From: Candidatus Omnitrophota bacterium
Lineage (GTDB): Bacteria; Omnitrophota; Gorgyraeia; Duberdicusellales; 4484-171
Direction of reading: 5' to 3'
DNA length: 64,000 nucleotides
Assembly: GCA_028692655.1 (NCBI GenBank)
Contig: JAQUWY010000004.1
Location: forward strand, 933-64,932
Shown: positions 1 to 64,000 of the stretch, in pieces
Layout of the letters: the number at the start of each line of letters is the position of its first letter
How positions within the stretch are numbered: the first letter of the stretch is position 1
Translations under genes and position numbers: made by a program
The notes under the pieces: generated by a model
Seen by the model: only the letters and a program-made list of their open reading frames with translations
Told to the model about the DNA's origin: nothing
The model's database searches: none

Positions 1-8677: not shown

Positions 8678-11128
8678 TTAGACTTCTTTTTCTTCCGGTA
8701 TAATCCTGGCAACACTGGAAAGCTTATCCCCTTTTTCCAAGTTAATGACTCTCACCCCTTGGGTGGAACGGCCCGATACTCTTATATCTTTAACTTTGCT
8801 TCTTATAAGAATACCTTTTTGGGTAATGCACATAACTTCATCCTGTGGCTCAACCAAGATGAGAGTTTTCACTTCTCCTATCTTGTCGGAAAGTTTAACA
8901 TTAATGACCCCTTTGCCGCCGCGGGTTTGAAGCCGGTATTCATTGACATGCGTCCTTTTTGCAAACCCATTAGATGTGGCCGTAAGCAGATAAGAATCTT
9001 TCTTTTTTATAGCTTGCTGGATAAGAGCCATCCCGAGAGCAGCATCCGCTTTACCCAGCCTTATTCCGCGCACGCCGCGAGACTGCCTGCCAGTAGAACG
9101 TATATCTTTCAGTTTAAATTTTATCGATAACCCCTTTTTTGTCGCCAGAATAACTTCGTCTTCTTCCTTGCTGACCGCCGCTCCGACTAAAGCGTCTCCG
9201 GCCTCAAGAGTTATAGCGACAATGCCGCTTTTACGAATATTCGAAAATAAATCCAGGGATGTTTTTTTAACCATGCCGTTTTTTGTAGCCATAAAAATAC
9301 AGCTTTCAGCATCAAATCCCTGGACAGCTAAAACCGTATTAACCTTTTCTTTACCGGTAAGATTCAGAACATTGACTATCGCCCTGCCCTTTGAAGTCCG
9401 CGAACCGGTGGGTATTTCGTAAGTCTTAAGGGGGTAGACTTTCCCTTCGTCGGTAAAAAATAAAAGGATATCTTTGCTCGAAGCAACAAACAGGTGTTCG
9501 ACAAAGTCTGCATCGCCAGTGCCCATGGCTGCTACGCCGCGGCCGCCTCTTCGCTGCTGCCGGTACGTAGTCAAAGGTATTCTCTTTATATAGCCTGTCC
9601 CGGTTATACTGACAACCATATCTTCTTCAACTATCAGGTCTTCAACCTCTATCTCTTCTTTGTCCGCTACGATTTCTGTACGCCGGGGGCTGGAAAACTT
9701 TTCTTTTACTTCCTTTAGCTCTTCCTTTATCAGATCTTCCTGTTTTTTCTCTGAGGCCAGTATTGATTTCAAATACTCTATGGTCTTAAGCAGCTGCAGG
9801 TATTCTTCTTCAATTTTTTTCCTTTCTAAAGCACAGAGCCGCTGAAGCTGCATTTCCAGAATCGCCTGGGTTTGAGCTTCTGATAATTTAAATGCTTTCA
9901 TTAAGGCGGCTTTTGCATCCTGAGGACTTTTGGATTTTTTGATTATTTCCACCACCCGGTCCAAAAATTTCAGGGCTATTTTTAAACCCTCTAAAATATG
10001 CGCCCGCCATTGAGCTTTATCGAGCTCAAACCGCGTCCTGCGAACAATCACTTCCTTGCGGAAATTGATGTGGTGGAAAAGCATCTCTTTTAGGTTCAGA
10101 GTCTGCGGTTTGCGGTTAACCAGACAGAGAAATATTGCCCCGAAAGTAGTCTCCATACTGGTGTGCTTATGCAGGCGGTTTAAAATAATATCTACCTGGC
10201 TGTCCCTCTTTAACTCAATGACTATTCTTATCCCGTCCTTATCGGATTCGTCTCTTAAATCGGATATGCCTTCAACTCGCTTGCTGTTGATAAGGTTGGC
10301 TATCTGTTCCATAAGAGTAGTTTTGTTCAGCTGATAGGGAATTTCGGTTACAATAATCTGGGTTTTGTTTTTTTCTCTCTCTATAGTAGTTTTAGCCCGG
10401 ACAGTAAGCTTGCCCCTCCCTTCTTTATACATATTCAGGATATCGTTCCTACCGCAAATAATTCCCCCCGTAGGAAAATCCGGGCCCCTTACGTACTTAT
10501 AAAGCTCTTTTATGGACGCCTGTGGTTTATCAATCAGATAAGCTATAGCGTTGCAGACTTCGTCTAAGTTGTGCGGCGGCATATTGGTAGCCATACCCAC
10601 GGCAATGCCGCTGGCTCCGTTCAAAAGCATATTGGGAATCACCGAAGGCAACACTTCCGGTTCCGTAAGCGAGTTGTCAAACGTAGGGAAAAAGTTAACG
10701 GTTTTTTTATCTATATCCTGAAGTATGTAATCGGTGATCCGTGACATTCTGGCCTCGGAATAACGCATAGCTGCCGGCGGGTCCCCGTCAATAGAGCCGA
10801 AGTTTCCCTGGCCGTTTATCAGCGGATAACGCAGAGAAAAATCCTGGGCCATTCTCACAAGGGCATCATAAACAGCCAAGTCTCCGTGCGGATGATATTT
10901 ACCCAAAGTTTCTCCCACTATTCTGGCACACTTTTTATGCGGCTGGTTGTAGCGCATATGCAGATCGTGCATAGCATAGAGAATTCTTCTTTGCACAGGT
11001 TTCAGGCCGTCGCGCACATCCGGAAGCGCTCTACCGACAATTACACTCATAGCGTAAGAAAGGTAGGATTCCTTCATCTCTTCTTCTAGATACTTATCGA
11101 TTATTTTTTCGTTTATTGGCTCTGTCAT
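8678..11128 (-). CDS. gyrA: DNA gyrase subunit A
   Basis: 816 aa. Includes the active-site region [10 protein letters not shown] and the C-terminal beta-pinwheel repeats. Confidence 0.97.
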
Positions 11129-11171
11129 TTTCTTTTGGCCTCTTGCCCGCGGCTCCGCTCACTACCGCGGA

Positions 11172-13798
<2,627 letters not shown>

Positions 13799-14896
13799 TT
13801 ACATTTTCATTGGGAGGATTAAATACACGTAGTCTTTCTTCCGCAGTACAGCCGGCTTATCCGGCCCGGAGAAATACATACAAACCTCTTCCTCTTCTAA
13901 GTTTTTTAGGGCATCTGTGAGATAGTTAGGATTAAACCCTATATCTAAATGCGAGCCTTCATATTTAGCCTCTACCGCTTCCCGCACCTCTCCCAACTGA
14001 GGTGTGTGTTTGTAGATAACCACCCCTTCTTTTTTTAGTTCCATTTTTACACCCAGGTAGTCAGAAGTTGTTAATATACTAGCCCGTTTTAGTGCAAAAA
14101 GTAATTTCTTTCTATTAATAAAAAGCCTCTCTTTAGTTTCCTGTGGGATATATTGTTTGTAATTAGGGAATTCTCCTTCCAATGGCCGGGCAATAAATTG
14201 CACCCCCTCTATATCAAATCCCACTCTATTATCTTCAGTAAACATATACAAATTTCCTTCCCGTTCTTTTGTTATCTTGTGTAATTCAGCCACAGCTTTT
14301 ATAGGTAGAATAAAAGATATTTTAGTTTTTACCTCTGGCTGGTCGCTAGGTAAATTCTTTTGTATGTAGGCTAAGCGCTTCCCGTCTGTGGCCGCCAAAC
14401 TAATCGCGGACTCACATACCTCAAATAATACCCCGCCTAAAACATAACTATTATCGTCGTACCCCACACAAAAGGATGTAAGCTTAAGCATTTCTTCCAG
14501 GACGTTCGCTTCGAGTTTTATTAGTGACGTCTCTTTTGGCTCTGGAGCTACAGGGAAATCTTCGGCGTTTATTGTATTCACTTTAAATTCAACTTTTTCA
14601 CACCTTATAGAGAGGTTACTCTTTATTGTTTCTACGGTTACATCTCCGGAAGGTAGCTCTCTGATAATAGATAGAAACCTTTTTATGGGGATAGCAACCC
14701 TTCCGGGTTCTTTAATATTGGCTTTTTGTTTTATTGATATAGCCAAATCAAGATCTGTAGTGGTAAGTTTTAGATAGTCACCTTCACCAACAATTAAAAC
14801 ACAACTTAAGGAGGGGATATTTTGTTTTGTTGTGGCGGGACCAAGAACGATTTGCAGCACTGTTACTAATATCTCTTTATTAATAATAAACTTCAT
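13799..14896 (-). CDS. dnaN: DNA polymerase III beta sliding clamp
   Basis: 365 aa with the three-domain clamp architecture, immediately downstream of dnaA. Confidence 0.9.
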   Translation of the reverse strand: MKFIINKEILVTVLQIVLGPATTKQNIPSLSCVLIVGEGDYLKLTTTDLDLAISIKQKANIKEPGRVAIPIKRFLSIIRELPSGDVTVETIKSNLSIRCEKVEFKVNTINAEDFPVAPEPKETSLIKLEANVLEEMLKLTSFCVGYDDNSYVLGGVLFEVCESAISLAATDGKRLAYIQKNLPSDQPEVKTKISFILPIKAVAELHKITKEREGNLYMFTEDNRVGFDIEGVQFIARPLEGEFPNYKQYIPQETKERLFINRKKLLFALKRASILTTSDYLGVKMELKKEGVVIYKHTPQLGEVREAVEAKYEGSHLDIGFNPNYLTDALKNLEEEEVCMYFSGPDKPAVLRKKDYVYLILPMKM

Positions 14897-14991
14897 AGTA
14901 GCTTTAGTAGTATTACCTGTGGAAATTGTTATAAGTGAAGATATTGTATCAAAACCAAAGATAAAAACAAATATTTATTTTTCAAAACCTG

Positions 14992-16326
14992 TTAAAAACT
15001 TTTAATTTCCTGTGAAAGGCTGTCAATAGTAAGTTTAAGCTTGTTATTTTTCTCTATATCCGCCTTCATCTTCTTGCAAGCGTAAAGAATTGTTGTGTGA
15101 TGCTTAGCGCCGAATACCCCCCCTATTTCCGGCAGAGACAGCTCAGTTAATTCCCGGATTAAAAACATCGCAATTTGGCGCGGGAGCACAATGGTTTTAT
15201 TGCGTTTATTTTTTTTTAGCTCTTCTTTTGAAACGTTAAAGTGTTTTCCTACCCGGTCAAGAATATTCTCAGGAGTTATGCGCTTGAAAATTTCTTTTAC
15301 CATATCTTTTAAGATTTCTTTTGCCAAGCTTAAAGTGATGGGTTTATTTTCTACCACAGAATACGCTATAATTCTTACCAAAGCACCTTCTAGTTCCCGG
15401 ATATTGGTGGTGATATTTTCGGCTATAAAAGAAATCACTTCGGGGTCGATTTTAATGGGGTCCTTCTCAAGTTTTTTTTGCAGAATAGCAACTCTTGTTT
15501 CAAAATCCGGAGGCTGAATGTCGACAACTAAGCCCCAGTTAAAACGGGACACAAGACGTTCCTCCAGCTTTGGTATTTCTTTCGGAGGTTTGTCAGAAGA
15601 AACTATAATTTGCTTATGGTAGTCATAAAGAACATTAAAGGTGTGGAAAAACTCTTCCTGGGCGGCCTCTTTGCCGGCTAAGAACTGGACATCGTCGATC
15701 AATAAGACATCTATCTCCCGGTATTTCGCGCGGAATTTATCAGTTGTGCGCGTGCGTATAGAATAGATCAACTCATTTGTAAATTTTTCCGACGAGGTGT
15801 ATTTAACCTTTAAGTTTTGCTTACTGCTTAGCGCTTGGTGCGCGATAGCCTGCATAACGTGAGTTTTTCCCAAACCCACTCCTCCATAAATAAATAAAGG
15901 GTTGTAAGATTTACCGGGTGCGTTTGCGACAGCTAATGCGGCGGCATGGGCCATTCGGTTGGAAGAGCCGATAACAAAAGCATCGAAGGTAAAGCGTGCA
16001 TTGAGGCGTAATGAGTCCTGAGGTTCTTCACGGAAACTTTTTTGTATGGTGCGCAACAATTTGTTGGTTTTACGCTGCAGTAGATTAGGGTTCACTTCCA
16101 GAATAATTTCTAGGTCTTTTTCTCCGCTTTCCTGCAGGGCGTTTTTTATATGGACAAGGTAGTTTGATTCTACCCAGCTTTTGAAGAAACCGTCAGGGGC
16201 TTCCAGCGTGATAGATGACTGGCTTATTTTCTTAACCCCTAAAGGGGCTATCCAGGTATCAAAGGAAGTCTCTCCCAAAAGAGACCGAAGTGTTTCTTTG
16301 CAGGTTTGCCAAATTTGGTCAGTCAT
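14992..16326 (-). CDS. dnaA: chromosomal replication initiator DnaA
   Basis: 444 aa with the AAA+ Walker A motif GGVGLGKTH and the C-terminal DNA-binding domain (VGGVFGAKHHTTILYACKK). Confidence 0.97.
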   Translation of the reverse strand: MTDQIWQTCKETLRSLLGETSFDTWIAPLGVKKISQSSITLEAPDGFFKSWVESNYLVHIKNALQESGEKDLEIILEVNPNLLQRKTNKLLRTIQKSFREEPQDSLRLNARFTFDAFVIGSSNRMAHAAALAVANAPGKSYNPLFIYGGVGLGKTHVMQAIAHQALSSKQNLKVKYTSSEKFTNELIYSIRTRTTDKFRAKYREIDVLLIDDVQFLAGKEAAQEEFFHTFNVLYDYHKQIIVSSDKPPKEIPKLEERLVSRFNWGLVVDIQPPDFETRVAILQKKLEKDPIKIDPEVISFIAENITTNIRELEGALVRIIAYSVVENKPITLSLAKEILKDMVKEIFKRITPENILDRVGKHFNVSKEELKKNKRNKTIVLPRQIAMFLIRELTELSLPEIGGVFGAKHHTTILYACKKMKADIEKNNKLKLTIDSLSQEIKSF

Positions 16327-16538
16327 TATTAGGGTAATTCACACAACTCACAACTTATTCACATTTCCCGGGAAGTGGAAATTATTATACCGTAATATCG
16401 CTGCTTTGCAATGTTTTTTAGCTTTTTGAATGCAAGTGCCGAAGTGATTTTGAGAAAAGAGCGAGGCTCAAAAAAGAACCACCCAGTCAGGATTTTTTCG
16501 GCAAGAGCAGGTAAGGTAATAGAATAAGCTTTTTGTAG

Positions 16539-16566
16539 TTGACACCTATCTATTATATGCTACAAT
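16539..16566 (+). promoter_or_regulatory. sigma70-type promoter upstream of rpmH
   Basis: TTGACA (16539-16544), a 16-nt spacer, then TACAAT (16561-16566), 8 nt before the rpmH ATG. Confidence 0.5.
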
Positions 16567-16573
16567 TTCACCT

Positions 16574-16711
16574 ATGAAAAAGAACTTTAAAACACCTACA
16601 AAAGTTAAAGGTAAGCGCAAGCATGGGTTTAGAGCAAGGAAAGCTACCGCCGGCGGCAGAAAAGTTTTGAAACGGCGAAGAAATAAAGGAAGAGCTAAGC
16701 TTACGGTATGA
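16574..16711 (+). CDS. rpmH: 50S ribosomal protein L34
   Basis: 45 aa, [45 protein letters not shown]. Too short for the ORF track. Its stop overlaps the yidD start (GTATGA). Confidence 0.9.
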
Positions 16712-16914
16712 GGCGGCTGCTATTAGTTTGCTTAAATTGGTATCAACGCTTTTCCAAGCTTTTCAGGCCCCACTGTATTTATATCCCGACATGCTCTGAA
16801 TACGCCAAGCAGGCCTTTAGCCGATACCCTTTATATAAAGCTTTTTATTTAACCGGAAGACGAATTTTGCGTTGTAACCCTTTGTCCAAGGGTGGTTTAG
16901 ATCCTCTACCTTAG
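16708..16914 (+). CDS. yidD: membrane protein insertion efficiency factor YidD
   Basis: 68 aa with the conserved motif [11 protein letters not shown]. Confidence 0.85.
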
Positions 16915-16918
16915 AATT

Positions 16919-18352
16919 ATGGAAAAAAGATTATTTATTGCTTTTTTTGCTACGCTGGTTTTTATGACGGCTTGGATGTATTTTTCGCCTAAACCAATAC
17001 AGGAGAAAATTGCCCAACAGCCGGTCATCTCAGCTAACGCGCCTGAAAATAAATTTTTAAAACCCTCCCAGAATATTCAATTTGAACACCCCGAAGAAAG
17101 CGCTCTGCCAACAGCAAATATAGGAAATGTTTCTATAACTTATTCTCCCAAAGGCGGTTACTTGAGGTTATTGTCCATAAAAGGAAACGCGGAACCCTTG
17201 TTTTTTGAAAATATAGGCTTTAGGCCTGAAGATGAAAATACTATTTATAATGCCGCGGTTGATGGGAATAAGTTGATTTTTAAAGCTGGCGGCGGCAAAA
17301 AAAAGGTTTTTTCATTTAATAAATACCTTTTAGAAATTAATGTGGAGCCTCACCCGGCTGGGCCGATGCTTATTTTTTCTAACAATCTGAAATCAAGCGG
17401 GTTAGACCAAAGATACCAAGAAGTTTTTTCCTCTAAGGAAGGAGCTATCAAGCGGAATGCTCCCAAAAAGACAAAGAACCAAAGCCTGGAGAAGGTGGAT
17501 TTCGCCGGGGCTCGAGATAGATATTACTGTATTTCTCTGGTAAAGGGCAGCTACGATATACAATGGGAAAAGAGCAGCGAAACCGCCGGGCTTTACTTGT
17601 CAAATATCAATGGACCGGTGAGCGTCTATATCGGGCCGCAAACCGAAAAAGAGTTAGAACCTTATGGTTTGCAAAAGATTATGTATTACGGATTTTTTCA
17701 TGCCATAGGGATGTTGATGGTGAAAATCCTTTATATCTTTTACGCTTTGACTAAAAGTTGGGGCTTAAGCATAATTCTATTTGCTGTGACGATCTATGGA
17801 GTGCTTTTCCCCTTTACCATGAAAAGCACCCAAGCAATGCGCAAAATGCAGCAGATACAGCCATATGTGGAAGAGCTAAAAACGAAATTTAAAGATAACC
17901 CTCAAAAAATACAAAAAGAGACTCTCCAGCTATATCGTAAATATAAAGTGAACCCCTTAGGGGGGTGTTTGCCTTTATTTTTGCAGTTCCCTATTTTTAT
18001 TGCCCTCTACCAAGTTTTATTTAGGTTTACAGGCCTCAAAGGAGCTAGCTTTTTATGGATTAAAGATTTGTCTTTGCCGGACAGGCTCATAAAACTGCCG
18101 TTTGACATCCCCTTTTTAGGGCAGTATTTAAACGTTTTGCCTTTGGCCATTATGGTGGTAGGGCTTATTCAGCAGAAGATAACCACTTCCACCAAGGCTG
18201 CTTCTGAACAAAAGTCTATGGGGATTTTCTTTTCTTTATTCTTAGGGATTATTTTCTATAATTTTCCTTCAAGTTTGGTCCTCTACTGGTTCGTTCAAAA
18301 TGCTCTCACTCTCCTCTACCAGTTCCGGATAAGCAAAAAAACTGTGTTATAA
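16919..18352 (+). CDS. yidC: membrane protein insertase YidC
   Basis: 477 aa with an N-terminal TM helix, a periplasmic domain and the C-terminal five-TM 60-kDa inner-membrane-protein domain. Confidence 0.9.
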   Translation: MEKRLFIAFFATLVFMTAWMYFSPKPIQEKIAQQPVISANAPENKFLKPSQNIQFEHPEESALPTANIGNVSITYSPKGGYLRLLSIKGNAEPLFFENIGFRPEDENTIYNAAVDGNKLIFKAGGGKKKVFSFNKYLLEINVEPHPAGPMLIFSNNLKSSGLDQRYQEVFSSKEGAIKRNAPKKTKNQSLEKVDFAGARDRYYCISLVKGSYDIQWEKSSETAGLYLSNINGPVSVYIGPQTEKELEPYGLQKIMYYGFFHAIGMLMVKILYIFYALTKSWGLSIILFAVTIYGVLFPFTMKSTQAMRKMQQIQPYVEELKTKFKDNPQKIQKETLQLYRKYKVNPLGGCLPLFLQFPIFIALYQVLFRFTGLKGASFLWIKDLSLPDRLIKLPFDIPFLGQYLNVLPLAIMVVGLIQQKITTSTKAASEQKSMGIFFSLFLGIIFYNFPSSLVLYWFVQNALTLLYQFRISKKTVL

Positions 18353-18370
18353 ATTAGGGACAGCCGGAGC

Positions 18371-18386
18371 GTTTTCACGTGAAAAC
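18371..18386. promoter_or_regulatory. parS-like palindrome 1 (GTTTTCACGTGAAAAC)
   Basis: Perfect 16-bp palindrome. The central TTCACGTGAA is identical to canonical parS (TGTTTCACGTGAAACA). Confidence 0.7.
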
Positions 18387-18422
18387 GTAAGGAAAAACGC
18401 AATACAGGCATATACTATTTAG

Positions 18423-18438
18423 GTTTTCACGTGAAAAC
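18423..18438. promoter_or_regulatory. parS-like palindrome 2 (GTTTTCACGTGAAAAC)
   Basis: Identical 16-mer, 52 bp from copy 1. Confidence 0.7.
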
Positions 18439-18643
18439 AGCAATACCATTCCAGACAGCGAATCGGTTTTGTGAGTATGCTGACAGCTTGACGCTTTTGC
18501 TATTTTGGATTTGGGTTTTTATGTTCTCGCTGTCTTTTAAATTTTCAGCTTTTCGTTTTCTATTTTTTGGCACATTTCTCCTAAGAAGTTGCTAAAAAGG
18601 CAGAGAACTGTACAGCAAGTAGCAGGATAAACTACAAAAACCT

Positions 18644-18672
18644 TGACAATATCAGTTCCTTGGTATTACAAT
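18644..18672 (+). promoter_or_regulatory. sigma70-type promoter of parAB
   Basis: TTGACA (18644-18649), a 17-nt spacer, then TACAAT (18667-18672). The third parS sits about 10 bp downstream. Confidence 0.5.
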
Positions 18673-18682
18673 AAGACAATGC

Positions 18683-18698
18683 GTTTTCACGTGAAAAC
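18683..18698. promoter_or_regulatory. parS-like palindrome 3 (GTTTTCACGTGAAAAC)
   Basis: Identical 16-mer overlapping the predicted parAB transcription start region. Confidence 0.7.
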
Positions 18699-18736
18699 GC
18701 AGCCACTCTAATATAACAGATTTGAAAACTTCATAA

Positions 18737-19528
18737 ATGAGCAAAATTATAGGCGTTTGTAACCAAAAAGGCGGTACCGGGAAAACTACCACTGCTATTA
18801 ACTTAAGCGCTTATTTAGGCTTGGCCGGCTATAAAACTCTCCTTGTTGATATGGATCCTCAAGGGAATGCTACTTCAGGAGTAGGTTTTGACTCTCAAGG
18901 TAAAAACTCAACTTACAATATCGTTATGGGCGAGGCGGATCCCAGAGAGAGCGTCTATGCTACTCAGTGGCCCAATCTTTTCGTAATACCTTCAGATATT
19001 TCTTTGACTGGCGGGGAAGTGGAATTAGTGGGGGTCTTCCAAAGAGAAATCCGGTTGAAAGAGGAGTTGGCAAAAATAAAGGAAGAGTTTTCCTATATAA
19101 TCATTGATGCCCCACCTTCTTTGGGACTTCTTACGGTTAATGTTTTAGCGGCTTCCGACAGCTTGATTATACCTATCCAATGCGAATATTATGCTTTGGA
19201 AGGAGTATCTAAATTAGTAAATACTATTGAATTAATTCAATCCCGGTTGAACCCCTCCTTAGAAATAGAAGGGATATTGTTAACTATGGCAGATTTTAGG
19301 ACCCGCTTGACTTTACAAGTTATTGATGAAGTAAGAAAGTTTTTCCAGAAAAGAACATGTGAAGTGATCGTTCCTCGCAATGTTAAGCTTGCTGAAGCTC
19401 CAAGTTTTGGCAAGCCCATTCACGCTTATGATCCTGCTTGCGTGGGAGCTAGGGCGTATTTAAAATTAACCGAGAGCCTGCTAAAAGAGAATCTTGAAGC
19501 CGGCCAATTGGCAAAAGAGAGGAGTTAG
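18737..19528 (+). CDS. parA: chromosome partitioning ATPase ParA/Soj
   Basis: 263 aa with the deviant Walker A motif KGGTGKTT. Confidence 0.93.
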   Translation: MSKIIGVCNQKGGTGKTTTAINLSAYLGLAGYKTLLVDMDPQGNATSGVGFDSQGKNSTYNIVMGEADPRESVYATQWPNLFVIPSDISLTGGEVELVGVFQREIRLKEELAKIKEEFSYIIIDAPPSLGLLTVNVLAASDSLIIPIQCEYYALEGVSKLVNTIELIQSRLNPSLEIEGILLTMADFRTRLTLQVIDEVRKFFQKRTCEVIVPRNVKLAEAPSFGKPIHAYDPACVGARAYLKLTESLLKENLEAGQLAKERS

Positions 19529-19529
19529 C

Positions 19530-20363
19530 ATGACCATACAGAGAAAAGTTCTTGGTAAGGGGCTAGATGCCTTGATTCCCAAAAAGACAACCGCAATACT
19601 ACCTAAGGAGTTTGTTTATATGTCTTTGCAGGATGTCTGCCCGGCTAAAAATCAACCCCGTCAATCAATCGATACTAAAGAGTTAGAAGAACTAGCAGCA
19701 TCAATCAAGGAAAAAGGCTTTTTACAGCCGATAATCGTGCGCAAGATAAATGCGCAACAATATGAAGTGGTGGCAGGTGAGAGAAGGTATCAAGCCGCTA
19801 AGTCATTGGAGCTCAAGGAGATACCAACGATAATCAAGGATGTGAATGAAAAGGACGCTTTCATCTTAGCTATAATTGAAAATCTCCAGAGAAAAGATTT
19901 AAACCCTATAGAGGAAGGCCAAGCTTTTAAGCGCTTGATGGAGGAGCTTAATTTTTCTCTGGAAGAAATAGGCCAGTTTGTAGGTAAGGACAAAACCACA
20001 GTGGTTAATTCATTGCGGCTGCTTAAACTGCCGGATATCATTCAGAACGCTCTTCGCCAAGGCAGACTGACCAGGACACAAGCCCGGACTATTGCCGGGG
20101 TGGTAACTCCCCAGGCCCAGGAAAAACTTTTCCACCAGATTTTAAACGGAGCTATGACAGTAAGAGATATTGAAAAGAGTGCCCGCAGTTTGCGGGCCCG
20201 GAAGAAACCGGCTGACCCTTTTGTCTTAGAAGCCGAGGAAAAATTACAGAAAGCCCTCGGGACTAAGGTAAAATTATTTAATAAAAAAAATAATAAGGGA
20301 AGAATTGTCATCGAGTATTACACGCTAAAAGATTTGGAAAGGATTACCAGGAGGATTGGATGA
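19530..20363 (+). CDS. parB: chromosome partitioning protein ParB/Spo0J
   Basis: Start chosen at the ATG at 19530, preceded by AAGAGAGGAG. Shows the ParB-box/HTH (GERRYQAAK) and the C-terminal dimerisation domain. Confidence 0.92.
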   Translation: MTIQRKVLGKGLDALIPKKTTAILPKEFVYMSLQDVCPAKNQPRQSIDTKELEELAASIKEKGFLQPIIVRKINAQQYEVVAGERRYQAAKSLELKEIPTIIKDVNEKDAFILAIIENLQRKDLNPIEEGQAFKRLMEELNFSLEEIGQFVGKDKTTVVNSLRLLKLPDIIQNALRQGRLTRTQARTIAGVVTPQAQEKLFHQILNGAMTVRDIEKSARSLRARKKPADPFVLEAEEKLQKALGTKVKLFNKKNNKGRIVIEYYTLKDLERITRRIG

Positions 20364-20866
20364 AGAACCAGGCGACATTAGTTATCATAAAACCCGACGG
20401 GCTGAAAAAATCTCTAACTGGAAACATACTTAGCCGGCTTTCTGAAACGAAGCTGAAAATAATCGGGGCCAAAGTCCTTCAGGTAAACAAAAGTCTCGCG
20501 GATAAGCACTATCAACACTTAAAAGGCAAGCCCTTTTATCCTGAACTGGAAAAGTATATTACGGGACAGATGCACGGCGACAATAGGGTTATGGCTTTAG
20601 TTTACTGGGGCCCGAATGCGATTTCGAAAATCCGCAGCATAGCCGGAGCTACAAACCCGGAAGAAGCTGACCCGGTTAGTATCAGGGGAGCTTATGGCAG
20701 GATATTGACCAGCGGCCTTTTTGAAAATGTCGTCCATGCCTCAAGCAGTGACGAGGAAGCTGAAAGAGAAATAAAGCTTTGGTTTGGGCCAAGCGAAATA
20801 GTCCAAGAACTCTATCCTGCAAAAAACATAGCTGTCGCTAATGACGAAAGGAGAGTGTGGGAATGA
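20360..20866 (+). CDS. ndk: nucleoside diphosphate kinase
   Basis: 168 aa with the NDK fold and active-site region NVVHASSSDEEAEREIKLWF. Confidence 0.85.
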   Translation: MKNQATLVIIKPDGLKKSLTGNILSRLSETKLKIIGAKVLQVNKSLADKHYQHLKGKPFYPELEKYITGQMHGDNRVMALVYWGPNAISKIRSIAGATNPEEADPVSIRGAYGRILTSGLFENVVHASSSDEEAEREIKLWFGPSEIVQELYPAKNIAVANDERRVWE

Positions 20867-21642
20867 AATCAATGACTGCTTATGCGGCTGCTTCCAGCAA
20901 CAGGGATTCTTATTCTCTGCAGGTAATCATAAGGTCAAACAATTTCAAATATCTGGATATAGCGGTAAGAAATCTGCCGGCAGAGGATATCTTGTTGGAG
21001 GAGGCAGTAAAAAAAGAAATAAAGAGAAAAATTCTCAGGGGTAAAATAGAAGCCTTTGTGTTTATCACCCGGCCGCCGGCCTCTAAAATATGCATAGATA
21101 AAAAAGCTGTAGGAAGCTATGTTTCCCAAATGAGGGCACTGGCTAAAAAATACAACCTCAGCTCAAGCATTCAGATAGGGGATATATTGCGCCTGCCGCA
21201 GGCGGTTTTCTGCGCGGCAAAATCAGCCAGCCCCAGGGAATTGGTAATGCCGGTTTTACGCAAAGCTTTAGCCAGTCTCTTGGAGTTTAAAATTAAAGAG
21301 GGTAAAGCCATAAAAAAACAAATGTTGAGTAATTTAGGAAAGCTAAAAAGAAATACCGAAAAAATCACAAAATATAAACCAGCTGCCGGCGCAAGAGAAA
21401 ACGGCAAAGAAGACATAGACGAAGAACTTTCGCTTATGAAATTTTACCTGGGAAAATTGGGAAAGAAAATTAACTCTAAGGAAAAACCCAAAGGTAAATC
21501 CATAGATTTTTTGACACAGGAAATATTAAGAGAGTTGAACGCAGCTTCCAGTAAGACCAGGAAGAAAACATCTTCTCTTTTAATAGTTGAAGCGAAAAAC
21601 TATCTGGAGCGGATCAGGGAACAGGCCCAGAATATAGAATGA
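20863..21642 (+). CDS. yicC: YicC family stress-induced protein (DUF1732)
   Basis: MKSMTAYAAAS N-terminus and the C-terminal ...ERIREQAQNIE tail typical of YicC. The ATG overlaps the ndk stop (ATGA). Confidence 0.8.
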   Translation: MKSMTAYAAASSNRDSYSLQVIIRSNNFKYLDIAVRNLPAEDILLEEAVKKEIKRKILRGKIEAFVFITRPPASKICIDKKAVGSYVSQMRALAKKYNLSSSIQIGDILRLPQAVFCAAKSASPRELVMPVLRKALASLLEFKIKEGKAIKKQMLSNLGKLKRNTEKITKYKPAAGARENGKEDIDEELSLMKFYLGKLGKKINSKEKPKGKSIDFLTQEILRELNAASSKTRKKTSSLLIVEAKNYLERIREQAQNIE

Positions 21643-22250
21643 AAAAAACAGCGGCAAAAATAATTAAAAAGAAATCAGCCAAGATATTTGTTATCTCAGG
21701 CCCCGGGGGAGCCGGGAAAACTACTCTTGTAAATAAGATTTTCCAGGCAGGAAAAATCCAAGAGGCTTTTATCAAGGGGATAACCGTAACTACCCGGCTG
21801 CAACGGCCGCAGGAGATAGACGGCAGGGATTATTTTTTTGTGAGCAAAGAGGAATTCCTTAGGCTGAGGGCAAAAAAGTTTTTTCTGGAAAGCCAGAAGG
21901 TTCTGGATAACTACTACGGAACACCCAAGCTTTTTTATGATTTGGCCAGTGTTAAAAAAAAGGATCTTGTGCTTTGTATAGACGTTAAAGGGGGAATGTA
22001 TTTGAAAAGAAACAATAAACCTGATAAAATAATCACTCTTTTTATCGGCGCCCCTACACAGCAAGAATTGTATTTGCGAATGGGGAAAAGAAAAGAAGGG
22101 GAAGAGAACATAAAAAGAAGAATTGAATTGGCAGAAAAAGAAACCAAATACGTAAAACTCTACGATTATGCTATTACTAATAAAAGCATCGAAAAAGCAG
22201 CCAAACAAGTCAAAGAGATAATGCTAAAATATGCCAGCCGGCACGCTTAA
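21639..22250 (+). CDS. gmk: guanylate kinase
   Basis: P-loop GPGGAGKTT and guanylate kinase fold. The start overlaps the yicC stop. Confidence 0.88.
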   Translation: MKKTAAKIIKKKSAKIFVISGPGGAGKTTLVNKIFQAGKIQEAFIKGITVTTRLQRPQEIDGRDYFFVSKEEFLRLRAKKFFLESQKVLDNYYGTPKLFYDLASVKKKDLVLCIDVKGGMYLKRNNKPDKIITLFIGAPTQQELYLRMGKRKEGEENIKRRIELAEKETKYVKLYDYAITNKSIEKAAKQVKEIMLKYASRHA

Positions 22251-22325
22251 AGAGTGAGGAGGCAGCCGGCGAATCGGTTTGTAGAAAACCGGCTCTACGA
22301 TACAGAGCCGGCAAAGGAGGAAAAG

Positions 22326-22526
22326 GTGAATCAATTAAACATACCTTTAGAAAAATTGCTTAATGCAAGCGAAGGCTCTATTTATAAAGTAACTTTGCTT
22401 GCTGCCAAAAGAGCTATGGCTTTGGCTGACGGAGAAAAACCTTTGATAGAGAAGGCCAGCGAAAAAATATTGGACAATGCCCTGCGCGAAATTCGAGACG
22501 GCAAGATAAAAGTAAAAGGAAAATGA
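22326..22526 (+). CDS. rpoZ: DNA-directed RNA polymerase subunit omega
   Basis: GTG start preceded by AAGGAGG. IPLEKLLNASEGSIYKVTLLAAKRAMAL matches the conserved RpoZ core. The track ORF begins upstream at 22254 in the same frame. Confidence 0.8.
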   Translation: MNQLNIPLEKLLNASEGSIYKVTLLAAKRAMALADGEKPLIEKASEKILDNALREIRDGKIKVKGK

Positions 22527-22568
22527 TACATAAAGCGGTAAGCGATCAACAACCCAAAAAAAAATAAC

Positions 22569-22620
22569 GGCGGGATGCCCAAGTGGTCTAAGGGGGATGT
22601 CTGCAATCCCGCCCTTTTTT
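22569..22620 (+). terminator. rho-independent terminator after rpoZ (tRNA-like minihelix plus T6)
   Basis: GGCGGGAT...ATCCCGCC forms an 8-bp stem followed by TTTTTT. The 29-nt loop resembles the D-arm and anticodon loop of tRNA-Cys. Confidence 0.5.
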
Positions 22621-22624
22621 AGTT

Positions 22625-22696
22625 GGCGCGGTAGCCAAGCGGCAAGGCGACGGTCTGCAAAACCGTTACACACCGGTTCAAATCCGGTCCGCGCCT
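22625..22696 (+). tRNA. tRNA-Cys (anticodon GCA)
   Basis: Acceptor GGCGCGG/CCGCGCC, anticodon arm ACGGT-CTGCAAA-ACCGT, T-arm ACCGG-TTCAAAT-CCGGT. Confidence 0.85.
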
Positions 22697-22914
22697 GTGT
22701 AAAGTCGATAGTCCATAGACTATAGTCGATAGAAAAATAGGGGATCTAAATTTGGAAAATTAACAGTTTGGCAAAAGGCAATGAAGCTTTTACAGGTTAA
22801 GGCAGAAGAAATTGTGGAAATAATTTCTGAACTACGCAACTCTCTTAGACAAAAATTGTTCTTTCATATATATGGACTATGGACTATTAACTATCGTCTA
22901 TTGACTTTATTATT

Positions 22915-23000
22915 GCCGGAGTGTCGAAACTGGCAAACGATCTGGACTTAAAATCCAGCGCTCCGTAAGGAGCTTGTGGGTTCAAGTCCCACCTCCGGCA
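22915..23000 (+). tRNA. tRNA-Leu (anticodon TAA)
   Basis: 86 nt. Acceptor GCCGGAG/CTCCGGC, anticodon arm CTGGA-CTTAAAA-TCCAG, long variable arm (CTCC/GGAG stem), T-arm GTGGG-TTCAAGT-CCCAC. Confidence 0.85.
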
Positions 23001-23116
23001 GTCTAATTTTGCCTTTGGCAAAATTAGACAGAGCAATTGAGTAATAGACAATAGAACAATAGATGAAATAACTCAATTGCGGTCTATTTTCTATTGCTCT
23101 ATTGTTCTTTTTAGCT

Positions 23117-23200
23117 AGGCATCTCGGATATGTATCCTCGATGCCGATAAAAAATAAGGAATGACCCTGCATAGTTATCTTTTTTATCGGGCGATTAGCT
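23117..23200. repeat. tRNA-upstream element U (about 72 bp) fused to a duplicated 12-nt 5' end of tRNA-Val
   Basis: AGGCATCTCGG...GATGCCGATAAAAAATAAGGAATGACCCT... is about 70% identical to the 23845-23915 element just upstream of tRNA-Asp. It is followed by GGGCGATTAGCT, the first 12 nt of the tRNA-Val at 23388. Confidence 0.6.
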
Positions 23201-23387
23201 TCCCGCACAAACCCCATTTATACGGGACTTTCCGCCAAAAGCGGAATCCCGCTAAACAAATACATCGAGTAGCGGGAAATTCGACCAAACAACTTTTATG
23301 CACCTACGGTTTTAAAAGTTGTGGTCTCATTGAGCAGTTGGTAGTGGTTATTGTAAGCGCAAGGTTTTATAAAAGTGCTAAACTTTC

Positions 23388-23461
23388 GGGCGATTAGCTC
23401 AGTTGGCTAGAGTATCTCCTTGACATGGAGGGGGTCACAGGTTCAAGTCCTGTATCGCCCA
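23388..23461 (+). tRNA. tRNA-Val (anticodon GAC)
   Basis: 74 nt. Acceptor GGGCGAT/ATCGCCC, anticodon arm TCTCC-TTGACAT-GGAGG, T-arm ACAGG-TTCAAGT-CCTGT. Confidence 0.85.
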
Positions 23462-23769
23462 TGTTTTTTTGATGGCATGCCGGCGGTAACCGGCAGCAGG
23501 TTCCCCCGTACCAGAACTCGCTTTGCTCGTTCGGTCCGGGGTTAATTCGACCAAGCAATTTTTCTTCACTTCGTTTGAAAAAATGCGGTCTCATTGAAAA
23601 GTCCTGTATCGCCCATGTTTTTTTGATGGCATGCCGGCGGTAACCGGCAGCAGGTTCCCCCGTACCAGAACTCGTTTTGCTCGTTCGGTCCGGGGTTAAT
23701 TCGACCAAGCAATTTTTCTTCACTTCGTTTGAAAAAATGCGGTCTCATTGAAAAGTCCTGTATCGCCCA
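23447..23769. repeat. tandem array of two 154-bp units, each starting with the last 15 nt of tRNA-Val, plus a terminal third 15-nt copy
   Basis: GTCCTGTATCGCCCA occurs at 23447, 23601 and 23755. The intervening 139 bp are near-identical (one C/T difference) and carry the hairpin core shared with the tRNA-Glu repeats. Confidence 0.9.
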
Positions 23770-23915
23770 TGTTTTATAAATAAAGAAACAATCTTGGTTG
23801 ACATTTATAAATTATTTTATAAAATACATCAAGCAAAGAACATTAGGCATTACGGGTCAATACCCTCAATGCCGTGAAAAAACAAGGAATAACCCTTAAT
23901 GTTTTCATTCTTTCC

Positions 23916-23991
23916 GGGGTCGTCGATTAGCCTGGTTTAAGTCCCCTGCCTGTCACGCAGGTGATCGTGGGTTCAAATCCCATCGACCCCG
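23916..23991 (+). tRNA. tRNA-Asp (anticodon GTC)
   Basis: 76 nt. Acceptor GGGGTCG/CGACCCC, anticodon arm CCTGC-CTGTCAC-GCAGG, T-arm GTGGG-TTCAAAT-CCCAT, discriminator G. Confidence 0.85.
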
Positions 23992-24118
23992 TAGTTTTAT
24001 TTGCTCTATTAAGGTGGGCGGGACAACTCGAGGTTCAAAGTAATTACAGAGCCTAATACATTATTTGGCAATGGTTTTGTTCTTTGGCTAAGCTTCGGCT
24101 TTGCCGAAGATCATTGAC

Positions 24119-24135
24119 AAATCCCAGCGACCCCG
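24119..24135. repeat. 17-nt copy of the tRNA-Asp 3' end (AAATCCCAgCGACCCCG, 1 mismatch) 128 bp downstream of tRNA-Asp
   Basis: Direct repeat of the tRNA-Asp 3' end (the gene ends at 23991). This is the same arrangement seen at tRNA-Val and tRNA-Glu. Confidence 0.6.
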
Positions 24136-24423
24136 CCATGCTTTGCTGTTGTAAAATAATTTCATAGAAGTAAGCTTGCCCGTTGGAGCGTAGTAGTGGT
24201 TTCGTATGGTAAACCATAAAAAATTTACCCTCCGAAGCCCATCATTTTAGTTTTTCTTCTTGTAGAGTGCAGGAGGACCATTGGCTTTGTCAATTTTCCT
24301 TGTAAAATAATCCTTTGCTTTTGTTGTTCCTGAGTTCCCGGCTTTCATCAGCTATGCGAAACCCCAACGAGGATAATTTTGCACGCTCTATTATGGTAGA
24401 AGACTCGCTTATCAAGCAGGATA

Positions 24424-26247
24424 ATGATCAATATCATCAACAAGGAAGATTGTAATGGCTGTTGTGCTTGTGTTGATATCTGTGGTCAAAATGCAATTAC
24501 TCTTAAGATAGACCACGAGGGATTTTGGTATCCAGAGGTAGATAAGAGCCTTTGCATTAGCTGCGGGTTGTGTGAGAAAATCTGTCCGCAAATTCATTCA
24601 GATAAGATAAATAAGCTTAACAAAGAAAATCCTATTTGTTTTGCTGCTTATCATAGAGACAAAGGCGTTCGGTTGGATAGTACCAGTGGAGGAGTTTTTT
24701 CTGCTTTAGCAAATAAGATGTATGATGTTGGAGGTTATATCTCCGGGGCTATTTATGGCAAAGACTTTTCTGTACATCATATAGTGTCTAACAAACGCGA
24801 GGACTTGAGAAAAATAAGAAGCTCCAAATATCTTCAAAGTTCCTGCGAGGGGGTCTACAAAGAAATAAAAAGGCTTCTTGAAGAGAAAAAAAGGGTGTTG
24901 GCTTCCGGCACTCCCTGCCAAATGGCAGCCTTGCGTCTTTATTTAGAAAAGGATTATGAGAGCCTAACCACCTGTGATTTTGTTTGCCGGGGAGTTAATT
25001 CTCCAAAAGTTTTCCGTAAGTATTTGGACGCACTAGAAGAAAGGCACGGTTCCAGGGTGGTTTACGTCAAAGCAAAAGACAAGAAGCATGGGTGGAGAAG
25101 CCTGACCTTTAAGGCCGCATTCGAAAATGGCCAACTTTATTATGGAAACGGCATAGAGGACAATTTTACACGCGGCTATTTAAGAACAGGGTATTATTGC
25201 AGGCCTTCTTGCCTGGAATGCAAATTTAAAAAAATGCCGCGAATTGCTGATATTACAATCGGAGATTTTTGGGGCATTGAAAACGTGGTCCCCTCATTTG
25301 ATGATAATCTTGGTACTTCTTTAGTGATGTGTAACACGGCAAAGGGTTGTGCTGTTTTTGACGCAGTTAAAAATGAGTTACAAATACACAAAGCTACGGT
25401 AAAAGATATTGAGCAAGGAAACCCTCACCTGCGTGTTCCTATCAGCAATCCACAGACAATGCGAAAGGCTTTTTTTTCGGATCTGGAAAATATGACTTTT
25501 CCGAGAGCTGCTGCAAAGTATTTTCCCAAACCGGGACGCAAACTGGGCCATATGAAAGCAAAAATAAAAAAAACCCTTAAAGATGCACGCATTTTTTATC
25601 AAACGATGAAATTTTCGCCCAGGGCTTGGGCTCAGTTTTTCTGGATCAATTTCTTTCGAAGGAATACCGTATCCAAGTTATTAAAAATGCAGGTTATACT
25701 TCCAACACCCTATTGTGTGTTCGATATTCACCCGTCTGCTAAAATTGTTGTAAAAGGCTTAGTTGTTTTTGGGCTCAGCAAAATCCGGGGGTCTCGATTG
25801 GAGACTAGAATGCGCATAGATAAAGGAGCTCGGTTACATTGCAACGGCGGATTCACAATGTATGCTGGAGCAGATATCCAAATTTTCCCAGGGGGGGTGC
25901 TTACTTTTGAAGGGGGGCCTTATGCCGGATGCAATATTCATTGCCAGATTATCTATGCAGATAACATTCGCATCGGGAGAAGTACTTTAATTTCCAGGAA
26001 CGTTACGTTGAGGGATTATGACGCCCATTATATTATTCTAAAAGGTTACAAGGTTAAGGCCCCGATTATAATTGGAGATCATTGCTGGATTGGCGAGGGG
26101 GCTTTAATTTCCAAGGGGGTAACAATCGGAAACGGTTCAATTGTAGCTGCAAGGTCTTGGGTGACCGCCAATAATATAGCGGCAAAAACCCTTATTATGG
26201 GAAGACCGGCTATACCAATCAGGGAGAATATAGAGTGGGAAGTTTAG
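24424..26247 (+). CDS. fusion of a coenzyme F420 hydrogenase/dehydrogenase beta-subunit (FrhB)-like Fe-S protein with a C-terminal hexapeptide-repeat acyltransferase
   Basis: Two Cx2Cx2Cx3C ferredoxin motifs (CNGCCACVDIC, CISCGLCEKIC) and FrhB-like N/C domains. The last 170 aa or so show left-handed beta-helix repeats (GARLHCNGGFTMYAGADIQIFPGG...IGDHCWIGEGALISKGVTIGNGS). Confidence 0.65.
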   Translation: MINIINKEDCNGCCACVDICGQNAITLKIDHEGFWYPEVDKSLCISCGLCEKICPQIHSDKINKLNKENPICFAAYHRDKGVRLDSTSGGVFSALANKMYDVGGYISGAIYGKDFSVHHIVSNKREDLRKIRSSKYLQSSCEGVYKEIKRLLEEKKRVLASGTPCQMAALRLYLEKDYESLTTCDFVCRGVNSPKVFRKYLDALEERHGSRVVYVKAKDKKHGWRSLTFKAAFENGQLYYGNGIEDNFTRGYLRTGYYCRPSCLECKFKKMPRIADITIGDFWGIENVVPSFDDNLGTSLVMCNTAKGCAVFDAVKNELQIHKATVKDIEQGNPHLRVPISNPQTMRKAFFSDLENMTFPRAAAKYFPKPGRKLGHMKAKIKKTLKDARIFYQTMKFSPRAWAQFFWINFFRRNTVSKLLKMQVILPTPYCVFDIHPSAKIVVKGLVVFGLSKIRGSRLETRMRIDKGARLHCNGGFTMYAGADIQIFPGGVLTFEGGPYAGCNIHCQIIYADNIRIGRSTLISRNVTLRDYDAHYIILKGYKVKAPIIIGDHCWIGEGALISKGVTIGNGSIVAARSWVTANNIAAKTLIMGRPAIPIRENIEWEV

Positions 26248-27179
26248 CAAAAAATAATATAAAAAAAGAAAAAACAATTCTTAATAATGGGATTGAAATA
26301 CCGCCTATTATCCTTGGAACAGCCCATCCGTTGCACGACAAAAAACTGGCTCAAGGGAAAGGGAAAATATGCAATTGCCTGATTCGAATTTTCTATAATA
26401 AAATATACAGCAAATTTCTTGTTTTAAAACAGGTAGTAGCCATAGCCGGTGCAATAAAAATGGGTTACAGGGCCATTGACACTTCAGCTGCCTACGGAAA
26501 TGAAAAGTTTATTAAATGGGGAATTAAGCTAAGCGGCATTAAAAGAAGGGAACTATTTATTACCACAAGAGTGAGCAACCAACAACAGTGGAAGGGGCAC
26601 ATAAAAAAATCCTTGTTAGAATCAATGAGAGCGTTGGGAGTAGATTATGTGGACTTATATATGTTTCACTGGCCGGTAACAGATGTTTTTATTGCTACGT
26701 GGAGGCAGATGGAATCTGTTTATGAAGAAGGGCTGGTAAAATACATTGGTGTCGCGAATTGTCACCAACATCATTTGGAAAAGCTTTTAGCAGGAGCTTT
26801 GGTTGTGCCAGCAATTAACCAGTTTGAGATACATCCATTGATGACCCAGAAGCCGCTCATTGCCTATTGTATGTCAAAGGGAATTGCAGTTGAGGCATAC
26901 ACCCCGATAGGCCGCAATCACGAGAAGCTTATGCGTAATGATATTTTGAAAAAATTATCCAAAAAATACAATAAAACAATTCCCCAAATTATTCTAAGGT
27001 GGCATTATCAAAACAGAATAATATCAGTTCCACGCTCCACTAGCTTTAAACACTTGAAAGAAAATCTTTGCATTTTTAATTTTGAACTTACCCCCGAGGA
27101 AATGAAAAAGATAGATTCAATAAATACTGATTTAAGATTAAGGTATAATCCAGACGATTGCGATTTTAACAAGCTATAG
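26235..27179 (+). CDS. aldo/keto reductase family oxidoreductase
   Basis: Typical AKR N-terminus (ILNNGIEIPPIILGT) and MGYRAIDTSAAYGNE. Confidence 0.8.
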   Translation: MGSLAKNNIKKEKTILNNGIEIPPIILGTAHPLHDKKLAQGKGKICNCLIRIFYNKIYSKFLVLKQVVAIAGAIKMGYRAIDTSAAYGNEKFIKWGIKLSGIKRRELFITTRVSNQQQWKGHIKKSLLESMRALGVDYVDLYMFHWPVTDVFIATWRQMESVYEEGLVKYIGVANCHQHHLEKLLAGALVVPAINQFEIHPLMTQKPLIAYCMSKGIAVEAYTPIGRNHEKLMRNDILKKLSKKYNKTIPQIILRWHYQNRIISVPRSTSFKHLKENLCIFNFELTPEEMKKIDSINTDLRLRYNPDDCDFNKL

Positions 27180-27348
27180 AGCCATAGGGTGTCTGGCTTT
27201 CTCAAGGTAGGTTTGTAACATGTGTGTTAAAGAAGGAGTCCAAAATCTGATTAGGATTATAGCAAGAAGCATAAAACTTGTTATATGTTCCATAATTAAA
27301 ATCTCTACCCTGCATTTGAAGAAAGGGAAGAACATAACGAGATATTAC

Positions 27349-27897
27349 ATGTATGAACACTTGTCGAAAGTGCTGATGGAGGCGAGTAGGGAAAACTCGG
27401 GCAACTCAATACTTTCTATAAGCCATTCACAAGGGTTAGCTGAGCTACTAAGTATTAAAAACCCAAAAATCACTCCAGCTAATTTTCCACAGTATAACAC
27501 GCTTGATTTGCCATTCAAAGATAATGAATTTGATTGGGTGGTTAGCGATCAAGTTTTAGAACATATCGAAGGCAACCCACAGAAGGCAATAGATGAATCT
27601 TGCAGGGTTTTAAAGCCCGGTGGAGTAGCTGTCATTACTACATGTTTTATTAACACAATACATGGATGTCCCAAGGATTTTTGGCGTTTTACTCCAGAGG
27701 CATTGCAGTTGTTGTGTAAAGAGTTTACAGAAATTATAGATATGGGAGGCTGGGGTAACCCATACATTTGGCTGCTTATCTGGCTAGGGATGCGGCATTT
27801 TCCAACCCCGCATGCAAAATGGCACCCATTACACATACTAGCAACTATCAAAAAAAGAAGCTGCCCAATTGTAACATGGGTTGTAGCTAAAAAATAA
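27349..27897 (+). CDS. class I SAM-dependent methyltransferase (Methyltransf_11-like)
   Basis: DWVVSDQVLEHIEGNPQKAIDESCRVLKPGGVAVIT. I place the start at the ATG at 27349; the track ORF starts at 27220. Confidence 0.6.
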   Translation: MYEHLSKVLMEASRENSGNSILSISHSQGLAELLSIKNPKITPANFPQYNTLDLPFKDNEFDWVVSDQVLEHIEGNPQKAIDESCRVLKPGGVAVITTCFINTIHGCPKDFWRFTPEALQLLCKEFTEIIDMGGWGNPYIWLLIWLGMRHFPTPHAKWHPLHILATIKKRSCPIVTWVVAKK

Positions 27898-27975
27898 TCT
27901 GCGAGACAACAAGCCAAAAAAATTAATGCAAGAGTTATTGTTGTATATAGAAATAAAACCGTTTAAACTTTAAAG

Positions 27976-29118
27976 ATGAAACCCTTCTCAAAACCAATTT
28001 ATGTTACACGTCCGTTGTTGCCGGATAGAAAAGCCATACATCGTAAACTTGATGAAATATTAGATGCCCAGTGGTTAACCAACCGAGGCCCACAACATAA
28101 ACTTTTCGAGAAAGAAATCACGCGATACTTAAAAGTTCCGTATGTAAGTTTAGTAAATAATGGCACCTCAGCCCTACAATTAGCTTGCCGCGTTTTACGG
28201 CTGACAGGGGAGGTAATAACAACACCTTTTACTTTTCCTGCCACACCACACGCGCTTTATTGGAATAATATAAAACCGGTTTTTTGCGATATCGAAGAGG
28301 CCAGTTGGAATATCGATCCATCCAAGATAGAAGCGCTAATCACTCCGGCTACAAGTGCTATACTTCCTGTACATGTGTTTGGCAACCCCTGTGACACCAA
28401 AGCTATACAGAAAATAGCAGATAAATATAGGCTCAAAGTTGTTTACGACGCAGCACATTGTTTTGGGGTAAAAGTTGGAGAAAAGGGTATAGGAAATTTT
28501 GGCGATGCCTCGGCTTTTAGCTTTCATGCGACAAAAGTATTCAACACCCTTGAGGGAGGAGCCATAACCTGCAAAGACCCAGCTATAAAGGAAAGGATAG
28601 ACTTGGCTAAGAATTTCGGTTTCCAGGGAGAAAATACAATAGTTGCTCCAGGCATAAATGCCAAAATGGATGAATTTCAAGCGGCTTTTGGTTTGGTATG
28701 CCTAAAAATTTTAGCCAGGGAGATAAAAAAAAGAAAAAAATTAACCGCAATATATCAGCAAAGATTAAGTAAAATAGAAGGAATTGATTTTGCAACTAAC
28801 AATAACAGAACGGTTGAGCATAATTATTATAATTTTGTAATCCGTGTGGATGAAGGAGAGTTTGGCAAAAGCAGAGACCAATTATATGAGGAGCTTAAAA
28901 AATACAATATATTTACACGCAAGTATTTTTATCCCCTTTGTAGCCAATTCCAGTGCTACAGAGATAGCTCATCAGTTTTCCCGATAAATCTTCCGGTAGC
29001 AGGAAGGGTGTCTAAAGAGGTCTTAAGTCTTCCCCTGTACGGAGGATTAGCTGAGAGCTGTGTAAGTAAAATATGCGACATCGTGGAAGCATTAAGGAAA
29101 TCTAATAATCAACTGTAG
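27976..29118 (+). CDS. DegT/DnrJ/EryC1/StrS-family PLP-dependent sugar aminotransferase
   Basis: 380 aa with the characteristic layout (DAAHCFG, SFHATKVFNTLEGG) of nucleotide-sugar aminotransferases. Confidence 0.85.
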   Translation: MKPFSKPIYVTRPLLPDRKAIHRKLDEILDAQWLTNRGPQHKLFEKEITRYLKVPYVSLVNNGTSALQLACRVLRLTGEVITTPFTFPATPHALYWNNIKPVFCDIEEASWNIDPSKIEALITPATSAILPVHVFGNPCDTKAIQKIADKYRLKVVYDAAHCFGVKVGEKGIGNFGDASAFSFHATKVFNTLEGGAITCKDPAIKERIDLAKNFGFQGENTIVAPGINAKMDEFQAAFGLVCLKILAREIKKRKKLTAIYQQRLSKIEGIDFATNNNRTVEHNYYNFVIRVDEGEFGKSRDQLYEELKKYNIFTRKYFYPLCSQFQCYRDSSSVFPINLPVAGRVSKEVLSLPLYGGLAESCVSKICDIVEALRKSNNQL

Positions 29119-29302
29119 TTATATTTTACTTTGATTAGGAAAGGTTACGACAACGACGAATGCAATATTTTTTACAATTTCTTGAAGTATTATTAAAGCA
29201 TAAACCTACACCAACAAAATAATTAGACTGTTTAAAAGTAAAAAAGAGAAATCTAGAAAGATACGGAAGCTCTAAGACCAAGATCAATTAAAAAAAAATA
29301 GA

Positions 29303-30040
29303 ATGGGCAAGCACAAGCGGGTTATCGTAATAGTAGACCACATAGAGTTATTTAAAGAATTTGTTGGTATTATACAACGATTAAAAAATAAGGTGTCATT
29401 TTCTTTTTTTTGCAGCCCAAAAAATAGAAATTTCAAGTTAAAAAAGTTCAAAACTTTTGAGGTAAAAAGCTTAGATGTAAACCAATCTCGGAAATGGGTT
29501 ATCGACAATTGCGATTTAGTTATATCGTTGCACTCAAAACAAATCTTTCCAAGTAAGCTAATAGCCAAGAAAAAGTGCGTCAATGTACACCCTGGCTTCT
29601 TGCCTTACAACAGGGGCTGGTACCCACATATTTTTTCTATTATAAACAAAAAACCTACCGGCGCGACAATACATGAGATGACCAATATATTAGATTTCGG
29701 CCCAATAATTGATAGTCAGGAAATCAAAATAAAACCCGATGATACTTCTGCGTCTTTATATAAAAAGATTTTCAAGGTGGAAGTGAAACTCATAAAAAAA
29801 AATATAGAAAAAATCATTGAGGGGGATTATACAACTGTTATGCCGAATACAAAAGGCAATATAAATTATAAAAAAGACTATTATAAACTTTTACCTATTG
29901 ACAGAAATAAAAAAATTAAAGCCGAAAAAATAATAAATAAGATCAGGGCTTTAACACATGGCGAATGCAGGGGAGCTTATTTTATTGATAAAAATAAGGA
30001 AAAGTTTGAAATTAAAGTGAGCTTACGCAGGGTTAAATAA
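29303..30040 (+). CDS. sugar N-formyltransferase-like protein (formyl_transf N-domain)
   Basis: VNVHPGFLPYNRGWYPHIF matches the HxSLLPxxxG motif of Fmt/WlaRD/VioF-type N-formyltransferases. It follows an aminotransferase. Confidence 0.65.
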   Translation: MGKHKRVIVIVDHIELFKEFVGIIQRLKNKVSFSFFCSPKNRNFKLKKFKTFEVKSLDVNQSRKWVIDNCDLVISLHSKQIFPSKLIAKKKCVNVHPGFLPYNRGWYPHIFSIINKKPTGATIHEMTNILDFGPIIDSQEIKIKPDDTSASLYKKIFKVEVKLIKKNIEKIIEGDYTTVMPNTKGNINYKKDYYKLLPIDRNKKIKAEKIINKIRALTHGECRGAYFIDKNKEKFEIKVSLRRVK

Positions 30041-30203
30041 GCCTTACAATTTAAATCAGCTGCGGCAAGAGATTGATGAATACAAAAAATAGGATTTAGG
30101 AAACGAAAATTCTGGGGACTAGAATTGAAAGAATAGAGTTTTGTTCTAACCCCGCGAAAAAACTTTATTTAAAGTGGGCCAGTAAATAAGGAAAACGCTG
30201 ACC

Positions 30204-32228
30204 ATGCATAATAATAAATATGTAATAGGAATCGGCTGTATAGGAAGCGGCGTGGGCCAGGCAATTATTGATTCATTGCGGCTGTCCAGGCTACCTCTCA
30301 GAACAGTCGGGCTGGGAACTAATCCGTTTGCTTATGGAGCCTATGATTGCGATACTTACGACTACGTTAAGAGTATATACGATAAAGGATTTATAGATAA
30401 TTTAATTTCTAAGTGCCTTCAGCATAAAATAGATTTTATTATTCCCGGCATGGAAGATGAAGTTCTGTTGTGTGCTAAGAATGCCCATAAATTTAAGGAT
30501 GCCAAAATAAAGGCAATAGTTTCTGATGAAGCGTTAATATCTATTTGCGTAGATAAAGAGAAAATGGGTAAAGAGCTAAGTAAAATTTGCGATGTATTTG
30601 TTAAGAATTACAATAAAGAAACGATAGAACAGGATATTAAAAACAGAGAAGTTTCTTTTCCTCTTATTGCTAAGCCGCGTGCAGGATACGCATCCAAAGG
30701 GATTGAAATTGTCAGAAGTTTAGAAGATTTAGCAAGGATAACCGATGACCACATCATACAAGAGCTTGCTATCCCGGCAGAGGACGATGTAAACTACCAG
30801 TTCTACATGAATCATATAGAAAAAAAACAAAATCCCCAAGTTTCAGAAATTTCTATTCAGCTTGTTTATAGTCCCGAAGGCCAACTAATGGGGCGCATGT
30901 CTTCATATAATAAATTAAAAAATGGTGTACCTATAGAAATAGTGCCATGCAATAATGAATATATCTGGAGCATTGTCGATCAATTAATCCCCACTTTGCT
31001 CAAATTAGGGATGAAGGGGCCGTTAAATATTCAAGGAAGGCTTACGCGGCAAGGTTTTAAAATCTTTGAAATTAACCCCAGGTTTACTGGAATTACCGGA
31101 TTGCGCGCGCTAATGGGTTTTAACGAAGTGGAGGCTTGTGTAAAAGAATGGCTCGGCATCGATAAAGGGAGAAATTTATTAACCCTAAACTATAACCGGT
31201 TTGGAATAAGGCAAGTAGCTGACAAGTCTATTTCTGTTGAAAGAAATAAAGAGGTGGAATCACTTTCCGTGAAATTAAACGGAAGAAATATCAAGGAGAA
31301 AAAAACAGTTCTTATTACCGGCGCTTGTGGGTATCTCGGGCAAAATCTTATAGCTAAATTATGCAAAGAAAAAATGTTTGAGGTGTGGGCGTTTGATCTT
31401 GATAAAGAAAAAATAAAAATGGTCCACGGGGATAGAACTAAGAATAAGTTTAATAAAGAGGACATTAGTTCCGGAATAATTCAATTAGGGAATGTAGATA
31501 TTTTACTGCATCTGGGGTTTACACGACCATATGGCTTGAGCCAGCAAATCGCCGATAGCCTTAGATTTACAAACGAGTTGTTCTCAAGAGCTGCCTTGCA
31601 CCATATACCAGCTATCATCAATATATCTACACAGAGTGTTTATGGAACAGAAGGCACCTTATCGTTGACAGAAAATACTCCTGTTAACCCTCAGACAATT
31701 TATGCCCAGGCCAAATATGCTACAGAACTATTTCTAGAATCTGCAAAAACAAATTTAAAAACATTATGTTATAGCTCTATAAGGCTTGGGACTCTTGCTG
31801 GAGGAGCAAACGGACTGGTTGAAGTAGATTTTTTGTCGAAGATTGCCAGAAGAGCTCTCAAAGGCGAAACTATTTACATTGTAAGCGGTACACAACGAAC
31901 AGAACGAATCGATATCAGGGACGCAATAGAGGCTATTGTTGCAATGCTAAAAGTAAACCATAGAATATGGAGGCCGGTGTATAATTTAGGTTCAGGCAAA
32001 ACATATAGCCTAAAAGAAATAGCAGAAAAAACAATCAATATCAGTTTGAGATATAACGGGGCAAGAAAATCAAAATTGACTATCGAAAATAAAGAGGCCG
32101 ATATACAGCCAGCTATAGATAGTTCGCTTTTTTATAAGGATATGAATTGGATGCCAAAATTCAGCATTGAAGAGAGCATCGAATCGCTGTTTATTTATTG
32201 GCGGAAATCAGGGTTCCCACAAACATGA
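30204..32228 (+). CDS. fusion protein: N-terminal ATP-grasp ligase domain plus C-terminal NAD-dependent epimerase/dehydratase (SDR) domain
   Basis: The ATP-grasp core (LIAKPRAGYASKGIEIV...FEINPRFTG) occupies about residues 1-340. The Rossmann motif VLITGACGYLGQNL starts the C-terminal 300 aa or so. Confidence 0.7.
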   Translation: MHNNKYVIGIGCIGSGVGQAIIDSLRLSRLPLRTVGLGTNPFAYGAYDCDTYDYVKSIYDKGFIDNLISKCLQHKIDFIIPGMEDEVLLCAKNAHKFKDAKIKAIVSDEALISICVDKEKMGKELSKICDVFVKNYNKETIEQDIKNREVSFPLIAKPRAGYASKGIEIVRSLEDLARITDDHIIQELAIPAEDDVNYQFYMNHIEKKQNPQVSEISIQLVYSPEGQLMGRMSSYNKLKNGVPIEIVPCNNEYIWSIVDQLIPTLLKLGMKGPLNIQGRLTRQGFKIFEINPRFTGITGLRALMGFNEVEACVKEWLGIDKGRNLLTLNYNRFGIRQVADKSISVERNKEVESLSVKLNGRNIKEKKTVLITGACGYLGQNLIAKLCKEKMFEVWAFDLDKEKIKMVHGDRTKNKFNKEDISSGIIQLGNVDILLHLGFTRPYGLSQQIADSLRFTNELFSRAALHHIPAIINISTQSVYGTEGTLSLTENTPVNPQTIYAQAKYATELFLESAKTNLKTLCYSSIRLGTLAGGANGLVEVDFLSKIARRALKGETIYIVSGTQRTERIDIRDAIEAIVAMLKVNHRIWRPVYNLGSGKTYSLKEIAEKTINISLRYNGARKSKLTIENKEADIQPAIDSSLFYKDMNWMPKFSIEESIESLFIYWRKSGFPQT

Positions 32229-32479
32229 ATTTAAGAAAGGAATTCAACTTATTTGCTCGCCAAACGCTAGGTATATAACAGTTGTTTGAATAAACTTCAG
32301 GATACAACTGGTTACACGCGCTTTCTCAATGTTGTCTTATTGTTCAATATTCCAAGAGGCCTTTTAGGATATTTTGGCTTATGTTAAAAGTATAATTTCA
32401 GTTTACATTGATGATTCCTAACCCGAACTATCATATAGTTTAGTAGTTTAATATTAAACAGCCCGGTATTTGGGTTTAA

Positions 32480-33193
32480 TTATTCCTTAACAACAAATGC
32501 TGTTGGTGTCCACAGCCAAGGCAATGTTCTAATTTTAGAATTAGGGAGCAATTCTTTTATTGCCCTCGTTTCACCGGGGCTTATCTCATGGTTGAAAGAA
32601 TCAAACACAAGAATTCCGCCAGGCGTTATCCGCTCCCAAAAATTACGTAAACAGGACGCTACAATATCATATTGTCCAGCATCAATAATAACCAATTTAA
32701 ATTGCAAGTATGAGTTTGTCTTAAAGAAGGTGCCCAGTTCTGTTTTTAAATCCAATTTATGAATATGGATAATGTTCCCTAGTTGCTGCGCGTTTATCAG
32801 CTTCATTAGTCTTTTGTAGTCTTCTTTGTATGAACCCTTTAGAATATTCGGTTCTTCATTTGTCGAGTCCATACCCAAAAACCAATCAAAGCCGTGGACA
32901 AGCGTCAAACTCTCTGGCTCAAATATCTTTACAATTTTGGCTAGCCCAATGGTCCCAAAACCTTTATGGATCCCTGCTTCTGCTATGTGTCCTGCAACCC
33001 CCAGGCTCATTTTGTATAATTCATAAAGGCCGAGAAAACGTGCGATTGTCATGTGTCCTGCAAAGGAAGGGAAATGGTGTATATAGTCATCAAATACATA
33101 TCCTAAATTCTGCATGGCTTTAAGTCCTTTGTAGTAGGATTTTCGCCGGCTATCAAACTTCATTGATTCATATTTTTGATTAATAGGGTTCAT
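32480..33193 (-). CDS. TylF/MycF/NovP-family class I SAM-dependent O-methyltransferase
   Basis: 237 aa. GHIAEAGIHKGFGTIGLAKIV...VIIDAGQYDIVASCL...GGILVFDSF fits the macrocin-O-methyltransferase family. Confidence 0.55.
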   Translation of the reverse strand: MNPINQKYESMKFDSRRKSYYKGLKAMQNLGYVFDDYIHHFPSFAGHMTIARFLGLYELYKMSLGVAGHIAEAGIHKGFGTIGLAKIVKIFEPESLTLVHGFDWFLGMDSTNEEPNILKGSYKEDYKRLMKLINAQQLGNIIHIHKLDLKTELGTFFKTNSYLQFKLVIIDAGQYDIVASCLRNFWERITPGGILVFDSFNHEISPGETRAIKELLPNSKIRTLPWLWTPTAFVVKE

Positions 33194-33475
33194 AATTAAC
33201 CTCTTTGTAGTTATTGGCAGAAACTATTTTCTAGCTACGGGAAGCTAAAACGATAAGATTTTGTGTCAGAACGAGCTACCTCAAAGCAATGTTTATATTA
33301 TCACTATGATTCTTAAGGTGCAATATGTTTTGTCAAATGGATACTGGCCCAGGAGGCCGAACCAAAAGATATTCCTCACTCAGAAAAATTAGACAGTTCT
33401 ACTGTCACGCGAGCTGTTAGGAAACCTACAAAGTAAATATAGTGAAAATTAATTTACTATAATCGGGTTTGGTGA

Positions 33476-35230
33476 CTATTTGGCTGTGACCCAATATCCT
33501 TGGAGATAAAGTGCATCAATACCGCAATCGAGGAAATCGGTGATCGCATCTTCAGGGGTTAATACCATGGCTCGTCCATGGAGATTGAAGGAAGTGTTTA
33601 ATACTACACCGTAACCCGTTAACTGTTTTAATTCGGCCAATACCGAATAAAGAAAAGGCTCTCCTTTTTTTGTAACAAACTGAGGCCGAGCTGTGCCATT
33701 AATATGCGCTATAGCTTCTAAGGCATGGAGGTGTTCATCCCTAAGTTTGAAAGCTGAGGTCATGTGTTTATTTTGATAAGCGGAAACAAAAAGCCGATTA
33801 CATTCCTCAGCTAGCATACTTGGACAAAACGGCTGAAAGCTTTCCCGCCGTTTGATGTGGCCGTTAATACGATTTTTAATTGCTATCCCGCCAGCCGCGT
33901 TAGCCAGAAGAGAGCGATGCCCTAAGGCTCGCGGACCCCATTCTTGTGGCCCCCGGAAAAGAGCCAATATCTTATTATTGAAGATGTGTTTAGCGATACG
34001 TTTTTCACCGTCGGTAATTTTTTCAAATTTAATTTTGTTTCGTTTTGTTTCCAATGCAGACAAAATCTGGTTTTCGGAATAAGACGGTCCCCAAAAAGGC
34101 ATATCATGTTCCTTGATCCAATCGAGATTTTCACCTGCTTCAAGTGCGGCTAAGTAGGCTGCTCCTTGTGCGCTGCCGGAATCGTTCATTGCTGGCATAA
34201 TAAAAATTTGTTCAAAGCCGGCTCGCTCGAAAATAGCTTGATTCATGCTAACATTCCCAAAAATTCCGCCGGCGCACGCTACTTTTCCGCCAAGTTGGTT
34301 ACGCACAGCACGCATATATTCAACTGCTTTATCTTCTAGAAAGGCTTGTATTGTAGCAGCAAAATTCTCTCGGCCTAGCTGATCGCGAAGCGCTGTGAGA
34401 GTGTGTATATTCCAATATTTCAGTAGATAGTTTTCTTTACCTACAATGCTTAAATTTGGCGTAATAGCATATCCCTGCATGAGAGCGTCATATAATTTAG
34501 CACTGGGTGTTCCAAAAGAAGCCAACGCTTCAACTTTGCCTTCGTCCGCGTTGGGGTAATAACCAAGCAAGCGGGTTGCGTTAGCGTAAAGATAACCCCA
34601 TGTCCAGCGCAAATCAGATTTAGCATGTTGTATAACCTTGCCATTTCGTGCATGAAAGACTTTGCTGAAACAGCCATCTCCATAGCCATCCAGCGTTACA
34701 ATGGCACAATCATCAAAGCCGCAATGAAGGTAAGCGCCGACAGCATGACAAGTATGGTGATCATGCAGAGTAATTTTTTTAACCCACGGGAGACGGTTGG
34801 AATTTAATTTTAGCCATGCAGCATCCGTGATTTTTTGATGGCGTATTAAATCAGATTCGGTCAAGGATAAAAATTCCAACCAGCCTTTAACCACATTAGT
34901 TATTTTTGGATCTAGCCTGGAAATCCGTTCCAGTTTCTCTTTGCTCGAGATTAAAGGGTTTCTAAGAATCTCTCGGGCAGGATGTTCTTCAAGGCCAAAA
35001 ACGATTGGCAGCACTTGTCTTAAGCCCTGCAATTCGCTACAGCTGCCAAACGAAAAATGCAATGTATCAAATTTCCGTAAATAATCACCCATTAATGCAA
35101 TATGCCCGCTGTCTCGTTTGATTCGAGTGACACGTTCTAAAGCCAACCCAAATAATGTTTTTGAACTGACGTCAACAATAAAAAGACTTGCATCATGGTG
35201 AACTGGTTTGCACCCGGCGTATCGGCTCAT
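33476..35230 (-). CDS. NodU/CmcH/NovN-family carbamoyltransferase
   Basis: 584 aa with N-terminal HHDASLF and DHHTCHAVGAY motifs and the C-terminal carbamoyltransferase domain. Confidence 0.75.
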   Translation of the reverse strand: MSRYAGCKPVHHDASLFIVDVSSKTLFGLALERVTRIKRDSGHIALMGDYLRKFDTLHFSFGSCSELQGLRQVLPIVFGLEEHPAREILRNPLISSKEKLERISRLDPKITNVVKGWLEFLSLTESDLIRHQKITDAAWLKLNSNRLPWVKKITLHDHHTCHAVGAYLHCGFDDCAIVTLDGYGDGCFSKVFHARNGKVIQHAKSDLRWTWGYLYANATRLLGYYPNADEGKVEALASFGTPSAKLYDALMQGYAITPNLSIVGKENYLLKYWNIHTLTALRDQLGRENFAATIQAFLEDKAVEYMRAVRNQLGGKVACAGGIFGNVSMNQAIFERAGFEQIFIMPAMNDSGSAQGAAYLAALEAGENLDWIKEHDMPFWGPSYSENQILSALETKRNKIKFEKITDGEKRIAKHIFNNKILALFRGPQEWGPRALGHRSLLANAAGGIAIKNRINGHIKRRESFQPFCPSMLAEECNRLFVSAYQNKHMTSAFKLRDEHLHALEAIAHINGTARPQFVTKKGEPFLYSVLAELKQLTGYGVVLNTSFNLHGRAMVLTPEDAITDFLDCGIDALYLQGYWVTAK

Positions 35231-35531
35231 ATGTATAATTTAATTATTTTATTTAGGGTTTACAATACGAAAGTTATTTATTCTATTCCCACCTTTTAAG
35301 TGGATACTTGCTAATTAAACAGTATTATTATCGCTTAAAGCATCATTGTGGCAGAATATAACATATCATAGTTTTTCTTTGGTTTACTGGCAATACCAGT
35401 ATAAACAAATTTTAATATCATTTTTTACTAAAGATGGCTGCAACTATATGTCGATCGCGTGTAATAGTATTACTAATAATAAATTCTGTCAATAGTTAAA
35501 ATGGCGAAAACTATCAAAAAGAGAGGTGCCT

Positions 35532-35654
35532 ATGAGTATTTTACAAAAACAACTATATATTATAATGTTGCAAATCAAGTCTATGTTTTATCTGATTTTC
35601 AACTGCTCTAAGGAAAAGGCTTGTGATTCCAATAATTGTGGTTTACTATACTAA
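35532..35654 (+). CDS. possible small ORF (40 aa) with a Cys-rich C-terminus, upstream of a radical SAM/SPASM gene
   Basis: ATG preceded by AAAGAGAGGTG. MSILQKQLYIIMLQIKSMFYLIFNCSKEKACDSNNCGLLY. Speculative. Confidence 0.2.
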   Translation: MSILQKQLYIIMLQIKSMFYLIFNCSKEKACDSNNCGLLY

Positions 35655-35881
35655 GTATATTAACCGGTCCAGATATTTAAAAATATAAAAGAAGTTAATA
35701 CAGGTCAAACGGCATTAAGGCATGCCGGAAAACATTTCGATTTTAATTAAACAGAAATGGGCAAAAATCAGCGCATATTAAAGAAGTTTTATTAAGTGGG
35801 GATTGCCACACTATGGTGATCTTGGGAGTATAAGTTTAAAAAAGCGGAAGGTGTAGAAAGTTGCAGATCCTCATTTTGTAA

Positions 35882-36933
35882 ATGGATAATCTACTAGCGA
35901 AATACAAAAGGATTAAAAAGTATACCAGAGGCATTATGGGCCATAGGCAGTGGTTTTGGAATGCAGCCGCTAAGGGCGTAGTATTGTTTTTGACGAACAG
36001 GTGTAATTCAAAATGCAGAATTTGCGGTATTTGGCAAGAGGAACCTAAAAAGGATATGCCTGTGGACATGGTGAAGTCTCTCTTAAAAAGCAGGCTTATC
36101 ATACCGGAGCATACTGTGTTTGTTATCCAAGGAGGAGAGGCTATATTGCACCCACGCTGCGGAGAGATATTAACAGCTATTCAAAAAAAGGTTTTAGTTA
36201 TACATTGCTTTCCAATGGGCTCGATAGTCACAAGTTGGTAGAGTTTGTTGAAAAATTCAGCATAAAGAATGTAAACTTGTCTTTGGATGGCCGTCCATCA
36301 ACGTATATGAACGTAAGAGGCGTGGATGGATACGATTCCGTTATAAAATCAATCGAGGAACTAAAAAAAAGAAAAGTGGCAGTAACGATAGCGTATACTG
36401 TTAATCCGTGGAATCGCCGGGAGGACTATACTCATATTCTGGGAATAGTCAAAAGATATGCTATTGGCCTGAGGACAGTTATATATGAAGACGCGAAAGT
36501 CTTTAACGTAGATTTTAAAGGGCGTGTTTTGTGTGACATTCCAGATTTAATGAAAAATGATTTAGAGCAAAAGTTTGTTTTGCTTTATAAAAAATGGCTG
36601 GAAGGCATGAAAATACCGTGCATGAGCATATTTGACAATACTTTTATAATGCCAAACGGTGACGTGCGACTGTGTCATGGCAGTGAGGTAGTATTGGGTA
36701 ATTTGTCAAAGGAGCTATTCGATTCTATATGGACATCAAAGAAGACAAAAAGAATCTTAAAGCAGCACATATTATGTAATAAATGCTACACTTACTGTCA
36801 TAGGAAGTTCGATATTTCTATACTTAATATTCTAAAATTTCTACCCACATTTATTTTAGAAAAGCTTTTTAAAGGTGACGTTAAGCTAATCATAGACGAA
36901 ATTAAACGCAAGGAAAGCGTTCCCTCCCGTTAA
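35882..36933 (+). pseudogene. radical SAM / SPASM-domain protein, frameshifted at an A7 run (36183-36189)
   Basis: Cx3Cx2C motif CNSKCRIC and GGEAILH in the first frame. The downstream frame continues with LLSNGLDS and the SPASM cysteines (CMSIF...CHG...CNKCYTYC). One extra A would fuse the frames, giving ...AIQKKGFSYTLLSNG.... Confidence 0.75.
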
Positions 36934-37229
36934 ACGGAAGCCTCACTTATTAACACTGTATTAGCTCAGGAGGAGCGGTTATCTTTTGCAAAATTTAGCT
37001 TGACCAGCGGTGCATATTAAAGGTAAAATTCAGACAGTAGCAGCTTTAGTAAGCTATAAAATTTAATCTCTCGGAATAAATCCCCGGGCTTTAGCCCGTG
37101 GGATGAATGTAATTGTAATTTTTTACTCGGGAGCAAGGCCATGTATCAAGACTGTAGAGGCCTTACAAGGGATGGATTTAAATATGTAAAACAGGAATTT
37201 GAGTAAATTGAGGATTTTAGAATTAAAAT

Positions 37230-38654
37230 ATGCAACGGAACTTAGTTTTTTTGAAAAGCGTATTTGCTGAAAATAGCAAGGTAACCAAACTAGATTCATT
37301 TTTTAGGTGGTTTAATATTCAGAAGGAGAATGTCGACGTCGAAGTAAACAAAATCCCCTTTAATGATTTAGGCTTGTGGTATTTTGACGCTCAGACAAAA
37401 GCTTTAAAGCATCGAAGCAATAAATTTTTCTCAATAGAAGGCATTCGCGTAGAAACAAATTATGGAAAAATACCTAAATGGGACCAACCAATTATTAATC
37501 AACCCGAAATAGGTTACCTGGGACTCATTGCAAAAGAGTTCGATGGGGTTTTACATTTTTTAATTCAAGCCAAGGTAGAACCCGGTAATATAAACTACGT
37601 ACAACTATCGCCGACTTTACAGGCAACTCGCAGTAACTATACTCAGGTACATAGCGGAAAGAAGCCGTTATATTTAGAATATTTTAAAAACGCTAAACCC
37701 CAAGATATTTTACTGGATCAATTGCAGTCAGAGCAAGGCGCTAGGTTTATTAAAAAACGCAATCGAAATTTAATTATAAAGGTCGATAAAGATATACCAG
37801 TTTACGACCATTTTGTCTGGGTGACATTAAAGCAAATTAAAAAGCTGTTACGGTTTGACAACCTTGTCAATATGGACACTAGAGCCGTTATTTCCGGAAT
37901 TACTTTTGGCTATTTCGAGCCGCAGGTAATTAATTTTTTTACTTTTCTTTACAATTCTAATAAAAACCCTATTAACAAAGCATTTCTAAAGTCAGCATTA
38001 CCAAGCAACAGCTCAGTTAATAGCCTCGAAGATATCATTCACTATATCACACAGCTAAAAAGTACTCTCAACCTTAAAATTACCAATATCCCACTTGATC
38101 AGTTAAAAAATTGGACGTTGGGTGAAAACGAAATTTACCATAATGAGCATAAGTACTTTAAAGTATTGGCTATCGATGTAAAGGTAAAAGGACGTGAAAT
38201 AACAAAATGGAGCCAGCCTATGGTTAAACCTGTTCAGGAAGGGTTATGTGCCTTTGTTTGTAAAGAAATTAATGGTTTGCTTCATTTTGTTGTCCAAATC
38301 AAACTAGAGTGCGGGAATTATGACATTGTCGAGCTTGCACCAACGGTACAATGTCTTACGGGGGATTATCCTCTCGCGAGGGAAGGGAAGCTCCCTTTTA
38401 TTGATTATGTATTAAAAGCTAAGCCGGAACAAATTATTTATAATGTTTTGCAGTCAGAAGAAGGAGGCAGATTTTTTAACGAGCAAAACCGGAATATGAT
38501 TGTATTAGCTAACGACGAAGTGTCAAATGAACTTCCGCCAAACTATATCTGGGTAACTTTAAGTCAGCTGCAAACTTTTTTAAAATTCAACAATTACTTG
38601 AATGTTCAAGCCCGTAGTTTGATTTCAGCTATTTCATTTTATAATGAAAGCTAA
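37230..38654 (+). CDS. NDP-hexose 2,3-dehydratase (duplicated-domain EvaA/TylX3/Gra-Orf27 family)
   Basis: 474 aa with an internal duplication (WDQPIINQPEIGYLGLIAKEFDGVLHFLIQAKVEPGN / WSQPMVKPVQEGLCAFVCKEINGLLHFVVQIKLECGN) characteristic of this family. Confidence 0.75.
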   Translation: MQRNLVFLKSVFAENSKVTKLDSFFRWFNIQKENVDVEVNKIPFNDLGLWYFDAQTKALKHRSNKFFSIEGIRVETNYGKIPKWDQPIINQPEIGYLGLIAKEFDGVLHFLIQAKVEPGNINYVQLSPTLQATRSNYTQVHSGKKPLYLEYFKNAKPQDILLDQLQSEQGARFIKKRNRNLIIKVDKDIPVYDHFVWVTLKQIKKLLRFDNLVNMDTRAVISGITFGYFEPQVINFFTFLYNSNKNPINKAFLKSALPSNSSVNSLEDIIHYITQLKSTLNLKITNIPLDQLKNWTLGENEIYHNEHKYFKVLAIDVKVKGREITKWSQPMVKPVQEGLCAFVCKEINGLLHFVVQIKLECGNYDIVELAPTVQCLTGDYPLAREGKLPFIDYVLKAKPEQIIYNVLQSEEGGRFFNEQNRNMIVLANDEVSNELPPNYIWVTLSQLQTFLKFNNYLNVQARSLISAISFYNES

Positions 38655-39633
38655 AACTATAAATATAGGAGTTATCGGTTGCGCCGATATTGCAGAGAGA
38701 TTTGTAATACCGGCCATTAAAAATTTAACCGACCAATATAAATTAGTTGGTGTTGCAAGCCGGGATCAAGCCAAAGCCTTGCAGTCTGCTGTTAAATTTA
38801 GTCTTCAACCTTACTGTGGCTATAATTCATTACTGGAATCGGGGCAGATAGATGCCGTTTATATACCTTTGCCTAGCGCATTGCACCAAGAATGGGCCGG
38901 AAAAGCATTAAAGCTTGGTTTGCATGTATTAGTAGAAAAGTCCTTGGCTTGCAGTTACAAAGAAGTCCAGTGGCTTAACCAACTGGCTAAAAATGAAGGA
39001 TTGGTTTTGATCGAAAACTTTCAATTCCGTTTTCATAGTCAACTAGCTATAATTAGCAAAATGCTTTCCGGAGGGGTTATAGGAGAATTAAGATGTTTGA
39101 GGAGCTCCTTTGGTTTCCCACTATCTCCTGATCCTGGAAATATCCGTTATCAAAAGAATCTTGGAGGAGGTGCTTTGTTTGATGCAGGTGCATACCCAAT
39201 CAAAATTGCCCAGCATTTTCTTGGCTTGAATCTTTCTGTTGAAGCAGCAAATCTTACATTTGACCATATAAATGAGGTAGATATATGGGGAGGAGCATAT
39301 CTTAAACAAAATAACGGAAAGCTTTTTGCAGAGATTGCTTTTGGTTTTGATAACTATTATCAATGCAGTATAGAATTGTGGGGCAGTAAAGGTACTCTTT
39401 GTGCAAAGCGTATTTTTACCGCACCCCCAGGACATTTTCCCGAAATAATTCTTGAAACGGTAAAGGGTATAGAGACAATACGGCTTCAACCCGATCACCA
39501 TTTTAAAAATATATTAAGACATTTTTATCAGCTTATTATTAACCCTAAAAGTTTAGAGGAAGAATATCGGCAAAATGAAAATCAAGCTAGGCTTATTGAA
39601 GAATTACGAATAAAAGCTTATGAGAAACAATAA
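38644..39633 (+). CDS. Gfo/Idh/MocA-family NAD(P)-dependent oxidoreductase (candidate sugar 3-ketoreductase)
   Basis: N-terminal Rossmann IGVIGCADIAERFVIPAI and the family layout. It sits between the 2,3-dehydratase and an aminotransferase. Confidence 0.75.
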   Translation: MKAKTINIGVIGCADIAERFVIPAIKNLTDQYKLVGVASRDQAKALQSAVKFSLQPYCGYNSLLESGQIDAVYIPLPSALHQEWAGKALKLGLHVLVEKSLACSYKEVQWLNQLAKNEGLVLIENFQFRFHSQLAIISKMLSGGVIGELRCLRSSFGFPLSPDPGNIRYQKNLGGGALFDAGAYPIKIAQHFLGLNLSVEAANLTFDHINEVDIWGGAYLKQNNGKLFAEIAFGFDNYYQCSIELWGSKGTLCAKRIFTAPPGHFPEIILETVKGIETIRLQPDHHFKNILRHFYQLIINPKSLEEEYRQNENQARLIEELRIKAYEKQ

Positions 39634-40705
39634 GCCAATTTTTGTCACTAAGCCTTCATTAGCACCGTTAAAGGAATACACAAAAATCCTTAAAGAGGTT
39701 TGGAGAAGAGGCGTACTTACGCACAATGGCCCTCTAGTCCAGTCATTAGAGGAAAAAATATGCAGGAAGTTTGGCCTTAACTATTTTGTAGCGGTTTCCA
39801 ATGGTACCATCGCTCTTCAGATGGCCATTAAGGCCTTGAAACTAAAAGGTGAAATAATCACCACTCCCTTTACATGGATAGCAACAATAAGCGCTATTAA
39901 ATGGCAAGGATGCCAGCCGGTTTTTTGTGATATCGATAGGCATACTTTAAATATTGACCCAGCTAAGATAGAATCTTTGATTACACCTTTGACAACGGCG
40001 ATACTTCCAGTGCATGTTTTTGGTAATCCTTGCGATATAGAAGGAGTAGAAGCTGTAGCTAAGAAGCATAAACTAAAAGTCATTTACGATGCCGCTCATG
40101 CGGTAGGCTCGACCTATAAAGGCAAAAGTATACTTAAATACGGCGATATTTCAGCTATCAGCTTTCACGCAACAAAGTTAATGAATACTGCCGAAGGCGG
40201 AGGATGTGTTGCAAAAAATCGAAAACTTTACGAAAAATTAAAATGTATTCGTTTTTTCGGCTATAATGACCAAAAGAATATGGTAGAGGAAGGGTTTAAC
40301 GGCAAGATGACTGAAGTTCATGCTGGGCTAGGCTTAGCTAATCTAAGATATTACAATAAGGTGCTTTCCGACAGAAAACATAAGTGTTTGTACTATCGCC
40401 AAAAGCTTTCTTCTCTAAAGTTTATTTCGTTTCAAGAATGTAAAACAAACGAGACAAATTACTCTTATTTCCCGGTTATATTTGATTCCGAAAAGAGACT
40501 TATCGCGGTTAAAAAAAAGCTGAATGCCAAAAGAATATTCCCTCGAAGGTATTTCTTCCCTTCAGTAAATACTTACACGAAGAACGATAACTATCGGCCA
40601 GCTCCTATTTCTGAAAGTATATCCAAGAGAATTTTATGTTTGCCTTTATACTGGGAGCTAAAAGTTGATGAAATGAAAAAAATTATAAAACTAATTTCTA
40701 AGTAG
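39620..40705 (+). CDS. DegT/DnrJ/EryC1/StrS-family PLP-dependent sugar aminotransferase (second copy)
   Basis: 361 aa. DAAHAVGS and SFHATKLMNTAEGG. Paralogous to 27976..29118. Confidence 0.85.
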   Translation: MRNNKPIFVTKPSLAPLKEYTKILKEVWRRGVLTHNGPLVQSLEEKICRKFGLNYFVAVSNGTIALQMAIKALKLKGEIITTPFTWIATISAIKWQGCQPVFCDIDRHTLNIDPAKIESLITPLTTAILPVHVFGNPCDIEGVEAVAKKHKLKVIYDAAHAVGSTYKGKSILKYGDISAISFHATKLMNTAEGGGCVAKNRKLYEKLKCIRFFGYNDQKNMVEEGFNGKMTEVHAGLGLANLRYYNKVLSDRKHKCLYYRQKLSSLKFISFQECKTNETNYSYFPVIFDSEKRLIAVKKKLNAKRIFPRRYFFPSVNTYTKNDNYRPAPISESISKRILCLPLYWELKVDEMKKIIKLISK

Positions 40706-40745
40706 AGGTGTGTTATATTAAATTGCTAACATTTTGTGTAAAGCT

Positions 40746-41417
40746 ATGGAAAAAATAGTAATTTATGGAGCAGGAAACCAAGCCAGAGTTGTAATTGATT
40801 CTGTTGAAAAGGAGCAAAAATATAATGTAATCGGGTTGATTGACGATGAAAAACCGGAGGGAACAGAAGTTTTAGGCTACAAAGTGATAGGAAACAAACA
40901 AAAGTTGTTAAGTTTATTGGGTTCTGGCATCCGCCTTTGCATCATTGCCATAGGCGATAACAAAGTAAGGAAAGAAAAGGCAGAATATATAATGGAGAAA
41001 AGTTTTAGCCTTGTTTCCGTGAAGCACCCGTTTTGTTCAGTTGGCAAAGGGACGTCTATTGGAGCAGGAACGGTTATTTTTCATGGGGTAGTTATAGATC
41101 CTGAGGTATCCATTGGCAAGTGCGTTATTATAAATGATAACACTTTGGTGGGGCACAATAGCAAGATAGGCGACTTTGCTCATATTTCTGCAGGGGTCAA
41201 CTTTGGAGGGGGTTCGGTCATTGAAGAAAATAGCTTTATAGGTATGGGAGTGACAGTTATTCCAAATATACACATAGGAAAAAATGTTTTTATAGGAGCC
41301 GGAAGCCTAATAGCAAGAGATATCCCGGATGACATGAAAGTTATTGGATTTATGCGCAAGACAATGATAAATAGAATAAATAAAGAAGTAAAACCAGACA
41401 ATAAAGAGTATACTTAG
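40746..41417 (+). CDS. PglD/NeuD-family sugar N-acetyltransferase (hexapeptide repeat)
   Basis: N-terminal Rossmann-like IYGAGNQARVVIDS followed by left-handed beta-helix repeats. Confidence 0.75.
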   Translation: MEKIVIYGAGNQARVVIDSVEKEQKYNVIGLIDDEKPEGTEVLGYKVIGNKQKLLSLLGSGIRLCIIAIGDNKVRKEKAEYIMEKSFSLVSVKHPFCSVGKGTSIGAGTVIFHGVVIDPEVSIGKCVIINDNTLVGHNSKIGDFAHISAGVNFGGGSVIEENSFIGMGVTVIPNIHIGKNVFIGAGSLIARDIPDDMKVIGFMRKTMINRINKEVKPDNKEYT

Positions 41418-41778
41418 AATTATTGCCGTCCGGTGATGCCTCGTATTTAATCTAACGCATAAAGCATATTTGTTTTTGTCGAAGTAAGCACAAACTCAAT
41501 TCTCATTATTTAATAAGGCATTTCGGAACATAATCAAAGCCTTCAGAGACTGGGTTGCTTTTATCATGGAAATGCATATTTTAAGTTCGGAGTAAACGCT
41601 TGGTCTGAATTTTGCGAGATAGGGTTTTCTGTAATTGGATCTTGGGCCTAAAACAAAAGCAGGGATAAATAATTCTTATATATACAAAATATTTATTGTA
41701 GTTATAATGAAAATTGCACGAGAGTATTATGTCAATCAATTATTTTAACGGCATTTTCACCACACAATAGCACTATTA

Positions 41779-43623
41779 ATGGGTAGAGTCAGGAATAAGA
41801 TAACCAAAACAAAAGCTTATCTAAACCTAATTAGGTTAAAGAATTTCTTTGACATGGCGGATATGGGTTTTCGCCAGCTGATAGGGCCTGTAATACTTGC
41901 GATTTTAGCATCTTTATTTGAAGGAATTTCCTTTGTATTGGTAATTCCGACCATAAAGGGGATTCTTAGCGGCGATTTTGCATTTGTAAAACAGACACCA
42001 GTATTAAAAGATATCATCAGCATACTTTTACCTTTTTTTAGCCGGCCAAATTCAGCGATATTTGCAATATTGATTGTATGTATTCTCATTTCAGTCTCAC
42101 TGAAAAATTTATTCCAGTATTTATCTTCAGCTACAACTCTTTTCTTGGTTAGGCAATTTGCCCACAACTTGAGAAAGCTTATATTTAAACGTTACTTGAA
42201 CTTCGGCAAACTTTTCTTTGACCAAAACAGCGCCGGCGGGCTTTTCCAGGTTCTAGTAGGATTTAGTCAAAAAATAGCTAACGAAATAAGAATTTTAAAT
42301 GGCGCTTTATATACGCTGTTTACGCTTGTAGCATATATTGTTGTAATGGCATTTATTTCCTGGAAATTGTTGATAGCTACTATTATTATCTTTCCGGTTT
42401 TCCATTGTTCTGTAACCTGGCTTGTAAAAAAAATCAAAGATAGCTCATATTATTTTACACAAGCTTACTCAGAACTAGGAAAAAAAATATCTAACTCATT
42501 GTCATGCATGGCATTAATAAAAGCCTATACAGCAGAGAAACGAGAGCAGGAATGGTTTTCTTATGCAAGTGAAAGAGTAAGAAAATACCAATTCAGCATA
42601 GATAAAAAAATGGCTCTCTTAGCCCCATTCCAGGAGACTATTTTCGTATTTATGATCCTCTTGTTGGTGGGGGCAATAGCTTTTCTGCTTGTGCGTGAAA
42701 AAACAGGAAACCTTGCAGGGTACATAGTTTTTTTTGTGGTTTTAAGGAGGAGTAGCTCAAGCTTTGGAGCTTTTAATAATATCCGTAGTTCTCTTGCTTC
42801 AATAAAGGGGCCCATAAAAGAAGTTATGAAAATGTTCAATAGCCATGACAAGCACATTATGAAAGACGGTACAACAGAACTTAAAAATATAAGCAAAAGT
42901 ATAGAAGTGAAGCGCCTAAGATTTACTTATCCCCAGGGTGCTCGAGTTCTAAAAGATGTTAGTTTTTCTGCGTCCAAAGGTGAAATGGTGGCGGTAGTAG
43001 GCTCTAGCGGAAGCGGTAAGACTACGCTTATAAATATGATAATGCGTTTCTACGATCCCTTAAATGGAAGCATAGCAATAGACGGTAGGGATATAAAAGA
43101 ATTCACTTTTAAATCTTTACGGAGCAAGATAGCTTTAGTAAGCCAGGAAACTTTTCTTTTTAATTCTTCAATCCGATTTAACATACTCTATGGATTGAAT
43201 AGGAAGGTTGAGGAAGAAGAACTTCTTTGCGCGGCAAAAAAAGCGCAAATTTACGACTTTATAATGACTCTGCCAAAAAGGCTGGATACTGAAATAGGAG
43301 ATAGGGGGGTTAAATTGTCAGGCGGGGAAAAGCAAAGGATTTCTATTGCCAGAGCTATTCTCAAAGGTCCGGAAGTCATTATTCTGGATGAAGCAACCAG
43401 CTCCCTTGATTCAATAACCGAAAAGAAGATACAACAAGCGTTCAAAGAACTAATAAAAAATAGGACTGCCATAGTAATCGCCCACAGGCTGTCAACTATA
43501 AAAAATGCCGACAAGATTATAGTTTTAGAAAAAGGCGAGATTGTTGAGCGAGGAACGCTTGAAGAACTTCTCCGTAAAAAAGGGCAGTTTTACTTATATT
43601 GGGAAGAACAAAAGTTCTACTGA
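41779..43623 (+). CDS. ABC transporter permease/ATP-binding protein (MsbA/PglK-like exporter)
   Basis: Six-TM domain plus NBD with Walker A GSSGSGKTT, signature LSGGEKQRISIAR and Walker B IILDEATSSLD. Confidence 0.85.
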   Translation: MGRVRNKITKTKAYLNLIRLKNFFDMADMGFRQLIGPVILAILASLFEGISFVLVIPTIKGILSGDFAFVKQTPVLKDIISILLPFFSRPNSAIFAILIVCILISVSLKNLFQYLSSATTLFLVRQFAHNLRKLIFKRYLNFGKLFFDQNSAGGLFQVLVGFSQKIANEIRILNGALYTLFTLVAYIVVMAFISWKLLIATIIIFPVFHCSVTWLVKKIKDSSYYFTQAYSELGKKISNSLSCMALIKAYTAEKREQEWFSYASERVRKYQFSIDKKMALLAPFQETIFVFMILLLVGAIAFLLVREKTGNLAGYIVFFVVLRRSSSSFGAFNNIRSSLASIKGPIKEVMKMFNSHDKHIMKDGTTELKNISKSIEVKRLRFTYPQGARVLKDVSFSASKGEMVAVVGSSGSGKTTLINMIMRFYDPLNGSIAIDGRDIKEFTFKSLRSKIALVSQETFLFNSSIRFNILYGLNRKVEEEELLCAAKKAQIYDFIMTLPKRLDTEIGDRGVKLSGGEKQRISIARAILKGPEVIILDEATSSLDSITEKKIQQAFKELIKNRTAIVIAHRLSTIKNADKIIVLEKGEIVERGTLEELLRKKGQFYLYWEEQKFY

Positions 43624-43839
43624 CAAACGTTCATATTCGTCTATGTACAGTAACTATACAAATCTGGAGAGGAATGATTTTTCTTGCCGGATAGATGGAA
43701 GCTTGGAGTACAAACAAACTTTTGAGCATGAGAAAAGCAAGCCGTTTCTCTGATACCCAGAGAATATTTCAAACAAAAACTTTTGTAGAGAATCAGATTT
43801 TTATCAAAACTGCTTTCTAATATATAAAGTAAATTTAGT

Positions 43840-44973
43840 ATGTTAAATATAGTACAAATACATACCGACAGTAAATTCATAGATGAAGGAATGAGCCGGT
43901 TCGAAAGTAAATTCTTCAGAAATACTTTAATAATATTTAAGGGTGGCAGGAAATATCATGGGAAGCATAGAGAGATAGCCAATGTGTTTAAAAGAAACCG
44001 TAAGAGCATAAAAAAGATAATAGATATTTGTAGTAATGCCGATCTTGTTGTGTTGTTTGATTTAGACGAAATAAAAAGCTATATTACAAACCGGCTTCCC
44101 AAAGAAACAAAAATTGCTTGGCGTTTTTTTGGACATGAATTATACGGTAGAAAAACTAAGACATTTCTAAGTAAATTAACAATAGAAGCTATTAAAAATA
44201 AGTGGTTTTTTTATCTGTGGCAAAGGTTAAAAAGAAGGCTAAAAAAAATAAAAGGTTACATTAAATGGGGGGTCGATTTCGAAAAGGAATTTAAGATAGC
44301 GCTTAAAAGAGTGGATTATTTTTTATGTACCTCTCAGGAAGAATGCAATTTCCTAAAAAAAATATGGCCGGGTTTACCCCAGTTTATCAGATTTCCAATA
44401 ATAAATAGCATAAAAGCAATTGCCGGTAATTTAGATAAAAGAGGGTTGCCTGTTGTTGTCGGGCACAATAAAATTGTTTGGAATAATCACCTTGAACTGA
44501 TAGAAATTATAGGAAACTCAAATAATAGAAAAAAACATAATTTTTTATTATTATTTAGTTATGGGTTAGAGAATAAATATACAAGAACAGTAAGGGAAAA
44601 GGCAAGCGGGTACCCTGAGATCAAATTTATTGAAAAGTTTATGTCCAAAGAGGAATTTGAAGTTTTTTATTCGCAGGTGTCCGCTTTAGTGATAAATACC
44701 TACAGACAAGCTGGCCTGGGAAATATTTTTCAAGCAATAAAAAACGGAGTAAAAGTGTATTTAAACGGAAAAAATATTGTTTTGCAATGGCTAAAAAATG
44801 AGAGGTTTCTAATATTCACTATTAAAGATTTTGCGAATGACATCGAAGATGACAATTTAGCTTTGGGAAAACAAGAAATTATCTATAATCAAAAACGGCT
44901 GGATAATATGTTGGGGAAACGGTCCATAGAGGATTTTCAAAAAGCAATATACGATAAAATAAATGAATTTTGA
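43840..44973 (+). CDS. WecF-like (TDP-Fuc4NAc:lipid II 4-alpha-L-fucosyltransferase family, GT56) glycosyltransferase
   Basis: Recalled similarity blocks to E. coli WecF: RFFGHELYG vs HIWGADLY, VVVGHNKIVWNNHLE vs ILVGNSGDRSNEHI, and GLGNIFQAIKNGVKVYLNGKN vs [21 protein letters not shown]. Confidence 0.45.
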   Translation: MLNIVQIHTDSKFIDEGMSRFESKFFRNTLIIFKGGRKYHGKHREIANVFKRNRKSIKKIIDICSNADLVVLFDLDEIKSYITNRLPKETKIAWRFFGHELYGRKTKTFLSKLTIEAIKNKWFFYLWQRLKRRLKKIKGYIKWGVDFEKEFKIALKRVDYFLCTSQEECNFLKKIWPGLPQFIRFPIINSIKAIAGNLDKRGLPVVVGHNKIVWNNHLELIEIIGNSNNRKKHNFLLLFSYGLENKYTRTVREKASGYPEIKFIEKFMSKEEFEVFYSQVSALVINTYRQAGLGNIFQAIKNGVKVYLNGKNIVLQWLKNERFLIFTIKDFANDIEDDNLALGKQEIIYNQKRLDNMLGKRSIEDFQKAIYDKINEF

Positions 44974-45055
44974 ATCAAAGCGAGCCAGAAAGAAAGCAAT
45001 AATAGATAGAGCAAGTTGTAAAAGAATTAAATTGGACAGAAGGCAAATATCGGCG

Positions 45056-46207
45056 ATGAAAATAGGAATTTTGACTGTAGACTTGAGCTTTAATTATGGA
45101 GGCATATTGCAGGCTTATGCTTTACAAACTTATCTAAAAAAGAATGGCCACGAGGCCTGGATGATAATTCGTGATAAGAGCAGGCAAAGTCTTGGTTTTT
45201 CGGCAATTTTAAAAACAAGTGTTAACCGGTTATTTGGCGAAAGACCGCCGAGTGCATGGGACAATTTCAACAAAGAATTTATCTGTCAAAATACCAATTA
45301 TTTTATACGTAAATATATCAATCCCATTACTTTTACCGTTGAAAACTCAAATTCTATGAGCTGGCTTGATTCATACAATTTTGACGCTTATATAGTAGGT
45401 AGCGATCAAGTATGGCGTAAAACATTTGGGAAAAATAAAGGTGGTTTCTTTCGAGACAGCTTTGAAAGTGTTTTCTGGTCAAGGCCAATGTTTTTAGATT
45501 TTGTAAAATCCAATAAAGCAAAAAGGATTGCCTATGCCGCTTCCTTTGGAATTGACAAATGGGCGTATGGCCGTAGATCAACAAAGATAATAACAAATTT
45601 ATTGCATAAATTCGATGCTGTATCGGTTCGAGAAGATTGTGGAGTCGGGATTTGCAAAAAATATTTAGGTATAGAGCCGAAGCAAGTCATTGATCCAACC
45701 ATGTTATTGTCTTCTTCAGAGTATATGGAACTTTGCGAAAAAGAAAAAACTTCTCCAAACAAAGGGAACGTGATGGTTTATTTTTTGGATAAAACAAAAG
45801 AAAAAATCGCCGCCGCTGTTGTCTGTAAAAATAATTTAATACCCTTTTTTGTAAAGGATAAAACAAAGTCAGTTAAGACTTTGTTCGAAGGTAAGGTGTA
45901 TCCGCCTGTTACAGACTGGATTAGGGCCTTTTTTGATGCTAAGCTTATTTTGACTGATTCTTTTCACGGGTGTGTTTTTTCTATTCTTTTTAACAAACCA
46001 TTTTTTGTGATGGAAAATGCAATTAGCGGGCCAGCAAGGATACACTCCTTGCTTAAAATGTTTGGGCTAGAGGGCAGGTTAATTCGAGGGCTAAATGAAT
46101 TAACCAATAGTAAACTCCAAGAAAGAGTAGATTTCGGGAAAGTAAATAAAATTCTAAAAATAAAACAGAAGGAAGCGGCGTTATTTTTGCAAAAAGTGCT
46201 AAAATAA
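45056..46207 (+). CDS. polysaccharide pyruvyl transferase family protein
   Basis: MKIGILTVDLSFNYGGILQAYALQTYL N-terminus and PS_pyruv_trans layout. The track ORF starts upstream at 44963. Confidence 0.7.
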   Translation: MKIGILTVDLSFNYGGILQAYALQTYLKKNGHEAWMIIRDKSRQSLGFSAILKTSVNRLFGERPPSAWDNFNKEFICQNTNYFIRKYINPITFTVENSNSMSWLDSYNFDAYIVGSDQVWRKTFGKNKGGFFRDSFESVFWSRPMFLDFVKSNKAKRIAYAASFGIDKWAYGRRSTKIITNLLHKFDAVSVREDCGVGICKKYLGIEPKQVIDPTMLLSSSEYMELCEKEKTSPNKGNVMVYFLDKTKEKIAAAVVCKNNLIPFFVKDKTKSVKTLFEGKVYPPVTDWIRAFFDAKLILTDSFHGCVFSILFNKPFFVMENAISGPARIHSLLKMFGLEGRLIRGLNELTNSKLQERVDFGKVNKILKIKQKEAALFLQKVLK

Positions 46208-46225
46208 TTCACTAATTTAATATAG

Positions 46226-47188
46226 ATGCGCGATCCAAAGATATCAATCATCATTCCTGTCTACAACAGAAGTTTTTTAATACGAAAAACGTTAAAATCC
46301 ATTCAAGATCAATTATACCATAATTGGGAATGCCTTGTTGTTGATGATAATAGTACTGACGAAACGTGGAGTACAGTTTCAGCCTTGGCTATTGGAGATA
46401 ACCGCATAAAAATTTTCCAGAAGCCTAAAGAATTGCCTAAAGGACCTGGAGCTTCTCGCAATTATGGTTTGACTAAGGCAGAAGGGGATATTATCCATTT
46501 TCTCGACTCAGACGATATTTTGGGGAAAAGCCTGTATGAAGAAATAATTTTTTTATTCGTATCCAGAGAAGCAGAAGCGGTAATAACTAGAGTTATATTT
46601 TATGAAAATTCCACTGGTAAAATAAGCTACGAGCCCCCCCCTTTTACAATTAAGAACTTTATCGTAAACGGTTTGATAAACCACGCCTTCTGCACCCCAA
46701 ACATTTTTTGGCGTAGATGCTTTCTAGATAATGCTAAAGTACTGTTTAATGAGAAAATTAGCATGGCTGAAGATTTAGATTTCAATATTAGAAACTTCGT
46801 GCAATCTCCCAAAGTCATTATAAAGAACGATTTATTTATATACGCCAGGAAACATGAAAACTCTTTAACCAGGGGCTGCGAATATATTATACAGAGGAAT
46901 TTAGACTGGCTGGTTGTCTTAAATAATTTAATTGAACTTCTATGTGAGAACAATTTATACAATATTACAGTGTCAAGATACGCAGCAAAACAAGCAAAAG
47001 GATTGCTTATGAACTTGGCAAGGAATAATTATTTCAGCAGAAAGGTATTTAGTCACTGGTTATTCATGAACAGAGAACTGGTCAAAGGCTTCCAACTAGC
47101 AAATCTATTTATTTATAACGCAAAAATACTATTTGTTTCAGCTGTCTCTATTTCTAAAAGATTAACAATTAAGCATAAGCCGGTATGA
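46226..47188 (+). CDS. family 2 glycosyltransferase
   Basis: ISIIIPVYNRSFLIRKTLKSIQDQLYHNWECLVVDDNSTDET, with the DxD region at FLDSDD. Confidence 0.85.
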   Translation: MRDPKISIIIPVYNRSFLIRKTLKSIQDQLYHNWECLVVDDNSTDETWSTVSALAIGDNRIKIFQKPKELPKGPGASRNYGLTKAEGDIIHFLDSDDILGKSLYEEIIFLFVSREAEAVITRVIFYENSTGKISYEPPPFTIKNFIVNGLINHAFCTPNIFWRRCFLDNAKVLFNEKISMAEDLDFNIRNFVQSPKVIIKNDLFIYARKHENSLTRGCEYIIQRNLDWLVVLNNLIELLCENNLYNITVSRYAAKQAKGLLMNLARNNYFSRKVFSHWLFMNRELVKGFQLANLFIYNAKILFVSAVSISKRLTIKHKPV

Positions 47189-47219
47189 TTTAAAATGTCC
47201 GGTGATAAAAAAGTATAAA

Positions 47220-48338
47220 ATGAAAGTAGGTGTAATAACTTTCCATAGTGCTCATAATTACGGGGCCGCCCTTCAAGCGTATGCTCTGAGAACAGCTATA
47301 GAAAAATTAGGCGTATATTGTGAGATGATTGATTATCGGCCGGAAATTATAAGTAGGCATTACCGGTTGCCTGATTTTCGATGGTCTTGTAATTTAAGAG
47401 ATAATTTTAGGAAGTTAAGATATTGCCTTTTTTCTAAAAAGCGTTGTGACTTAAAATACAAAAAATACGAAAAATTTATCACCAAATACCTCAATTTAGG
47501 CCCAAAAAGATATAAAAACTGTAAAGATTTACTTAATAATATACCGGATTACGACATCTTTGTGTGTGGCAGCGACCAAATTTGGAATCCGAATATGACG
47601 GGCTTAGACCCAGTATATTTTTTGTCATTTGTTCCCAAGTTTAAAAGAAAAGTGGCTTACTCGGCAAGTTTTGGCACCTCTTATATCCCCAAGGAGTATC
47701 ATAAAACTTTTAAAAAACTATTAGGAAATATTGAGTACCTCTCGGTACGTGAAGAGCAAGGAAAACGAATAGTAAATTCTTTGGTTGAAAGGGGTGTAGA
47801 AGTCGTTCTTGACCCAACCCTGCTATTAGATGAAGAGGAATGGGAAAAAATTTCTAGACCCTACTCAAACTTGGAAGGGAAAAAGTATATTCTGTGTTAT
47901 TATATCGAAAATAACAAGAGTTTAGAAAATATTTCTAAAAAATGCTCTAAAATAATGGGTATCCCAAGAGTACTGATTAATGCTTCCAATAAAGACAGGT
48001 TTCGCGGTGTTATCCCGGTGTTTGATGCAAGCCCTGCGGAATTTATAAAATTATTTCAAGGAGCTTCTTTTGTTGTTACCAATTCTTTCCATGGAGTCGC
48101 GTTTGCAATAAACTTTAGAAAGCCTTTCTTTCTAGATTTACTCAAAGGGAGGTTTGCTTTTACGAATTCTCGGTTGACTAACATTATAGAGAACTTAAAT
48201 CTTTCAACGAGGCTTGTCAGTAATTTAACCACCATTGATAGGGAATTGTTAGATATGGATTTTGAAGAGATAACAAGAAAACTAAAGATACTGAAAGAGA
48301 AATCTTTGAATTTTTTAAACAAATCAATTTGTGGATAG
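47220..48338 (+). CDS. polysaccharide pyruvyl transferase family protein (second copy)
   Basis: MKVGVITFHSAHNYGAALQAYALRT. Paralogue of 45056..46207. Confidence 0.7.
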   Translation: MKVGVITFHSAHNYGAALQAYALRTAIEKLGVYCEMIDYRPEIISRHYRLPDFRWSCNLRDNFRKLRYCLFSKKRCDLKYKKYEKFITKYLNLGPKRYKNCKDLLNNIPDYDIFVCGSDQIWNPNMTGLDPVYFLSFVPKFKRKVAYSASFGTSYIPKEYHKTFKKLLGNIEYLSVREEQGKRIVNSLVERGVEVVLDPTLLLDEEEWEKISRPYSNLEGKKYILCYYIENNKSLENISKKCSKIMGIPRVLINASNKDRFRGVIPVFDASPAEFIKLFQGASFVVTNSFHGVAFAINFRKPFFLDLLKGRFAFTNSRLTNIIENLNLSTRLVSNLTTIDRELLDMDFEEITRKLKILKEKSLNFLNKSICG

Positions 48339-48389
48339 AAACAGTCCGAAAACCTATTTTTAAAAAGAGGTACATCAACAGCTAAAATT

Positions 48390-49787
48390 ATGCTTTGTAA
48401 AGAATGTATATCGTCAAATTTAGATCCTAATGTAGTTATTGACCGGAATGGAATATGCAATTTTTGTAAATTTTATGATCAGCATAAAAATAAACTCCTA
48501 GATTTTAAGTCTTTAAAATGGAAGTTTGAAAAGCGAATAAGCAAAGTCAAGGCGATGATTTCACCTTCGGGGTATAATTGTATTATTCCATATAGCGGAG
48601 GCAAAGACAGTACGTATATTTTGCAATACATGCATAAGAACTATGGTTTAAAAATTTTAGCCGTTATTTGCGATAATTATTTCATACACCCAGATAAGTT
48701 AATTAATGCTATTGAAATTCTTAAAAGACTAAATATCGAATATACTCATATCAAAATCAGCGAGAATACAGTAAAAAAGTTTTTTGGTGCTTTATTTAGC
48801 AATACCGGCAGCATTTGTGCTGGATGTATGGGGTTTATTTGGACGAATGTTCTAAGGGTCGCAGTTGATGAAAAAATTCCTTCTGTTATCATTGGTGAGT
48901 CTCGCGATCAAATATTTAGAGGAGGATATTATCACAGCTTAGGAATTGTAAGGCCGGATGACTTTGAAAAATTATTACATATTGATGAGCAAGGATTTTA
49001 TTGGAAGTATTATTATGTCCCTACTTTCAAGTTAGCGCGCGAGAAACTTAAATTATTTAAGTGTAACGATAAAGAAATTAAGAGAGAGGTTGCTTTAAAG
49101 CACAGGCATATTGTCAAAGAAAGCATCCCCGACATTATCCCTTTTTTCTTTTACCATCCGCACAATGAATTGAAAATTATTGAAGAGTTGAAAAAAAATG
49201 TTGGCTGGAAAGTTCCTTTAGCCGCAAGTCTTATGTCCCATCCCGACTGTTTGTTTCATGCTACTTGCTATCCAGATGATCAAAATACGATAGGCCATTA
49301 TATTAAAGAAAATGTTGTTACAAGGAAAAAAAGTTTAGAAGAGGTATCAACAAAGATTTCTGATTGGATAGATATAAACGATACGGCTAAATTGGAAGAG
49401 GTATGCTACAGATTAGGCTTAAAGTTAGAGGACATTAAATATAAACATTGGTATAAATATAGACAGGATTTGCGAGAGAGACTTAGAAAGATTAGGGATC
49501 AGCACTTTGCCAAAGGCCAATTTTTTATCCAAAAAACTCCCGAAAAAGCAATATTAACCCAAACTTTTGAGATCAAAGGCAAGCCGCTATTTTTATGCCT
49601 AATAGAAAAAATTAGAAGTTTTGTTATTAGGCATAAGACATTAAGAGGTGTTCTGAAGAAGCATTTACTTAAACATGCATGGATAGCAGATAAGATAAAT
49701 TACAGTAGACAAGAGACAAAATACAAGGAGCTTCTTCGTTACATAGAAAGAGAAAAGACGAAAAAAAGCTTAAATAAAAAGCGCTAA
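48390..49787 (+). CDS. N-acetyl sugar amidotransferase (WbuX/PseA-type PP-loop ATPase)
   Basis: N-terminal Cys-rich zinc ribbon (CKECIS...CNFC) and PP-loop SGGKDST. Confidence 0.65.
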   Translation: MLCKECISSNLDPNVVIDRNGICNFCKFYDQHKNKLLDFKSLKWKFEKRISKVKAMISPSGYNCIIPYSGGKDSTYILQYMHKNYGLKILAVICDNYFIHPDKLINAIEILKRLNIEYTHIKISENTVKKFFGALFSNTGSICAGCMGFIWTNVLRVAVDEKIPSVIIGESRDQIFRGGYYHSLGIVRPDDFEKLLHIDEQGFYWKYYYVPTFKLAREKLKLFKCNDKEIKREVALKHRHIVKESIPDIIPFFFYHPHNELKIIEELKKNVGWKVPLAASLMSHPDCLFHATCYPDDQNTIGHYIKENVVTRKKSLEEVSTKISDWIDINDTAKLEEVCYRLGLKLEDIKYKHWYKYRQDLRERLRKIRDQHFAKGQFFIQKTPEKAILTQTFEIKGKPLFLCLIEKIRSFVIRHKTLRGVLKKHLLKHAWIADKINYSRQETKYKELLRYIEREKTKKSLNKKR

Positions 49788-50975
49788 ATGAAAGTAGCTG
49801 AAAAAGAAAAATGCACTAGTTGTGGTAGTTGCTATAATGTTTGTCCGGTCAATGCTATAAGTATGAAGGAGGATAGAGAGGGGTTCTTAAGGCCTGCGAT
49901 AGATGAAAGGCTTTGCACAAATTGCGGTTTGTGTTCGAAAGTGTGCCCCGAGGTCAGTAATTACGAAGCCAAAGGATTTAAAAAACCTACTGTTTATGCA
50001 GCATGGAATTTAGATGAAGCAGTTCGAATAAATAGCAGCTCAGGAGGTATTTTCTCAGTTCTTTCCGATTATATATTAGAGCAGGGCGGGGTAGTATTTG
50101 GTGCAGCCTTTGATGAAAAACTTAAAGTAAAACATATCCCTGTATTTAGAAAAGAGGAATTGTATAAGCTCAGGGGCTCTAAATATGTTCAAAGTGAAAT
50201 CAATAACTCTTTCAGTCAAGTAAGAGAATATTTGGATGAAAACAAAAAAGTGCTATTTTCTGGTACTCCTTGTCAAGTAGCAGGCTTATTATCTTTTTTA
50301 GGTAAAGATCCCCCTAACTTGTTAACATGTGATTTTGTTTGCCACGGTGTTCTTTCTCCCAAGGTTTTTGTAGGATACTTGCGATATCTTGGCCAAGAAA
50401 ATAATTCAAAGGTAACAAAAATATATTTTAGAGACAAACGTTTTGGATGGGATAATTTTTCTGTACATGTAACTTTTAAAAACAATAAAGAATATACAGT
50501 ATCACCACGTAAGGATAAATTCTTTCGAGGGTTTGCAATGAGTGTTTATTTAAGACCATCTTGTAGTATTTGCCGATATGCTAAGATACCTCGTGTTGGA
50601 GATATCTCGCTTGGCGATTTCTGGGGTATTGGTGAAGAACAGAAGTTTACATATAATACGCACGATGGCGTTTCAATGGTTTTAATAAACAGCACTAAAG
50701 GTGAAGATATTTTTGATTTATGCCGGGATAGATGTTTTATAAAACAGCGCGAGTTAAAAGAAGCTGTTAAAAACAATGCGCACCTGAGTTTGCCGTCAAA
50801 AGCCAGTAAATACAGAACTATTTTTTTCTCGATTTTTAACAGGAAAGGTTTTGCTGCTGCCTCAAAAAAATATTCGGGCAACGGAATAATAAAAAGAATA
50901 GTTACTAAAATCGTTGGTTCAAAAATAATCAAGATTATTGAGTGGGGACGGTTTATGCTATTTAAAAAAACTTAA
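49788..50975 (+). CDS. coenzyme F420 hydrogenase/dehydrogenase beta-subunit (FrhB)-like Fe-S protein
   Basis: Two Cx2Cx2Cx3C motifs (CTSCGSCYNVCP, CTNCGLCSKVCP) and FrhB N/C domains. Paralogous to the N-terminal part of 24424..26247. Confidence 0.7.
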   Translation: MKVAEKEKCTSCGSCYNVCPVNAISMKEDREGFLRPAIDERLCTNCGLCSKVCPEVSNYEAKGFKKPTVYAAWNLDEAVRINSSSGGIFSVLSDYILEQGGVVFGAAFDEKLKVKHIPVFRKEELYKLRGSKYVQSEINNSFSQVREYLDENKKVLFSGTPCQVAGLLSFLGKDPPNLLTCDFVCHGVLSPKVFVGYLRYLGQENNSKVTKIYFRDKRFGWDNFSVHVTFKNNKEYTVSPRKDKFFRGFAMSVYLRPSCSICRYAKIPRVGDISLGDFWGIGEEQKFTYNTHDGVSMVLINSTKGEDIFDLCRDRCFIKQRELKEAVKNNAHLSLPSKASKYRTIFFSIFNRKGFAAASKKYSGNGIIKRIVTKIVGSKIIKIIEWGRFMLFKKT

Positions 50976-50996
50976 CATATTATCAAAAGAATCTCA

Positions 50997-52040
50997 ATGA
51001 TAGTTTATCAACTTAAGAAATATTTTCTAAGAATATTAGGGTTTATAATTAAAAAACTCGATTACCCTTTATATCTTGCCAAAAAAAATACATCTAATAA
51101 ATGGAAGAAAAAATATGGTGGTGAATTTAGGATTGGGATGGATGACCCCGTTTTAAGTATTCTTTTTGACATAACAAGTCGTTGTAACTATAATTGCGAA
51201 TATTGTTCTTCCAGCCAGGTAAGGAACAAAAAGAGACATATCCTTCGATGCCGGGATGCTTTCCAATACTATTCTGTAGAAAAATGGGTGGAAGCATTCA
51301 GGTTAGTGGAATTTGAGTACACACTTACTATATCTGGTGGAGAACTTTTTGTATTAGGGGAAAATTTTCACAATTTTTTAAAAGGTGTAGCCGCTCTGGA
51401 TAATGTTAAGCTTATAACAATATGCACTAACGGGGCGCTAATAACCAAAATGGAACAGCTCGACGAAAAAGTTAGAGAGAAAACAACATTGATGGTCTCT
51501 TATCATCCTACCCAAATTAGTAAAGAGAGTTATGTTGAGGCAATAGACGATGTTTGTTGCCGCGGATGGCATATCGGAATGTTTGTCTACGTTATGGAAG
51601 CCAATCAAGTCGACCAATATGAAGACGCAAAGAAAATGCTTACGGATAGATATGCTGTTGGCTTGCTGGCCAATCCGGATGTAAAAAACAATTGCAAACA
51701 GCAGAAGTTAAAAGCATGCGGGAAGTATATTTCTCGAAAAGACCTGTTTCAAAAAGTAGGATCAACCACCTTCGGAAAGTTTTGTTTTTTCCCAGCTATT
51801 GCATATGAACTGTCAGCAACAGGGATAGCATATCGAGGTTGTACCGGAAAAGGAAAAACAAACTTTATCCATAACAGTAAATCTTTGTATCCCCTTAAAA
51901 GGCCTGTCCCTTGTCCTTTACCCGTATGTTATTGTCTTAATAAATATGCTTTTTTAGAAGATTTTTCTGAACGAGGCCGGGAATTAGACTTAGTTGGGGA
52001 GTATGCCAAGAAAGAAAAAAATATTGTTAATGAAATGTAA
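50997..52040 (+). CDS. radical SAM domain protein with a Cys-rich C-terminus
   Basis: Cx3Cx2C (CNYNCEYC) near residue 60 and ISGGELF. The C-terminal cysteines (CTGKG...PCPLPVCYC) suggest an auxiliary cluster. Confidence 0.65.
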   Translation: MIVYQLKKYFLRILGFIIKKLDYPLYLAKKNTSNKWKKKYGGEFRIGMDDPVLSILFDITSRCNYNCEYCSSSQVRNKKRHILRCRDAFQYYSVEKWVEAFRLVEFEYTLTISGGELFVLGENFHNFLKGVAALDNVKLITICTNGALITKMEQLDEKVREKTTLMVSYHPTQISKESYVEAIDDVCCRGWHIGMFVYVMEANQVDQYEDAKKMLTDRYAVGLLANPDVKNNCKQQKLKACGKYISRKDLFQKVGSTTFGKFCFFPAIAYELSATGIAYRGCTGKGKTNFIHNSKSLYPLKRPVPCPLPVCYCLNKYAFLEDFSERGRELDLVGEYAKKEKNIVNEM

Positions 52041-52084
52041 AAATGTATTAAGGTGTTAACTAATCTTAGCGATAATATTTCGTT

Positions 52085-53272
52085 ATGGATATTTTAATAT
52101 TTTGCAAAAGAATTTACAAAAAAGCCAAAAAATATTTAGCTAAATGTGTTTTCCAAATAAAGGCGAATATGTTTAATTCCATAGTCACTTACTGGGAGAA
52201 AAACGGCTTAGAGCTGGTGTATGTTAATTTTGCAGGAAAAGACAGTTTCAAGCAAGCTATCCTTAGTGACAGCCTCCAAATGTTTTTATTCGATAAAAAT
52301 CATTTATATAACATTTATGTTGGTGAGTTCAGAAAATATTTAAAAAAAAGCGATTACTCTACAATGAAAATCGATGATGATATATTTGCTTTTCCAAATT
52401 TGCATTTTTGGAGCCTAATCAACTTCACCACAAGGTCTTGTTTGCAAAGACGGCATGATAAAACGTATTTTGCAAAGGGTGTGTGTGTAGAGAATAAGGG
52501 CAGAGTTTTTATAGAATCCAAAGAGGCTTTCGGCTTTAAAAACGCATCTTCACAGCCAGTTCCTTCTGCACAGAAATTATCAAATAACACAAACCCAGAT
52601 AAAGTGATAATTACTACGGCATACAATTTTGGGTTTAAGCAAGTCGGAGAGATTTGTGCTTCGCGGATAAGGCAATACTGCGGGCAATACAACATCAATT
52701 ATATTATATTCCAAGCGGAGAAACTTACATCGCGTCCGTATTCTTGGAATAAGCTTTTATTCATGAATTACATTTTAGACAAGTATTTGAAGCCAGATAG
52801 TAACAGCTGGGTTATGTGGATTGACGCGGATGCAGTTATAGTAAATAATAGTTTTGATTTAATTAAACAAGTGATTAAAAAAGTTCCGGTCCAAACAGAA
52901 TTGGTCATTGCCAAGAGTAAATCAGCAGTTAATGCAGGGGTGTTCCTTTTAAGAAACTCTGATTTTATTAGAAAATTGCTGAAACAATGGTGGTCAATGG
53001 AAGAATATGCAACACATTATTGGTGGGAGCAAAAGGCACTTATAAGCTTGATGGATGAGAACTGGGAGAATATAAATGATAAGGTTTATTTTGTGCCCCA
53101 GAATATTTTAAACGCCTATACTTACGGAGTGTATGGCTGCGTTTTCCCCCAAGGTGAATTAAATTCAGAGTCGTTCATTTATCATGTTCCGGCATTGCCG
53201 AGGCGTGAAAGAATAGCGCGAATGCGAAAAGTATTAGCAAAAAGATGCTATCGTGTAAACAAAAAGGTTTAA
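52085..53272 (+). CDS. putative GT-A fold nucleotide-diphospho-sugar glycosyltransferase (GT34/DUF273-like C-terminal domain)
   Basis: C-terminal WNKLLFMNYIL...WVMWIDADAVI...NAGVFLLRNS...WWEQKAL resembles galactosyl/mannosyl-transferase-like GT-A domains. The N-terminal 170 aa or so are unassigned. Confidence 0.45.
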   Translation: MDILIFCKRIYKKAKKYLAKCVFQIKANMFNSIVTYWEKNGLELVYVNFAGKDSFKQAILSDSLQMFLFDKNHLYNIYVGEFRKYLKKSDYSTMKIDDDIFAFPNLHFWSLINFTTRSCLQRRHDKTYFAKGVCVENKGRVFIESKEAFGFKNASSQPVPSAQKLSNNTNPDKVIITTAYNFGFKQVGEICASRIRQYCGQYNINYIIFQAEKLTSRPYSWNKLLFMNYILDKYLKPDSNSWVMWIDADAVIVNNSFDLIKQVIKKVPVQTELVIAKSKSAVNAGVFLLRNSDFIRKLLKQWWSMEEYATHYWWEQKALISLMDENWENINDKVYFVPQNILNAYTYGVYGCVFPQGELNSESFIYHVPALPRRERIARMRKVLAKRCYRVNKKV

Positions 53273-53274
53273 AT

Positions 53275-54423
53275 ATGATACCTAAAAGAAATATTCTAGT
53301 TTTTGACCACATGTTGGTGATTGACAGCTATAAACTATTATATAAAAAGCTAATAGGCTGTTATGGCGTAAATTTATTGGCCATATGCCCTTCTTATGCA
53401 GTTTTAAATTTTCGTAATAATAGAAGAATTAATTCTACGATAAAAGATAACGAAAAAGAATGGATAAAAAAAATTAGGCCAATAGTTCCCATGAGTTCTC
53501 ACAGAGTGTTTTATAATCCCTTAAAAATTATCAAAATATTGAAAAAGGTTTCGTGGGATCTTATATATATAAATGGTGAGCCTGATTGGTTGCTTTCTAC
53601 GGAGATAATCTTTTTATCAAAGTTACTTCGGATGAAATCTAAAATATTGGTGCATACTTCAAGAAGCATTGATTTTACTATTACCGGATTTCCGTATAGA
53701 TTTCCCGGCATTACCAGGTGCATTGATTACTATGTCAGGAAGAATTGTGATGCTTTGATATGCGTCGGCCGGACGACAAAAGAAAGTTTTGAAAAATCAC
53801 CGTTTTCTTTTAAGCATAACAAGCTCTATGCTTTGCCATGGTATTTTGATGTTAACTTTTACAAAAGTCACCGCAGTAAGAAAAAGAATATTTCTATTGG
53901 CTATGTCGGTAGAGTCGAAGACGAGAAGGGTATAATAACGTTTTGGGAAGCAGTTAAAAAATTAGATAATACGATAGATTTCATTATTGCAGGCAACGGG
54001 TCGAGAGCTGATTGGTTGCGAAAGGAAATAGAAGCAATGAATGTGAAGTGCAAATTTATTAGAGATGCATCCCCTGAGGATATGCCGAAGATTTATTCTG
54101 AGATAGATATTCTCATAGTGCCGTCTTTAACAACAAGAACATGGAGGGAGCATTTTGGGCGCGTTATACCAGAGGCTATGGCATGTGAAGCGGCTGTTAT
54201 CGGTTCGGACTCGGGAGAAATCCCTTTTGTTATAGACGGAGCCGGATTGGTGTTCAAGGAGGGAGATCCTGCGGATTTGCTGGCAAAAATAAATTTGCTA
54301 ATCAACGACCAGGGTCTTTTAGAAGAATTAAGAAAGAAGGGTAGGCGTCGGGTATGTGAAAAGTTTTCTGTAGAAGCTGTAGCAACACAGTTTTATAAGA
54401 TTATTGAAGATACGCTTAATTAA
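53275..54423 (+). CDS. family 4 (group 1) glycosyltransferase
   Basis: C-terminal IGYVGRVEDEKGI...ILIVPSL...EHFGRVIPEAMACEAAVIGSDSGEIP is typical GT4. The ATG at 53275 follows the upstream TAA. Confidence 0.8.
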   Translation: MIPKRNILVFDHMLVIDSYKLLYKKLIGCYGVNLLAICPSYAVLNFRNNRRINSTIKDNEKEWIKKIRPIVPMSSHRVFYNPLKIIKILKKVSWDLIYINGEPDWLLSTEIIFLSKLLRMKSKILVHTSRSIDFTITGFPYRFPGITRCIDYYVRKNCDALICVGRTTKESFEKSPFSFKHNKLYALPWYFDVNFYKSHRSKKKNISIGYVGRVEDEKGIITFWEAVKKLDNTIDFIIAGNGSRADWLRKEIEAMNVKCKFIRDASPEDMPKIYSEIDILIVPSLTTRTWREHFGRVIPEAMACEAAVIGSDSGEIPFVIDGAGLVFKEGDPADLLAKINLLINDQGLLEELRKKGRRRVCEKFSVEAVATQFYKIIEDTLN

Positions 54424-54462
54424 TCGTACAAGGTTTTTACAGGCGTGAGATTGAATTAAAAA

Positions 54463-54873
54463 ATGTTAACATTACTTGCAAATAGTACAAATTCTTGTAT
54501 GAAACCGAGTAAATTCCATAATAATAGAGGGTATTTAAATTGGCTTGTATATGATACGATAGATAAGTTTTTAGAAAAATACTCTAAATACTTCAAGGGC
54601 CATTTATATGATTTAGGTTGTGGCGAAGCGCATTATAAAGAATATTTTTTACAATTTGCAGATAGTTACACAGGGGTGGATTGGGAAAAAAGTTTGCATG
54701 ATTCCAAAGCAGATATAATATCTGATTTCAATATTAGAATAGCAATAGACAACGAGGTGGCTGACACTATTGTATCTATATCTGTCTTAGAACACCTATA
54801 CAAACCACAAGTATTCTTGAATGAGTCATATAGAATACTTAAGCAGGGAGGAGCAATAATGCTCCAAGTGCCT
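54463..54873 (+). pseudogene. class I SAM-dependent methyltransferase, 5' portion interrupted by the IS element
   Basis: YDLGCGEAHYKEY...ISVLEHLYKPQVFLNESYRILKQGGAIMLQVP ends in a TGA formed by the first bases of the IS. Confidence 0.75.
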
Positions 54874-54951
54874 TGATCTTCCCCCGAAAAAGTGGACACT
54901 TTGAAGAGTTGGTAGTAGGATAAAACCAGCTCAAGGAAAAGGAGGTGTCTG

Positions 54952-55260
54952 GTGGACGGGGTTAAGCGTAAAATCAAACGCTTTGACAGGGATTTTAAGA
55001 TTTCAGCAGTGAAGATGATCACCGAAGGAGGCCACAGAGCATCGGAAGTGGCCAGAAGCTTAGGGATTCATTCCAACGTACTGTATAGCTGGAAAAAGAA
55101 GTATGCCGACAATGGAGATAAAGCCTTTGTTGGAAAAGGCCATTTAACCGAAATGGCAGCACTCCGTAAAGAATTACGCGAAACACAGATGGAGCGTGAT
55201 ATCTTAAAAAAAGCAGTCGGCATATTTTCAAAAGAAAATCAGAACGGTTCAGATTCATAG
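54952..55260 (+). CDS. IS3-family transposase OrfA (HTH)
   Basis: GTG start after AAGGAGG. KISAVKMITEGGHRASEVARSLGIHSNVLYSWKKKY is a typical IS3 OrfA. Confidence 0.85.
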   Translation: MDGVKRKIKRFDRDFKISAVKMITEGGHRASEVARSLGIHSNVLYSWKKKYADNGDKAFVGKGHLTEMAALRKELRETQMERDILKKAVGIFSKENQNGSDS

Positions 55261-56123
55261 ATCAATGCAGCTCTGATTATCCGCTCGGGATAATATGCCG
55301 GGTACTAAATGTTTCCAAGAGCGGTTATTATCAATGGAAAACCAGGCCTAAAAGCCAACTCCGGATAGACAATGATAAATTGCTCATTGAAATACGCAGG
55401 GTATTCTGGGAGAATGACCGTGATTACGGCAGCCCCCGGGTATGGAATCAGCTGCGCAATAAAGAACACATACCCTGTTCGGTAAACCGTATCGCCCGGC
55501 TTATGCGTATTGACAACCTGGTTGCCGTGCACAAACGTAAATTCCGGGTGACCACTAATTCTAAGCATGATTACCCGGTATGGTCTAATTTGCTGAACCG
55601 TAACTTTATGGTTACCCGGCCCAATAGAGTCTGGGTATCGGATATAACCTATATCTGGACTCATGAAGGCTGGCTGTACTTGGCGGCGATCATGGATTTG
55701 TATTCCCGGGGAATCATCGGCCTGGCTATGGATAAAACTATTGCCGACACTTTGGTTATGCAAGCTATGAAGCAGGCAATTCTCAGGCGCAATCCGGATG
55801 AAGGGTTGATTCTTCACTCTGACCGAGGCAGCCAATATGCCGGTAACGATTTTAAGGCGTTACTTTCCGGCCATAAGTTCGTTGGCAGCATGAGCCGTAA
55901 AGGCGACTGTTACGATAATGCGGCGGCAGAGAGCTTCTTCCATACGCTTAAGGTAGAGCTTATACACCGGATGAAATTCAGGACCCGGGAAGAAGCAAAG
56001 AGAAAAATCTTTGAGTACGTGGAAATGTACTACAACACTAAAAGGGCGCATTCAACGCTGGGTTATCTCAGCCCTTTTGAATTTGAAAATCGGGTTTCTC
56101 AATCTTTATTAACTGTCCACTAA
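55212..56123 (+). CDS. IS3-family transposase OrfB (DDE integrase core), expressed by a -1 frameshift from OrfA
   Basis: The -1 frame opens at the A7G slippery run (55206-55213). It has rve-domain motifs (VWVSDITYI, HSDRGSQYA, CYDNAAAESFF). Confidence 0.8.
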   Translation, partial: SSRHIFKRKSERFRFIDQCSSDYPLGIICRVLNVSKSGYYQWKTRPKSQLRIDNDKLLIEIRRVFWENDRDYGSPRVWNQLRNKEHIPCSVNRIARLMRIDNLVAVHKRKFRVTTNSKHDYPVWSNLLNRNFMVTRPNRVWVSDITYIWTHEGWLYLAAIMDLYSRGIIGLAMDKTIADTLVMQAMKQAILRRNPDEGLILHSDRGSQYAGNDFKALLSGHKFVGSMSRKGDCYDNAAAESFFHTLKVELIHRMKFRTREEAKRKIFEYVEMYYNTKRAHSTLGYLSPFEFENRVSQSLLTVH

Positions 56124-56137
56124 AGAGGGGAAGGTCA

Positions 56138-56458
56138 CCTTGGCAGTGGTGGGTGCATGAAATCCCTTATGATTATTTTAGATATACGCCGTATGGGTTA
56201 AGATACATGTTTGAAAAAGCTGGATTTAAAGATATAAGTATAGAGGCTTTATCTGGTTTTTTTGTTACGTCGATTCTTAAAATAAATTATTTTAGTGCTA
56301 GATTTATAAAGGGGCCCAAACCTTTGAGATGGCTAATTTTATATTTACTTGTCCCCATATGGACTATTTGCCAGTTTTTGGCGCCATATCTTGATAAATT
56401 CGATAAAAATTGGGATGCAGAGGCTGTGGGATATATTGTATTGGCATGGAAAAGGTAG
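56138..56458 (+). pseudogene. 3' portion of the IS-interrupted class I methyltransferase
   Basis: HEIPYDYFRYTPYGLRYMFEKAGF is the typical C-terminal segment of Methyltransf_11 proteins. It is in frame with 54463..54873 once the IS and one CCT are removed. Confidence 0.7.
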
Positions 56459-56500
56459 GAAATCTACAATAATTTTTAATTTTCCTCAAATCTATACTAA

Positions 56501-57703
56501 TTGCATCAGATTTTTCAGGTAAAAGCCAAGTCACCAAACGATTATTGTATGCTTAAAAGGGGTATTTTCACTAAAAAAATTAATTGGATTATAGCAAATA
56601 TAGCAGACGCAGTTGGTTTTAGCCTATTGGATATCTGGAAGCGTGTATCTAAGTGCAGAAATCCCGAAATGACCAGTATAAAAAAAATTTTGGTCATAAA
56701 AACAGATGGAATCGGAGATATTTTGATTTCTCTGGGTTTAACTAGACTGATCAAGAAACTTTATGCCGATTCCAAGGTAGATTATTTAATCCGGCCCAAA
56801 TCAAGCGGAATAGCTAAAATGACACCAGATATTAATAAGGAAATCCAAAGTTGCTCGATATGGCAGGATATAGCCAATGTTTTGCGAATGAGGAAATATA
56901 AGTATGATCTTGTTATTAGTCCCAAGCCGCAAGGATATATTTTTGATCACATGTTAGCGGTTTTTGTGCAGGGTAAACACAGGGTAGGCTATGCTGCAAA
57001 AGGCGGGGGATTTCTCTTAACGGAGGTTGTCCCCTGGCAAAAAGAAAAGAGAATAGACTTATTGATGGCCGACATCGCGCGACTGCTGGGCAGTGCCGGA
57101 AAAAATGAAGGGATTGCGTTATCTATTCCTAGTGAGGGCAGTATTTTTATAGATAAACTTTTTAAAGCCAGTAATATTTCAGATAATGATTTGAAAATTG
57201 GAATAAATATTTTTGCCGGGCATCCGTTTATTTGGCCATTAGGTAGGTTCCAGGAAGTATCCGAAAAACTAATCAAAAATCATAATGCCAAAATTATATT
57301 CATCGGGGATAATGATCATAAGGAAAAAGTCGAAAAAATAATGAGGAAAATATTGTTTCCTACTATCTCTTTTGTTGGTAAGACCAGCATTGTACAGCTA
57401 GCAGCTTTGATTAAGAAACTAGATATTTTAATTACAGTAGACTCATGCCCTAGGCACATTGCCAATGCTGTTTCTACACCCGCAGTCGTATTAAGAAATG
57501 GGGCAAACTCAAATGTCATCTGGGGGGAGTACTGCGAAAATGAGCACTTAATTTTTCATAACGTACCGTGTTCACCATGCGGGAAAAAAATCTGCCCGGA
57601 AGGCAAAAGGATATGTATGACGAGCATTACCGTCGAAGAAGTCTTGGCAGGTATAAATAAGATAATTCATAAAGTCAAAGAGAAAAAAGATATTAATCTT
57701 TAA
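56501..57703 (+). CDS. family 9 glycosyltransferase (ADP-heptose:LPS heptosyltransferase-like)
   Basis: KILVIKTDGIGD and the GT9 two-Rossmann layout. About 55 aa of N-terminal extension are shared with its neighbour. Confidence 0.7.
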   Translation: MHQIFQVKAKSPNDYCMLKRGIFTKKINWIIANIADAVGFSLLDIWKRVSKCRNPEMTSIKKILVIKTDGIGDILISLGLTRLIKKLYADSKVDYLIRPKSSGIAKMTPDINKEIQSCSIWQDIANVLRMRKYKYDLVISPKPQGYIFDHMLAVFVQGKHRVGYAAKGGGFLLTEVVPWQKEKRIDLLMADIARLLGSAGKNEGIALSIPSEGSIFIDKLFKASNISDNDLKIGINIFAGHPFIWPLGRFQEVSEKLIKNHNAKIIFIGDNDHKEKVEKIMRKILFPTISFVGKTSIVQLAALIKKLDILITVDSCPRHIANAVSTPAVVLRNGANSNVIWGEYCENEHLIFHNVPCSPCGKKICPEGKRICMTSITVEEVLAGINKIIHKVKEKKDINL

Positions 57704-57757
57704 ACAGCAAAATATAAAAAGGCAAAATACTCTTGTGTTTAAAAAGTTGTCTATAAA

Positions 57758-58984
57758 ATGATTAAAATACATAACCAAGTTAATAAAACAGTAGCTTTGG
57801 TTTTTGATTGTATTGGTAAAATAATATTTTATTCTGGGAGTTTTTTTGGCTTGTGGGGCATAAAAGCAAATAATCCAGCAGAGATTAATCCACGAAAGAT
57901 TCTTGTTGTAGAAGAAGAACCATTGGGGGACGTGATCACCTCAACGCCGGTTTTCATTGCCTTAAAGCATAAATTTCGTTTTGCTCGTATATCGGTTATA
58001 ACAAACGTTACCGGTAGCAGAATTTTAAATAATAATCCTTATATTGATGAAATCATAGTCGAAGAATGCCCATGGACATATTCGAAACAAATAAATTTAT
58101 TACAGATGGTTAATCATCTACGATATTTGAAACACTATTTAAAATTAATCTACATATTAAAGAAAGAAAGATTTGATTTAGGTATTGAGTTAAGAGGAGA
58201 CATCCGTAATATTATCCTCTTCCTTTTTTTGCCAAATATAAAATATACCTTAAGCTACGATAGAACGGGAGGAGCATATTTACTAAACGAGGCGGTACCT
58301 TTCGATATATCTCAACATATTATAAAAAGAAAAACTAATTTGTTAAAACGAATCGGTATTGAAAAAGCAGACACTAAGATGCAAATATACTACTCCCCCG
58401 AAGATTTTAAAAAACGGGAGGATATCTTTAGGCGTTATGGAATGAAAGAAAATGATTTTTTTACTATTATTCATCCGGGCGCAAGTCAAAAAAATAGATG
58501 GTGGTTTCCAGAACGATATGTTGAAGTGGCTAATTTTGTAAGAAAAAAATACGGAGGTTGTATCATATTGACAGGGACAAAGGAAGAACTGTCTTTAACG
58601 GAAAAGATCTCTAATTTAATGAAGGTTAACGACAAGACTGTAAATCTTTGCGCTAAGCTAACGATTGCTGAAGTTGCCGCGTTATTAGAAAAGGCTGGTT
58701 TGCTTATTTGTCCAGATACAGGCATAATGCATCTGGCTTGCGCTTTTTCAACTCCCACTGTTGCCATTTTTGGTCCGGGTGATATTAATATCTCAGGCCC
58801 GCATCAAAGAAATGTTTGCATTGTACAAAAAAAATGTTCTTGCGAGAGACCGTGTTATTTGCGTAACTGCAAAAGGAAAATAAATGGCATAAGCGCTTGC
58901 ATGGGCATGATAGGTGTTGATGAAGTGATTGGTGCTATAACTTGTCTATTGGAAAATACTAAAAAGAACACGGGAACCGGGTGA
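57758..58984 (+). CDS. family 9 glycosyltransferase (heptosyltransferase-like), second copy
   Basis: KILVVEEEPLGDVITS...IIHPGASQKNRWW...CPDTGIMHLA. Paralogue of the upstream GT9. Confidence 0.7.
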   Translation: MIKIHNQVNKTVALVFDCIGKIIFYSGSFFGLWGIKANNPAEINPRKILVVEEEPLGDVITSTPVFIALKHKFRFARISVITNVTGSRILNNNPYIDEIIVEECPWTYSKQINLLQMVNHLRYLKHYLKLIYILKKERFDLGIELRGDIRNIILFLFLPNIKYTLSYDRTGGAYLLNEAVPFDISQHIIKRKTNLLKRIGIEKADTKMQIYYSPEDFKKREDIFRRYGMKENDFFTIIHPGASQKNRWWFPERYVEVANFVRKKYGGCIILTGTKEELSLTEKISNLMKVNDKTVNLCAKLTIAEVAALLEKAGLLICPDTGIMHLACAFSTPTVAIFGPGDINISGPHQRNVCIVQKKCSCERPCYLRNCKRKINGISACMGMIGVDEVIGAITCLLENTKKNTGTG

Positions 58985-59001
58985 AATAAAAATATATTTA
59001 A

Positions 59002-59363
59002 AAAAGCTATCTTCTGAGAATAGATGCTATAATTAACGATGGGAGATTAAGGGAAGATGTTATCTTTACCGAGTATGTTCCTTCAGGAAATTTGCCCGCG
59101 TTTTATACCAACGCGAGCGTGTTAGTTTGCCCAACGTTATTTGAAGGTTTTGGGTTGCTTTATGCGGAACCAAAGCCTGGCGTGTGCCTGGTAGGTGCTT
59201 CTAATACGAGTTCGATTTTGGAATTAGTCAATCCCGCGCGATATTAGCTAATTTATGCAGTATTAAGGAGATGGTTTCGGCGACGCAGAGAATCGTTGCA
59301 GACAGTGAAATATGGTTGAAACTAATAAGAAAAAAGTTGTGCCGGGCAGGATCATTATCTTAG
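59002..59363 (+). pseudogene. C-terminal remnant of a family 4 glycosyltransferase (frameshifted, no N-terminal domain)
   Basis: ...DVIFTEYVPSGNLPAFYTNASVLVCPTLFEGFGLLYAEPKPGVCLVGASNTSSILELV shows the GT4 C-terminal motif region (PS.yEGFGl...SNtsSipE). It continues in another frame to about 59363 and lacks a start or N-terminal Rossmann domain. Confidence 0.5.
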
Positions 59364-59402
59364 ATAAAAGGCGTATAAAAATGCTAAAAGCTTTCGAAAA
59401 AT

Positions 59403-60224
59403 ATGGTCTTAAATCGAAGGATTAAAATAGCGTATTTCTGGATATTTAAAAAAAAACATAATGTAAGAATAAAAGAACTTTTTTATTTTATCCGAAAGCC
59501 GCGGGTTGAAAGAATAGGTTTGAGGTTTATAAAAAACATCAATTATTCAAATGACTTTAAAATAGTTTCATTTAAGTCAATGCGCAATGAGTTATATTTA
59601 CCTTACAGTTATAGACTAAACGAATTATATAGAATCTGCGCCGAAACTTTTGATACAAGTGACTGGCATCATTATGAAAATGGAGTAGGTAAGGTTAATG
59701 AAAACGATATTGTGGTTGATGCCGGTTCTGCTGAGGGGTTGTTTTCTTTGTCAATAGTCGAAAGATGTAAAAAAGTTTTTGTTGTTGAGCCGAATAGAAA
59801 TTTTATTCGTGCCCTGAAAAAAACTTTTGAGCAGTTTAATCCGCAAAAAGTGGAGCTGTTTAATGCTGCTTTGGGTGATAATAACGTTTTGGCGAAAGCA
59901 ATAGGAAAAGGAATCAGCGGCAGCGTTGTTGAATCAAAAAAAGGCGATATAAAAATAACCACACTTGATAATTTATTGAAAGATAAAGGCAAAATAACCT
60001 ACATAAAAGCTGATTTGGAAGGTTGGGAGATGAAAATGTTAATCGGGGCTAAAGGTATTATTTCAAAGTATAAACCCAAAATTGTGATTACCGCATACCA
60101 TCGCGATAACGAGCAAGGAAAAATGATAAATTTTTTAAAACAAATCGTTCCAGAATATAAATACAGGGTTAGAGGGATTTCGCAGTATTCTGGCAGACCT
60201 ATTCTAGTTTGGTTTTGGGTATAA
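59403..60224 (+). CDS. FkbM-family methyltransferase
   Basis: VVDAGSAEGLFSLSIVERCKKVFVVEPNRNF matches the Methyltransf_21/FkbM signature. Confidence 0.7.
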   Translation: MVLNRRIKIAYFWIFKKKHNVRIKELFYFIRKPRVERIGLRFIKNINYSNDFKIVSFKSMRNELYLPYSYRLNELYRICAETFDTSDWHHYENGVGKVNENDIVVDAGSAEGLFSLSIVERCKKVFVVEPNRNFIRALKKTFEQFNPQKVELFNAALGDNNVLAKAIGKGISGSVVESKKGDIKITTLDNLLKDKGKITYIKADLEGWEMKMLIGAKGIISKYKPKIVITAYHRDNEQGKMINFLKQIVPEYKYRVRGISQYSGRPILVWFWV

Positions 60225-60248
60225 ATAGCCAATGGAAACAGAGCAAAG

Positions 60249-61628
60249 ATGAAAAAAATAATACATACAACAATTTTTTTAATAATAGGGGTATTAATAA
60301 TCTATTTAATAAGCAAAGATTCCGAATCAAGGGCTTCCTGGATTGTTTCTGGTTTATTGACGGTTGTCTTACTTGCTATTTTGCCCGTTAAGTATTTTCT
60401 TTATTTTTTTATAGGCTCTCTTTTCTTTGACCGGTATATCTGGGAGTTTTTAAATTTTAGCATCAGGCCGAGCCAAATCATGGGAATTCTTTTATTTCTA
60501 AAATGGTTATTTGCAGTGAAGCATAAACGCAGTATCTTTAGTAACATTCTATTTATTCCGCTCGTCCTTTTTATAGTTGCAAGTTTAATTTCCAGCATAT
60601 TCAATTCAGGAGACTTGTCCAGAAATTTGCAGCTCGTCCTTCTTTCTGTCGTATTCTTTTGTCCTATTTTCCCAGTGGTAAGCTTGCTTGGTAATCAGAA
60701 AAATTACGAAAAAATTTTAAAATTCTATATTTTATTAGGAGCAGCCATGGCTGTCTATGGATTGATTGCCTACATTTTATTTGTCATGTTTAATATTAAT
60801 ATAGGCGTAATAAATTCTGAATTGGGAGGCAGGATAGTTGGAACACAGCATAATGCAGGAGATCATTTCGGATTGCAGATGATGTTTTTTGTAATTATAA
60901 TGTTCAACTATCTCCATGTGCGTTCTATATTTATTTCAACCAGAAAAATAAAATTATTGCTTTTTATATTTATCCCCGCGATGATGCTATCCTTTAAAAG
61001 GATAGCTTTTATAGGTGTAATTATTTCGTTCCTTTCAAGTTGGCTGGTTTTATGTTCTCAGCATAAAATGATGGTTTTTGCGAAAAAATTTCTGGGATTA
61101 ATAACCGTAGGTTCCATATTAGTTATTTTATTTAATTTATTAACTGTTAAAGAAAACGTTATTATAGATAGAGAAATAGTAACCCGAAGGTATTCTAAAG
61201 ATATAAATGTTCAAACACATTCTATGCAGAGTCGTTTAAACAATTGGGAAATTGGCCTGGAGATATACAAGGAGCATCCCTTAATAGGGAATGGCCCCGG
61301 AACTGCCGAAGGCGGGTTTTGGGTATCAAATGTATTGATACGTACGATGGCCGATACAGGAATCCTAGGGTTGCTTGCTGTAATATTCTTGCTGGTAAGG
61401 ATTTTTATGTTAGGTTTCAGGGCAGTGCGTTTTTCCAACAAAGTTAATGCTGCAGCCATTAATGTTCATGTAGTAGGAATGTTATCGGCATTCATTTCTC
61501 TGGTTTTTGTTAATATGGTAGACGACCAGTTTTTATTGGGCATGTTCTGGTTCCATATCAGTTTAATTGTAGCGACATTTAATTTAGCTATAAAATTGGG
61601 AACACAGACTGAAAGGCAGATAGTATAG
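60249..61628 (+). CDS. O-antigen ligase/polymerase family (Wzy_C domain) polytopic membrane protein
   Basis: At least 10 predicted TM helices with a large loop containing HPLIGNGPG typical of WaaL/PglL/Wzy_C proteins. Confidence 0.65.
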   Translation: MKKIIHTTIFLIIGVLIIYLISKDSESRASWIVSGLLTVVLLAILPVKYFLYFFIGSLFFDRYIWEFLNFSIRPSQIMGILLFLKWLFAVKHKRSIFSNILFIPLVLFIVASLISSIFNSGDLSRNLQLVLLSVVFFCPIFPVVSLLGNQKNYEKILKFYILLGAAMAVYGLIAYILFVMFNINIGVINSELGGRIVGTQHNAGDHFGLQMMFFVIIMFNYLHVRSIFISTRKIKLLLFIFIPAMMLSFKRIAFIGVIISFLSSWLVLCSQHKMMVFAKKFLGLITVGSILVILFNLLTVKENVIIDREIVTRRYSKDINVQTHSMQSRLNNWEIGLEIYKEHPLIGNGPGTAEGGFWVSNVLIRTMADTGILGLLAVIFLLVRIFMLGFRAVRFSNKVNAAAINVHVVGMLSAFISLVFVNMVDDQFLLGMFWFHISLIVATFNLAIKLGTQTERQIV

Positions 61629-61815
61629 ATTTGCCGATGCTACAACGTTGCGGTAACGTATACCCCGGTGAATTGCATTGCCCATTTTGAAGAACTCGGT
61701 TAAAATAGTGCAAAAAATGCATTGGAGATGTTCTTTAAAGCACCCCCCGGTCGTTGTTAGTCTAAATAACTTTTGAGATCATTATACTGTAGGAAATCAA
61801 TAGGGAATATAACCA

Positions 61816-62973
61816 ATGACTTTTAAAACCGATGTGATTAAATTGCTGGTTAATTATTTCTATAAACCTATTTCACCAATTGAAGTCATATTGTATTTAA
61901 CGAATAAGTGTAATCTTAAATGCAAATTCTGTGATATAGGGATAGCAAATATTAAAAAAGAACCTCATCCCTATAGGGAATTGTCTCTTTTGCAATTAGA
62001 TAAGATTGTGAAAGCGATGGTTGCATTAAAGGTAGAAAAAGCTTATATTACCGGTGGAGAACCATTCTTAGCGGAAAATTTATGGTACTTTCTGGATTTA
62101 TGTTGTCGCAACTCAAGGCAAATCAGTGGAATAACTACAAATGGTAATACTTTGAATGCCTTAACAAAAGAGCAGGTAGACATTTTAAATTACGCTAAAA
62201 CCCGGCGCATCATTATTTCTGTAGATTATGCTTCTGCGGATAAACACGATGCCTTCAGGGGTAGAGTTGGGCTTTTTAGAGATATAGAAACATTTCTGGT
62301 TTCTGAAAAGTCAGACAGAATAAAAAGTAATTACTGGATTTCAACAGTAATCAGTAAAGATAATTATAAGGAGTTGCCGGAGTTAATCAAATGGGCTGCT
62401 ACCATTAATAAAATACGACATATAAATTTTCAACCGGTATGCGTCGAGCCTATATTTGTAGATTACAAAAGGTGCAAGACAAGCCAAGATGCTTTATATG
62501 CAAGCGCAGCATTTTTGAATGAACTGGAAACATATATTTCCGCCGCACTAAAAACAGCAGAAGATTACGGCATGTCCACTAGCCTGCCTTTTCTTAAGTT
62601 ATGGATAAAAGAATATTTCAAATACGCAAAAACTGAGGAGTACTTTTTTAAGAAGGTAATGAAAGGCTTTATTTGCTCTAGGCCGTATAATTATCTTTCT
62701 GTTAATTATAACGGGGACATTCTGGCGTGTACTCACATAGGGCCTACAGGGAGTATTGATAAAGGCGATATCATTTCTGTCTGGAGACAATCCGCAGAAA
62801 AGTATAGAAAAAGCTTTAAAAAAGGCGTATATTTTGAGAAATGTAAAAGCTGTTTCTGTGACTTCGGGTCTAATTATAGGGCTTCGCTATTGTATGAGCC
62901 GATGAAGAATATCAAACATGTTTTTGCTGTGATTCCGTATTATATAAATAGACTTTTGAAGAAAACCAATTAA
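61816..62973 (+). CDS. radical SAM / SPASM-like domain protein
   Basis: Cx3Cx2C (CNLKCKFC) at residues 32-39, ITGGEPFL, TTNGN, and C-terminal cysteines (C...CTHIGPTG...CKSCFCDFG). Confidence 0.7.
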   Translation: MTFKTDVIKLLVNYFYKPISPIEVILYLTNKCNLKCKFCDIGIANIKKEPHPYRELSLLQLDKIVKAMVALKVEKAYITGGEPFLAENLWYFLDLCCRNSRQISGITTNGNTLNALTKEQVDILNYAKTRRIIISVDYASADKHDAFRGRVGLFRDIETFLVSEKSDRIKSNYWISTVISKDNYKELPELIKWAATINKIRHINFQPVCVEPIFVDYKRCKTSQDALYASAAFLNELETYISAALKTAEDYGMSTSLPFLKLWIKEYFKYAKTEEYFFKKVMKGFICSRPYNYLSVNYNGDILACTHIGPTGSIDKGDIISVWRQSAEKYRKSFKKGVYFEKCKSCFCDFGSNYRASLLYEPMKNIKHVFAVIPYYINRLLKKTN

Positions 62974-62996
62974 TTCATTAACAAGCCAAAGAAAAT

Positions 62997-64000
62997 ATGA
63001 AGATATGTTTTATTGTTCTCAAAGGGATGCCTTTTGGCGGGGGGATAGAAAAATATACTGAAGAATTAGGCTCAAGGCTTGTTCAAAAAGGCCATGAAAT
63101 CGTTGTTTATGCTATGCGCCATTATGGCGCTAAAGACGGAATTTATAAAGGAATGAAAATTAAAACAGTTCCTACTTTGAGAACCAAAAATCTTGAGAAG
63201 ATTGTAGCCTCTCTCATGTCTACTATTTACCAATATTCGGAGAAGAAAGTAGATATTATCCATTTTCATGCCTTTGGCCCGGCAATATTTAATCTTATAC
63301 CCAGGCTGGCAGGAATAAAAGTCGTAGTACAAGGGCATGGTTTAGAGTGGCGTAGATCAAGATGGAATCCCGGAATAAAGTTGGCTTTAAAGCTGACGGA
63401 GTTTTTTTCGGTAAAGTTCCCTAACCGAATAACTGTTGTTTCTCGTGTCCAACAAAAATATTTGCGTGAAAGATACAATGCAGACAGCATATATATACCT
63501 ACAGGTGTTAATTTTCCGCAACCGGAAGAGCCGGAATTAATAAAACAGTATGGCCTCAAAGGTAATGATTATATTCTTTTTGCGGCTCGGCTTGTTAAAG
63601 AAAAAGGCGCACATCATTTGATCGAGGCCTACAAGCGCCTTAATACCGACAAGAAGCTTGTTATCTCCGGCGACATAGAAAATGAGAGAGAATATAAAAA
63701 GTCTCTCTATAAGCTGAGCGGGAAGAACAAGGATATTATTTTTACCGGATTTATAACAGGAAAAGTTCTACGGGAAGTATTTTCAAATTGTTATATGTTT
63801 GTGTTACCTTCTGAAATAGAAGGTTTATCTACAACTCTTCTTGAAGCTATGAGTTATGGAAATTACTGTCTGGCCAGCGATATACCGGAAAATCTCGAAG
63901 CATTGGGTAGTTTGGGGCACTCTTTCAAGTGTGGGGATGTAGATGATTTGAAAAATAAAATGCAGCACCTAATAGACGATAGAAGCATTATAGAAACGGA
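62997..64000 (+). CDS. family 4 (group 1) glycosyltransferase, 5' partial (continues beyond the window)
   Basis: ATG at 62997 and an ORF open to the window end. GT4 motifs are visible (FAARLVKEKG...LPSEIEGLSTTLLEAMSYGNYCLASDIPEN). Absent from the ORF track because there is no stop. Confidence 0.8.
   Translation, partial: MKICFIVLKGMPFGGGIEKYTEELGSRLVQKGHEIVVYAMRHYGAKDGIYKGMKIKTVPTLRTKNLEKIVASLMSTIYQYSEKKVDIIHFHAFGPAIFNLIPRLAGIKVVVQGHGLEWRRSRWNPGIKLALKLTEFFSVKFPNRITVVSRVQQKYLRERYNADSIYIPTGVNFPQPEEPELIKQYGLKGNDYILFAARLVKEKGAHHLIEAYKRLNTDKKLVISGDIENEREYKKSLYKLSGKNKDIIFTGFITGKVLREVFSNCYMFVLPSEIEGLSTTLLEAMSYGNYCLASDIPENLEALGSLGHSFKCGDVDDLKNKMQHLIDDRSIIET

Follow-up and report, generated by a model that had tools for sequence, protein, structure and literature searches.

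The window analysed here, 64,000 nucleotides of a contig from a Candidatus Omnitrophota bacterium, encodes an intact tRNA-Val(GAC) on the plus strand at 23388-23461, on which ARAGORN and the Rfam tRNA model (64.7 bits) agree. Directly behind this gene lies a tandem array for which Tandem Repeats Finder reported 2.1 copies of a 154-nt period over 23445-23775 (99% matches, score 655), and a repeat search placed the copies at 23445-23598 and 23599-23752 with 99% identity, confirming the two near-identical 154-bp units of a preliminary description of this sequence. A single base separates them, C at 23521 versus T at 23675. The same description had counted three copies of a 15-nt repeat of the tRNA end; the count of three holds, but the repeat is the 23-nt sequence AAGTCCTGTATCGCCCATGTTTT, with starts at 23445, 23599, and 23753, which spans from A57 in the T-loop to the 3' end of tRNA-Val plus 6 nt of trailer. 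Of the unit core, ACCAGAACTCG(C/T)TTTGCTCGTTCGG, the window contains four copies where 100 shuffles predict 0.00: two behind tRNA-Val and two behind tRNA-Glu on the minus strand, always in the same orientation relative to the tRNA, as had also been stated for the tRNA-Glu site.

The two-unit count at tRNA-Val is that of one metagenome-assembled genome (MAG) contig, the other assemblies of the organism that were examined ending before the array and independent Logan contigs stopping outside it. An assembly artefact, in which the repeat was collapsed or expanded in this contig, nevertheless seems to us extremely improbable: the tRNA-Val units are distinguishable by one base, tRNA-Glu carries a 1.5-unit structure with a unique deletion junction, and single units of the same type-1 element were assembled independently in NCBI and JGI records (L002/L013 and L004/L019; L numbers denote related loci).

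Each unit can be read as four parts: first a T-rich leader, then a repeat of the T-stem 5' strand with TTC (a'), next a ~100-nt core of two hairpins (P1 and P2), and last a repeat of the tRNA 3' end (B). The first B copy is provided by tRNA-Val itself, as its last 17 nt (23445-23461) with the 6-nt trailer. The leader of unit 1 (23462-23496) has a trailer-like start and contains the hairpin TGCCGG-CGGTAA-CCGGCA, and in predicted folds its GGCGGTA can pair with the acceptor 3' strand TATCGCC; such acceptor-like pairing between leader and B appears in only ~4 of 12 units and we do not take it as general. The a' segment (CAGGTTC, 23497-23503) copies the tRNA-Val T-stem 5' strand plus TTC and in folds pairs with CCTG of the next B copy, closing the core. 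The core of a type-1 unit sits in the T-loop of a split T-arm, between a' with its TTC and AAAT with the T-stem 3' strand, and the same a'/B logic is seen at tRNA-Glu (GCCGGTTC), L009 (GCCAGTTC), L039 (ACAGGTTC), and the tRNA-Arg of L024 (TGCAGG). P1 (23504-23541) combines a 9-bp stem, a bulged A, a GAAC/GTTC helix, a UC/UC internal loop, and a GC-UUU-GC tip; its 21-nt apex shows no variation over 17 distinct copies, while in the P1 alignment 92% of cells are paired and pair 10:37 is seen as CG, UA, AU, and UG. The P2 module (23542-23597; TTAAT-TC-GACC ... GGTC-TC-ATTGA) ends in the conserved CTCATTGA beside an A run, and a distance of 7 nt separates its UC/UC loop from the right end. Across the 11 distinct instances compared, covariation is seen in the base and the distal helix of P2, and its pattern is matched three times in the window versus 0.03 expected. 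The second copy of B (repeat family D4, 23599-23621) again runs from A57 of tRNA-Val to 6 nt beyond the 3' end, and the insert of unit 2 (23622-23752) repeats the anatomy of unit 1 at an offset of 154 nt, with a leader, a' at 23651-23657, P1 at 23658-23695, and P2 at 23696-23751. The array ends with the third copy of B (23753-23775). Beyond it lie the native flank, with homology to the sequence that follows the lone unit of L004/L019, and the tRNA-Asp promoter (23798-23825).

Three further sites in the window carry related modules. Upstream of tRNA-Val, a mirror-image 5' module on the plus strand (23187-23385; repeats D12, D2, and D3, with a match to the P2 pattern) comprises a 14-nt copy of the tRNA 5' end, TCGGGCGATTAGCT (23187-23200), a variant first hairpin (23201-23277), a P2 module (23278-23333) ending in GGTCTCATTGA, a D-loop-like GCAGTTGGTAGTGG, and a spacer. 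The module at tRNA-Asp (23993-24135, plus strand; repeat D8) has a leader with a T-arm-like GAGGTTCAAAG, a type-2 core (24069-24117) folding as a CAATG/CATTG closing stem with a UUCG hairpin, and a tRNA-Asp 3'-end copy (24118-24135) with 1 mismatch. Behind tRNA-Glu, which occupies 8539-8615 on the minus strand, lies a complete type-1 unit (8350-8538, minus strand) with a leader, a' (GCCGGTTC, 8495-8502), P1 (8457-8494), P2 (8413-8456), and a B copy that is itself split into AAATCCGGC (8404-8412) and TGGGGTCGTA (8350-8359) by a 43-nt hairpin insert (8361-8403). A second unit on the same strand (8277-8349) is cut off inside P1, where a deletion fuses it to the promoter region of the downstream gene. 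The inserts (95-190 nt) contain no real open reading frames. Their stems are almost purely Watson-Crick, with 0-2 G-U pairs, and both strands fold equally well; G-U pairs are accordingly uninformative as to the strand of function.

Modules lie 78-172 nt downstream of 16 of the 39 tRNA genes in the sampled loci (~40%). For 14 of these 39 the last 15 nt of the tRNA are repeated with at most 2 mismatches at that distance, for which we calculate a chance expectation of ~4e-4 per tRNA, and two tRNA-Glu loci with an interrupted B bring the count to 16. Such 3'-end repeats occur also at tRNA-Glu, Asp, Leu, Arg, Pro, and Thr, and mirror-image 5' modules accompany some tRNAs; a 5S rRNA gene has a module as well (L020, with a 62-nt duplication). 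The cores fall into at least three families (types 1 to 3), and cores unrelated to one another are found in one and the same slot. Orthologous loci were reached via GyrA and Gmk, the gene downstream of tRNA-Glu having given too few homologues. Among them, L022 and L025 have no insert behind tRNA-Glu, where type-1 units are found in the window, L002, and L009, a unit of type 2 in L023, and a different element in L024. Behind tRNA-Val, L036 and L037 are likewise empty; L004/L019 carry a single type-1 unit and the window a pair, L038 has a unit of type 2, and L039 one of type 3. The tRNA-Asp site, filled in the window, is empty in L004, where CCATG follows the tRNA directly, and at tRNA-Glu L002 has one unit only, versus the additional truncated unit of the window. 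The junction lies in the T-loop at a family-specific position, after C56 in type 1 and after U55 in type 2. Right ends of the inserts are conserved (CATTRA / ATTGGATAC) and unrelated to the T-rich leaders at the variable left ends. The duplicated segment is 14, 17-24, or 62 nt long and is always bounded by landmarks of the RNA gene. These comparisons establish the anatomy of the modules, their presence or absence at orthologous sites, the use of one junction by several core families, and a difference in copy number between relatives.

B is not in every case a replica of the adjacent gene. The module in L011 pairs GTGGG/CCCAC and GAAGG/CCCTC versus GGTGG/CCACT in the neighbouring tRNA, and in L039 B differs from its tRNA by 2 nt at tRNA-Val and by 1 nt at tRNA-Leu, which argues that in some modules at least, B came in with the module and is no copy of the target. 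Nor are the cores confined to tRNAs, since one core is shared by tRNA-Val, tRNA-Glu, tRNA-Pro, non-tRNA intergenic sites, and a tailed-phage contig; on the question, raised in the preliminary description, of whether all copies lie 3' of tRNA genes, those at tRNA-Glu and tRNA-Pro do and those at sites away from tRNAs, including the phage, do not. Type-1 cores are preceded by GGTTC in tRNA-linked copies and by TTGAA, TATTA, or ATTTA elsewhere, and the core is inverted in L007. The tRNA-Glu unit is 98.4% identical between the window and L002, whose flanks are 72-87% identical, and the module upstream of tRNA-Val is 99.5% identical in L019, a conservation that matches that of the tRNAs themselves. 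Near-identical units amid such diverged flanks would fit recent spread or exchange. Copy number is low: the exact P1 apex is found at two loci in the window, at two in a related MAG, and nowhere in 122 kb of other relatives.

Neither the 30 window ORFs nor the sampled related loci revealed an integrase, a transposase, or a reverse transcriptase near the modules. Phage_integrase gave no match in those ORFs or in the Pfam tables of 8 related loci, so that the integrase sought at tRNA-Val on the strength of the preliminary description has no counterpart nearby. TnpB, IscB, and Cas12 were absent from the window ORFs and from the Pfam tables of the sampled loci, as were cas or tns genes from the window ORFs scanned; no Y1 (TnpA/RAYT) or HUH transposase was seen in 64 kb of window and ~120 kb of relatives. 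No larger autonomous relative with module ends was seen, and in the sampled loci the modules are non-autonomous. Rfam 15 returned only tRNA and rRNA models at gathering score and nothing credible at E<=10 for the window region and related loci, which leaves no known RNA family as a candidate, and the family of inserts is absent from Rfam and from the literature searched. Annotated phages and plasmids gave no blastn match. In viral contigs, the core apex had 0 matches and the P2 pattern one real phage copy, without the tRNA part, while the tRNA-Glu, Val, and Leu B sequences matched only by chance in coding sequence or as contiguous att fragments of unrelated phages. The type-2 closing-stem pattern matched there at about the chance number, with nothing core-like.

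Two readings had been offered for the array. One saw in it the nested attL/attR scars left by an element that integrates into tRNA genes, the other a small mobile or repeat element that targets tRNA 3' ends. A direct repeat of the tRNA 3' part does flank the insert with the tRNA regenerated, as in an att scar; still, inserts of ~130 nt that carry no genes, a T-arm that is split, and the lack of an integrase nearby do not support scars as originally proposed. The small mobile or repeat element appears to be the best fit of the two, supported by modules that are present or absent at orthologous sites and by the core copies at tRNA-Glu and tRNA-Pro in other genomes. Neither reading had included the split T-arm, the unrelated core families, the 5' modules, or the core copies off tRNAs. 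We hypothesize, tentatively and at somewhat less than an even chance, that the tRNA-Val array repeats one insertion module twice in tandem, and that this module belongs to a family of ~95-190-nt, gene-free, palindrome-rich elements for which the ends of stable-RNA genes serve as attachment point. In a module, leader and structured core precede B, which repeats the host tRNA from T-loop to 3' end; the tRNA gene therefore stays intact, with a displaced second 3' end ~130 nt downstream. Entry would most likely occur by recombination of the module's B-like segment with the T-loop/3' end of the tRNA, as a single crossover of the Campbell type, as if the strategy of integrative elements that target tRNAs had been scaled down to about the dimensions of an attachment site. 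Such a module would be non-autonomous, with a helper activity encoded elsewhere, and the two units at tRNA-Val and 1.5 at tRNA-Glu could stem from re-integration or from unequal crossover or slippage between the 23-nt repeats. Our inferences extend to the recombination chemistry, to the helper enzyme, and to the physical intermediate, which could be a circle, a single strand, or RNA. Several points weigh against such integration. At ~150 bp, a double-stranded circle would be physically awkward; hairpins that covary, and a T-stem closing a 100-nt insert, are unlike the arm and core sites of an integrase; and B is identical to the tRNA in most modules, as a long target-site duplication would give. 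Purifying selection on a functional transcript could account for the strong conservation just as well. To explain the 5' modules and the 5S rRNA duplication, the same mechanism must act at other loops, and the searches turned up no helper, no autonomous relative, and, among viral matches, only classical att fragments.

Of the alternatives, some would place RNA at the centre. The modules may be functional structured RNAs released from the tRNA 3' trailer, with a T-arm/acceptor mimic as a handle for tRNA-processing enzymes, purifying selection keeping the units, and presence or absence representing gain and loss of accessory RNA genes rather than selfish mobility. The near identity of the tRNA-Glu unit (98.4%) and the tRNA-Val upstream module (99.5%) amid flanks at 72-87% is consistent with this, as are the covarying helices (P1 pair 10:37, P2, and the type-2 closing stems), the many C(UUCG)G loops in the tRNA sense, a'/B pairing that is maintained when the T-stem changes (CCGG/CCGG versus CCAG/CTGG), leaders with an acceptor-5'-like 7-mer (GGCGGTA, CGGGAAG, GGGCAAT) that would give a minihelix-like fold in some units, and P1 or P2 modules in 5' untranslated regions directly before ribosome-binding sites (L001/L015, L018, and phage L021). 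We nonetheless consider it unlikely, given the empty sites of close relatives, the unrelated cores that fill one slot, the lack of an Rfam match, the near absence of G-U pairs with strands of equal stability, and tandem and truncated copies that resemble the dynamics of junk DNA; moreover, templated correction of quasi-palindromes, that is, template-switch mutagenesis in inverted repeats, can mimic covariation. An RNA could instead be the mobile form, in a "retro-homing" of the tRNA trailer. The unit would be cotranscribed with the tRNA and freed by 3' processing, giving an RNA that starts with the trailer; its 3' B would anneal to the bottom strand nicked in the T-loop and prime reverse transcription of core and leader, and a second nick just past the tRNA end would duplicate B (+0-7 nt), insertion beside an existing unit yielding a tandem array. 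Several features would suit such a route: left ends that are variable, trailer-like, and begin directly after the tRNA, with right ends that are fixed; an A run of 4 to 8 A after CATTRA among copies; a duplicated segment of variable length (14, 17-24, 62 nt); an A/T-rich putative nick site (TTC|AAAT); an identity block that reaches 0-7 nt into the trailer and does not include CCA; strong tRNA promoters with no terminator between tRNA and unit; and a scaffold with a 17-24-nt target-identical 3' tail, laid out like a guide or primer. Type 1, with its fixed 3' end and A-rich tail, variable 5' end, and variable duplication, is retroposon-like, while in types 2 and 3 a tail is inseparable from the A's of the T-loop. 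Against this stand the B copies of L011 and L039 that differ from the adjacent tRNA, the inverted core in L007, the different geometry that 5' modules would need, stems nearly free of G-U pairs that fold equally well on both strands, and the failure to see a reverse transcriptase in the sampled loci or the 30 window ORFs; such target-primed reverse transcription is not known in bacteria outside group II introns. We regard retro-homing as quite unlikely, and give the same low credence to the broader proposal that the modules are a bacterial non-autonomous tRNA-anchored retro-element or guide-RNA system of an undescribed kind. In an RNA-homing scheme, the tRNA-identical 3' tail of a leader-core-B transcript may act as guide or primer on the T-loop beside the universal GGTTC, and reverse copying of the transcript into DNA would yield the regenerated 3' end and the tandem arrays.

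Other alternatives separate the core from the tRNA fragment around it. Single-stranded-DNA hairpin transposons, derived from IS200/IS605 in the manner of PATE or REP/REPIN, might insert in hairpin loops, where a hit in a real tRNA would be lethal and only those in the T- or D-loops of pseudo-tRNA fragments already present, as remnants of a tandem duplication, a gene replacement, or an earlier integration, would survive. Cores do lie in either orientation inside split pseudo T-arms, in sense at Val, Glu, and Pro and reversed in L007. Loops of these elements harbour further palindromes, one being the 43-nt insert that interrupts B at tRNA-Glu and another lying in the P2 loop of L008. An IS110-family element occupies the centre of a palindrome adjoining a core (L005), and the stems are Watson-Crick palindromes with DNA mini-hairpins of the GCGAAGC type; uninterrupted tRNA fragments and a pseudo-tRNA-Cys exist here, and the sense strand of the units is the lagging-strand template at both window loci, as judged by a GC-skew switch near 15-16 kb. 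Two such layers would, however, require a pseudo T-arm ~35-60 nt behind many different tRNAs before each insertion, whereas a leader with an intact pseudo T-arm is absent among the 39 tRNAs, bar one 32-nt fragment in L011, and empty and filled sites at tRNA-Asp, tRNA-Val, and tRNA-Glu differ by the whole module. With low copy number per genome (the exact P1 apex being confined to two loci in the related MAG and absent from the 122 kb of others) and no Y1/HUH transposase seen in the 64 kb and ~120 kb of relatives, we judge this origin improbable. Debris of tRNA-gene turnover, in which a duplicated or replaced copy is disrupted, possibly by homing endonuclease cleavage, and then shrinks by deletion, seems very unlikely. 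Precedents are at hand in a pseudo-tRNA-Cys (window 22569-22696) that lies beside a different intact tRNA-Cys and is intact in L004, in a GIY-YIG ORF that in L004 separates the intact tRNA-Asp from a displaced 5' fragment of such a gene, and in a LAGLIDADG ORF in the L037 cluster; by our arithmetic the type-2 period approximates tRNA length plus core length plus 4-11 nt, and the upstream tRNA-Val module retains ~17 nt of D-arm-like sequence. But similarity to the tRNA ends abruptly at the T-stem (7-8 matches, then noise), which argues against the leader as a decayed tRNA body, leaders cannot be aligned to tRNA bodies, cores and leaders recur at other tRNAs and in other genomes, and the units are highly conserved rather than decaying.

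Among known systems, tyrosine-integrase elements are a general source of tRNA fragments through partial tRNA duplication, with inserts of ~9-23 kb in the examples described (PMC9897764). The modules resemble attL/attR of the T-loop sublocation class in that the tRNA is kept intact and a displaced copy of its 3' part marks the distal end of the insert, that the block of identity runs from the loop to or past the 3' end, and that arrays could form by repeated integration. They differ in being 95-190 nt long and gene-free with no integrase near, in a displaced T-arm that is split by the module itself, in palindrome-rich inserts with covarying stems, in the existence of 5' modules and the 5S rRNA case, and in repeats that encode no CCA; classical att fragments in viral contigs are contiguous, whereas type-1 and type-3 units are split by a core of 40-110 nt. 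cis-Mobilizable elements (CIMEs) are non-autonomous, att-bounded, and thought to be mobilised in trans, and their tandem accretion gives three att copies, as in the array; unlike the modules, CIMEs are kilobases long and visibly deletion derivatives of integrative and conjugative elements, with a known parent for which the modules offer no equivalent. REP/BIME, REPIN, and PATE sequences are likewise short, non-coding, intergenic bulged palindromes found in both orientations, nested, and targeted by IS110-family elements (cf. L005), and the bulged A and UC/UC loop of P1 and the UC/UC loop of P2 are subterminal imperfect hairpins as in PATE/REP. Those sequences are high-copy, not tied to tRNAs, and without target duplication, whereas the modules are low-copy and have a P1 apex invariant across distant MAGs, and no Y1/RAYT gene was seen. 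A scaffold followed by 17-24 nt of target-identical sequence recalls the ~16-20-nt 3' guide of TnpB omega-RNA and Cas12 crRNA, the more so with the universal GGTT(C) preceding the tRNA target in a PAM/TAM-like position, and an IS200/IS605-type element would sit exactly between such a TAM-like motif and such a flank; here, though, no TnpB, IscB, or Cas12 gene was seen, the scaffold has no Rfam match, and any guide that was active would be aimed at a tRNA gene of the cell itself. SINE/LINE and R2-type retroposition shares the fixed 3' end with a variable A run, the variable 5' end, a variable duplication starting with A's, and dependence on a host transcript, but the stems are like DNA palindromes and no reverse transcriptase was found; SINE/LINE-type target-primed retroposition is not known in bacteria.

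We rejected several further candidates. MITEs do not match, with no terminal inverted repeats (leaders are unrelated to right ends and unconserved within a core family) and no short target-site duplication of fixed length, the segment being 14-62 nt. By eye, closing stems such as ATCCAAT/ATTGGAT only loosely resemble the R''/R' boxes (RYYYAAC ... GTTRRRY) of integron attC sites, and they vary (GTATGC/GCATAC among others), the junction is on the wrong side of the stem, and no integrase gene was seen. A CRISPR array or CAST guide is discounted by native flank that resumes directly after B, by a sole Rfam CRISPR-repeat match that is far below threshold and elsewhere, and by the lack of cas/tns. 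Inspection by eye also found the defining motifs missing for hammerhead and other small ribozymes, group II domain V, the BHB splice motif, and a sigma-70 promoter inside P1. The core beside the IS110 element of L005 is not part of its bridge RNA, since it lies outside the split palindrome that bounds the element and is a neighbour or target.

If the insertion-module reading is correct, mobile modules the size of an attachment site and without genes would ride the 3' ends of tRNAs, and sometimes 5' ends and 5S rRNA, in this lineage. The known size range of tRNA-targeting elements would then extend down to ~130 nt, and tRNA fragments that annotation tools will miscall would find an explanation. 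The modules would also define three or more families of structured non-coding sequence without an Rfam entry.

The window, from a Candidatus Omnitrophota MAG, covers the replication origin region (dnaA, dnaN, gyrB and gyrA, with GC skew flipping near 15-16 kb) and encodes six tRNA genes by ARAGORN, with concordant Rfam results, including tRNA-Val(GAC) (23388-23461) and the minus-strand tRNA-Glu(UUC) (8539-8615). Immediately 3' of tRNA-Val lies a tandem array with a period of 154 nt and 2.1 copies (99% matches and a score of 655 in Tandem Repeats Finder), whose two repeat copies were placed by a repeat search at 23445-23598 and 23599-23752. The same search recovered a 23-nt repeat, AAGTCCTGTATCGCCCATGTTTT, starting at 23445, 23599 and 23753, which corresponds to tRNA-Val from A57 of the T-loop to the 3' end plus six trailer bases. 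The tandem units regenerating the tRNA-Val 3' end noted in the preliminary description are therefore real, and the repeated tRNA end is indeed present three times, although it is 23 nt long rather than 15. The two units differ by a single base, and the conserved core they contain occurs four times in the window compared to none in 100 shuffles, with two copies 3' of tRNA-Val and two 3' of tRNA-Glu, where the core had also been noted, in a matching orientation relative to the tRNA. It is unlikely that the array, whose two-unit count at tRNA-Val comes from one MAG contig, is an assembly artefact.

Each unit consists of five parts in the 5' to 3' order leader, a', P1, P2 and B. The 35-nt leader begins with sequence resembling a T-rich tRNA trailer, a' (CAGGTTC) copies the 5' strand of the tRNA-Val T-stem and the first three T-loop bases, P1 (23504-23541) is a hairpin, P2 (23542-23597) is a hairpin module ending in CTCATTGA and an A run, and B is tRNA sequence from the T-loop A's onward. 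With this layout of a', core and B, the core of ∼100 nt is a T-loop insert, placed exactly within the T-loop of a second, partial T-arm that is closed by a'/B pairing. The tRNA-Glu unit repeats this design with an a' (GCCGGTTC) and a B of its own, the latter split between T-stem and acceptor strand by a 43-nt hairpin insert (8361-8403), and the second tRNA-Glu unit, next in line, is truncated inside P1. In a mirror-image module 5' of tRNA-Val, the opening 14 nt of the tRNA region are followed by a variant hairpin, a P2 ending in GGTCTCATTGA and D-loop-like sequence, and a module 3' of tRNA-Asp joins another core to an 18-nt copy of the tRNA-Asp 3' end. We also observed that hairpin inserts of ∼35-47 nt (GGCGAGGTCTCGC or CCGCC...GGCGGAA) form a family within tRNA-like fragments; the 43-nt insert is one of them, and in two related loci (L011 unit 1 and L039 6120-6170) these lie in the T-loop of pseudo T-arms.

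We read the same tRNA loci in relatives using GyrA and Gmk homologues as anchors. The tRNA-Glu site is empty in L022 and L025; L002 and L009 each hold one type-1 unit there, L023 holds a unit whose core is type 2, and L024 another element. The tRNA-Val site is empty in L036 and L037 and is occupied by one type-1 unit with a different P2 interior in L004/L019, by a type-2 unit in L038 and by a small type-3 unit in L039. The tRNA-Asp site is empty in L004, and in several genomes there are modules, type-2 or other, at tRNA-Leu and tRNA-Arg. Across all Omnitrophota loci sampled, the last 15 nt of the tRNA recur 78-172 nt downstream for 14 of 39 tRNAs, with an interrupted 3' repeat at 2 further tRNAs and an upstream 5' repeat at 4, against a chance expectation for the downstream repeat that we calculate at ∼4e-4 per tRNA. 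Because the repeats are far above chance and sites are empty in some relatives and filled in others, the modules are insertion polymorphisms, of a kind common in this clade.

The window and MAG SO_2016_LW1_69 are 80-84% identical in coding DNA (gmk-rpoZ and gyrA) and ∼72-79% in intergenic flanks, compared to 98.4% for the tRNA-Glu unit (against L002), 99.5% for the upstream tRNA-Val module (against L019) and 97.7% for leader plus P1. In the comparison with L019, the P2 interior of the tRNA-Val unit (23549-23588) has been replaced (56% identity) by sequence that is unrelated yet self-complementary, and the unit outside this interior is about 98-100% identical. This conservation fits either recent spread or exchange of the modules or strong selection on them.

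The 21-nt apex of P1 is invariant across 17 distinct copies, in which the stem is 92% paired and one pair occurs as C-G, U-A, A-U and U-G. P2 is retained as a long hairpin in eleven distinct modules, with a variable base (GAC/GTC, GCAC/GTGC, AAT/GTT or GTCAT/ATGAC) and distal helices that differ in sequence while maintaining complementarity. Type-2 cores form a three-way junction whose closing stems covary, often with C(UUCG)G loops. An Rfam search of the window and related loci matched the modules to no family. G-U pairs are nearly absent from the module stems, whose reverse strand folds no less well, so that these structures could work as DNA palindromes as readily as RNA; the covariation could be mimicked by templated correction of quasi-palindromes.

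Beyond the window, the exact P1 apex was found in 5 genome loci and 14 metagenome loci, and the same search of viral loci returned no match. Several of these loci lie 3' of tRNA-Glu, Val, Pro or Thr, with the tRNA 3'-end repeat again present, but location behind a tRNA gene does not hold for every copy: cores also occur in 5' UTRs (L001/L015 and L018), at the start of divergent genes (L005, L008 and L014) and between genes (L003). In L007 the core is inverted within a split tRNA-Pro pseudo T-arm. At L020 9231-9495, a 59-nt insert holding P1 in antisense separates an intact 5S rRNA gene from a downstream 62-nt duplicate of its 3' part that is nearly perfect. Judged by gene content, this contig looks like a small-genome bacterium and not a close relative of the window organism. 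The sole viral copy found, on a tailed-phage contig (L021 7225-7300), is a GC hairpin plus P2 module (AATTCGACC...GGTCTCATTAAAA) whose first hairpin differs, located between two tail-region genes 10 nt 5' of the next ribosome-binding site. Only L005 has a mobile-element gene near a core copy, an IS110-family transposase ∼60 nt away. This IS110-family element (L005 1-1760, minus strand) interrupts a palindrome, AACCTTTTTTCGC ... GCGAAAAAAGGTT, at its centre, directly after the type-1 core, with ends ATCATTTAG..CTGTCAAGGA in inverted orientation and a ∼250-nt non-coding region upstream of the transposase gene that is a possible bridge-RNA region.

The tRNA clusters have further unusual features. 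An internally deleted pseudo-tRNA-Cys (22569-22613), whose 5' half as far as the anticodon loop is fused to the acceptor 3' strand, with a T run after it, is separated by 11 nt from the intact tRNA-Cys that comes next (22625-22696). The two are very unlike in sequence: L004, L036 and L038 carry an intact gene of the deleted type, and L037 and L039 the other type, which looks like gene replacement followed by decay. Another element recurs behind tRNAs, 3' of tRNA-Leu in the window (23001-23110), of tRNA-Glu in L024 (12608-12700) and of a tRNA-Leu module in L039 (about 5611-5715), and combines a perfect palindrome resembling a terminator (GTCTAATTTTGCC...GGCAAAATTAGAC, or TTTTTTCGCAAAGGCGAAAAAA) with CAATTGAG, AATAGA repeats and CTCAATTG coming after it in that order. 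Short tandem arrays of 7-nt units (TCAGGTC, AGCTTAC, AATTATC, AGTCGAT, TATGGAC, GTCATAA and others) lie beside several tRNA genes (window 352-485, 22703-22732 and 22871-22906; L022 about 20903-20925; L039 about 6190-6260), some as inverted pairs; one pair, with arms at 22703-22724 and 22871-22892, brackets about 150 nt that on visual inspection resemble part of a four-helix-bundle (23S rRNA IVS-type) protein. Homologous pre-tRNA leaders (hairpin AGGCAT...ATGCC, then GAWAAAAAAYAAGGAATRACCCT) precede the tRNA-Val region and tRNA-Asp (window 23118-23186 and 23846-23914; L039 5950-6019 and 6330-6398), the one at tRNA-Val adjoining a displaced 5' fragment and not the intact gene. Homing-endonuclease-type ORFs occur in the same clusters, GIY-YIG in L004 and LAGLIDADG in L037. 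The GIY-YIG ORF (L004 5150-5573, Pfam E=9e-13; also in L019 at about 13150-13573 and absent from the window) lies between displaced tRNA-Asp 5'-half pieces (D-loop and anticodon-stem), the first preceded by GTCTCATTGA, and an intact tRNA-Asp that contains its stop codon, a "fragment - cargo - intact tRNA" arrangement that is the small-module layout with protein-coding cargo. The LAGLIDADG-type ORF (L037 4997-5674, Pfam E=1.5e-8) separates tRNA-Cys from tRNA-Leu, and in this locus tRNA-Leu and tRNA-Val adjoin without a spacer.

Each core family has its own right insert end, joined directly to the T-loop (past C56 for type 1, past U55 for type 2), and the left end is variable and resembles a tRNA trailer. 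B is mostly identical to the adjacent tRNA; in L011 and L039 it is unlike the adjacent tRNA yet matches its own a', so a', core and B travel as one at least sometimes. A search for the integrase envisaged in the preliminary description found no integrase, transposase or reverse transcriptase among 30 window ORFs or the Pfam tables of eight related loci. From the anatomy, polymorphism, family structure and non-autonomy documented here, we infer that the units are miniature modules integrating at the T-loop/3' end of stable-RNA genes. Such a module would regenerate the end at which it integrates, reusing the logic of tRNA-targeting integrative elements at ∼130 nt, with recombination supplied by a helper, and the tRNA-Val array would arise either by re-integration or when the 23-nt repeats undergo unequal crossover.

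There are three main rivals to this reading. RNA-mediated, target-primed insertion with B as primer or guide would fit the variation of the left ends, the A tails and the range of duplication lengths, but no reverse transcriptase was found in the ORFs and loci searched. The inverted core copy and the Watson-Crick palindromes are what a single-strand hairpin transposon hitting pre-existing pseudo T-arms might leave, against which stand the lack of pseudo-arm precursors and of a transposase. A selected trailer RNA bearing a tRNA-like handle would account for the conservation, though neither for the empty sites nor for the interchangeable cores.

Integrative elements that target tRNAs insert at tRNA ends and regenerate them (PMC9897764). 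Viral contigs scanned for the same tRNA ends hold classical att fragments; unlike the modules, these are contiguous, extend from the anticodon loop or T-arm and are part of prophages of kilobase size. Of the defining features tested for MITEs, REP/PATE elements, integron cassettes, CRISPR/CAST guides and known RNA families, the modules lack at least one in every case. Our literature search turned up no account of modules of this kind, whether for Omnitrophota or for other organisms, and targeted reading of an Omnitrophota mobile-element preprint gave none either. We place the modules with tRNA-end-anchored integration, a known kind, with a modest chance that the mechanism underlying them is new.

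Follow-up and report, generated by a model that had tools for sequence, protein, structure and literature searches.

What does the DNA beside the tRNA cluster of this Candidatus Omnitrophota MAG, GCA_028715335.1, encode, and is it a mobile island? The Omnitrophota are bacteria that have not been cultured; most are ultra-small, they may depend on hosts, and we know of nothing experimentally established about their cell surface. In the window (the whole analysed stretch of 64,000 nucleotides), a gene cluster about 8 kb from oriC directly follows the genes for tRNA-Cys, Leu, Val and Asp. Positions 23992-64000 hold 32 genes, 30 of them glycan-related, counting both IS3 ORFs and one gene truncated at the window end; the number becomes 34 if two split genes are each taken as separate ORFs. 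The "at least 35" genes of the initial annotation were thus a slight overcount, while its locus start right after the tRNAs and its continuation past the window end both held.

Contigs of the same population extend the locus by at least 11 kb. They encode a GT4 enzyme, a radical SAM/SPASM protein, an FAD protein, GGDEF, TPR and PilZ proteins, two Wza-like proteins and one Wzc-like protein. At 7-10 kb past the window end, contigs L010 and L011 carry the Poly_export/SLBB proteins and the Wzz/GNVR/AAA_31 protein (precomputed Pfam), which provide the Wza (OPX) and Wzc (PCP-2a) export components of a Wzy-dependent capsule/EPS system. The region probably belongs to a supercluster of at least 50 kb for the biosynthesis of a surface polysaccharide, and it occupies a variable slot that starts at the 3′ end of tRNA-Asp. 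The locus is a real, chemically rich case of a well-known kind, notable mainly for a predicted 2-deoxy amino sugar module.

Gene families were assigned by Pfam, NCBIfam and PDB searches (Table 1). These confirmed the predicted enzymes with three qualifications: the single WbuX-like protein scores below its cut-off, the TylF-like call is weak, and the WecF-like match is full-length but weak.

Table 1. Features of the tRNA-Asp boundary and the glycan locus, in window positions.
Feature	Position	Strand	Evidence
tRNA-Cys(GCA), Leu(TAA), Val(GAC), Asp(GTC)	22625..23992	+	ARAGORN, Rfam; left boundary of variable region
Direct repeat of tRNA-Asp 3′ end	24118..24135	+	17/18 nt; 0.01 expected by chance
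2x[4Fe-4S] FrhB-like flavo/Fe-S oxidoreductase fused to hexapeptide (WbbJ/WcaF-like) O-acetyltransferase	24424..26247	+	Pfam, NCBIfam
Aldo/keto reductase	26235..27179	+	PF00248 1.6e-44
Class I SAM methyltransferase (Methyltransf_11)	27220..27897	+	Pfam
DegT-family sugar C-4 aminotransferase (DesI-like)	27976..29118	+	PF01041 1.6e-102; DesI 2PO3 1.3e-77
dTDP-4-amino-4,6-dideoxyglucose N-formyltransferase (WbtJ/VioF/Rv3404c type)	29303..30040	+	NF005755 249.5 bits (cut-off 238)
ATP-grasp (PylC/CPS-like) fused to SDR epimerase/dehydratase	30204..32228	+	Pfam, NCBIfam, PDB
Methyltransf_24, weakly TylF-like methyltransferase	32480..33193	-	3.2e-9; TylF 17.8 bits (cut-off 23)
O-carbamoyltransferase (NodU/TobZ/GdmN/NovN family)	33476..35230	-	Pfam; PDB ~1e-49; NodU 112 bits, below cut-off
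Radical SAM/SPASM gene, inactivated by 1-nt loss in poly-A	35882..36933	+	A7 at 36183-36189
NDP-hexose 2,3-dehydratase (EvaA/TylX3 type)	37230..38654	+	PF03559 6.6e-152, 502.8 bits, two domains
Sugar C-3 ketoreductase (KijD10-like, GFO/IDH/MocA)	38644..39633	+	PDB 3RBV 3e-61; next 8e-26
DegT-family C-4 aminotransferase (DesI-like)	39620..40705	+	Catalytic Lys present
PglD_N + hexapeptide N-acetyltransferase (PerB/PglB/VioB-like, 4-amino-sugar substrates)	40734..41417	+	PerB 2e-32, VioB 3.5e-14
Half-type ABC exporter (TMD-NBD), HepA/MsbA/PglK-like, candidate lipid-linked-glycan flippase	41779..43623	+	NCBIfam
Distant WecF-like (GT56) glycosyltransferase, candidate for 4-acetamido sugar	43840..44973	+	NF002756 E 2e-11, full-length, 43.6 bits (cut-off 457); no Pfam match
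Polysaccharide pyruvyl transferase 1	44963..46207	+	PF04230 1.1e-31
GT2 glycosyltransferase	46226..47188	+	Profile match
Polysaccharide pyruvyl transferase 2	47202..48338	+	PF04230 2.7e-43
WbuX-like PP-loop N-acetyl-sugar amidotransferase domain (residues 2-275) + C-terminal region	48390..49787	+	TIGR03573 133 bits (cut-off 203); no Pfam match
Stand-alone FrhB-like 2x[4Fe-4S] oxidoreductase	49788..50975	+	Very large bacterial family
Radical SAM protein, weak STM4011-family similarity	50997..52040	+	Pfam, NCBIfam
GT34-like (GMA12/MNN10 family) glycosyltransferase	52085..53272	+	PF05637 9e-17
GT4 glycosyltransferase	53245..54423	+	Best NCBIfam match HpsO, below cut-off
Methyltransf_11 gene split by IS3	54463..56458 (pieces 54463-54873, 56141-56458)	+	Pfam
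IS3-family insertion sequence, intact	54874..56137	+	orfA (HTH_Tnp_1) and orfB (rve) with an A7 slippery site between them; terminal inverted repeats, imperfect; CCT duplicated at the target (3 bp)
GT9-family glycosyltransferase a	56501..57703	+	PF01075 2.2e-20
GT9-family glycosyltransferase b	57758..58984	+	PF01075 3.9e-33
GT4 glycosyltransferase remnant	~59026..59235	+	Central Glycos_transf_1 part, EX7E region
FkbM-family methyltransferase	59403..60224	+	TIGR01444 61 bits (cut-off 37.7)
Wzy_C-domain membrane protein (WaaL ligase, Wzy polymerase or PglL O-oligosaccharyltransferase type)	60249..61628	+	PF04932 43.4 bits (cut-off 31.7)
Radical SAM/SPASM (twitch-like) protein	61816..62973	+	NCBIfam
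GT4 glycosyltransferase, cut by window end	62997..64000	+	366 aa in MAG contig (L010 7508-8608)

The surface-glycan region is compositionally distinct from the adjoining oriC-proximal genes. Its GC content is 36.5% (23993-64000) against 42.8% (1-22250), and mean GC3 is 35% in the cluster against 43% upstream (Mann-Whitney p ~1e-6), with a small baseline of 18 conserved housekeeping genes in 22 kb; the region had rightly been called more AT-rich than the gyrA/dnaA core. GC stays at 33-38% in the contigs past the window, non-glycan GGDEF, TPR and PilZ genes included. The four tRNAs also come after gmk in six further Omnitrophota MAGs, each with a different sequence 3′ of tRNA-Asp. Similarity to the closest relative (~85% nucleotide identity) stops exactly at the tRNA-Asp 3′ end, and the regions past this tRNA in L003, L005 and L007, which are distant relatives, are unrelated to the cluster. 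This comparison bears out the proposal of a variable, non-syntenic locus.

Such a boundary could also mark a classical genomic island, a mobile element whose glycan genes were integrated site-specifically into tRNA-Asp, recently and from another phylum. Atypical composition and absence from relatives were both found, judged against a small baseline and distant relatives. The tRNA adjacency, the GC content lower by 6 points and the synteny break against L003 exactly at the tRNA-Asp 3′ end are all consistent with an island, as is the direct repeat of that end, which is present in L009 and L070 and absent from the relative L003. The ATP-grasp-SDR protein is 62-67% identical to Bacteroidota-named proteins, exceeding the 53-57% of Gmk among Omnitrophota relatives. 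However, the repeat and its counterpart at 23974-23991 enclose just 126 bp; this interval ends before the first glycan gene and leaves the glycan genes outside. No further copy occurs downstream in the window or in contigs L010 and L011, the far end of an island being beyond their reach. No ORF of 23992-64000 has an integrase or recombinase domain, and the sole mobility gene is the IS3 transposase. Polysaccharide loci are commonly low in GC without being mobile islands. Because low GC is usual for such loci, extends here over non-glycan genes and is measured against a small baseline, horizontal acquisition at the tRNA is unproven; the acquired island suggested initially shows no integrase and, within the window and contigs L010 and L011, no att repeat bracketing it. 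We regard an island as unlikely, and favor a polysaccharide supercluster in a variable slot.

Within this supercluster, an IS3 insertion, a poly-A frameshift and a glycosyltransferase remnant, all three reported initially and all three real, show ongoing gene inactivation and recent decay and mobility, a pattern typical for surface-antigen loci that evolve under diversifying selection. The element shares with the known IS3 family its two ORFs (orfA/orfB) with an A7 -1 frameshift site, its DDE (rve) transposase, terminal inverted repeats with TG...CA ends and a 3-bp duplication. It has nothing unusual for the family; its GC content (43-47%) is like that of the host core and unlike that of the cluster it entered. 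MAG contigs break within it. Once the element is removed, the methyltransferase pieces join into an uninterrupted 242-aa ORF. Likewise, one A added to the poly-A tract restores a 350-aa radical SAM/SPASM ORF; the identical frameshift occurs in three assemblies, one being the NCBI MAG and the other two from Logan. A radical SAM gene and a methyltransferase gene of the cluster are inactive. The remnant covers Glycos_transf_1 positions 64-133 (29.6 bits, cut-off 26.4).

Two nucleotide-sugar branches can be predicted, both of which would be fed by dTDP-4-keto-6-deoxyglucose from RmlA/RmlB, presumably encoded elsewhere in the genome. This start is an assumption, because neither RmlA/RmlB nor an initiating phosphoglycosyl transferase or Wzx was found in the window and the 11 kb beyond. 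In branch A, C-4 transamination followed by N-formylation would yield dTDP-4-formamido-4,6-dideoxyglucose, as predicted from the DesI-like aminotransferase, with its catalytic Lys in an SFHATK motif, and the formyltransferase. The latter matches 4NV1 at 6.5e-53 and VioF at 7e-47 (WbtJ, VioF and Rv3404c structures, 1e-45 to 1e-53). Of the enzymes of dTDP-Qui4NFo synthesis, the N-formyltransferase and a PLP-dependent C-4 aminotransferase with a catalytic lysine are thus present. The regio- and stereochemistry of the aminotransferases, C-4 included, is that expected solely from their best PDB relatives. Branch A as a pathway has been characterised before: Providencia alcalifaciens O30 (VioA/VioF), Francisella tularensis (WbtJ) and Rv3404c show the same DesI/VioA-like aminotransferase followed by a formyltransferase. 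In contrast to these systems, RmlA/RmlB are not adjacent in the Omnitrophota locus, and the neighbors (ATP-grasp-SDR, aldo/keto reductase, methyl- and carbamoyltransferases) suggest extra tailoring outside the known pathway. The initial view that the locus matches no textbook pathway is only half true, failing for the formamido-sugar module.

Decoration of the glycan would be the task of the pyruvyl transferases, with FrhB-like redox partners, the carbamoyl-, acetyl- and methyltransferases and the WbuX-like amidotransferase. The two FrhB-like proteins are 39% identical over 366 aa. In other polysaccharide loci, FrhB-like genes abut pyruvyl-transferase genes; this recurrent pairing of an Fe-S/flavin protein with a pyruvyl transferase may represent a redox step, so far uncharacterised, by which polysaccharides are decorated. 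Full-length homologues of the ATP-grasp-SDR protein (~670 aa, 50-67% identity) occur in Bacteroidota, Chloroherpeton and Sedimentisphaerales. Since this fusion, the FrhB-like/pyruvyl-transferase pair and the 2-deoxy module all recur in the polysaccharide loci of other bacteria, none is unique to this locus.

For assembly, the GT2, GT4, GT34-like and GT9 enzymes would build a lipid-linked oligosaccharide, which the ABC protein would flip and the Wzy_C protein ligate or polymerise. There are about six to eight glycosyltransferase genes, one truncated at the window end, plus a dead remnant. The GT34-like enzyme was absent from the initial list. The GT9 pair (73 and 115 bits, Pfam cut-off 22) falls below every NCBIfam heptosyltransferase cut-off (WaaC/WaaF/WaaQ-type), and the ABC exporter below those of HepA (485 bits), MsbA (397) and PglK (222); like these, the WbuX-like and WecF-like proteins do not reach the curated cut-offs of their named equivalogs. 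Neither Wzx/Wzy/Wzz or Wzm/Wzt processing genes nor an initiating phosphoglycosyl transferase were found in 23992-64000 and the 11 kb beyond, where the half-type ABC exporter is the only candidate. We infer this scheme from the genes; its product is a prediction, and the final acceptor could be LPS, capsule/EPS or protein.

The Wzy_C domain is common to WaaL, Wzy and PglL-type enzymes and does not tell them apart; the protein has no NCBIfam match. The domain is compatible with general protein O-glycosylation, in which it would belong to a PglL/PilO-type oligosaccharyltransferase, the ABC protein would be a PglK-like flippase, and the glycan would reside on pili, S-layer or other proteins. The resemblance of the ABC protein to PglK fits, as do PglI, PglH and PglJ among the GT2 and GT4 matches and the PglD_N acetyltransferase, whose match to 4M98, a pilin-glycosylation protein of Neisseria, reaches 4.7e-22. 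Yet every Pgl match is far under its cut-off, two GT9 transferases of the LPS-core type sit beside the Wzy_C gene, Wza/Wzc export genes lie downstream, and pyruvylation and carbamoylation are typical of polysaccharides. Protein glycosylation seems to us quite improbable, and a surface polysaccharide is the preferred product.

Branch B (37230-41417) would add a second sugar to this polysaccharide. A 2,3-dehydratase and a C-3 ketoreductase, a pair belonging to the 2,6-dideoxyhexose pathway, are encoded by genes overlapping by 11 nt. C-2 deoxygenation by this pair, C-4 transamination and N-acetylation would follow one another, and the four-enzyme module predicts dTDP-4-acetamido-2,4,6-trideoxyhexose, a sugar that the adjoining WecF-like transferase would probably transfer. 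The dehydratase/ketoreductase step is best known from antibiotic deoxysugars, and the chemistry had aptly been described as natural-product-like. The pair is found on 34 of 47 metagenome contigs, next to Epimerase, RmlD, GT4, DegT, Wzx-type, GT2 and RmlA-type families; the 25 families that most members match near the pair include neither PKS nor NRPS. The dehydratase/ketoreductase module occurs in settings of polysaccharide type on dozens of metagenome contigs from marine, freshwater and gut sources.

A cluster for a glycosylated small molecule (a glycolipid or deoxysugar antibiotic) and not a cell-surface polymer is highly improbable. In its favor, antibiotic pathways provide the best-characterised relatives of the 2,3-dehydratase, the KijD10-like ketoreductase, the carbamoyltransferase (TobZ/GdmN/NovN-like), the radical SAM enzymes and the FkbM- and TylF-like methyltransferases. 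Against it, 50 kb contain no core genes of PKS, NRPS, terpene or aminocyclitol type, homologous dehydratase modules occupy polysaccharide contexts, and the locus has a Wzy_C protein, Wza/Wzc, pyruvyl transferases and, besides a dead remnant, eight genes for glycosyltransferases, one of them truncated at the window end. We tentatively suggest that the cluster may place a true 2-deoxy sugar, 4-acetamido-2,4,6-trideoxyhexose, in a cell-surface glycan by EvaA/KijD10-type chemistry otherwise found in antibiotics. If so, 2,6-dideoxy sugars would be a widespread constituent of surface glycans in the environment that has been overlooked.

As a genomic feature, the locus is of the expected type, and variable "polysaccharide cassette" hypervariable regions have already been reported in Omnitrophota (bioRxiv 10.64898/2026.06.07.730766). 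It shows the plasticity of the surface-glycan region and offers a testable prediction for Omnitrophota surface chemistry, namely sugars of the formamido and 2-deoxy-acetamido kinds that carry pyruvyl, carbamoyl, methyl and acetimidoyl-type groups. The 2,3-dehydratase/3-ketoreductase and FrhB-like/pyruvyl-transferase pairs occur widely in polysaccharide loci from the environment; no glycan product of either has been characterised, and both are good biochemical targets.

Branch B resembles two known pathways. First, the actinomycete 2,6-dideoxyhexose pathway (EvaA/TylX3 and KijD10/SpnN, then SpnR/DesI-type) uses the same families in the same order, with a strong KijD10 match. Here, the host is an omnitrophotan, the context is polysaccharide assembly with no aglycone pathway, and the amine would be N-acetylated by a PerB/VioB-type enzyme, not methylated. 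Second, branch B would parallel the Fuc4NAc branch of enterobacterial common antigen (WecE, WecD, WecF GT56, flippase), in which a dTDP-4-keto sugar is likewise transaminated and N-acetylated, with WecF-like and flippase genes alongside. Unlike that branch, it would have a C-2 deoxygenation step inserted, its acetyltransferase is of the left-handed beta-helix (LbH) type and not a GNAT, an ABC protein takes the place of Wzx as candidate flippase, and the WecF similarity is distant.

Finally, the locus as a whole can be set beside hypervariable LPS/O-antigen and capsule/EPS clusters, including the Omnitrophota cassettes (bioRxiv 10.64898/2026.06.07.730766). It has in common with them low GC, IS insertion, pseudogenes and remnants, a dense, co-oriented array of sugar-nucleotide, glycosyltransferase, modification and export genes, and the absence of synteny with relatives. 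It differs in that the analysis revealed neither a Wzx nor an initiating transferase nor an O-antigen chain regulator of the Wzz type, and in that LPS-like genes (GT9 and Wzy_C) are mixed with EPS-like ones (HepA-like ABC, Wza/Wzc and c-di-GMP genes). Its set of modifying enzymes is unusually large.

Bacterial genomes routinely carry variable polysaccharide cassettes. Such cassettes have already been described in Omnitrophota specifically (2026 preprint with 176 complete genomes, bioRxiv 10.64898/2026.06.07.730766), and a 2023 survey of the phylum did not discuss LPS or surface glycans. The surface-glycan cluster that follows the tRNA-Asp gene is a genuine, rich example of this known kind of locus. 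Between 24424 and the window end it holds 32 genes, among them both IS3 ORFs and a GT4 gene that runs off the end. The initial annotation had counted at least 35; nearly all the chemistry it listed was confirmed by Pfam and NCBIfam searches and by reading of the ORFs. The locus does run past the window end as proposed, continuing with a GT4 gene, a radical SAM/SPASM gene, an FAD protein, GGDEF, TPR and PilZ genes, two Wza-like genes and one Wzc-like gene.

Positions and assignments of features in the window
Feature	Position	Details
gyrA, gyrB, dnaN, dnaA	left 22 kb	minus strand
yidC, parA, parB, ndk, yicC, gmk	left 22 kb	plus strand
tRNA genes Cys, Leu, Val, Asp	22625-23992	
Frameshifted radical SAM/SPASM gene	35882-36933	break at A7 run 36183-36189
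Branch B gene 1: NDP-hexose 2,3-dehydratase		PF03559, 503 bits
Branch B gene 2: GFO/IDH/MocA protein		a single strong match among solved structures, the sugar C-3 ketoreductase KijD10 (3e-61); next match 8e-26
Branch B gene 3: second DesI-like aminotransferase		lysine present
Branch B gene 4: PglD_N/hexapeptide N-acetyltransferase		closest to PerB; VioB also matched
IS3 element	54874-56137	orfA (HTH_Tnp_1) and orfB (rve) with an A7 slippery site between; terminal inverted repeats; CCT duplication
GT4 remnant	~59026-59235	Glycos_transf_1, 29.6 bits, above cut-off

A replication-origin neighbourhood fills the window's left 22 kb, and the cumulative GC skew switches direction near 15 kb; rpmH, yidD and rpoZ were called on the matching MAG contig. 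An Rfam search matched tRNAs and nothing else. Exact matches to window proteins place the sequence in the NCBI MAG GCA_028715335.1 (contigs JAQUSC010000032, 12 and 36) and in the Logan assemblies of SRR22315505 and SRR22315506. A genome scan with Gmk returned Candidatus Omnitrophota MAGs only, the best at 86% protein identity. The tRNA-Asp/cluster junction is backed independently, with MAG contig 32 extending to window position 24448 and a Logan contig beginning at 23912. The NCBI MAG lies in three contigs, broken where the first cluster gene begins (24448-24481) and inside the IS3 element, so the window links pieces left unjoined in the public MAG.

The cluster is more AT-rich than the gyrA/dnaA core, as had been judged by eye, with a GC content of 36.5% versus 42.8% for positions 1-22250. 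Mean GC3 is 35% in the cluster versus 43% in the core (Mann-Whitney p ~1e-6), with a baseline of only 18 conserved housekeeping genes; looking up the leftmost window protein enlarged this baseline by only ~1.4 kb. Past the window end, a GC content of 33-38% is sustained over 11 kb or more, in a stretch that takes in the GGDEF, TPR and PilZ genes as well.

The gmk-tRNA(Cys/Leu/Val/Asp) order is kept in six other Omnitrophota MAGs, and the content 3′ of tRNA-Asp varies. In the closest relative, L003 (~85% nucleotide identity across the core), similarity ends at the last base of tRNA-Asp and unrelated AT-rich sequence follows. A second relative, L005, has trypsin-TPR, DUF6515 and TPR proteins there, then GDP-mannose-type sugar genes, and a third, L007, has cdaA, mscS and trehalose genes. 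These differences among relatives make the slot a variable one. Two oddities were seen in these contigs. L003 carries a 102-aa ORF between tRNA-Val and tRNA-Asp (11974-12282) that is absent from the window and has, by eye, a GIY-YIG-like N-terminus (YALQN..GKSYIGCTSN..RLKEHN). L005 encodes a 738-aa GDP-mannose 4,6-dehydratase (17829-20045) whose enzyme domain is split by an insert with a LAGLIDADG match, which looks like an intein.

The variable slot and low GC agree with the earlier proposal of a horizontally acquired, variable island; no integrase was found in the region, no repeat brackets it, and the compositional baseline is small. The cluster is a variable, probably recombination-prone surface-glycan locus, for which site-specific integration at the tRNA is no more than a possibility. 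One gene, the ATP-grasp-SDR fusion, belongs to a conserved family of ~670 aa and shares 62-67% identity with full-length proteins, of which several are named from Bacteroidota; Gmk identity among more distant Omnitrophota relatives is only 53-57%. These identities hint at cross-phylum exchange of this single gene.

The tRNA 3′ ends recur nearby. The last 17-18 nt of tRNA-Val have two further copies (23598-23615 and 23752-23769), each closing a 154-bp tandem unit, with one unit fewer in both MAG contig 32 and L003. The last 18 nt of tRNA-Asp have one further copy at 24118-24135 (17/18 nt identical), 126 bp 3′ of tRNA-Asp and 5′ of the first glycan gene; L003 is without it. An invariant TCATTGA precedes every such copy (23445-23775 and 23974-24135). 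The spacer 5′ of tRNA-Val (23190-23345) holds a fragment like the tRNA-Val 5′ end (gggcgattagct) and a degenerate version of the 154-bp unit's 3′ portion (ttcgaccaa...ggtctcattga). The recurring tRNA 3′ ends resemble att-type scars or a small family of repeats that targets such ends. As for an att site bracketing the island, 32-nt and 22-nt tRNA-Asp patterns matched the tRNA itself only, and a shorter pattern matched only the single copy 126 bp downstream, which forms no bracket; no additional copy turned up across the window and the contigs downstream of it.

The IS3 element, frameshifted gene and glycosyltransferase remnant noted at first reading are all real by ORF reading and Pfam. The inverted repeats of the IS3 element are TGAYCTTCCCC...GTGGACA and its target duplication is 3 bp; the Methyltransf_11 gene that it splits becomes an uninterrupted 242-aa ORF when the pieces are joined. 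Its GC content of 43-47% is core-like, unlike that of the cluster, which together with the MAG contig breaks inside it suggests a multi-copy resident element, inserted recently. One A added to the A7 run of the radical SAM/SPASM gene restores a 350-aa ORF. An assembly error is an unlikely cause of this break, as the same frameshift recurs in three assemblies. The GT4 remnant was spotted by reading frame translations and then confirmed with Pfam. No remnant was found by tblastn of all cluster proteins against the intergenic gaps, nor by reading plus-strand translations of the gaps at 35231-35881 and 41418-41778.

The cluster is rich in tailoring genes. It encodes a TobZ/GdmN/NovN-like O-carbamoyltransferase, two pyruvyl transferases, one aldo/keto reductase, three radical SAM proteins (one inactive) and a WbuX-like PP-loop domain scoring below its cut-off. 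There are four distinct methyltransferase genes: an intact Methyltransf_11, the IS3-split one, a Methyltransf_24, which is the same protein as the weak TylF-like call, and an FkbM-family gene that passes its NCBIfam cut-off. The glycosyltransferase at 52085-53272 matches GT34 (GMA12/MNN10; 9e-17), a mainly eukaryotic family.

Of the two FrhB-like Fe-S proteins, one is a fusion with a WbbJ/WcaF-like O-acetyltransferase. The family of the other, stand-alone protein is very large in bacteria (over 7,800 matches at E <= 1e-10 among 8,000 candidates scored), with members named from Clostridium, Desulfobacula and Balneolaceae. Four genomic contexts were inspected; in three, the FrhB-like gene adjoins a pyruvyl-transferase gene within a polysaccharide locus, and in two of these the reading frames overlap. 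We found no paper linking these proteins to pyruvylation; all that the literature offered was one gene labelled "coenzyme F420 hydrogenase" in a survey of Klebsiella cps loci. A 421-aa protein at 5618-6883 has a strong CofD-family match (4.6e-111), which we dropped as a sign of F420 biosynthesis because the Pfam family also spans YvcK-type proteins (beside RapZ and WhiA in contig L067). It is probably YvcK-type, and so gives no evidence of F420 use by the FrhB-like proteins.

The acceptor of the glycan can be read in more than one way. For an exopolysaccharide or capsule, the ABC protein has the cyanobacterial HepA family as its best NCBIfam match, the GT4 best match is HpsO, pyruvyl and carbamoyl transferases are present, and the downstream order is GGDEF-TPR-PilZ-Wza-Wza-Wzc. 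For LPS, two GT9 proteins lie beside the Wzy_C protein, both below every heptosyltransferase cut-off. The Wzy_C domain does not separate ligase, polymerase and O-oligosaccharyltransferase; a protein O-glycosylation system is possible but weaker. The GGDEF and PilZ genes directly adjoin the Wza-like and Wzc-like genes 7-16 kb beyond the window end, on two contigs of the same population (L010 10749-16680; L011 4943-11678), which suggests polysaccharide export under c-di-GMP control. No initiating transferase, Wzx or RmlA/RmlB was seen in the window and the downstream sequence examined.

Two dTDP-sugar modules are predicted. Branch A (27976-30040) has a DegT protein whose best match is DesI (1.3e-77) and which keeps the catalytic lysine (SFHATK). 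DesI is the C-4 aminotransferase producing dTDP-4-amino-4,6-dideoxyglucose. The gene after it scores above the NCBIfam equivalog cut-off for dTDP-4-amino-4,6-dideoxyglucose formyltransferase (249.5 versus 238 bits) and matches the WbtJ, Rv3404c and VioF structures (1e-45 to 1e-53). Branch A corresponds to the characterised Qui4NFo pathway.

Branch B comprises four tightly packed genes (37230-41417), three of them overlapping. PerB and VioB, matched by its acetyltransferase, are both 4-amino-sugar enzymes, and the product would be dTDP-4-acetamido-2,4,6-trideoxyhexose. Scanning metagenomes with the 2,3-dehydratase gave 47 contigs with matches at 28-63% identity; a KijD10-like gene is its immediate or near neighbour on 34 of them, and a DegT gene at 45-64% identity follows on five. 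Among 124 flanking ORFs on 11 long contigs, the main families were Epimerase/RmlB-type (13), RmlD (10), GT4 (10) and DegT (8), with Wzx-type (5 and 4), GT2 (4) and RmlA-type (3) also present; PKS/NRPS were absent from the 25 families with most members. The 2,3-dehydratase/KijD10 module, the "natural-product-like" deoxygenation chemistry, therefore recurs in environmental polysaccharide loci. No paper tying 2,3-dehydratases to O-antigens was found. It is possible, if a little short of probable, that environmental surface glycans widely contain 2,6-dideoxy amino sugars made by antibiotic-type chemistry, a component so far overlooked.

Judged by database matches, none of the 2,3-dehydratase module, the FrhB-like protein and the ATP-grasp-SDR fusion is unique to the window. 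We know of no characterised glycan product for any of them, including in the searchable literature. Branch B is followed by two genes, one for an ABC half-transporter and one for a transferase that resembles WecF distantly but over its full length. Drawing on established knowledge of WecE, WecD and WecF, branch B with these two genes would resemble the enterobacterial common antigen Fuc4NAc branch plus an inserted C-2 deoxygenation step.

What the first reader, a model, noticed from the sequence alone, without database searches (positions are those of the whole stretch)
24424..26247. FrhB-like Fe-S protein fused to a hexapeptide acyltransferase, with a second FrhB-like paralogue beside two pyruvyl transferases
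FrhB-like ('F420 hydrogenase beta') proteins of unknown function are a recurring but unexplained partner of polysaccharide pyruvyl transferases. Here one copy (49788..50975) sits next to two pyruvyl transferases (45056.., 47220..) and a radical SAM gene. The other copy is covalently fused to a left-handed beta-helix acetyltransferase domain, an architecture not described for this family. This suggests the Fe-S/flavin module acts directly on an acylated or ketal-substituted sugar.
Basis: partly seen in the sequence, partly recalled or inferred. Interest (0 to 1): 0.55.

Follow-up and report, generated by a model that had tools for sequence, protein, structure and literature searches.

The report
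Reductase–acyltransferase fusion for glycan tailoring
The gene is a genuine fusion of an iron-sulfur/flavin reductase module with a sugar O-acyltransferase; it belongs to a large, catalogued but uncharacterised family in anaerobes, and its fusion and neighbourhood patterns tie it to pyruvyl transferases and an aldo/keto reductase, suggesting an untested route to lactyl-type decorations on surface polysaccharides.

Summary
Window 24424..26247 (+) is one uninterrupted 607-aa ORF: 2x[4Fe-4S] ferredoxin, FrhB_N/C, a helical linker, and an LbH O-acyltransferase. A second FrhB-like gene (49788..50975) sits beside two pyruvyl transferases (PyrT).

The architecture is not rare. At least 120 protein clusters across eight or more phyla share it, and JGI already gives them a two-part name.

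New here:
- FrhB modules split into an LbH-associated clade (fused or adjacent split genes) and a PyrT-only clade. The window has one of each.
- The same modules are fused in reverse order, and as recurrent LbH–FrhB–PyrT three-way fusions.
- An NAD(P)H carbonyl reductase lies within 3 genes in 32/37 fusion loci, against 1/25 stand-alone loci. In the window this is the AKR gene that overlaps the fusion's stop codon.
- Carrier-protein cassettes and a DltD-like protein often accompany the fusion elsewhere, but not in this window.

Best reading: a bifunctional tailoring enzyme. PyrT installs a PEP-derived group, the FrhB module reduces it to a lactyl-type ether (MurA/MurB logic, using ferredoxin), and the LbH module acylates the same unit. 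Klebsiella K22/K37/K66 data fit this. The chemistry is inferred and the AKR's role is unexplained.

The parts
24424..26247 (+). Whole fusion gene (607 aa): type-2 FrhB-like reductase module plus LbH O-acyltransferase module
   Evidence: Uninterrupted ORF. Domains. Collinear homologues. AF2 model with pLDDT 87. Same ORF in independent assemblies.
24433..24591 (+). N-terminal 2x[4Fe-4S] ferredoxin domain (res 4-56). The two CxxCxxCxxxC motifs are C10/13/16/20 and C44/47/50/54.
   Evidence: Pfam Fer4/Fer4_7. All eight Cys are invariant in alignment A1.
24637..25401 (+). FrhB_FdhB_N plus FrhB_FdhB_C core (res 72-326): presumed flavin site and [4Fe-4S] site. Conserved motifs are DSTSGG (86-90), SKYxQS (134-139), PCQ (164-166), and C188, C263, C266.
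   Evidence: Pfam. Foldseek matches to FrhB-type subunits, the Fsr N-terminal half and HCAR. The GGV and PCQ motifs align with Fsr and 8rja_E. 37 positions are conserved in both FrhB subtypes.
25462..25656 (+). Helical linker (res 347-411). Its last helix (conserved QFxWINFLRKNT) already belongs to the LbH module, because stand-alone LbH homologues start there.
   Evidence: Secondary structure of the model. Stand-alone LbH representatives match from about res 390-430 onwards. Conservation.
25669..26238 (+). Left-handed beta-helix O-acyltransferase module (res 416-605) with invariant R530-D531-x-x-x-H535 and W555
   Evidence: Hexapep and WbbJ/WcaF-like matches. Foldseek matches to NeuO, OatWY and maltose/galactoside acetyltransferases. 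H535 and W555 align with the D-G-H histidine and the conserved tryptophan of NeuO, which from my own knowledge are its catalytic His and Trp. Both are invariant in A1.
26235..27179 (+). Aldo/keto reductase (YvgN/DkgA-like). Its start overlaps the fusion's stop by 13 nt. It is the most constant partner of the fusion family.
   Evidence: Pfam Aldo_ket_red, 152.6 bits. PDB relatives are YvgN and 2,5-diketogluconate reductase. AKR follows or lies near the fusion in Omnitrophota, Bacteroidota and other lineages, and directly precedes the three-way fusion. An AKR, extended SDR or SDR lies within 3 genes in 32/37 fused loci against 1/25 stand-alone loci.
44963..46207 (+). Pyruvyl transferase A (PS_pyruv_trans): the likely partner of the fusion despite a 19-kb distance
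   Evidence: Pfam, 111 bits. 13 of its 15 nearest PyrT relatives come from fusion-type loci, the best being 65% identical to the second PyrT of the Omnitrophota relative L001. Suggestive only.
47202..48338 (+). Pyruvyl transferase B (PS_pyruv_trans): the likely partner of the stand-alone FrhB-like gene
   Evidence: Pfam, 149 bits. It sits at offset -2 from the stand-alone FrhB, which is the modal arrangement for stand-alone loci. Its top 4 nearest PyrTs come from stand-alone loci.
49788..50975 (+). Stand-alone type-1 FrhB-like Fe-S protein (395 aa)
   Evidence: Pfam. 39% identical to the fusion's N-terminal module. Falls in the stand-alone/PyrT clade. Scores higher with the type-1 HMM.
50997..52040 (+). 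Radical-SAM-like protein next to the stand-alone FrhB (association uncertain)
   Evidence: Pfam Radical_SAM 28.6 bits, below the 29.5 cut-off, with a CNYNCEYC motif. Radical SAM genes also lie next to PyrT/FrhB genes in L081 and on the Pseudobutyrivibrio plasmid.

Best explanation
The gene encodes a genuine bifunctional enzyme that tailors a surface glycan at the cytoplasmic stage. It works as part of a module with the adjacent aldo/keto reductase and a PS_pyruv_trans enzyme, probably the one at 44963..46207.

Proposed mechanism:
1. The pyruvyl transferase transfers the three-carbon unit of phosphoenolpyruvate to a sugar hydroxyl, as an enolpyruvyl ether or a pyruvate ketal.
2. The N-terminal module takes low-potential electrons, most likely from ferredoxin, through its two ferredoxin-type clusters and the FrhB-type cluster to a flavin. 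It then reduces that unit to a lactyl-type (1-carboxyethyl) ether. This is the logic of MurA/MurB, carried out with different protein families.
3. The C-terminal LbH module O-acylates a hydroxyl of the same residue or repeat unit. The donor is acetyl-CoA here, and carrier-protein-bound C3-C4 acyl groups in lineages that carry ACP cassettes.

Shown: the domain composition, the intact catalytic motifs, family-wide conservation, and the fusion and neighbourhood network.

Inferred: the electron donor, the substrate, the lactyl product, and the order of the steps.

Unexplained: the role of the AKR.
For: Real and conserved..

Both modules look catalytically competent. All 12 cluster cysteines and the flavin-region motifs are invariant. 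H535 and W555 align with the D-G-H histidine and conserved tryptophan of NeuO, its catalytic pair by my own knowledge. The fold matches FrhB/Fsr/HCAR for the N-terminal module and NeuO/OatWY for the C-terminal module.

Functional coupling of FrhB and LbH. FrhB modules that are fused to LbH, or adjacent to a separate LbH gene, form one clade in which fused and split forms are interleaved. Reverse-order LbH-FrhB fusions exist in about 30 clusters.

Coupling to the pyruvyl transferase. PyrT lies within 6 genes in 24/37 fused, 7/10 split and 18/25 stand-alone loci. LbH-FrhB-PyrT three-way fusions recur at only 40-42% mutual identity (P0212, P0297-P0301 and others). Their FrhB module is the LbH-associated type. 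FrhB-PyrT fusions are abundant.

Same chemistry in both FrhB types. 37 core positions are shared and only 4 are type-specific on each side.

Lactyl-ether link.
- In Klebsiella, the only 'F420 hydrogenase' gene among 79 K types is in K66, next to a K66-specific pyruvyltransferase.
- K22 and K37 share a pyruvyl transferase plus a 'nitroreductase'.
- The authors note that K22, K37 and K66 carry pyruvyltransferase genes without capsule pyruvylation (PMC4616057).
- K22 contains 4-O-[(S)-1-carboxyethyl]-GlcA, and the title's wording ('another glycan containing') implies an earlier example, which from memory is K37 (title cited in PMC3857182).
- In Campylobacter, the 234-Da sugar proposed to be glucolactilic acid tracks with a pyruvyl transferase gene in the pgl operon (PMC13232197).

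Precedents from established knowledge. MurB reduces an enolpyruvyl ether. The nitroreductase-type domain of FbiB reduces the enolpyruvyl group of dehydro-F420-0. HCAR and BciB show that FrhB-family proteins can use ferredoxin and act on substrates other than F420.
Against: There is no biochemical or genetic datum for any member of this family.

The AKR or extended-SDR partner is specific to LbH-type loci (0/25 stand-alone loci have an AKR or extended SDR). The lactyl-ether scheme does not need it, so the real product may be more elaborate.

45% of fusion loci carry ACP cassettes, and an AMP-ligase-PCP-LbH protein exists. These point towards acyl-carrier chemistry in which a reductase could act on the acyl group instead.

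In this window the nearest PyrT is 19 kb away, and its pairing with the fusion rests on an unsupported NJ tree and a nearest-neighbour count.

PyrT frequency was not compared with unrelated polysaccharide loci.

The lactyl ether in K66 is from memory and was not verified. I could not read which families the Shigella and E. coli glucolactilic acid genes (wfeP and its partner) belong to.
Confidence: 0.4

Rival explanations
1. Acyl-carrier route. The LbH module transfers an unusual C3-C4 acyl group from a carrier protein to the glycan. The FrhB module, together with the AKR or SDR, is a reductase that processes that acyl group (keto, enoyl or 2-hydroxyacyl) before or after transfer. On this reading the pyruvyl transferase is a separate decoration.
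For: An ACP gene lies within 6 genes in 18/37-40 fusion loci, most often directly downstream. It comes with KAS III+SDR, FkbH+MaoC+SDR, or an AMP-ligase. P0183 is AMP-ligase-PCP-LbH with an LbH of the same subfamily. UnkX, which recurs in these loci and is fused to the AKR in L039, has a DltD/SGNH-like fold. AKR, SDR and ACP go with LbH and not with stand-alone FrhB.
Against: About half of the fusion loci, including this window, have no ACP cassette. The FrhB module shares its whole conserved core with the PyrT-linked stand-alone type. LbH-FrhB-PyrT three-way fusions recur. P0183 is a singleton cluster.
Confidence: 0.2
2. Co-localisation only. The LbH module is an ordinary O-acetyltransferase, and the FrhB module is simply the usual partner of the pyruvyl transferase. 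The fusion only ensures joint expression or assembly at the membrane, and the two reactions are not chemically linked.
For: Both domains resemble self-sufficient enzymes. The predicted inter-domain arrangement is uncertain (pTM 0.61). Polysaccharide loci often fuse unrelated tailoring domains (own knowledge).
Against: LbH-associated FrhB modules form their own clade, and fusion has arisen in both gene orders. A specific reductase partner accompanies only this clade. The LbH belongs to a dedicated subfamily: 43 representatives at E<=1e-30, against generic LbH hits near 1e-10.
Confidence: 0.2
3. Activate-then-reduce deoxygenation. The AKR or SDR reduces a carbonyl to a hydroxyl. The LbH module acetylates that hydroxyl to make a leaving group, as serine acetyltransferase does. 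The FrhB module then removes it reductively, as HCAR removes the hydroxyl of 7-hydroxymethyl chlorophyll.
For: HCAR is among the structural relatives. In the chlorophyll cycle HCAR follows an NADPH-dependent SDR (own knowledge). This rival explains why a carbonyl reductase, an acetyltransferase and a low-potential reductase travel together.
Against: It is purely an analogy. It gives no role to the pyruvyl transferase that is fused to the pair in the three-way fusions. No such reaction is known for sugars.
Confidence: 0.08
4. A true coenzyme F420-dependent enzyme, as the database name 'F420 hydrogenase/dehydrogenase beta subunit' suggests.
For: Pfam and NCBIfam names. The fold matches F420-reducing subunits.
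Against: All NCBIfam F420-enzyme matches are far below their cut-offs, for example FpoF at 36.6 bits against 475. The carriers are Bacteroidales, Clostridia, Lentisphaeria, Fibrobacteria and Omnitrophota, groups not known to make F420 (own knowledge, not tested here). The family also includes ferredoxin-dependent members that do not use F420, namely HCAR and BciB.
Confidence: 0.03

Closest known systems
FrhB/FdhB/FpoF-type F420-interacting flavin/[4Fe-4S] subunits and the N-terminal half of F420-dependent sulfite reductase (Fsr)
   Same: Same fold, and the same order of ferredoxin domain followed by FrhB N and C domains. The GG and PCQ motifs are conserved.
   Different: Sequence identity is only 14-20%. 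Scores are far below the NCBIfam cut-offs. The hosts are not known F420 producers. The gene sits in a glycan locus and is fused to an acyltransferase.
7-hydroxymethyl chlorophyll a reductase (HCAR) and BciB divinyl reductase
   Same: These are FrhB-family proteins that use ferredoxin and reduce a substituent of a large non-F420 substrate. They are structural relatives (5dqr, E about 2e-10).
   Different: The substrate class is different (tetrapyrrole against glycan). They have no LbH fusion. The phylogenetic relation was not tested.
MurA/MurB (UDP-GlcNAc enolpyruvyl transferase and reductase), and the nitroreductase-type domain of FbiB that reduces dehydro-F420-0
   Same: The proposed logic is the same: a PEP-derived enolpyruvyl group is reduced by a flavoenzyme to a lactyl group.
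   Different: There is no homology. PS_pyruv_trans is not a MurA-fold enzyme, and FrhB is related neither to MurB nor to nitroreductases. The electron donor is probably ferredoxin rather than NAD(P)H. This is a 'works like' comparison, not a membership claim.
Sugar and polysaccharide O-acetyltransferases of the LbH class (NeuO, OatWY, maltose and galactoside acetyltransferases, WbbJ, WcaF)
   Same: Beta-helix fold. The His and Trp align with those of NeuO. These are the best sequence and structure matches.
   Different: It falls below every equivalog cut-off (54 bits against 243 for WbbJ). It forms its own subfamily, which is linked to FrhB, and in some lineages to carrier proteins.
Klebsiella K66 cps pair 'coenzyme F420 hydrogenase' (HG203) plus pyruvyltransferase WcqF, and the K22/K37 pair 'nitroreductase' (HG127) plus WclZ
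   Same: A flavoprotein gene sits next to a PS_pyruv_trans gene in a polysaccharide locus. Capsule pyruvylation is reported as absent, and K22 carries a lactyl ether.
   Different: These are stand-alone genes with no LbH fusion.
Dlt D-alanylation system (DltA ligase, DltC carrier, DltD SGNH-like transferase)
   Same: Some fusion loci combine an AMP-ligase, a small carrier protein and a DltD-like protein, UnkX.
   Different: There is no MBOAT (DltB) component. UnkX matches no Pfam family. None of these genes is present in this window.

Membership tests
FrhB/FdhB family (Pfam PF04422 + PF04432) | Both Pfam domains score above their gathering cut-offs | tested here: met
   FrhB_FdhB_C 73.1 bits (cut-off 23.3). 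FrhB_FdhB_N 23.2 bits (cut-off 22), only marginally above.
FrhB/FdhB family (Pfam PF04422 + PF04432) | Fold of an FrhB-type subunit | tested here: met
   Foldseek: 8rja_E 2.9e-14, Fsr 7np8 6.8e-11, FrhB 9r51_B/6qii_B, HCAR 5dqr 2.4e-10. The model has pLDDT 87.
FrhB/FdhB family (Pfam PF04422 + PF04432) | Cysteine ligands for the FrhB-type [4Fe-4S] cluster and the flavin-region glycine motif | tested here: inconclusive
   C165, C188, C263, C266 and S86-G90 are invariant. The PCQ and GGV motifs align with Fsr and 8rja_E. Ligand identity was not checked against coordinates.
F420-dependent enzymes (FrhB, FpoF, FdhB equivalogs) | Score above the NCBIfam equivalog cut-offs | tested here: not met
   FpoF 36.6 bits against 475. 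PRK09326 35.7 bits against 444.
F420-dependent enzymes (FrhB, FpoF, FdhB equivalogs) | Uses coenzyme F420 as substrate | not testable with these tools
   The carrier taxa are not known F420 producers (own knowledge). F420 biosynthesis genes were not searched for.
LbH (hexapeptide) sugar O-acetyltransferases | Hexapeptide repeats and a left-handed beta-helix | tested here: met
   Hexapep 30.4 bits (cut-off 27) and Hexapep_2 28.8 bits (cut-off 27). Short beta-strands repeat through res 425-598 of the model. Foldseek matches to NeuO and OatWY.
LbH (hexapeptide) sugar O-acetyltransferases | Catalytic histidine and the conserved tryptophan of the acceptor/CoA site | tested here: met
   H535 aligns with the D-G-H histidine of NeuO, and W555 with its conserved tryptophan. 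That these are NeuO's catalytic residues is from my own knowledge. Both are invariant in 38 family members.
WbbJ / WcaF equivalogs | Score above the equivalog cut-off | tested here: not met
   WbbJ 54 bits against 243. WcaF family 50.4 bits against 192. TIGR04008 42.4 bits against 326.
FrhB-LbH fusion family (JGI: 'acetyltransferase-like isoleucine patch superfamily enzyme/coenzyme F420-reducing hydrogenase beta subunit') | Full-length collinear similarity with the same domain order | tested here: met
   At least 120 clusters, 45-67% identical, with 97-100% coverage (only a few partial sequences, such as P0089 at 72%, cover less). Alignment A1 has conserved columns in both modules and in the linker.
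FrhB-LbH fusion family (JGI: 'acetyltransferase-like isoleucine patch superfamily enzyme/coenzyme F420-reducing hydrogenase beta subunit') | The FrhB module belongs to the LbH-associated (type 2) clade | tested here: met
   NJ tree. Type-2 HMM 413.9 bits against type-1 HMM 312.2 bits. No bootstrap support was computed.
FrhB-LbH fusion family (JGI: 'acetyltransferase-like isoleucine patch superfamily enzyme/coenzyme F420-reducing hydrogenase beta subunit') | An NAD(P)H carbonyl reductase gene adjacent | tested here: met
   The AKR gene 26235..27179 overlaps the fusion's stop codon. 32/37 fused loci have an AKR, extended SDR or SDR within 3 genes.
MurA/MurB-type lactyl ether synthesis (functional analogy only) | Homology to MurA or MurB | tested here: not met
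   No MurA or MurB family appears in the Pfam, NCBIfam or fold matches. The claim is 'works like', not membership.
MurA/MurB-type lactyl ether synthesis (functional analogy only) | The product is a 1-carboxyethyl (lactyl) ether | not testable with these tools
   Only literature correlations are available, from Klebsiella K22/K37/K66 and Campylobacter.

The most novel reading that the evidence does not exclude
PS_pyruv_trans plus FrhB-like pairs are the ferredoxin-driven route that anaerobes use to make lactyl (1-carboxyethyl) ethers on polysaccharides, a non-homologous counterpart of MurA/MurB. The LbH-fused subtype, together with its obligatory AKR or SDR partner (and in many lineages a carrier-protein cassette and a DltD-like protein), forms a four-to-six-enzyme module. 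That module would build a still undescribed, reduced and acylated three-carbon decoration on the capsules or LPS of gut Bacteroidales, Clostridia and Omnitrophota.
Probability: 0.3. Interest if true: 0.7.

Novelty: new variant of a known kind. Interest (0 to 1): 0.5.

Why it matters
Capsule and O-antigen loci of gut and rumen anaerobes are full of genes labelled 'F420 hydrogenase beta subunit', in organisms that are not known to make F420, and nobody knows what they do.

The network found here links four activities by gene fusion and by neighbourhood: pyruvyl transferase, FrhB-like reductase, LbH acyltransferase and aldo/keto reductase. That turns a vague co-occurrence into a concrete hypothesis that can be tested in cultured, genetically tractable Bacteroides.

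If the lactyl-ether idea holds, it would assign a biosynthetic route to a class of acidic sugar substituents known since the 1970s in Klebsiella, Shigella, Butyrivibrio and cyanobacterial polysaccharides (the last three from my own knowledge). It would also improve the prediction of glycan structure from sequence.

For this window in particular, the value is modest. It is one more member of a large family, although it conveniently carries both FrhB subtypes and two pyruvyl transferases in one locus.

Tried and rejected
1. Frameshift or missed-stop artefact: rejected. The ORF is continuous, homologues are collinear, and independent assemblies agree.

2. 'Unique architecture': rejected.

The 'wfeP' search returned only noise.

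4. Identity of the two confirmed glucolactilic acid genes of Shigella boydii 17 and E. coli O124: the relevant papers are not held. I had no sequence with which to query the E. coli genome collection, so this test of the lactyl hypothesis could not be done.

5. K66 capsule structure: the reference title does not state the substituent, so the K66 lactyl ether remains a recollection.

6. ACP gene next to the fusion in this window: none found with a locus-derived ACP HMM.

7. Pfam assignment for UnkX, for window 43840..44973, and for window 48390..49787: none above threshold.

8. My first census labelled single modules as 'FUSION', because the iterated HMMs had absorbed full-length proteins. I corrected this with per-module HMMs.

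9. Co-evolution of PyrT subtypes with FrhB subtypes: the signal is only modest (24/13/7/15), and the trees have no support values.

10. A role for the AKR within the lactyl-ether scheme: I found none. It remains unexplained.
Full report

Window 24424..26247 (+) is one uninterrupted ORF of 607 codons.

Pfam finds the following domains:
- Two ferredoxin-type 4Fe-4S motifs (res 4-56).
- FrhB_FdhB_N (res 72-141; 23.2 bits, just above the cut-off of 22).
- FrhB_FdhB_C (res 156-326; 73 bits).
- Hexapep (res 548-581; 30.4 bits against a cut-off of 27).

NCBIfam aligns res 463-604 with WbbJ/WcaF-type O-acetyltransferases, far below their equivalog cut-offs.

The AlphaFold model, built from a 38-sequence alignment, has mean pLDDT 87. 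It shows an alpha/beta N-terminal part, helices at 347-411, and a beta-helix from about residue 425 to 598.

- The C-terminal part is an LbH acyltransferase by sequence and by fold.
- The junction is not a frameshift. At least 120 homologues of 596-637 aa are collinear across it. The identical ORF is present in an independent Logan assembly and in an NCBI MAG record.

The second copy (49788..50975, 395 aa) has the same ferredoxin plus FrhB_N/C composition and is 39% identical to the fusion over 366 residues. The two flanking genes 44963..46207 and 47202..48338 are PS_pyruv_trans. The 'radical SAM' gene 50997..52040 scores just below Pfam's threshold but carries a CxxxCxxC motif.

**2. How unusual is the architecture?**

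It is not unusual in sequence space.
- The 120 best hits in the 5.8-billion-protein collection nearly all have the same length (a few are partial sequences) and the same Pfam content, at 45-67% identity. JGI names them 'acetyltransferase-like isoleucine patch superfamily enzyme/coenzyme F420-reducing hydrogenase beta subunit'.
- In one-genome-per-species GTDB contigs, full-length fusions occur in Omnitrophota (62% identity, the nearest relative), Lentisphaeria, Bacteroidota, Verrucomicrobiota, Fibrobacteria, Lachnospiraceae (including Murimonas intestini DSM 26524), Synergistaceae and Psychrilyobacter. The Bacteroidota include cultured B. intestinalis, B. cellulosilyticus DSM 14838 and B. propionicigenes.
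- A search of the 50%-identity representative library with only the linker plus LbH part gave 43 representatives at E<=1e-30. About 30 full-length fusions were among the best 150.

I found no paper describing the fusion or assigning a function to FrhB-like genes in polysaccharide loci.

**3. Are both modules likely to be active?**

In the family alignment the following are invariant:
- The eight cysteines of the two ferredoxin motifs.
- The four cysteines of the FrhB part (C165 in PCQ, C188, C263, C266).
- The DSTSGG and SKYxQS motifs.

The GG and PCQ motifs align with those of Fsr and of an F420-reducing subunit of known structure.

Foldseek matches the N-terminal module to FrhB-type subunits, FdhB, the N-terminal half of Fsr, and HCAR. 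It matches the C-terminal module best to the polysialic acid O-acetyltransferases NeuO and OatWY, followed by maltose and galactoside acetyltransferases.

H535 aligns with the D-G-H histidine of NeuO, and W555 with its conserved tryptophan. That these are NeuO's catalytic residues is from my own knowledge. Both positions are invariant in the family.

**4. Context in the window**

The fusion is the first gene after a tRNA cluster. It opens a roughly 38-kb glycan locus with this gene order:
- The AKR gene, which overlaps the fusion's stop codon by 13 nt.
- A methyltransferase, a DegT aminotransferase and a formyltransferase.
- An ATP-grasp/epimerase fusion, and a carbamoyltransferase on the opposite strand.
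- An NDP-hexose 2,3-dehydratase, a 3-ketoreductase, an aminotransferase and a PglD-like acetyltransferase.
- An ABC exporter, then PyrT, GT2, PyrT, a PP-loop-like protein, the stand-alone FrhB and a radical-SAM-like protein.
- Glycosyltransferases, an IS element, two GT9 genes and an O-antigen-ligase-like protein.

A locus-derived ACP HMM found no carrier-protein gene in the window.

**5. Context in relatives**

Pfam-annotated neighbourhoods and a census of 83 loci with home-made HMMs give a consistent picture.

| Feature near the FrhB gene | Stand-alone (25 loci) | Fused to LbH (37 loci) | Split, LbH adjacent (10 loci) |
|---|---|---|---|
| PyrT within 6 genes | 18 | 24 | 7 |
| AKR, extended SDR or SDR within 3 genes | 1 | 32 | 6 |
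| AKR or extended SDR within 6 genes | 0 | 30 | 3 |
| ACP within 6 genes | 1 | 18 | 3 |
| UnkX within 6 genes | 0 | 12 | 4 |

- Stand-alone FrhB-like genes typically sit in the order PyrT, Wzx-type flippase, FrhB. PyrT lies within 3 genes in 17/25, with a modal offset of -2.
- In fused loci the ACP is most often the next gene downstream. It comes with KAS III+SDR, with FkbH+MaoC+SDR, or with an AMP-ligase.
- UnkX matches no Pfam family. Its high-confidence model (pLDDT 93) is closest to DltD and other SGNH-type acyl transferases and esterases, at E-values of 1e-4 to 1e-2. It is fused to the AKR in L039.

Annotated records of cultured bacteria show the stand-alone arrangement too: the Desulfotalea psychrophila plasmid and Pseudobutyrivibrio xylanivorans pNP95.

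**6. Fusion network**

- In several Bacillota loci, an LbH gene of about 205 aa and an FrhB gene of about 395 aa lie next to each other, in either order.
- P0215 and about 30 further clusters are LbH-FrhB fusions in the reverse order. The P0215 cluster has six members from several samples.
- LbH-FrhB-PyrT three-way fusions recur. These include P0212 and P0297-P0301 (983-1003 aa, only 40-42% identical to P0212, with P0298 on at least five contigs), and further variants. In L092 and L093 an AKR gene ends 9 nt before the three-way fusion begins.
- FrhB-PyrT two-domain fusions are very abundant. P0351, for example, has 888 member sequences.
- P0183, a singleton, is AMP-ligase-PCP-LbH with an LbH of the same subfamily.

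**7. Two FrhB subtypes**

A neighbour-joining tree of 84 FrhB modules, without support values, separates two groups.
- The LbH-associated clade holds 41 fused and 11 split modules, interleaved, with two exceptions.
- The other clade holds the stand-alone and PyrT-fused modules.

HMMs built from the two clades classify the window's fusion as type 2, its paralogue as type 1, and the reverse-order and three-way fusions as type 2.

The catalytic core is nevertheless shared. 37 positions are at least 90% conserved in both types, and only four positions are type-specific on each side. That argues for the same kind of reaction.

The window's PyrT at 44963 has 13 of its 15 nearest relatives in fusion-type loci. 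Its best hit, at 65% identity, is the second PyrT of the Omnitrophota relative. The PyrT at 47202 has its four nearest relatives in stand-alone loci. This suggests two FrhB/PyrT pairs in one locus. The general co-evolution signal is only modest, with concordance counts of 24/13/7/15.

**8. What does it do?**

Shown: a conserved protein with two apparently competent active sites. It is functionally tied, through independent fusions and through neighbourhood, to a PS_pyruv_trans enzyme and to an NAD(P)H carbonyl reductase.

Inferred:
- The N-terminal module is a low-potential reductase: ferredoxin, then three clusters, then flavin. The carriers are anaerobes not known to make F420 (own knowledge). 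FrhB-family members such as HCAR and BciB use ferredoxin on substrates other than F420 (own knowledge).
- Its substrate is the PEP-derived group installed by the pyruvyl transferase, which it reduces to a lactyl-type ether.

Three published correlations fit this:
- Among 79 Klebsiella K types, the single 'F420 hydrogenase' gene is in K66, next to a K66-specific pyruvyltransferase. K22 and K37 share a pyruvyl transferase plus a 'nitroreductase'. The authors note that K8, K22, K37 and K66 carry pyruvyltransferase genes without capsule pyruvylation (PMC4616057).
- K22 contains 4-O-[(S)-1-carboxyethyl]-D-glucuronic acid, described in the title as 'another glycan containing' it (title cited in PMC3857182).
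- In Campylobacter, the 234-Da sugar proposed to be glucolactilic acid is found in species whose pgl operon has a pyruvyl transferase gene (PMC13232197).

[quoted passage not shown] Two glucolactilic acid genes were 'confirmed' in S. boydii 17 (a title cited in PMC5643014). I could not read which families they belong to.

MurB, and the nitroreductase-type domain of FbiB, are precedents for flavoenzymes that reduce enolpyruvyl groups to lactyl groups (own knowledge).

The LbH module would then acylate the same residue or repeat unit. The donor would be acetyl-CoA here, and carrier-bound acyl groups where ACP cassettes are present.

One speculative rationale for the coupling is that acylating the neighbouring hydroxyl prevents ketal closure. 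Another is that reductive opening of a ketal frees a hydroxyl, which is then acylated.

**9. What does not fit?**

The AKR or extended-SDR partner, specific to LbH-type loci, has no role in the simple lactyl scheme. The carrier-protein cassettes and the DltD-like UnkX point to a richer acyl chemistry.

I therefore give the specific mechanism a confidence of 0.4. The rivals are:
- Acyl-carrier processing: 0.2.
- Mere co-localisation of two independent activities: 0.2.
- Activate-then-reduce deoxygenation modelled on the SDR/HCAR pair: 0.08.
- True F420 dependence: 0.03.

**10. Verdict**

The window's gene is one member of a widespread, database-catalogued but biochemically uncharacterised fusion family, so the instance itself is not novel.

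The family differs from every characterised FrhB-type or LbH enzyme in its context and its partners. The fusion network assembled here makes the long-standing 'F420 hydrogenase in capsule loci' puzzle directly testable. Interest: 0.5.

Noticed in passing
window 48390..49787 (+): A 465-aa protein with no Pfam family above threshold but a PP-loop-type SGGKDS motif (weak PP-loop, QueC and NAD synthase hits, E about 0.05). It occupies the position between PyrT and the stand-alone FrhB where other genomes have the flippase. It may be an ATP-dependent amidating or adenylating enzyme for a carboxyl group.
   Followed up: partly
window 50997..52040 (+); L081 13486..14301; L091 5711..6883: Radical-SAM(-like) genes recur beside PyrT/FrhB genes in three unrelated lineages: this window, the Omnitrophota relative, and the Pseudobutyrivibrio plasmid pNP95. 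The window's copy is below Pfam's cut-off but has a CxxxCxxC motif.
   Followed up: partly
L004 14277..15221, L087 10761..11810, L022 14398..15435, L039 8206..10041: 'UnkX' is a family of about 300-370 aa with no Pfam match and an N-terminal hydrophobic helix. N-x-G-S is invariant. Its confident AF2 model is closest to DltD and SGNH acyl transferases/esterases. It recurs only in LbH-type FrhB loci and is fused to an AKR in some Bacillota. It is absent from this window.
   Followed up: yes
L092 10966..14464; L093 10021..13519: Directly downstream of the LbH-FrhB-PyrT three-way fusion lie a cytidylyltransferase-PEP mutase fusion and a TPP decarboxylase-Fe-ADH fusion. These are phosphonate (hydroxyethyl- or aminoethylphosphonate-type) genes, so a second PEP-derived decoration is encoded in the same operon.
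   Followed up: no
L081/L082 3006..5222: In the Omnitrophota relative, a 738-aa Epimerase/GDP_Man_Dehyd protein has its domain hits split by a faint LAGLIDADG_3 hit. This may be an intein inside a sugar nucleotide dehydratase.
   Followed up: no
window 30204..32228 (+): A 674-aa fusion of an ATP-grasp domain (PylC-like N-terminal part, ATPgrasp_Ter) with an NAD-dependent epimerase/dehydratase domain. This is an unusual pairing inside the same glycan locus.
   Followed up: no
window 29303..30040, 33476..35230 (-), 37230..41417: The locus also encodes a sugar N-formyltransferase and a carbamoyltransferase (on the opposite strand). It further encodes a complete 2,3-dehydratase, 3-ketoreductase, aminotransferase and PglD-like acetyltransferase set for a 3-acetamido-2,3,6-trideoxyhexose-type sugar. 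The glycan is predicted to be heavily decorated.
   Followed up: no
window 55380..56123 (+): An IS-type integrase (rve, HTH_21) is inserted in the glycan locus between the GT1 and GT9 genes.
   Followed up: no
window 22625..23992 (+): A cluster of four tRNA genes (Cys, Leu, Val, Asp) lies immediately upstream of the fusion gene, which therefore heads the glycan locus.
   Followed up: no
window 26235..27179 (+): The AKR has an insertion of about 35 residues after its N-terminal beta-hairpin, relative to the solved YvgN and DkgA structures (matches start at res 67-69). Its annotated GTG start overlaps the fusion's last codons, and the true start codon was not verified.
   Followed up: partly

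Follow-up and report, generated by a model that had tools for sequence, protein, structure and literature searches.

A putative antibiotic-type 2-deoxysugar cassette in a surface-polysaccharide locus of an uncultured Omnitrophota bacterium

Gene content of the locus

The window, i.e., the whole 64,000-nucleotide stretch analysed here, stems from a Candidatus Omnitrophica MAG and comprises an origin region followed by an LPS locus of ca. 40 kb, in which Pfam and NCBIfam profile scans detected GT2 and GT4 proteins, two GT9 heptosyltransferase-family proteins, pyruvyl transferases, a Wzy_C ligase, and an ABC exporter. Judged from their sequences, four overlapping or tightly spaced genes in this locus (37230-41417; Table 1) likely form a nucleotide-sugar pathway module of LPS or O-antigen synthesis. 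An earlier note on this DNA had described an antibiotic-type 2-deoxysugar cassette inside a surface-polysaccharide locus, which profile matches and gene context bear out. All six ORFs that it covered (those of the cassette, a methyltransferase, and a carbamoyltransferase) are present at the coordinates given there, with family scores far above chance, and profiles and solved-structure matches uphold its family calls for all but the methyltransferase, which is discussed below.

Table 1. Features of the locus and their predicted functions
Position (nt)	Strand	Predicted function	Basis
27976-29118	+	Second DegT aminotransferase (DegT1), neighbouring dTDP-sugar module	PF01041, 343.9 bits
29303-30040	+	Sugar N-formyltransferase	Formyl_trans_N + N_formyltrans_C
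30204-32228	+	ATP-grasp + extended-SDR fusion protein	PylC-like_N, ATPgrasp_Ter, Epimerase
32480-33193	-	SAM-dependent sugar O-methyltransferase-like protein (Methyltransf_24; CalS11/TylF-like fold)	PF13578, 38 bits
33476-35230	-	Putative O-carbamoyltransferase, NodU/CmcH/NovN/TobZ family	PF02543, 147.6 bits; PF16861, 176.4 bits
35882-36933	+	Radical-SAM/SPASM gene, split	ORFs 35882-36241 and 36205-36933
37230-38654	+	Predicted NDP-hexose 2,3-dehydratase (EvaA type, duplicated Nudix-like domains)	PF03559, EvaA match
38644-39633	+	Predicted NAD(P)H-dependent sugar C3-ketoreductase (KijD10 type, Gfo/Idh/MocA fold)	GFO_IDH_MocA, KijD10 match
39620-40705	+	PLP-dependent sugar aminotransferase, putative C4	PF01041, DesI match
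40746-41417	+	Predicted acetyl-CoA-dependent N-acetyltransferase, PglD/PerB/VioB class	PglD_N + Hexapep, TIGR03570
41854-43623	+	Fused TMD-NBD ABC exporter (HepA/MsbA-like)	ABC_membrane + ABC_tran; start per public gene call
43840-44973	+	Candidate glycosyltransferase for the 4-acetamido sugar	WecF-like over its full length, low score
60249-61628		WaaL-like ligase	

Family membership and conserved catalytic residues are established for the enzymes of the cassette. The 2,3-dehydratase carries the Hexose_dehydrat domain in two stretches (502.8 bits), and its best solved relative is EvaA (4j7g; 1.7e-106), which confirms its assignment to this family. Its Glu117 and Glu168 align with Glu139 and Glu190 of EvaA, whose catalytic roles have been described (PMC8987622), and it shares 53-67% identity with enzymes of Bacteroidota and Proteobacteria versus 36-43% with those of actinomycetes. 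The gene of the reductase shares 11 nt with that of the dehydratase and encodes the N- and C-terminal GFO_IDH_MocA domains. KijD10 (3rbv) is its top solved match by far (3e-61, with the runner-up at only 7.6e-26), and K99 and Y183 are the counterparts of the Lys and Tyr mutated in KijD10 variant structures.

The aminotransferase gene shares 14 nt with the reductase gene, and its product is a DegT_DnrJ_EryC1 protein (309 bits) with an SFHATK motif including Lys186. Among solved structures it matches DesI, a C4 aminotransferase, best (2po3; 1.2e-53, 186 bits) and QdtB, a C3 aminotransferase, at 156 bits, while its top NCBIfam model, PLP_DesI, scores 262 bits against an equivalog cut-off of 650 bits. 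For the acetyltransferase, the ATG at 40746 used by the public gene call is a likelier start than the TTG at 40734; the protein reaches 194.5 bits with TIGR03570 (NeuD/PglB/VioB; cut-off 160.8). Its closest solved match is PerB (2.1e-32), followed by PglB, PglD, and VioB. These four enzymes use C4 amines as acceptors, whereas QdtC, which acts on a C3 amine, scores only 59 bits. H141 is the conserved counterpart of the His mutated in PerB variant structures.

Downstream of the cassette, the ABC exporter scores 485.6 bits with HepA_fam_ABC and 397 bits with MsbA, reaching neither cut-off, and has five hydrophobic segments; it probably exports the glycan or lipid-linked glycan of the locus. The following gene aligns with the NCBIfam model of TDP-Fuc4NAc:lipid II transferase over residues 3-352 (2e-11; 43.6 bits versus a cut-off of 457) and has neither a Pfam match nor TM segments, making it a lead only as the glycosyltransferase for the predicted 4-acetamido sugar.

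Conservation of the cassette in related loci

Gene order around the dehydratase is conserved across phyla. Of 26 related loci, 24 have a homologue of the KijD10-type reductase directly adjoining the dehydratase, 23 of them downstream on the same strand, and the next position is occupied by an aminotransferase orthologue (56-69% identity) in L003, L005, L006, L012, L013, and L018 or by an SDR, which we infer to be a 4-ketoreductase, in L004, L009, L010, and L017. None of the loci has both, suggesting that the aminotransferase replaces an enzyme that otherwise acts on the C4 keto group. In related cassettes, the acetyltransferase shares only 26-38% identity with the one studied here or gives way to WbqC-like proteins, so the acyl group is not a fixed part of the module. 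Wzm/Wzt or Wzx genes adjoin the cassette in Bacteroidota as well as in an isolate of Rhodohalobacter; the earlier view that such cassettes are rarely seen in surface-polysaccharide loci is thus wrong at the genomic level. Alkalitalea saponilacus and Rhodohalobacter sp. 8-1 are cultured bacteria with the cassette.

Precursor supply and neighbouring sugar genes

The absence of rmlA and rmlB reported earlier was confirmed for the window, as neither was found by Pfam scans of 48 ORFs (every ORF of at least 150 aa apart from four that overlap scanned genes) nor by tblastn with RmlA and an RmlB-like protein from related loci. We therefore infer the nucleotide carrier and the starting sugar. A dTDP carrier is suggested by the genes adjoining relatives' cassettes: in Rhodohalobacter (L018), the same four genes are immediately preceded by rmlA and rmlC, and in Desulfosporosinus (L020), rmlA and a gene for an RmlB-like SDR neighbour those of dehydratase, reductase, and aminotransferase. 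The SDR domain of the ATP-grasp fusion protein, previously proposed as a possible source of the precursor, is unlikely to be a 4,6-dehydratase: it scores 45.9 bits with TIGR01181 (cut-off 365 bits) and, besides GxxGxxG and YxxxK, has S-T-Q-S in place of the T-D-E motif of 4,6-dehydratases. Farther upstream, DegT1 (PLP_DesI, 330 bits; 42% identity to the cassette aminotransferase) is followed by an N-formyltransferase that exceeds the cut-off of PRK07579 for dTDP-4-amino-4,6-dideoxyglucose formyltransferases (249.5 versus 238 bits), a pair that predicts synthesis of dTDP-4-formamido-4,6-dideoxyglucose.

The methyltransferase had been assigned to the TylF family, yet it misses the Pfam cut-off (17.8 versus 23 bits), and its closest solved relative by sequence is CalS11 (2.3e-7). 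What stands is a kinship of fold: its AlphaFold model (pLDDT 83) groups with the sugar O-methyltransferases CalS11 (Foldseek, 8e-15), SpnH, MycF, and NovP (6.9e-8). Orthologues with 58-74% identity adjoin DegT1-like aminotransferases, distinct from that of the cassette, a gene context that links this protein to the 4-amino-4,6-dideoxyhexose module upstream (27976-32228). The carbamoyltransferase has Carbam_trans_N and Carbam_trans_C domains and matches GdmN, NovN, and TobZ alike near 1e-49, while falling below the NodU equivalog (112 versus 1,000 bits). The two genes had been described as convergent, but both lie on the minus strand and are co-directional; together they face the plus-strand gene at 30204-32228 in convergent orientation.

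Between the carbamoyltransferase and the cassette lies a radical-SAM/SPASM gene that the earlier note does not mention. It is frameshifted in an A7 run at 36183-36189, where, as direct reading of the DNA shows, one added A would join both frames; the Radical_SAM match and a CxxxCxxC motif fall on the first ORF and the SPASM match on the second.

Predicted product and alternative readings

We consider dTDP-4-acetamido-2,4,6-trideoxyhexose the probable product of the cassette, with substrates, regiochemistry, and fate of the sugar predicted from homology and gene order. Synthesis would start from dTDP-4-keto-6-deoxy-D-glucose, supplied by RmlA and RmlB from genes lying beyond the window, from which the EvaA-type enzyme would remove the C2 hydroxyl to give dTDP-3,4-diketo-2,6-dideoxyglucose. 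The KijD10-type reductase would then reduce C3 to yield dTDP-4-keto-2,6-dideoxyhexose, and the DegT enzyme would aminate C4 before the PglD/PerB-type enzyme acetylates the amine. A glycosyltransferase of the locus, with the WecF-like protein as a weak candidate, may add the sugar to a surface glycan, in whose export the adjacent ABC exporter would assist and which the WaaL-like ligase would attach to the core. Amination at C4 is suggested by the slot that the aminotransferase shares with the putative 4-ketoreductases and by the C4 specificity of the best matches of both aminotransferase and acetyltransferase. Because the aminotransferase stays below the DesI cut-off and QdtB scores only ca. 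30 bits lower than DesI, the regiochemistry rests mainly on the logic of gene order.

A 3-acetamido-2,3,6-trideoxyhexose, the product named in the earlier note, would result if the aminotransferase acted like EvaB or DnmJ on C3 of the 3,4-diketo intermediate, and the small distance between the DesI and QdtB scores, the missed equivalog cut-off, and the general difficulty of telling C3 from C4 DegT enzymes by sequence are consistent with it. However, the overlapping and co-transcribed 3-ketoreductase, co-conserved in relatives, would then vie with the aminotransferase for the C3 keto group and be redundant, and the 4-ketoreductase that this route needs is found in none of the cassette-bearing loci L003, L005, L006, and L012. 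To our knowledge, the pathways to the 3-amino-2,3,6-trideoxy sugars epivancosamine and daunosamine lack a 3-ketoreductase. Together with the C4-type matches of the acetyltransferase and the mutual exclusion of aminotransferase and SDR at one operon position, this renders a C3 product decidedly improbable. It is also unlikely that the genes serve two sugars, with dehydratase, reductase, and a 4-ketoreductase encoded elsewhere (e.g., the SDR domain at 30204-32228, 5 kb upstream) making a 2,6-dideoxyhexose such as digitoxose while aminotransferase and acetyltransferase convert dTDP-4-keto-6-deoxyglucose to a 4-acetamido-4,6-dideoxyhexose. Such a division would fit the DesI-like and VioB/PerB-like pair, which is the exact set for dTDP-Qui4NAc, and the loci with an SDR in the third slot, which lack any aminotransferase; moreover, digitoxose is an established part of the Tannerella forsythia surface protein O-glycan, placing 2,6-dideoxy sugars on Bacteroidota surfaces (PMC5378307, PMC6120980). 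Against it, the orthologues of the aminotransferase group in a tight clade whose members always lie directly 3' of dehydratase and reductase, and L003, L005, L006, and L012 have no SDR within up to 10 kb on either side of the dehydratase (ca. 1.4 kb upstream in L003), leaving the 4-keto-2,6-dideoxy product without another consumer there. The gene overlaps in the window likewise suggest translational coupling within one pathway.

Decoration of the cassette product by both methyltransferase and carbamoyltransferase, as NovP and NovN decorate noviose by 4-O-methylation and 3-O-carbamoylation in novobiocin, had been proposed in the earlier note, and these genes do lie near the cassette, at a distance of 2-5 kb. 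The carbamoyltransferase is indeed of the NovN family (4.6e-49), and superposition of the methyltransferase model on NovP gives a TM score of 0.66 and 2.7 Å rmsd. On chemical grounds, however, either acetamido-trideoxy sugar keeps a single hydroxyl once glycosidically linked, at C3 in the predicted product, so that at most one of the two enzymes could act there and the sugar cannot carry both groups. Sequence searches from the methyltransferase miss NovP even at E <= 1, pointing instead to CalS11, an enzyme active on dTDP-rhamnose. Both genes are missing from all 26 related dehydratase loci, and their adjacency is not kept among relatives of either: only six carbamoyltransferase homologues share at least 49% identity, the two inspected have unrelated neighbours, and neither a methyltransferase nor a dehydratase gene adjoins the closest (62-64% identity). 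A noviose-like decoration is thus very improbable, and the two proteins are probably separate tailoring enzymes of this locus that form no functional unit with the cassette.

Returning to the 4-acetamido-2,4,6-trideoxyhexose, the closest known pathways are those of EvaA (chloroeremomycin), KijD10 (kijanimicin digitoxose), and SpnO/SpnN/SpnR (forosamine), in which a 2,3-dehydratase and a Gfo/Idh/MocA 3-ketoreductase act in succession with catalytic residues shared by the cassette. In the forosamine route, C3 reduction precedes C4 transamination just as proposed here. Unlike these actinomycete systems, the cassette belongs to a Gram-negative host and an LPS locus rather than a PKS/NRPS cluster, and its amine would be N-acetylated by a PglD-class enzyme instead of N-methylated, with no C3 deoxygenation. 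Its second half resembles the surface-polysaccharide pathways of VioA/VioB (dTDP-Qui4NAc), PerA/PerB (GDP-PerNAc), and the PglD class, where a DegT enzyme is likewise followed by an N-acetyltransferase with PglD_N domain, left-handed beta-helix, and catalytic His, whereas the substrate of the cassette would first be 2-deoxygenated and reduced at C3, leaving a product without 2-hydroxyl. Our literature search found no published surface glycan with 4-acetamido-2,4,6-trideoxyhexose, which fits novelty and a wrong prediction equally well. If the pathway reading is true, an antibiotic-pathway-type cassette that recurs in surface-polysaccharide loci of several other bacterial groups supplies a cell-surface sugar in an uncultured Omnitrophota bacterium. 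Loci with dehydratase, reductase, and SDR, such as that of Flavobacterium nackdongense (L004), fit the chemistry of digitoxose, which carries a hydroxyl at C4, whereas in the cassette aminotransferase and acetyltransferase take the place of the 4-ketoreductase.

The four-gene cassette and its predicted product

All genes that the earlier note had listed are present where it had placed them and give strong family matches (see table). The cassette opens with a 2,3-dehydratase built of two tandem Nudix-like Hexose_dehydrat domains that both align to EvaA, and its placement in this family holds by score as well as by residues: the pocket A glutamates E139 and E190 of EvaA, which are catalytic (PMC8987622), correspond in the alignment to E117 (KVEPGN) and E168 (LQSEQG), so that both are kept. 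The reductase that follows matches KijD10 35 orders of magnitude better than the next-best solved protein (7.6e-26), and its K99 (VEKSL) and Y183 (GAYPI) align with the lysine and tyrosine of KijD10 mutated in PDB entries 3rc7, 3rc9 and 3rcb, taken as the positions that differ between wild-type and variant chains. The aminotransferase carries a PLP-binding lysine (K186 in SFHATK) and not the histidine of 3-dehydratases, while H141 of the acetyltransferase, which probably starts at 40746, aligns with the histidine mutated in the PerB variants 4eaa and 4eab. The overlaps of 11 nt between the dehydratase and reductase genes and of 14 nt between the reductase and aminotransferase genes fit one single pathway.

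Features of the window discussed in the text, with coordinates, strand and principal matches
Feature	Coordinates	Strand	Domains and matches
gyrA, gyrB, dnaN, dnaA	first 22 kb	-	
yidC, parA, parB, ndk, yicC, gmk	first 22 kb	+	
tRNA genes (n=4)	22625-23991		directly 5' of the glycan locus
FrhB/FdhB-like iron-sulfur protein	24424-26247		
Second DegT aminotransferase (DegT1)	27976-29118	+	
ATP-grasp/SDR fusion	30204-32228		PylC/CPSase-like ATP-grasp and extended SDR
O-methyltransferase-like protein	32480-33193	-	Methyltransf_24, 38 bits
O-carbamoyltransferase	33476-35230	-	Carbam_trans_N (Kae1-like) 147.6 bits; Carbam_trans_C (YrdC-like) 176.4 bits; both full length
Radical-SAM/SPASM gene (frameshifted)	35882-36933		
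2,3-dehydratase	37230-38654	+	PF03559 Hexose_dehydrat, two stretches, 502.8 bits (cut-off 25 bits); EvaA 1.7e-106
C3-ketoreductase, KijD10 type	38644-39633	+	PF01408 and PF22725 (Gfo/Idh/MocA); KijD10 3e-61
Sugar aminotransferase	39620-40705	+	PF01041 DegT_DnrJ_EryC1, full length, 309.3 bits
N-acetyltransferase	40734-41417	+	PF17836 PglD_N and PF00132 hexapeptide; TIGR03570 (NeuD/PglB/VioB) 194.5 bits (cut-off 160.8)
Soluble protein, no Pfam match	43840-44973		WecF, full-length weak match, 43.6 bits
WbuX-like N-acetyl sugar amidotransferase	48390-49787		133 bits (cut-off 203 bits)
FrhB/FdhB-like iron-sulfur protein	49788-50975		
Radical-SAM gene	50997-52040		
IS element	55380-56123		rve integrase core and HTH_21
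Radical-SAM gene	61816-62973		SPASM/twitch domain

Starting from dTDP-4-keto-6-deoxyglucose, the dehydratase would yield dTDP-3,4-diketo-2,6-dideoxyglucose, which would next become dTDP-4-keto-2,6-dideoxyhexose and finally, via the 4-amine, dTDP-4-acetamido-2,4,6-trideoxyhexose. We consider this pathway moderately probable; what weakens it most is the question of aminotransferase regiochemistry, and sequence does not fix the stereochemistry at C3 and C4. The families that the earlier note proposed for the four cassette enzymes are retained, but in place of its 2,6-dideoxy or 3-acetamido-2,3,6-trideoxy sugar, gene order and best matches point to a 4-acetamido-2,4,6-trideoxy product.

Which carbon is aminated is suggested partly by similarity. 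DesI, a C4 aminotransferase, is the best match of the aminotransferase in both PDB and NCBIfam, yet judged by the 262.2 bits scored against the DesI equivalog TIGR04427 (cut-off 650 bits) the enzyme is not a DesI orthologue, and among solved enzymes DesI leads QdtB, a C3 enzyme, by only ~30 bits, too small a gap to decide between C3 and C4 by similarity. The best matches of the acetyltransferase are PerB, PglB, PglD and VioB, which acetylate C4 amines.

Gene order in related loci bears on the same point. We compared 26 such loci (L-numbers), of which 24 came from a scan of one genome per species with exact peptide patterns, so that frequencies derive from a small sample, and two, from Alkalitalea saponilacus (L003) and Flavobacterium nackdongense (L004), were added by homologue look-up. 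A homologue of the KijD10-like reductase adjoins the dehydratase in 24 of the 26, from Bacteroidota to Streptomyces, and lies 3' on the same strand in 23, which makes the two an old, fixed pair. The third slot is filled in one of two ways: in L003, L005, L006, L012, L013 and L018 by an aminotransferase orthologous to that of the window (56-69% identity, one tight clade), and in L004, L009, L010 and L017 by an SDR (45-47% mutual identity). None of the loci compared has both, and no SDR is found in L003, L005, L006 and L012 within up to 10 kb on each side of the dehydratase (upstream only ~1.4 kb in L003). We take the SDR to be a putative 4-ketoreductase completing a 2,6-dideoxyhexose, in which case the aminotransferase in the same slot would consume the C4 keto group; from this gene order and from best-hit similarity we infer that the aminotransferase acts at C4. 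The loci combining dehydratase, reductase and SDR come from Flavobacterium, Rhizobium, Saprospiraceae and Chitinophagaceae. They are predicted to direct the synthesis of 2,6-dideoxyhexoses of the digitoxose or olivose type for surface polysaccharides.

As to precursor supply, the lack of RmlA and RmlB in the window that the earlier note reported holds: neither turned up in Pfam scans of 48 ORFs (every ORF of at least 150 aa, save four overlapping scanned genes) or in tblastn of the window with queries taken from related loci, one an RmlA and one RmlB-like. The SDR domain of the ATP-grasp/SDR fusion, which that note had offered as a possible source, was rejected as the missing RmlB. It scores 45.9 bits against the 365-bit cut-off of TIGR01181, and where 4,6-dehydratases have their catalytic T-D-E motif it reads N-I-S-T-Q-S-V-Y-G, so that a 4,6-dehydratase function of this half is not plausible. 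The fusion itself is unusual, and a stand-alone ATP-grasp of the same type occurs in L031, a locus with an orthologue of the window's methyltransferase. In Rhodohalobacter (L018), rmlA and rmlC lie directly 5' of the same four genes, and in Desulfosporosinus (L020), rmlA and an RmlB-like SDR adjoin the three-gene core; it is from these rml genes that we infer a dTDP-linked origin of the pathway.

Occurrence in surface-polysaccharide loci

The cassette had been described as rarely seen in surface-polysaccharide loci, but the loci that carry it are polysaccharide loci. The wzm/wzt genes lie directly 5' of it in L003, L006 and L012, a Wzx flippase adjoins it in L005, L013 and L018, and glycosyltransferases follow 3'. 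The N-acylating enzyme differs, being PglD-like in L003, L005, L013 and L018 and WbqC-like in L006 and L012, and in L013 it stands beside an AMP-binding enzyme. The dehydratase-reductase pair, joined by a predicted C4 aminotransferase and an N-acyltransferase, is a module that O-antigen and capsule loci use repeatedly, with occurrences in Omnitrophota, Bacteroidota and Balneolota. Proteins matching the dehydratase at E <= 1e-20 make up no fewer than 8,000 clusters; the 120 top-ranking clusters are 61-67% identical, and the named ones among these 120 are Bacteroidota, including Alkalitalea, Sediminibacterium, Flavobacterium and Cyclobacteriaceae.

The literature gives a different picture of these enzymes. 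A 2022 review of nucleotide-sugar dehydratases covers 2,3-dehydratases from actinomycete antibiotic pathways only (PMC8987622), and full-text searches met the term in hardly any papers but those on actinomycete natural products. No description of the cassette in surface glycans came from searches pairing 2,3-dehydratase or EvaA with O-antigen or LPS, or from searches for PF03559; one Vibrio paper seemed to mention "EvaA", but the letters belonged to a DOI. Full-text searches likewise gave no report of 4-acetamido- or 4-amino-2,4,6-trideoxy sugars in surface glycans, an absence that is weak evidence given that names with commas are not exactly searchable. One 2,6-dideoxyhexose, digitoxose, is well established in the surface O-glycan of Tannerella forsythia (PMC5378307, PMC6120980), which gives 2-deoxy sugars on Gram-negative surfaces a precedent.

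The cassette combines familiar enzyme families in a pathway, and the product predicted for it is not known to have been described from surface glycans; the cassette is widespread while being essentially unstudied outside actinomycetes. If confirmed, the 4-acetamido-2,4,6-trideoxyhexose would be an addition to the catalogue of bacterial monosaccharides, would provide enzymes for the glyco-engineering of 2-deoxy amino sugars and would show "antibiotic" deoxysugar chemistry to be common to, or borrowed from, cell-envelope biosynthesis. Two cultured carriers of the cassette, Alkalitalea saponilacus (L003) and Rhodohalobacter sp. 8-1 (L018), make the prediction directly testable.

Methyltransferase, carbamoyltransferase and the predicted sugar

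The earlier note had likened the methyltransferase and carbamoyltransferase 5' of the cassette to the NovP/NovN pair that decorates noviose, and had called them convergently oriented; they are co-directional, both on the reverse strand. The family placement of the carbamoyltransferase stands, with both domains full length and GdmN, NovN and TobZ all near 1e-49. Its 112.5 bits against the NodU equivalog lie under the 1000-bit cut-off, which supports neither orthology to this characterised member nor an acceptor assignment. Only six homologues reach at least 49% identity, and both that were examined have unrelated neighbours.

For the methyltransferase, membership in the TylF family fails at the Pfam threshold (PF05711, 17.8 bits, E = 0.0021, gathering threshold 23) and survives at the level of fold. 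NovP was not retrieved from it by phmmer even at E <= 1, but PF05711 matches are precomputed for many of its orthologues, which are numerous, well conserved (58-74% identity) and 237 residues long. Foldseek with an AlphaFold model (22 orthologues, pLDDT 83) gave CalS11 (8.2e-15), SpnH (2.6e-9), MycF (7.7e-9) and NovP (6.9e-8, TM 0.66), and by this model the protein is a distant member of the sugar O-methyltransferase structural group with CalS11 as nearest relative. The metal-binding aspartate triad of TylF, NovP and MycF methyltransferases has the form DxD...DD; D171 and D198 are invariant in the 22 orthologues, and the other expected acidic positions are G173 and S199/Q199. CalS11 methylates dTDP-rhamnose ahead of glycosyl transfer (PMC4760980).

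The neighbourhoods of the orthologues place the methyltransferase with the upstream module (27976-32228) instead of the cassette. In the three loci examined they directly adjoin an aminotransferase that is 40-41% identical to DegT1 versus 35% to the cassette enzyme, and the N-acylation genes there are a formyltransferase, an ATP-grasp, WbqC and an acyl-carrier plus AMP-binding pair. In the window's upstream module, the formyltransferase scores above the cut-off of the equivalog model for dTDP-4-amino-4,6-dideoxyglucose formyltransferase. Two of the orthologue loci (L031 7069-8004 and L032 7069-7998) also encode a protein of 309-311 aa without Pfam match 5' of the methyltransferase, with a start/stop overlap or a 2-nt gap and 46% mutual identity; this conserved partner was looked for in the window and is absent.

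A NovP/NovN-type pair is thus not borne out: the 26 dehydratase loci contain neither gene, no methyltransferase accompanies the closest relatives of the carbamoyltransferase, and the loci of the methyltransferase orthologues lack the carbamoyltransferase. The proposal of a sugar both O-methylated and O-carbamoylated falls with the predicted product as well. While noviose carries both groups, the predicted cassette sugar has one free hydroxyl (C3) once glycosidically linked and would therefore be unable to carry methyl and carbamoyl together. With one free hydroxyl, a 4-acylamido-2,4,6-trideoxyhexose could only be terminal or 3-linked. Conceivably, though we think it improbable, the predicted sugar serves specifically to cap the O-polysaccharide at its non-reducing end, with the sugar's hydroxyl blocked by the methyltransferase or the carbamoyltransferase to give an obligate chain terminator that sets chain length and serves as an export recognition tag. 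Such a cap would explain why the cassette lies directly beside wzm/wzt in several Bacteroidota loci, where two of three Wzt proteins (L003 and L006) have a Wzt_C carbohydrate-binding domain, and would, if true, represent a class of O-antigen terminators that are made from a deoxysugar of antibiotic type and spread across several phyla.

The glycan locus beside the replication origin

The first 22 kb of the window are a replication-origin neighbourhood, with the cumulative GC-skew minimum at 14-16 kb. The stretch 13799-18352 holds dnaN and dnaA on the reverse strand, yidC on the forward strand and this minimum, and oriC probably lies in the gap 16327-16918. After the tRNA genes, G+C drops from ~0.44 to ~0.36 at the start of a surface-glycan locus of ~40 kb, nearly all on the forward strand; this tRNA-flanked drop beside the replication origin suggests a variable or horizontally acquired island. 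Besides the genes already discussed, among them the second DegT aminotransferase, the N-formyltransferase and the ATP-grasp/SDR fusion, the locus encodes a fused ABC exporter, two pyruvyl transferases, GT2, GT4 and GT34-like glycosyltransferases, two GT9 (heptosyltransferase-family) proteins, an FkbM methyltransferase and a Wzy_C O-antigen-ligase-like membrane protein with 11 hydrophobic segments, as well as several radical-SAM proteins and one IS element. Pfam scans found no PKS or NRPS genes in the window, and with these missing and GT9, Wzy_C ligase, GT2, GT4 and pyruvyl transferases present we rejected its reading as a secondary-metabolite cluster; the ~40 kb region is an LPS/O-antigen locus. 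The soluble protein at 43840-44973, matching the TDP-Fuc4NAc:lipid II transferase WecF, is a candidate transferase for the dTDP-4-acetamido-deoxyhexose, which we offer only as a lead.

The window's dehydratase, carbamoyltransferase and methyltransferase each have a 100% identical counterpart among NCBI proteins annotated from a Candidatus Omnitrophica MAG. Two Logan metagenome contigs match the window without a single mismatch at 37088-48654 and 37080-39105. L001 and L002, independent metagenome assemblies 100% identical to the window, both stop within a G+C-rich hairpin, CCCGGGCTTTAGCCCGTGGG (37080-37100), just 5' of the dehydratase, and this shared end points either to a junction that varies between strains or to an artefact of assembling the palindrome. 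In the radical-SAM/SPASM gene between the methyltransferase/carbamoyltransferase genes and the cassette, a frameshift in an A7 run (36183-36189) leaves two overlapping ORFs, and one added A restores a single ORF of ~350 aa; the gene may be a pseudogene or a phase-variable switch, or the assembly may be in error here. Counting this gene, the glycan locus has three radical-SAM genes. A promoter and terminator scan of 32-42 kb gave counts close to shuffled expectation.

One of the two FrhB/FdhB-like iron-sulfur proteins is fused to a hexapeptide acyltransferase; the gene for the other lies ~1.4 kb 3' of the second pyruvyl-transferase gene, with the WbuX-like gene between them. The WbuX-like protein, though under its cut-off, is a hint that the glycan may also hold a sugar with an acetamidino group. 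The IS element separates the GT4 gene from the GT9 genes, at a local G+C peak of 0.42.
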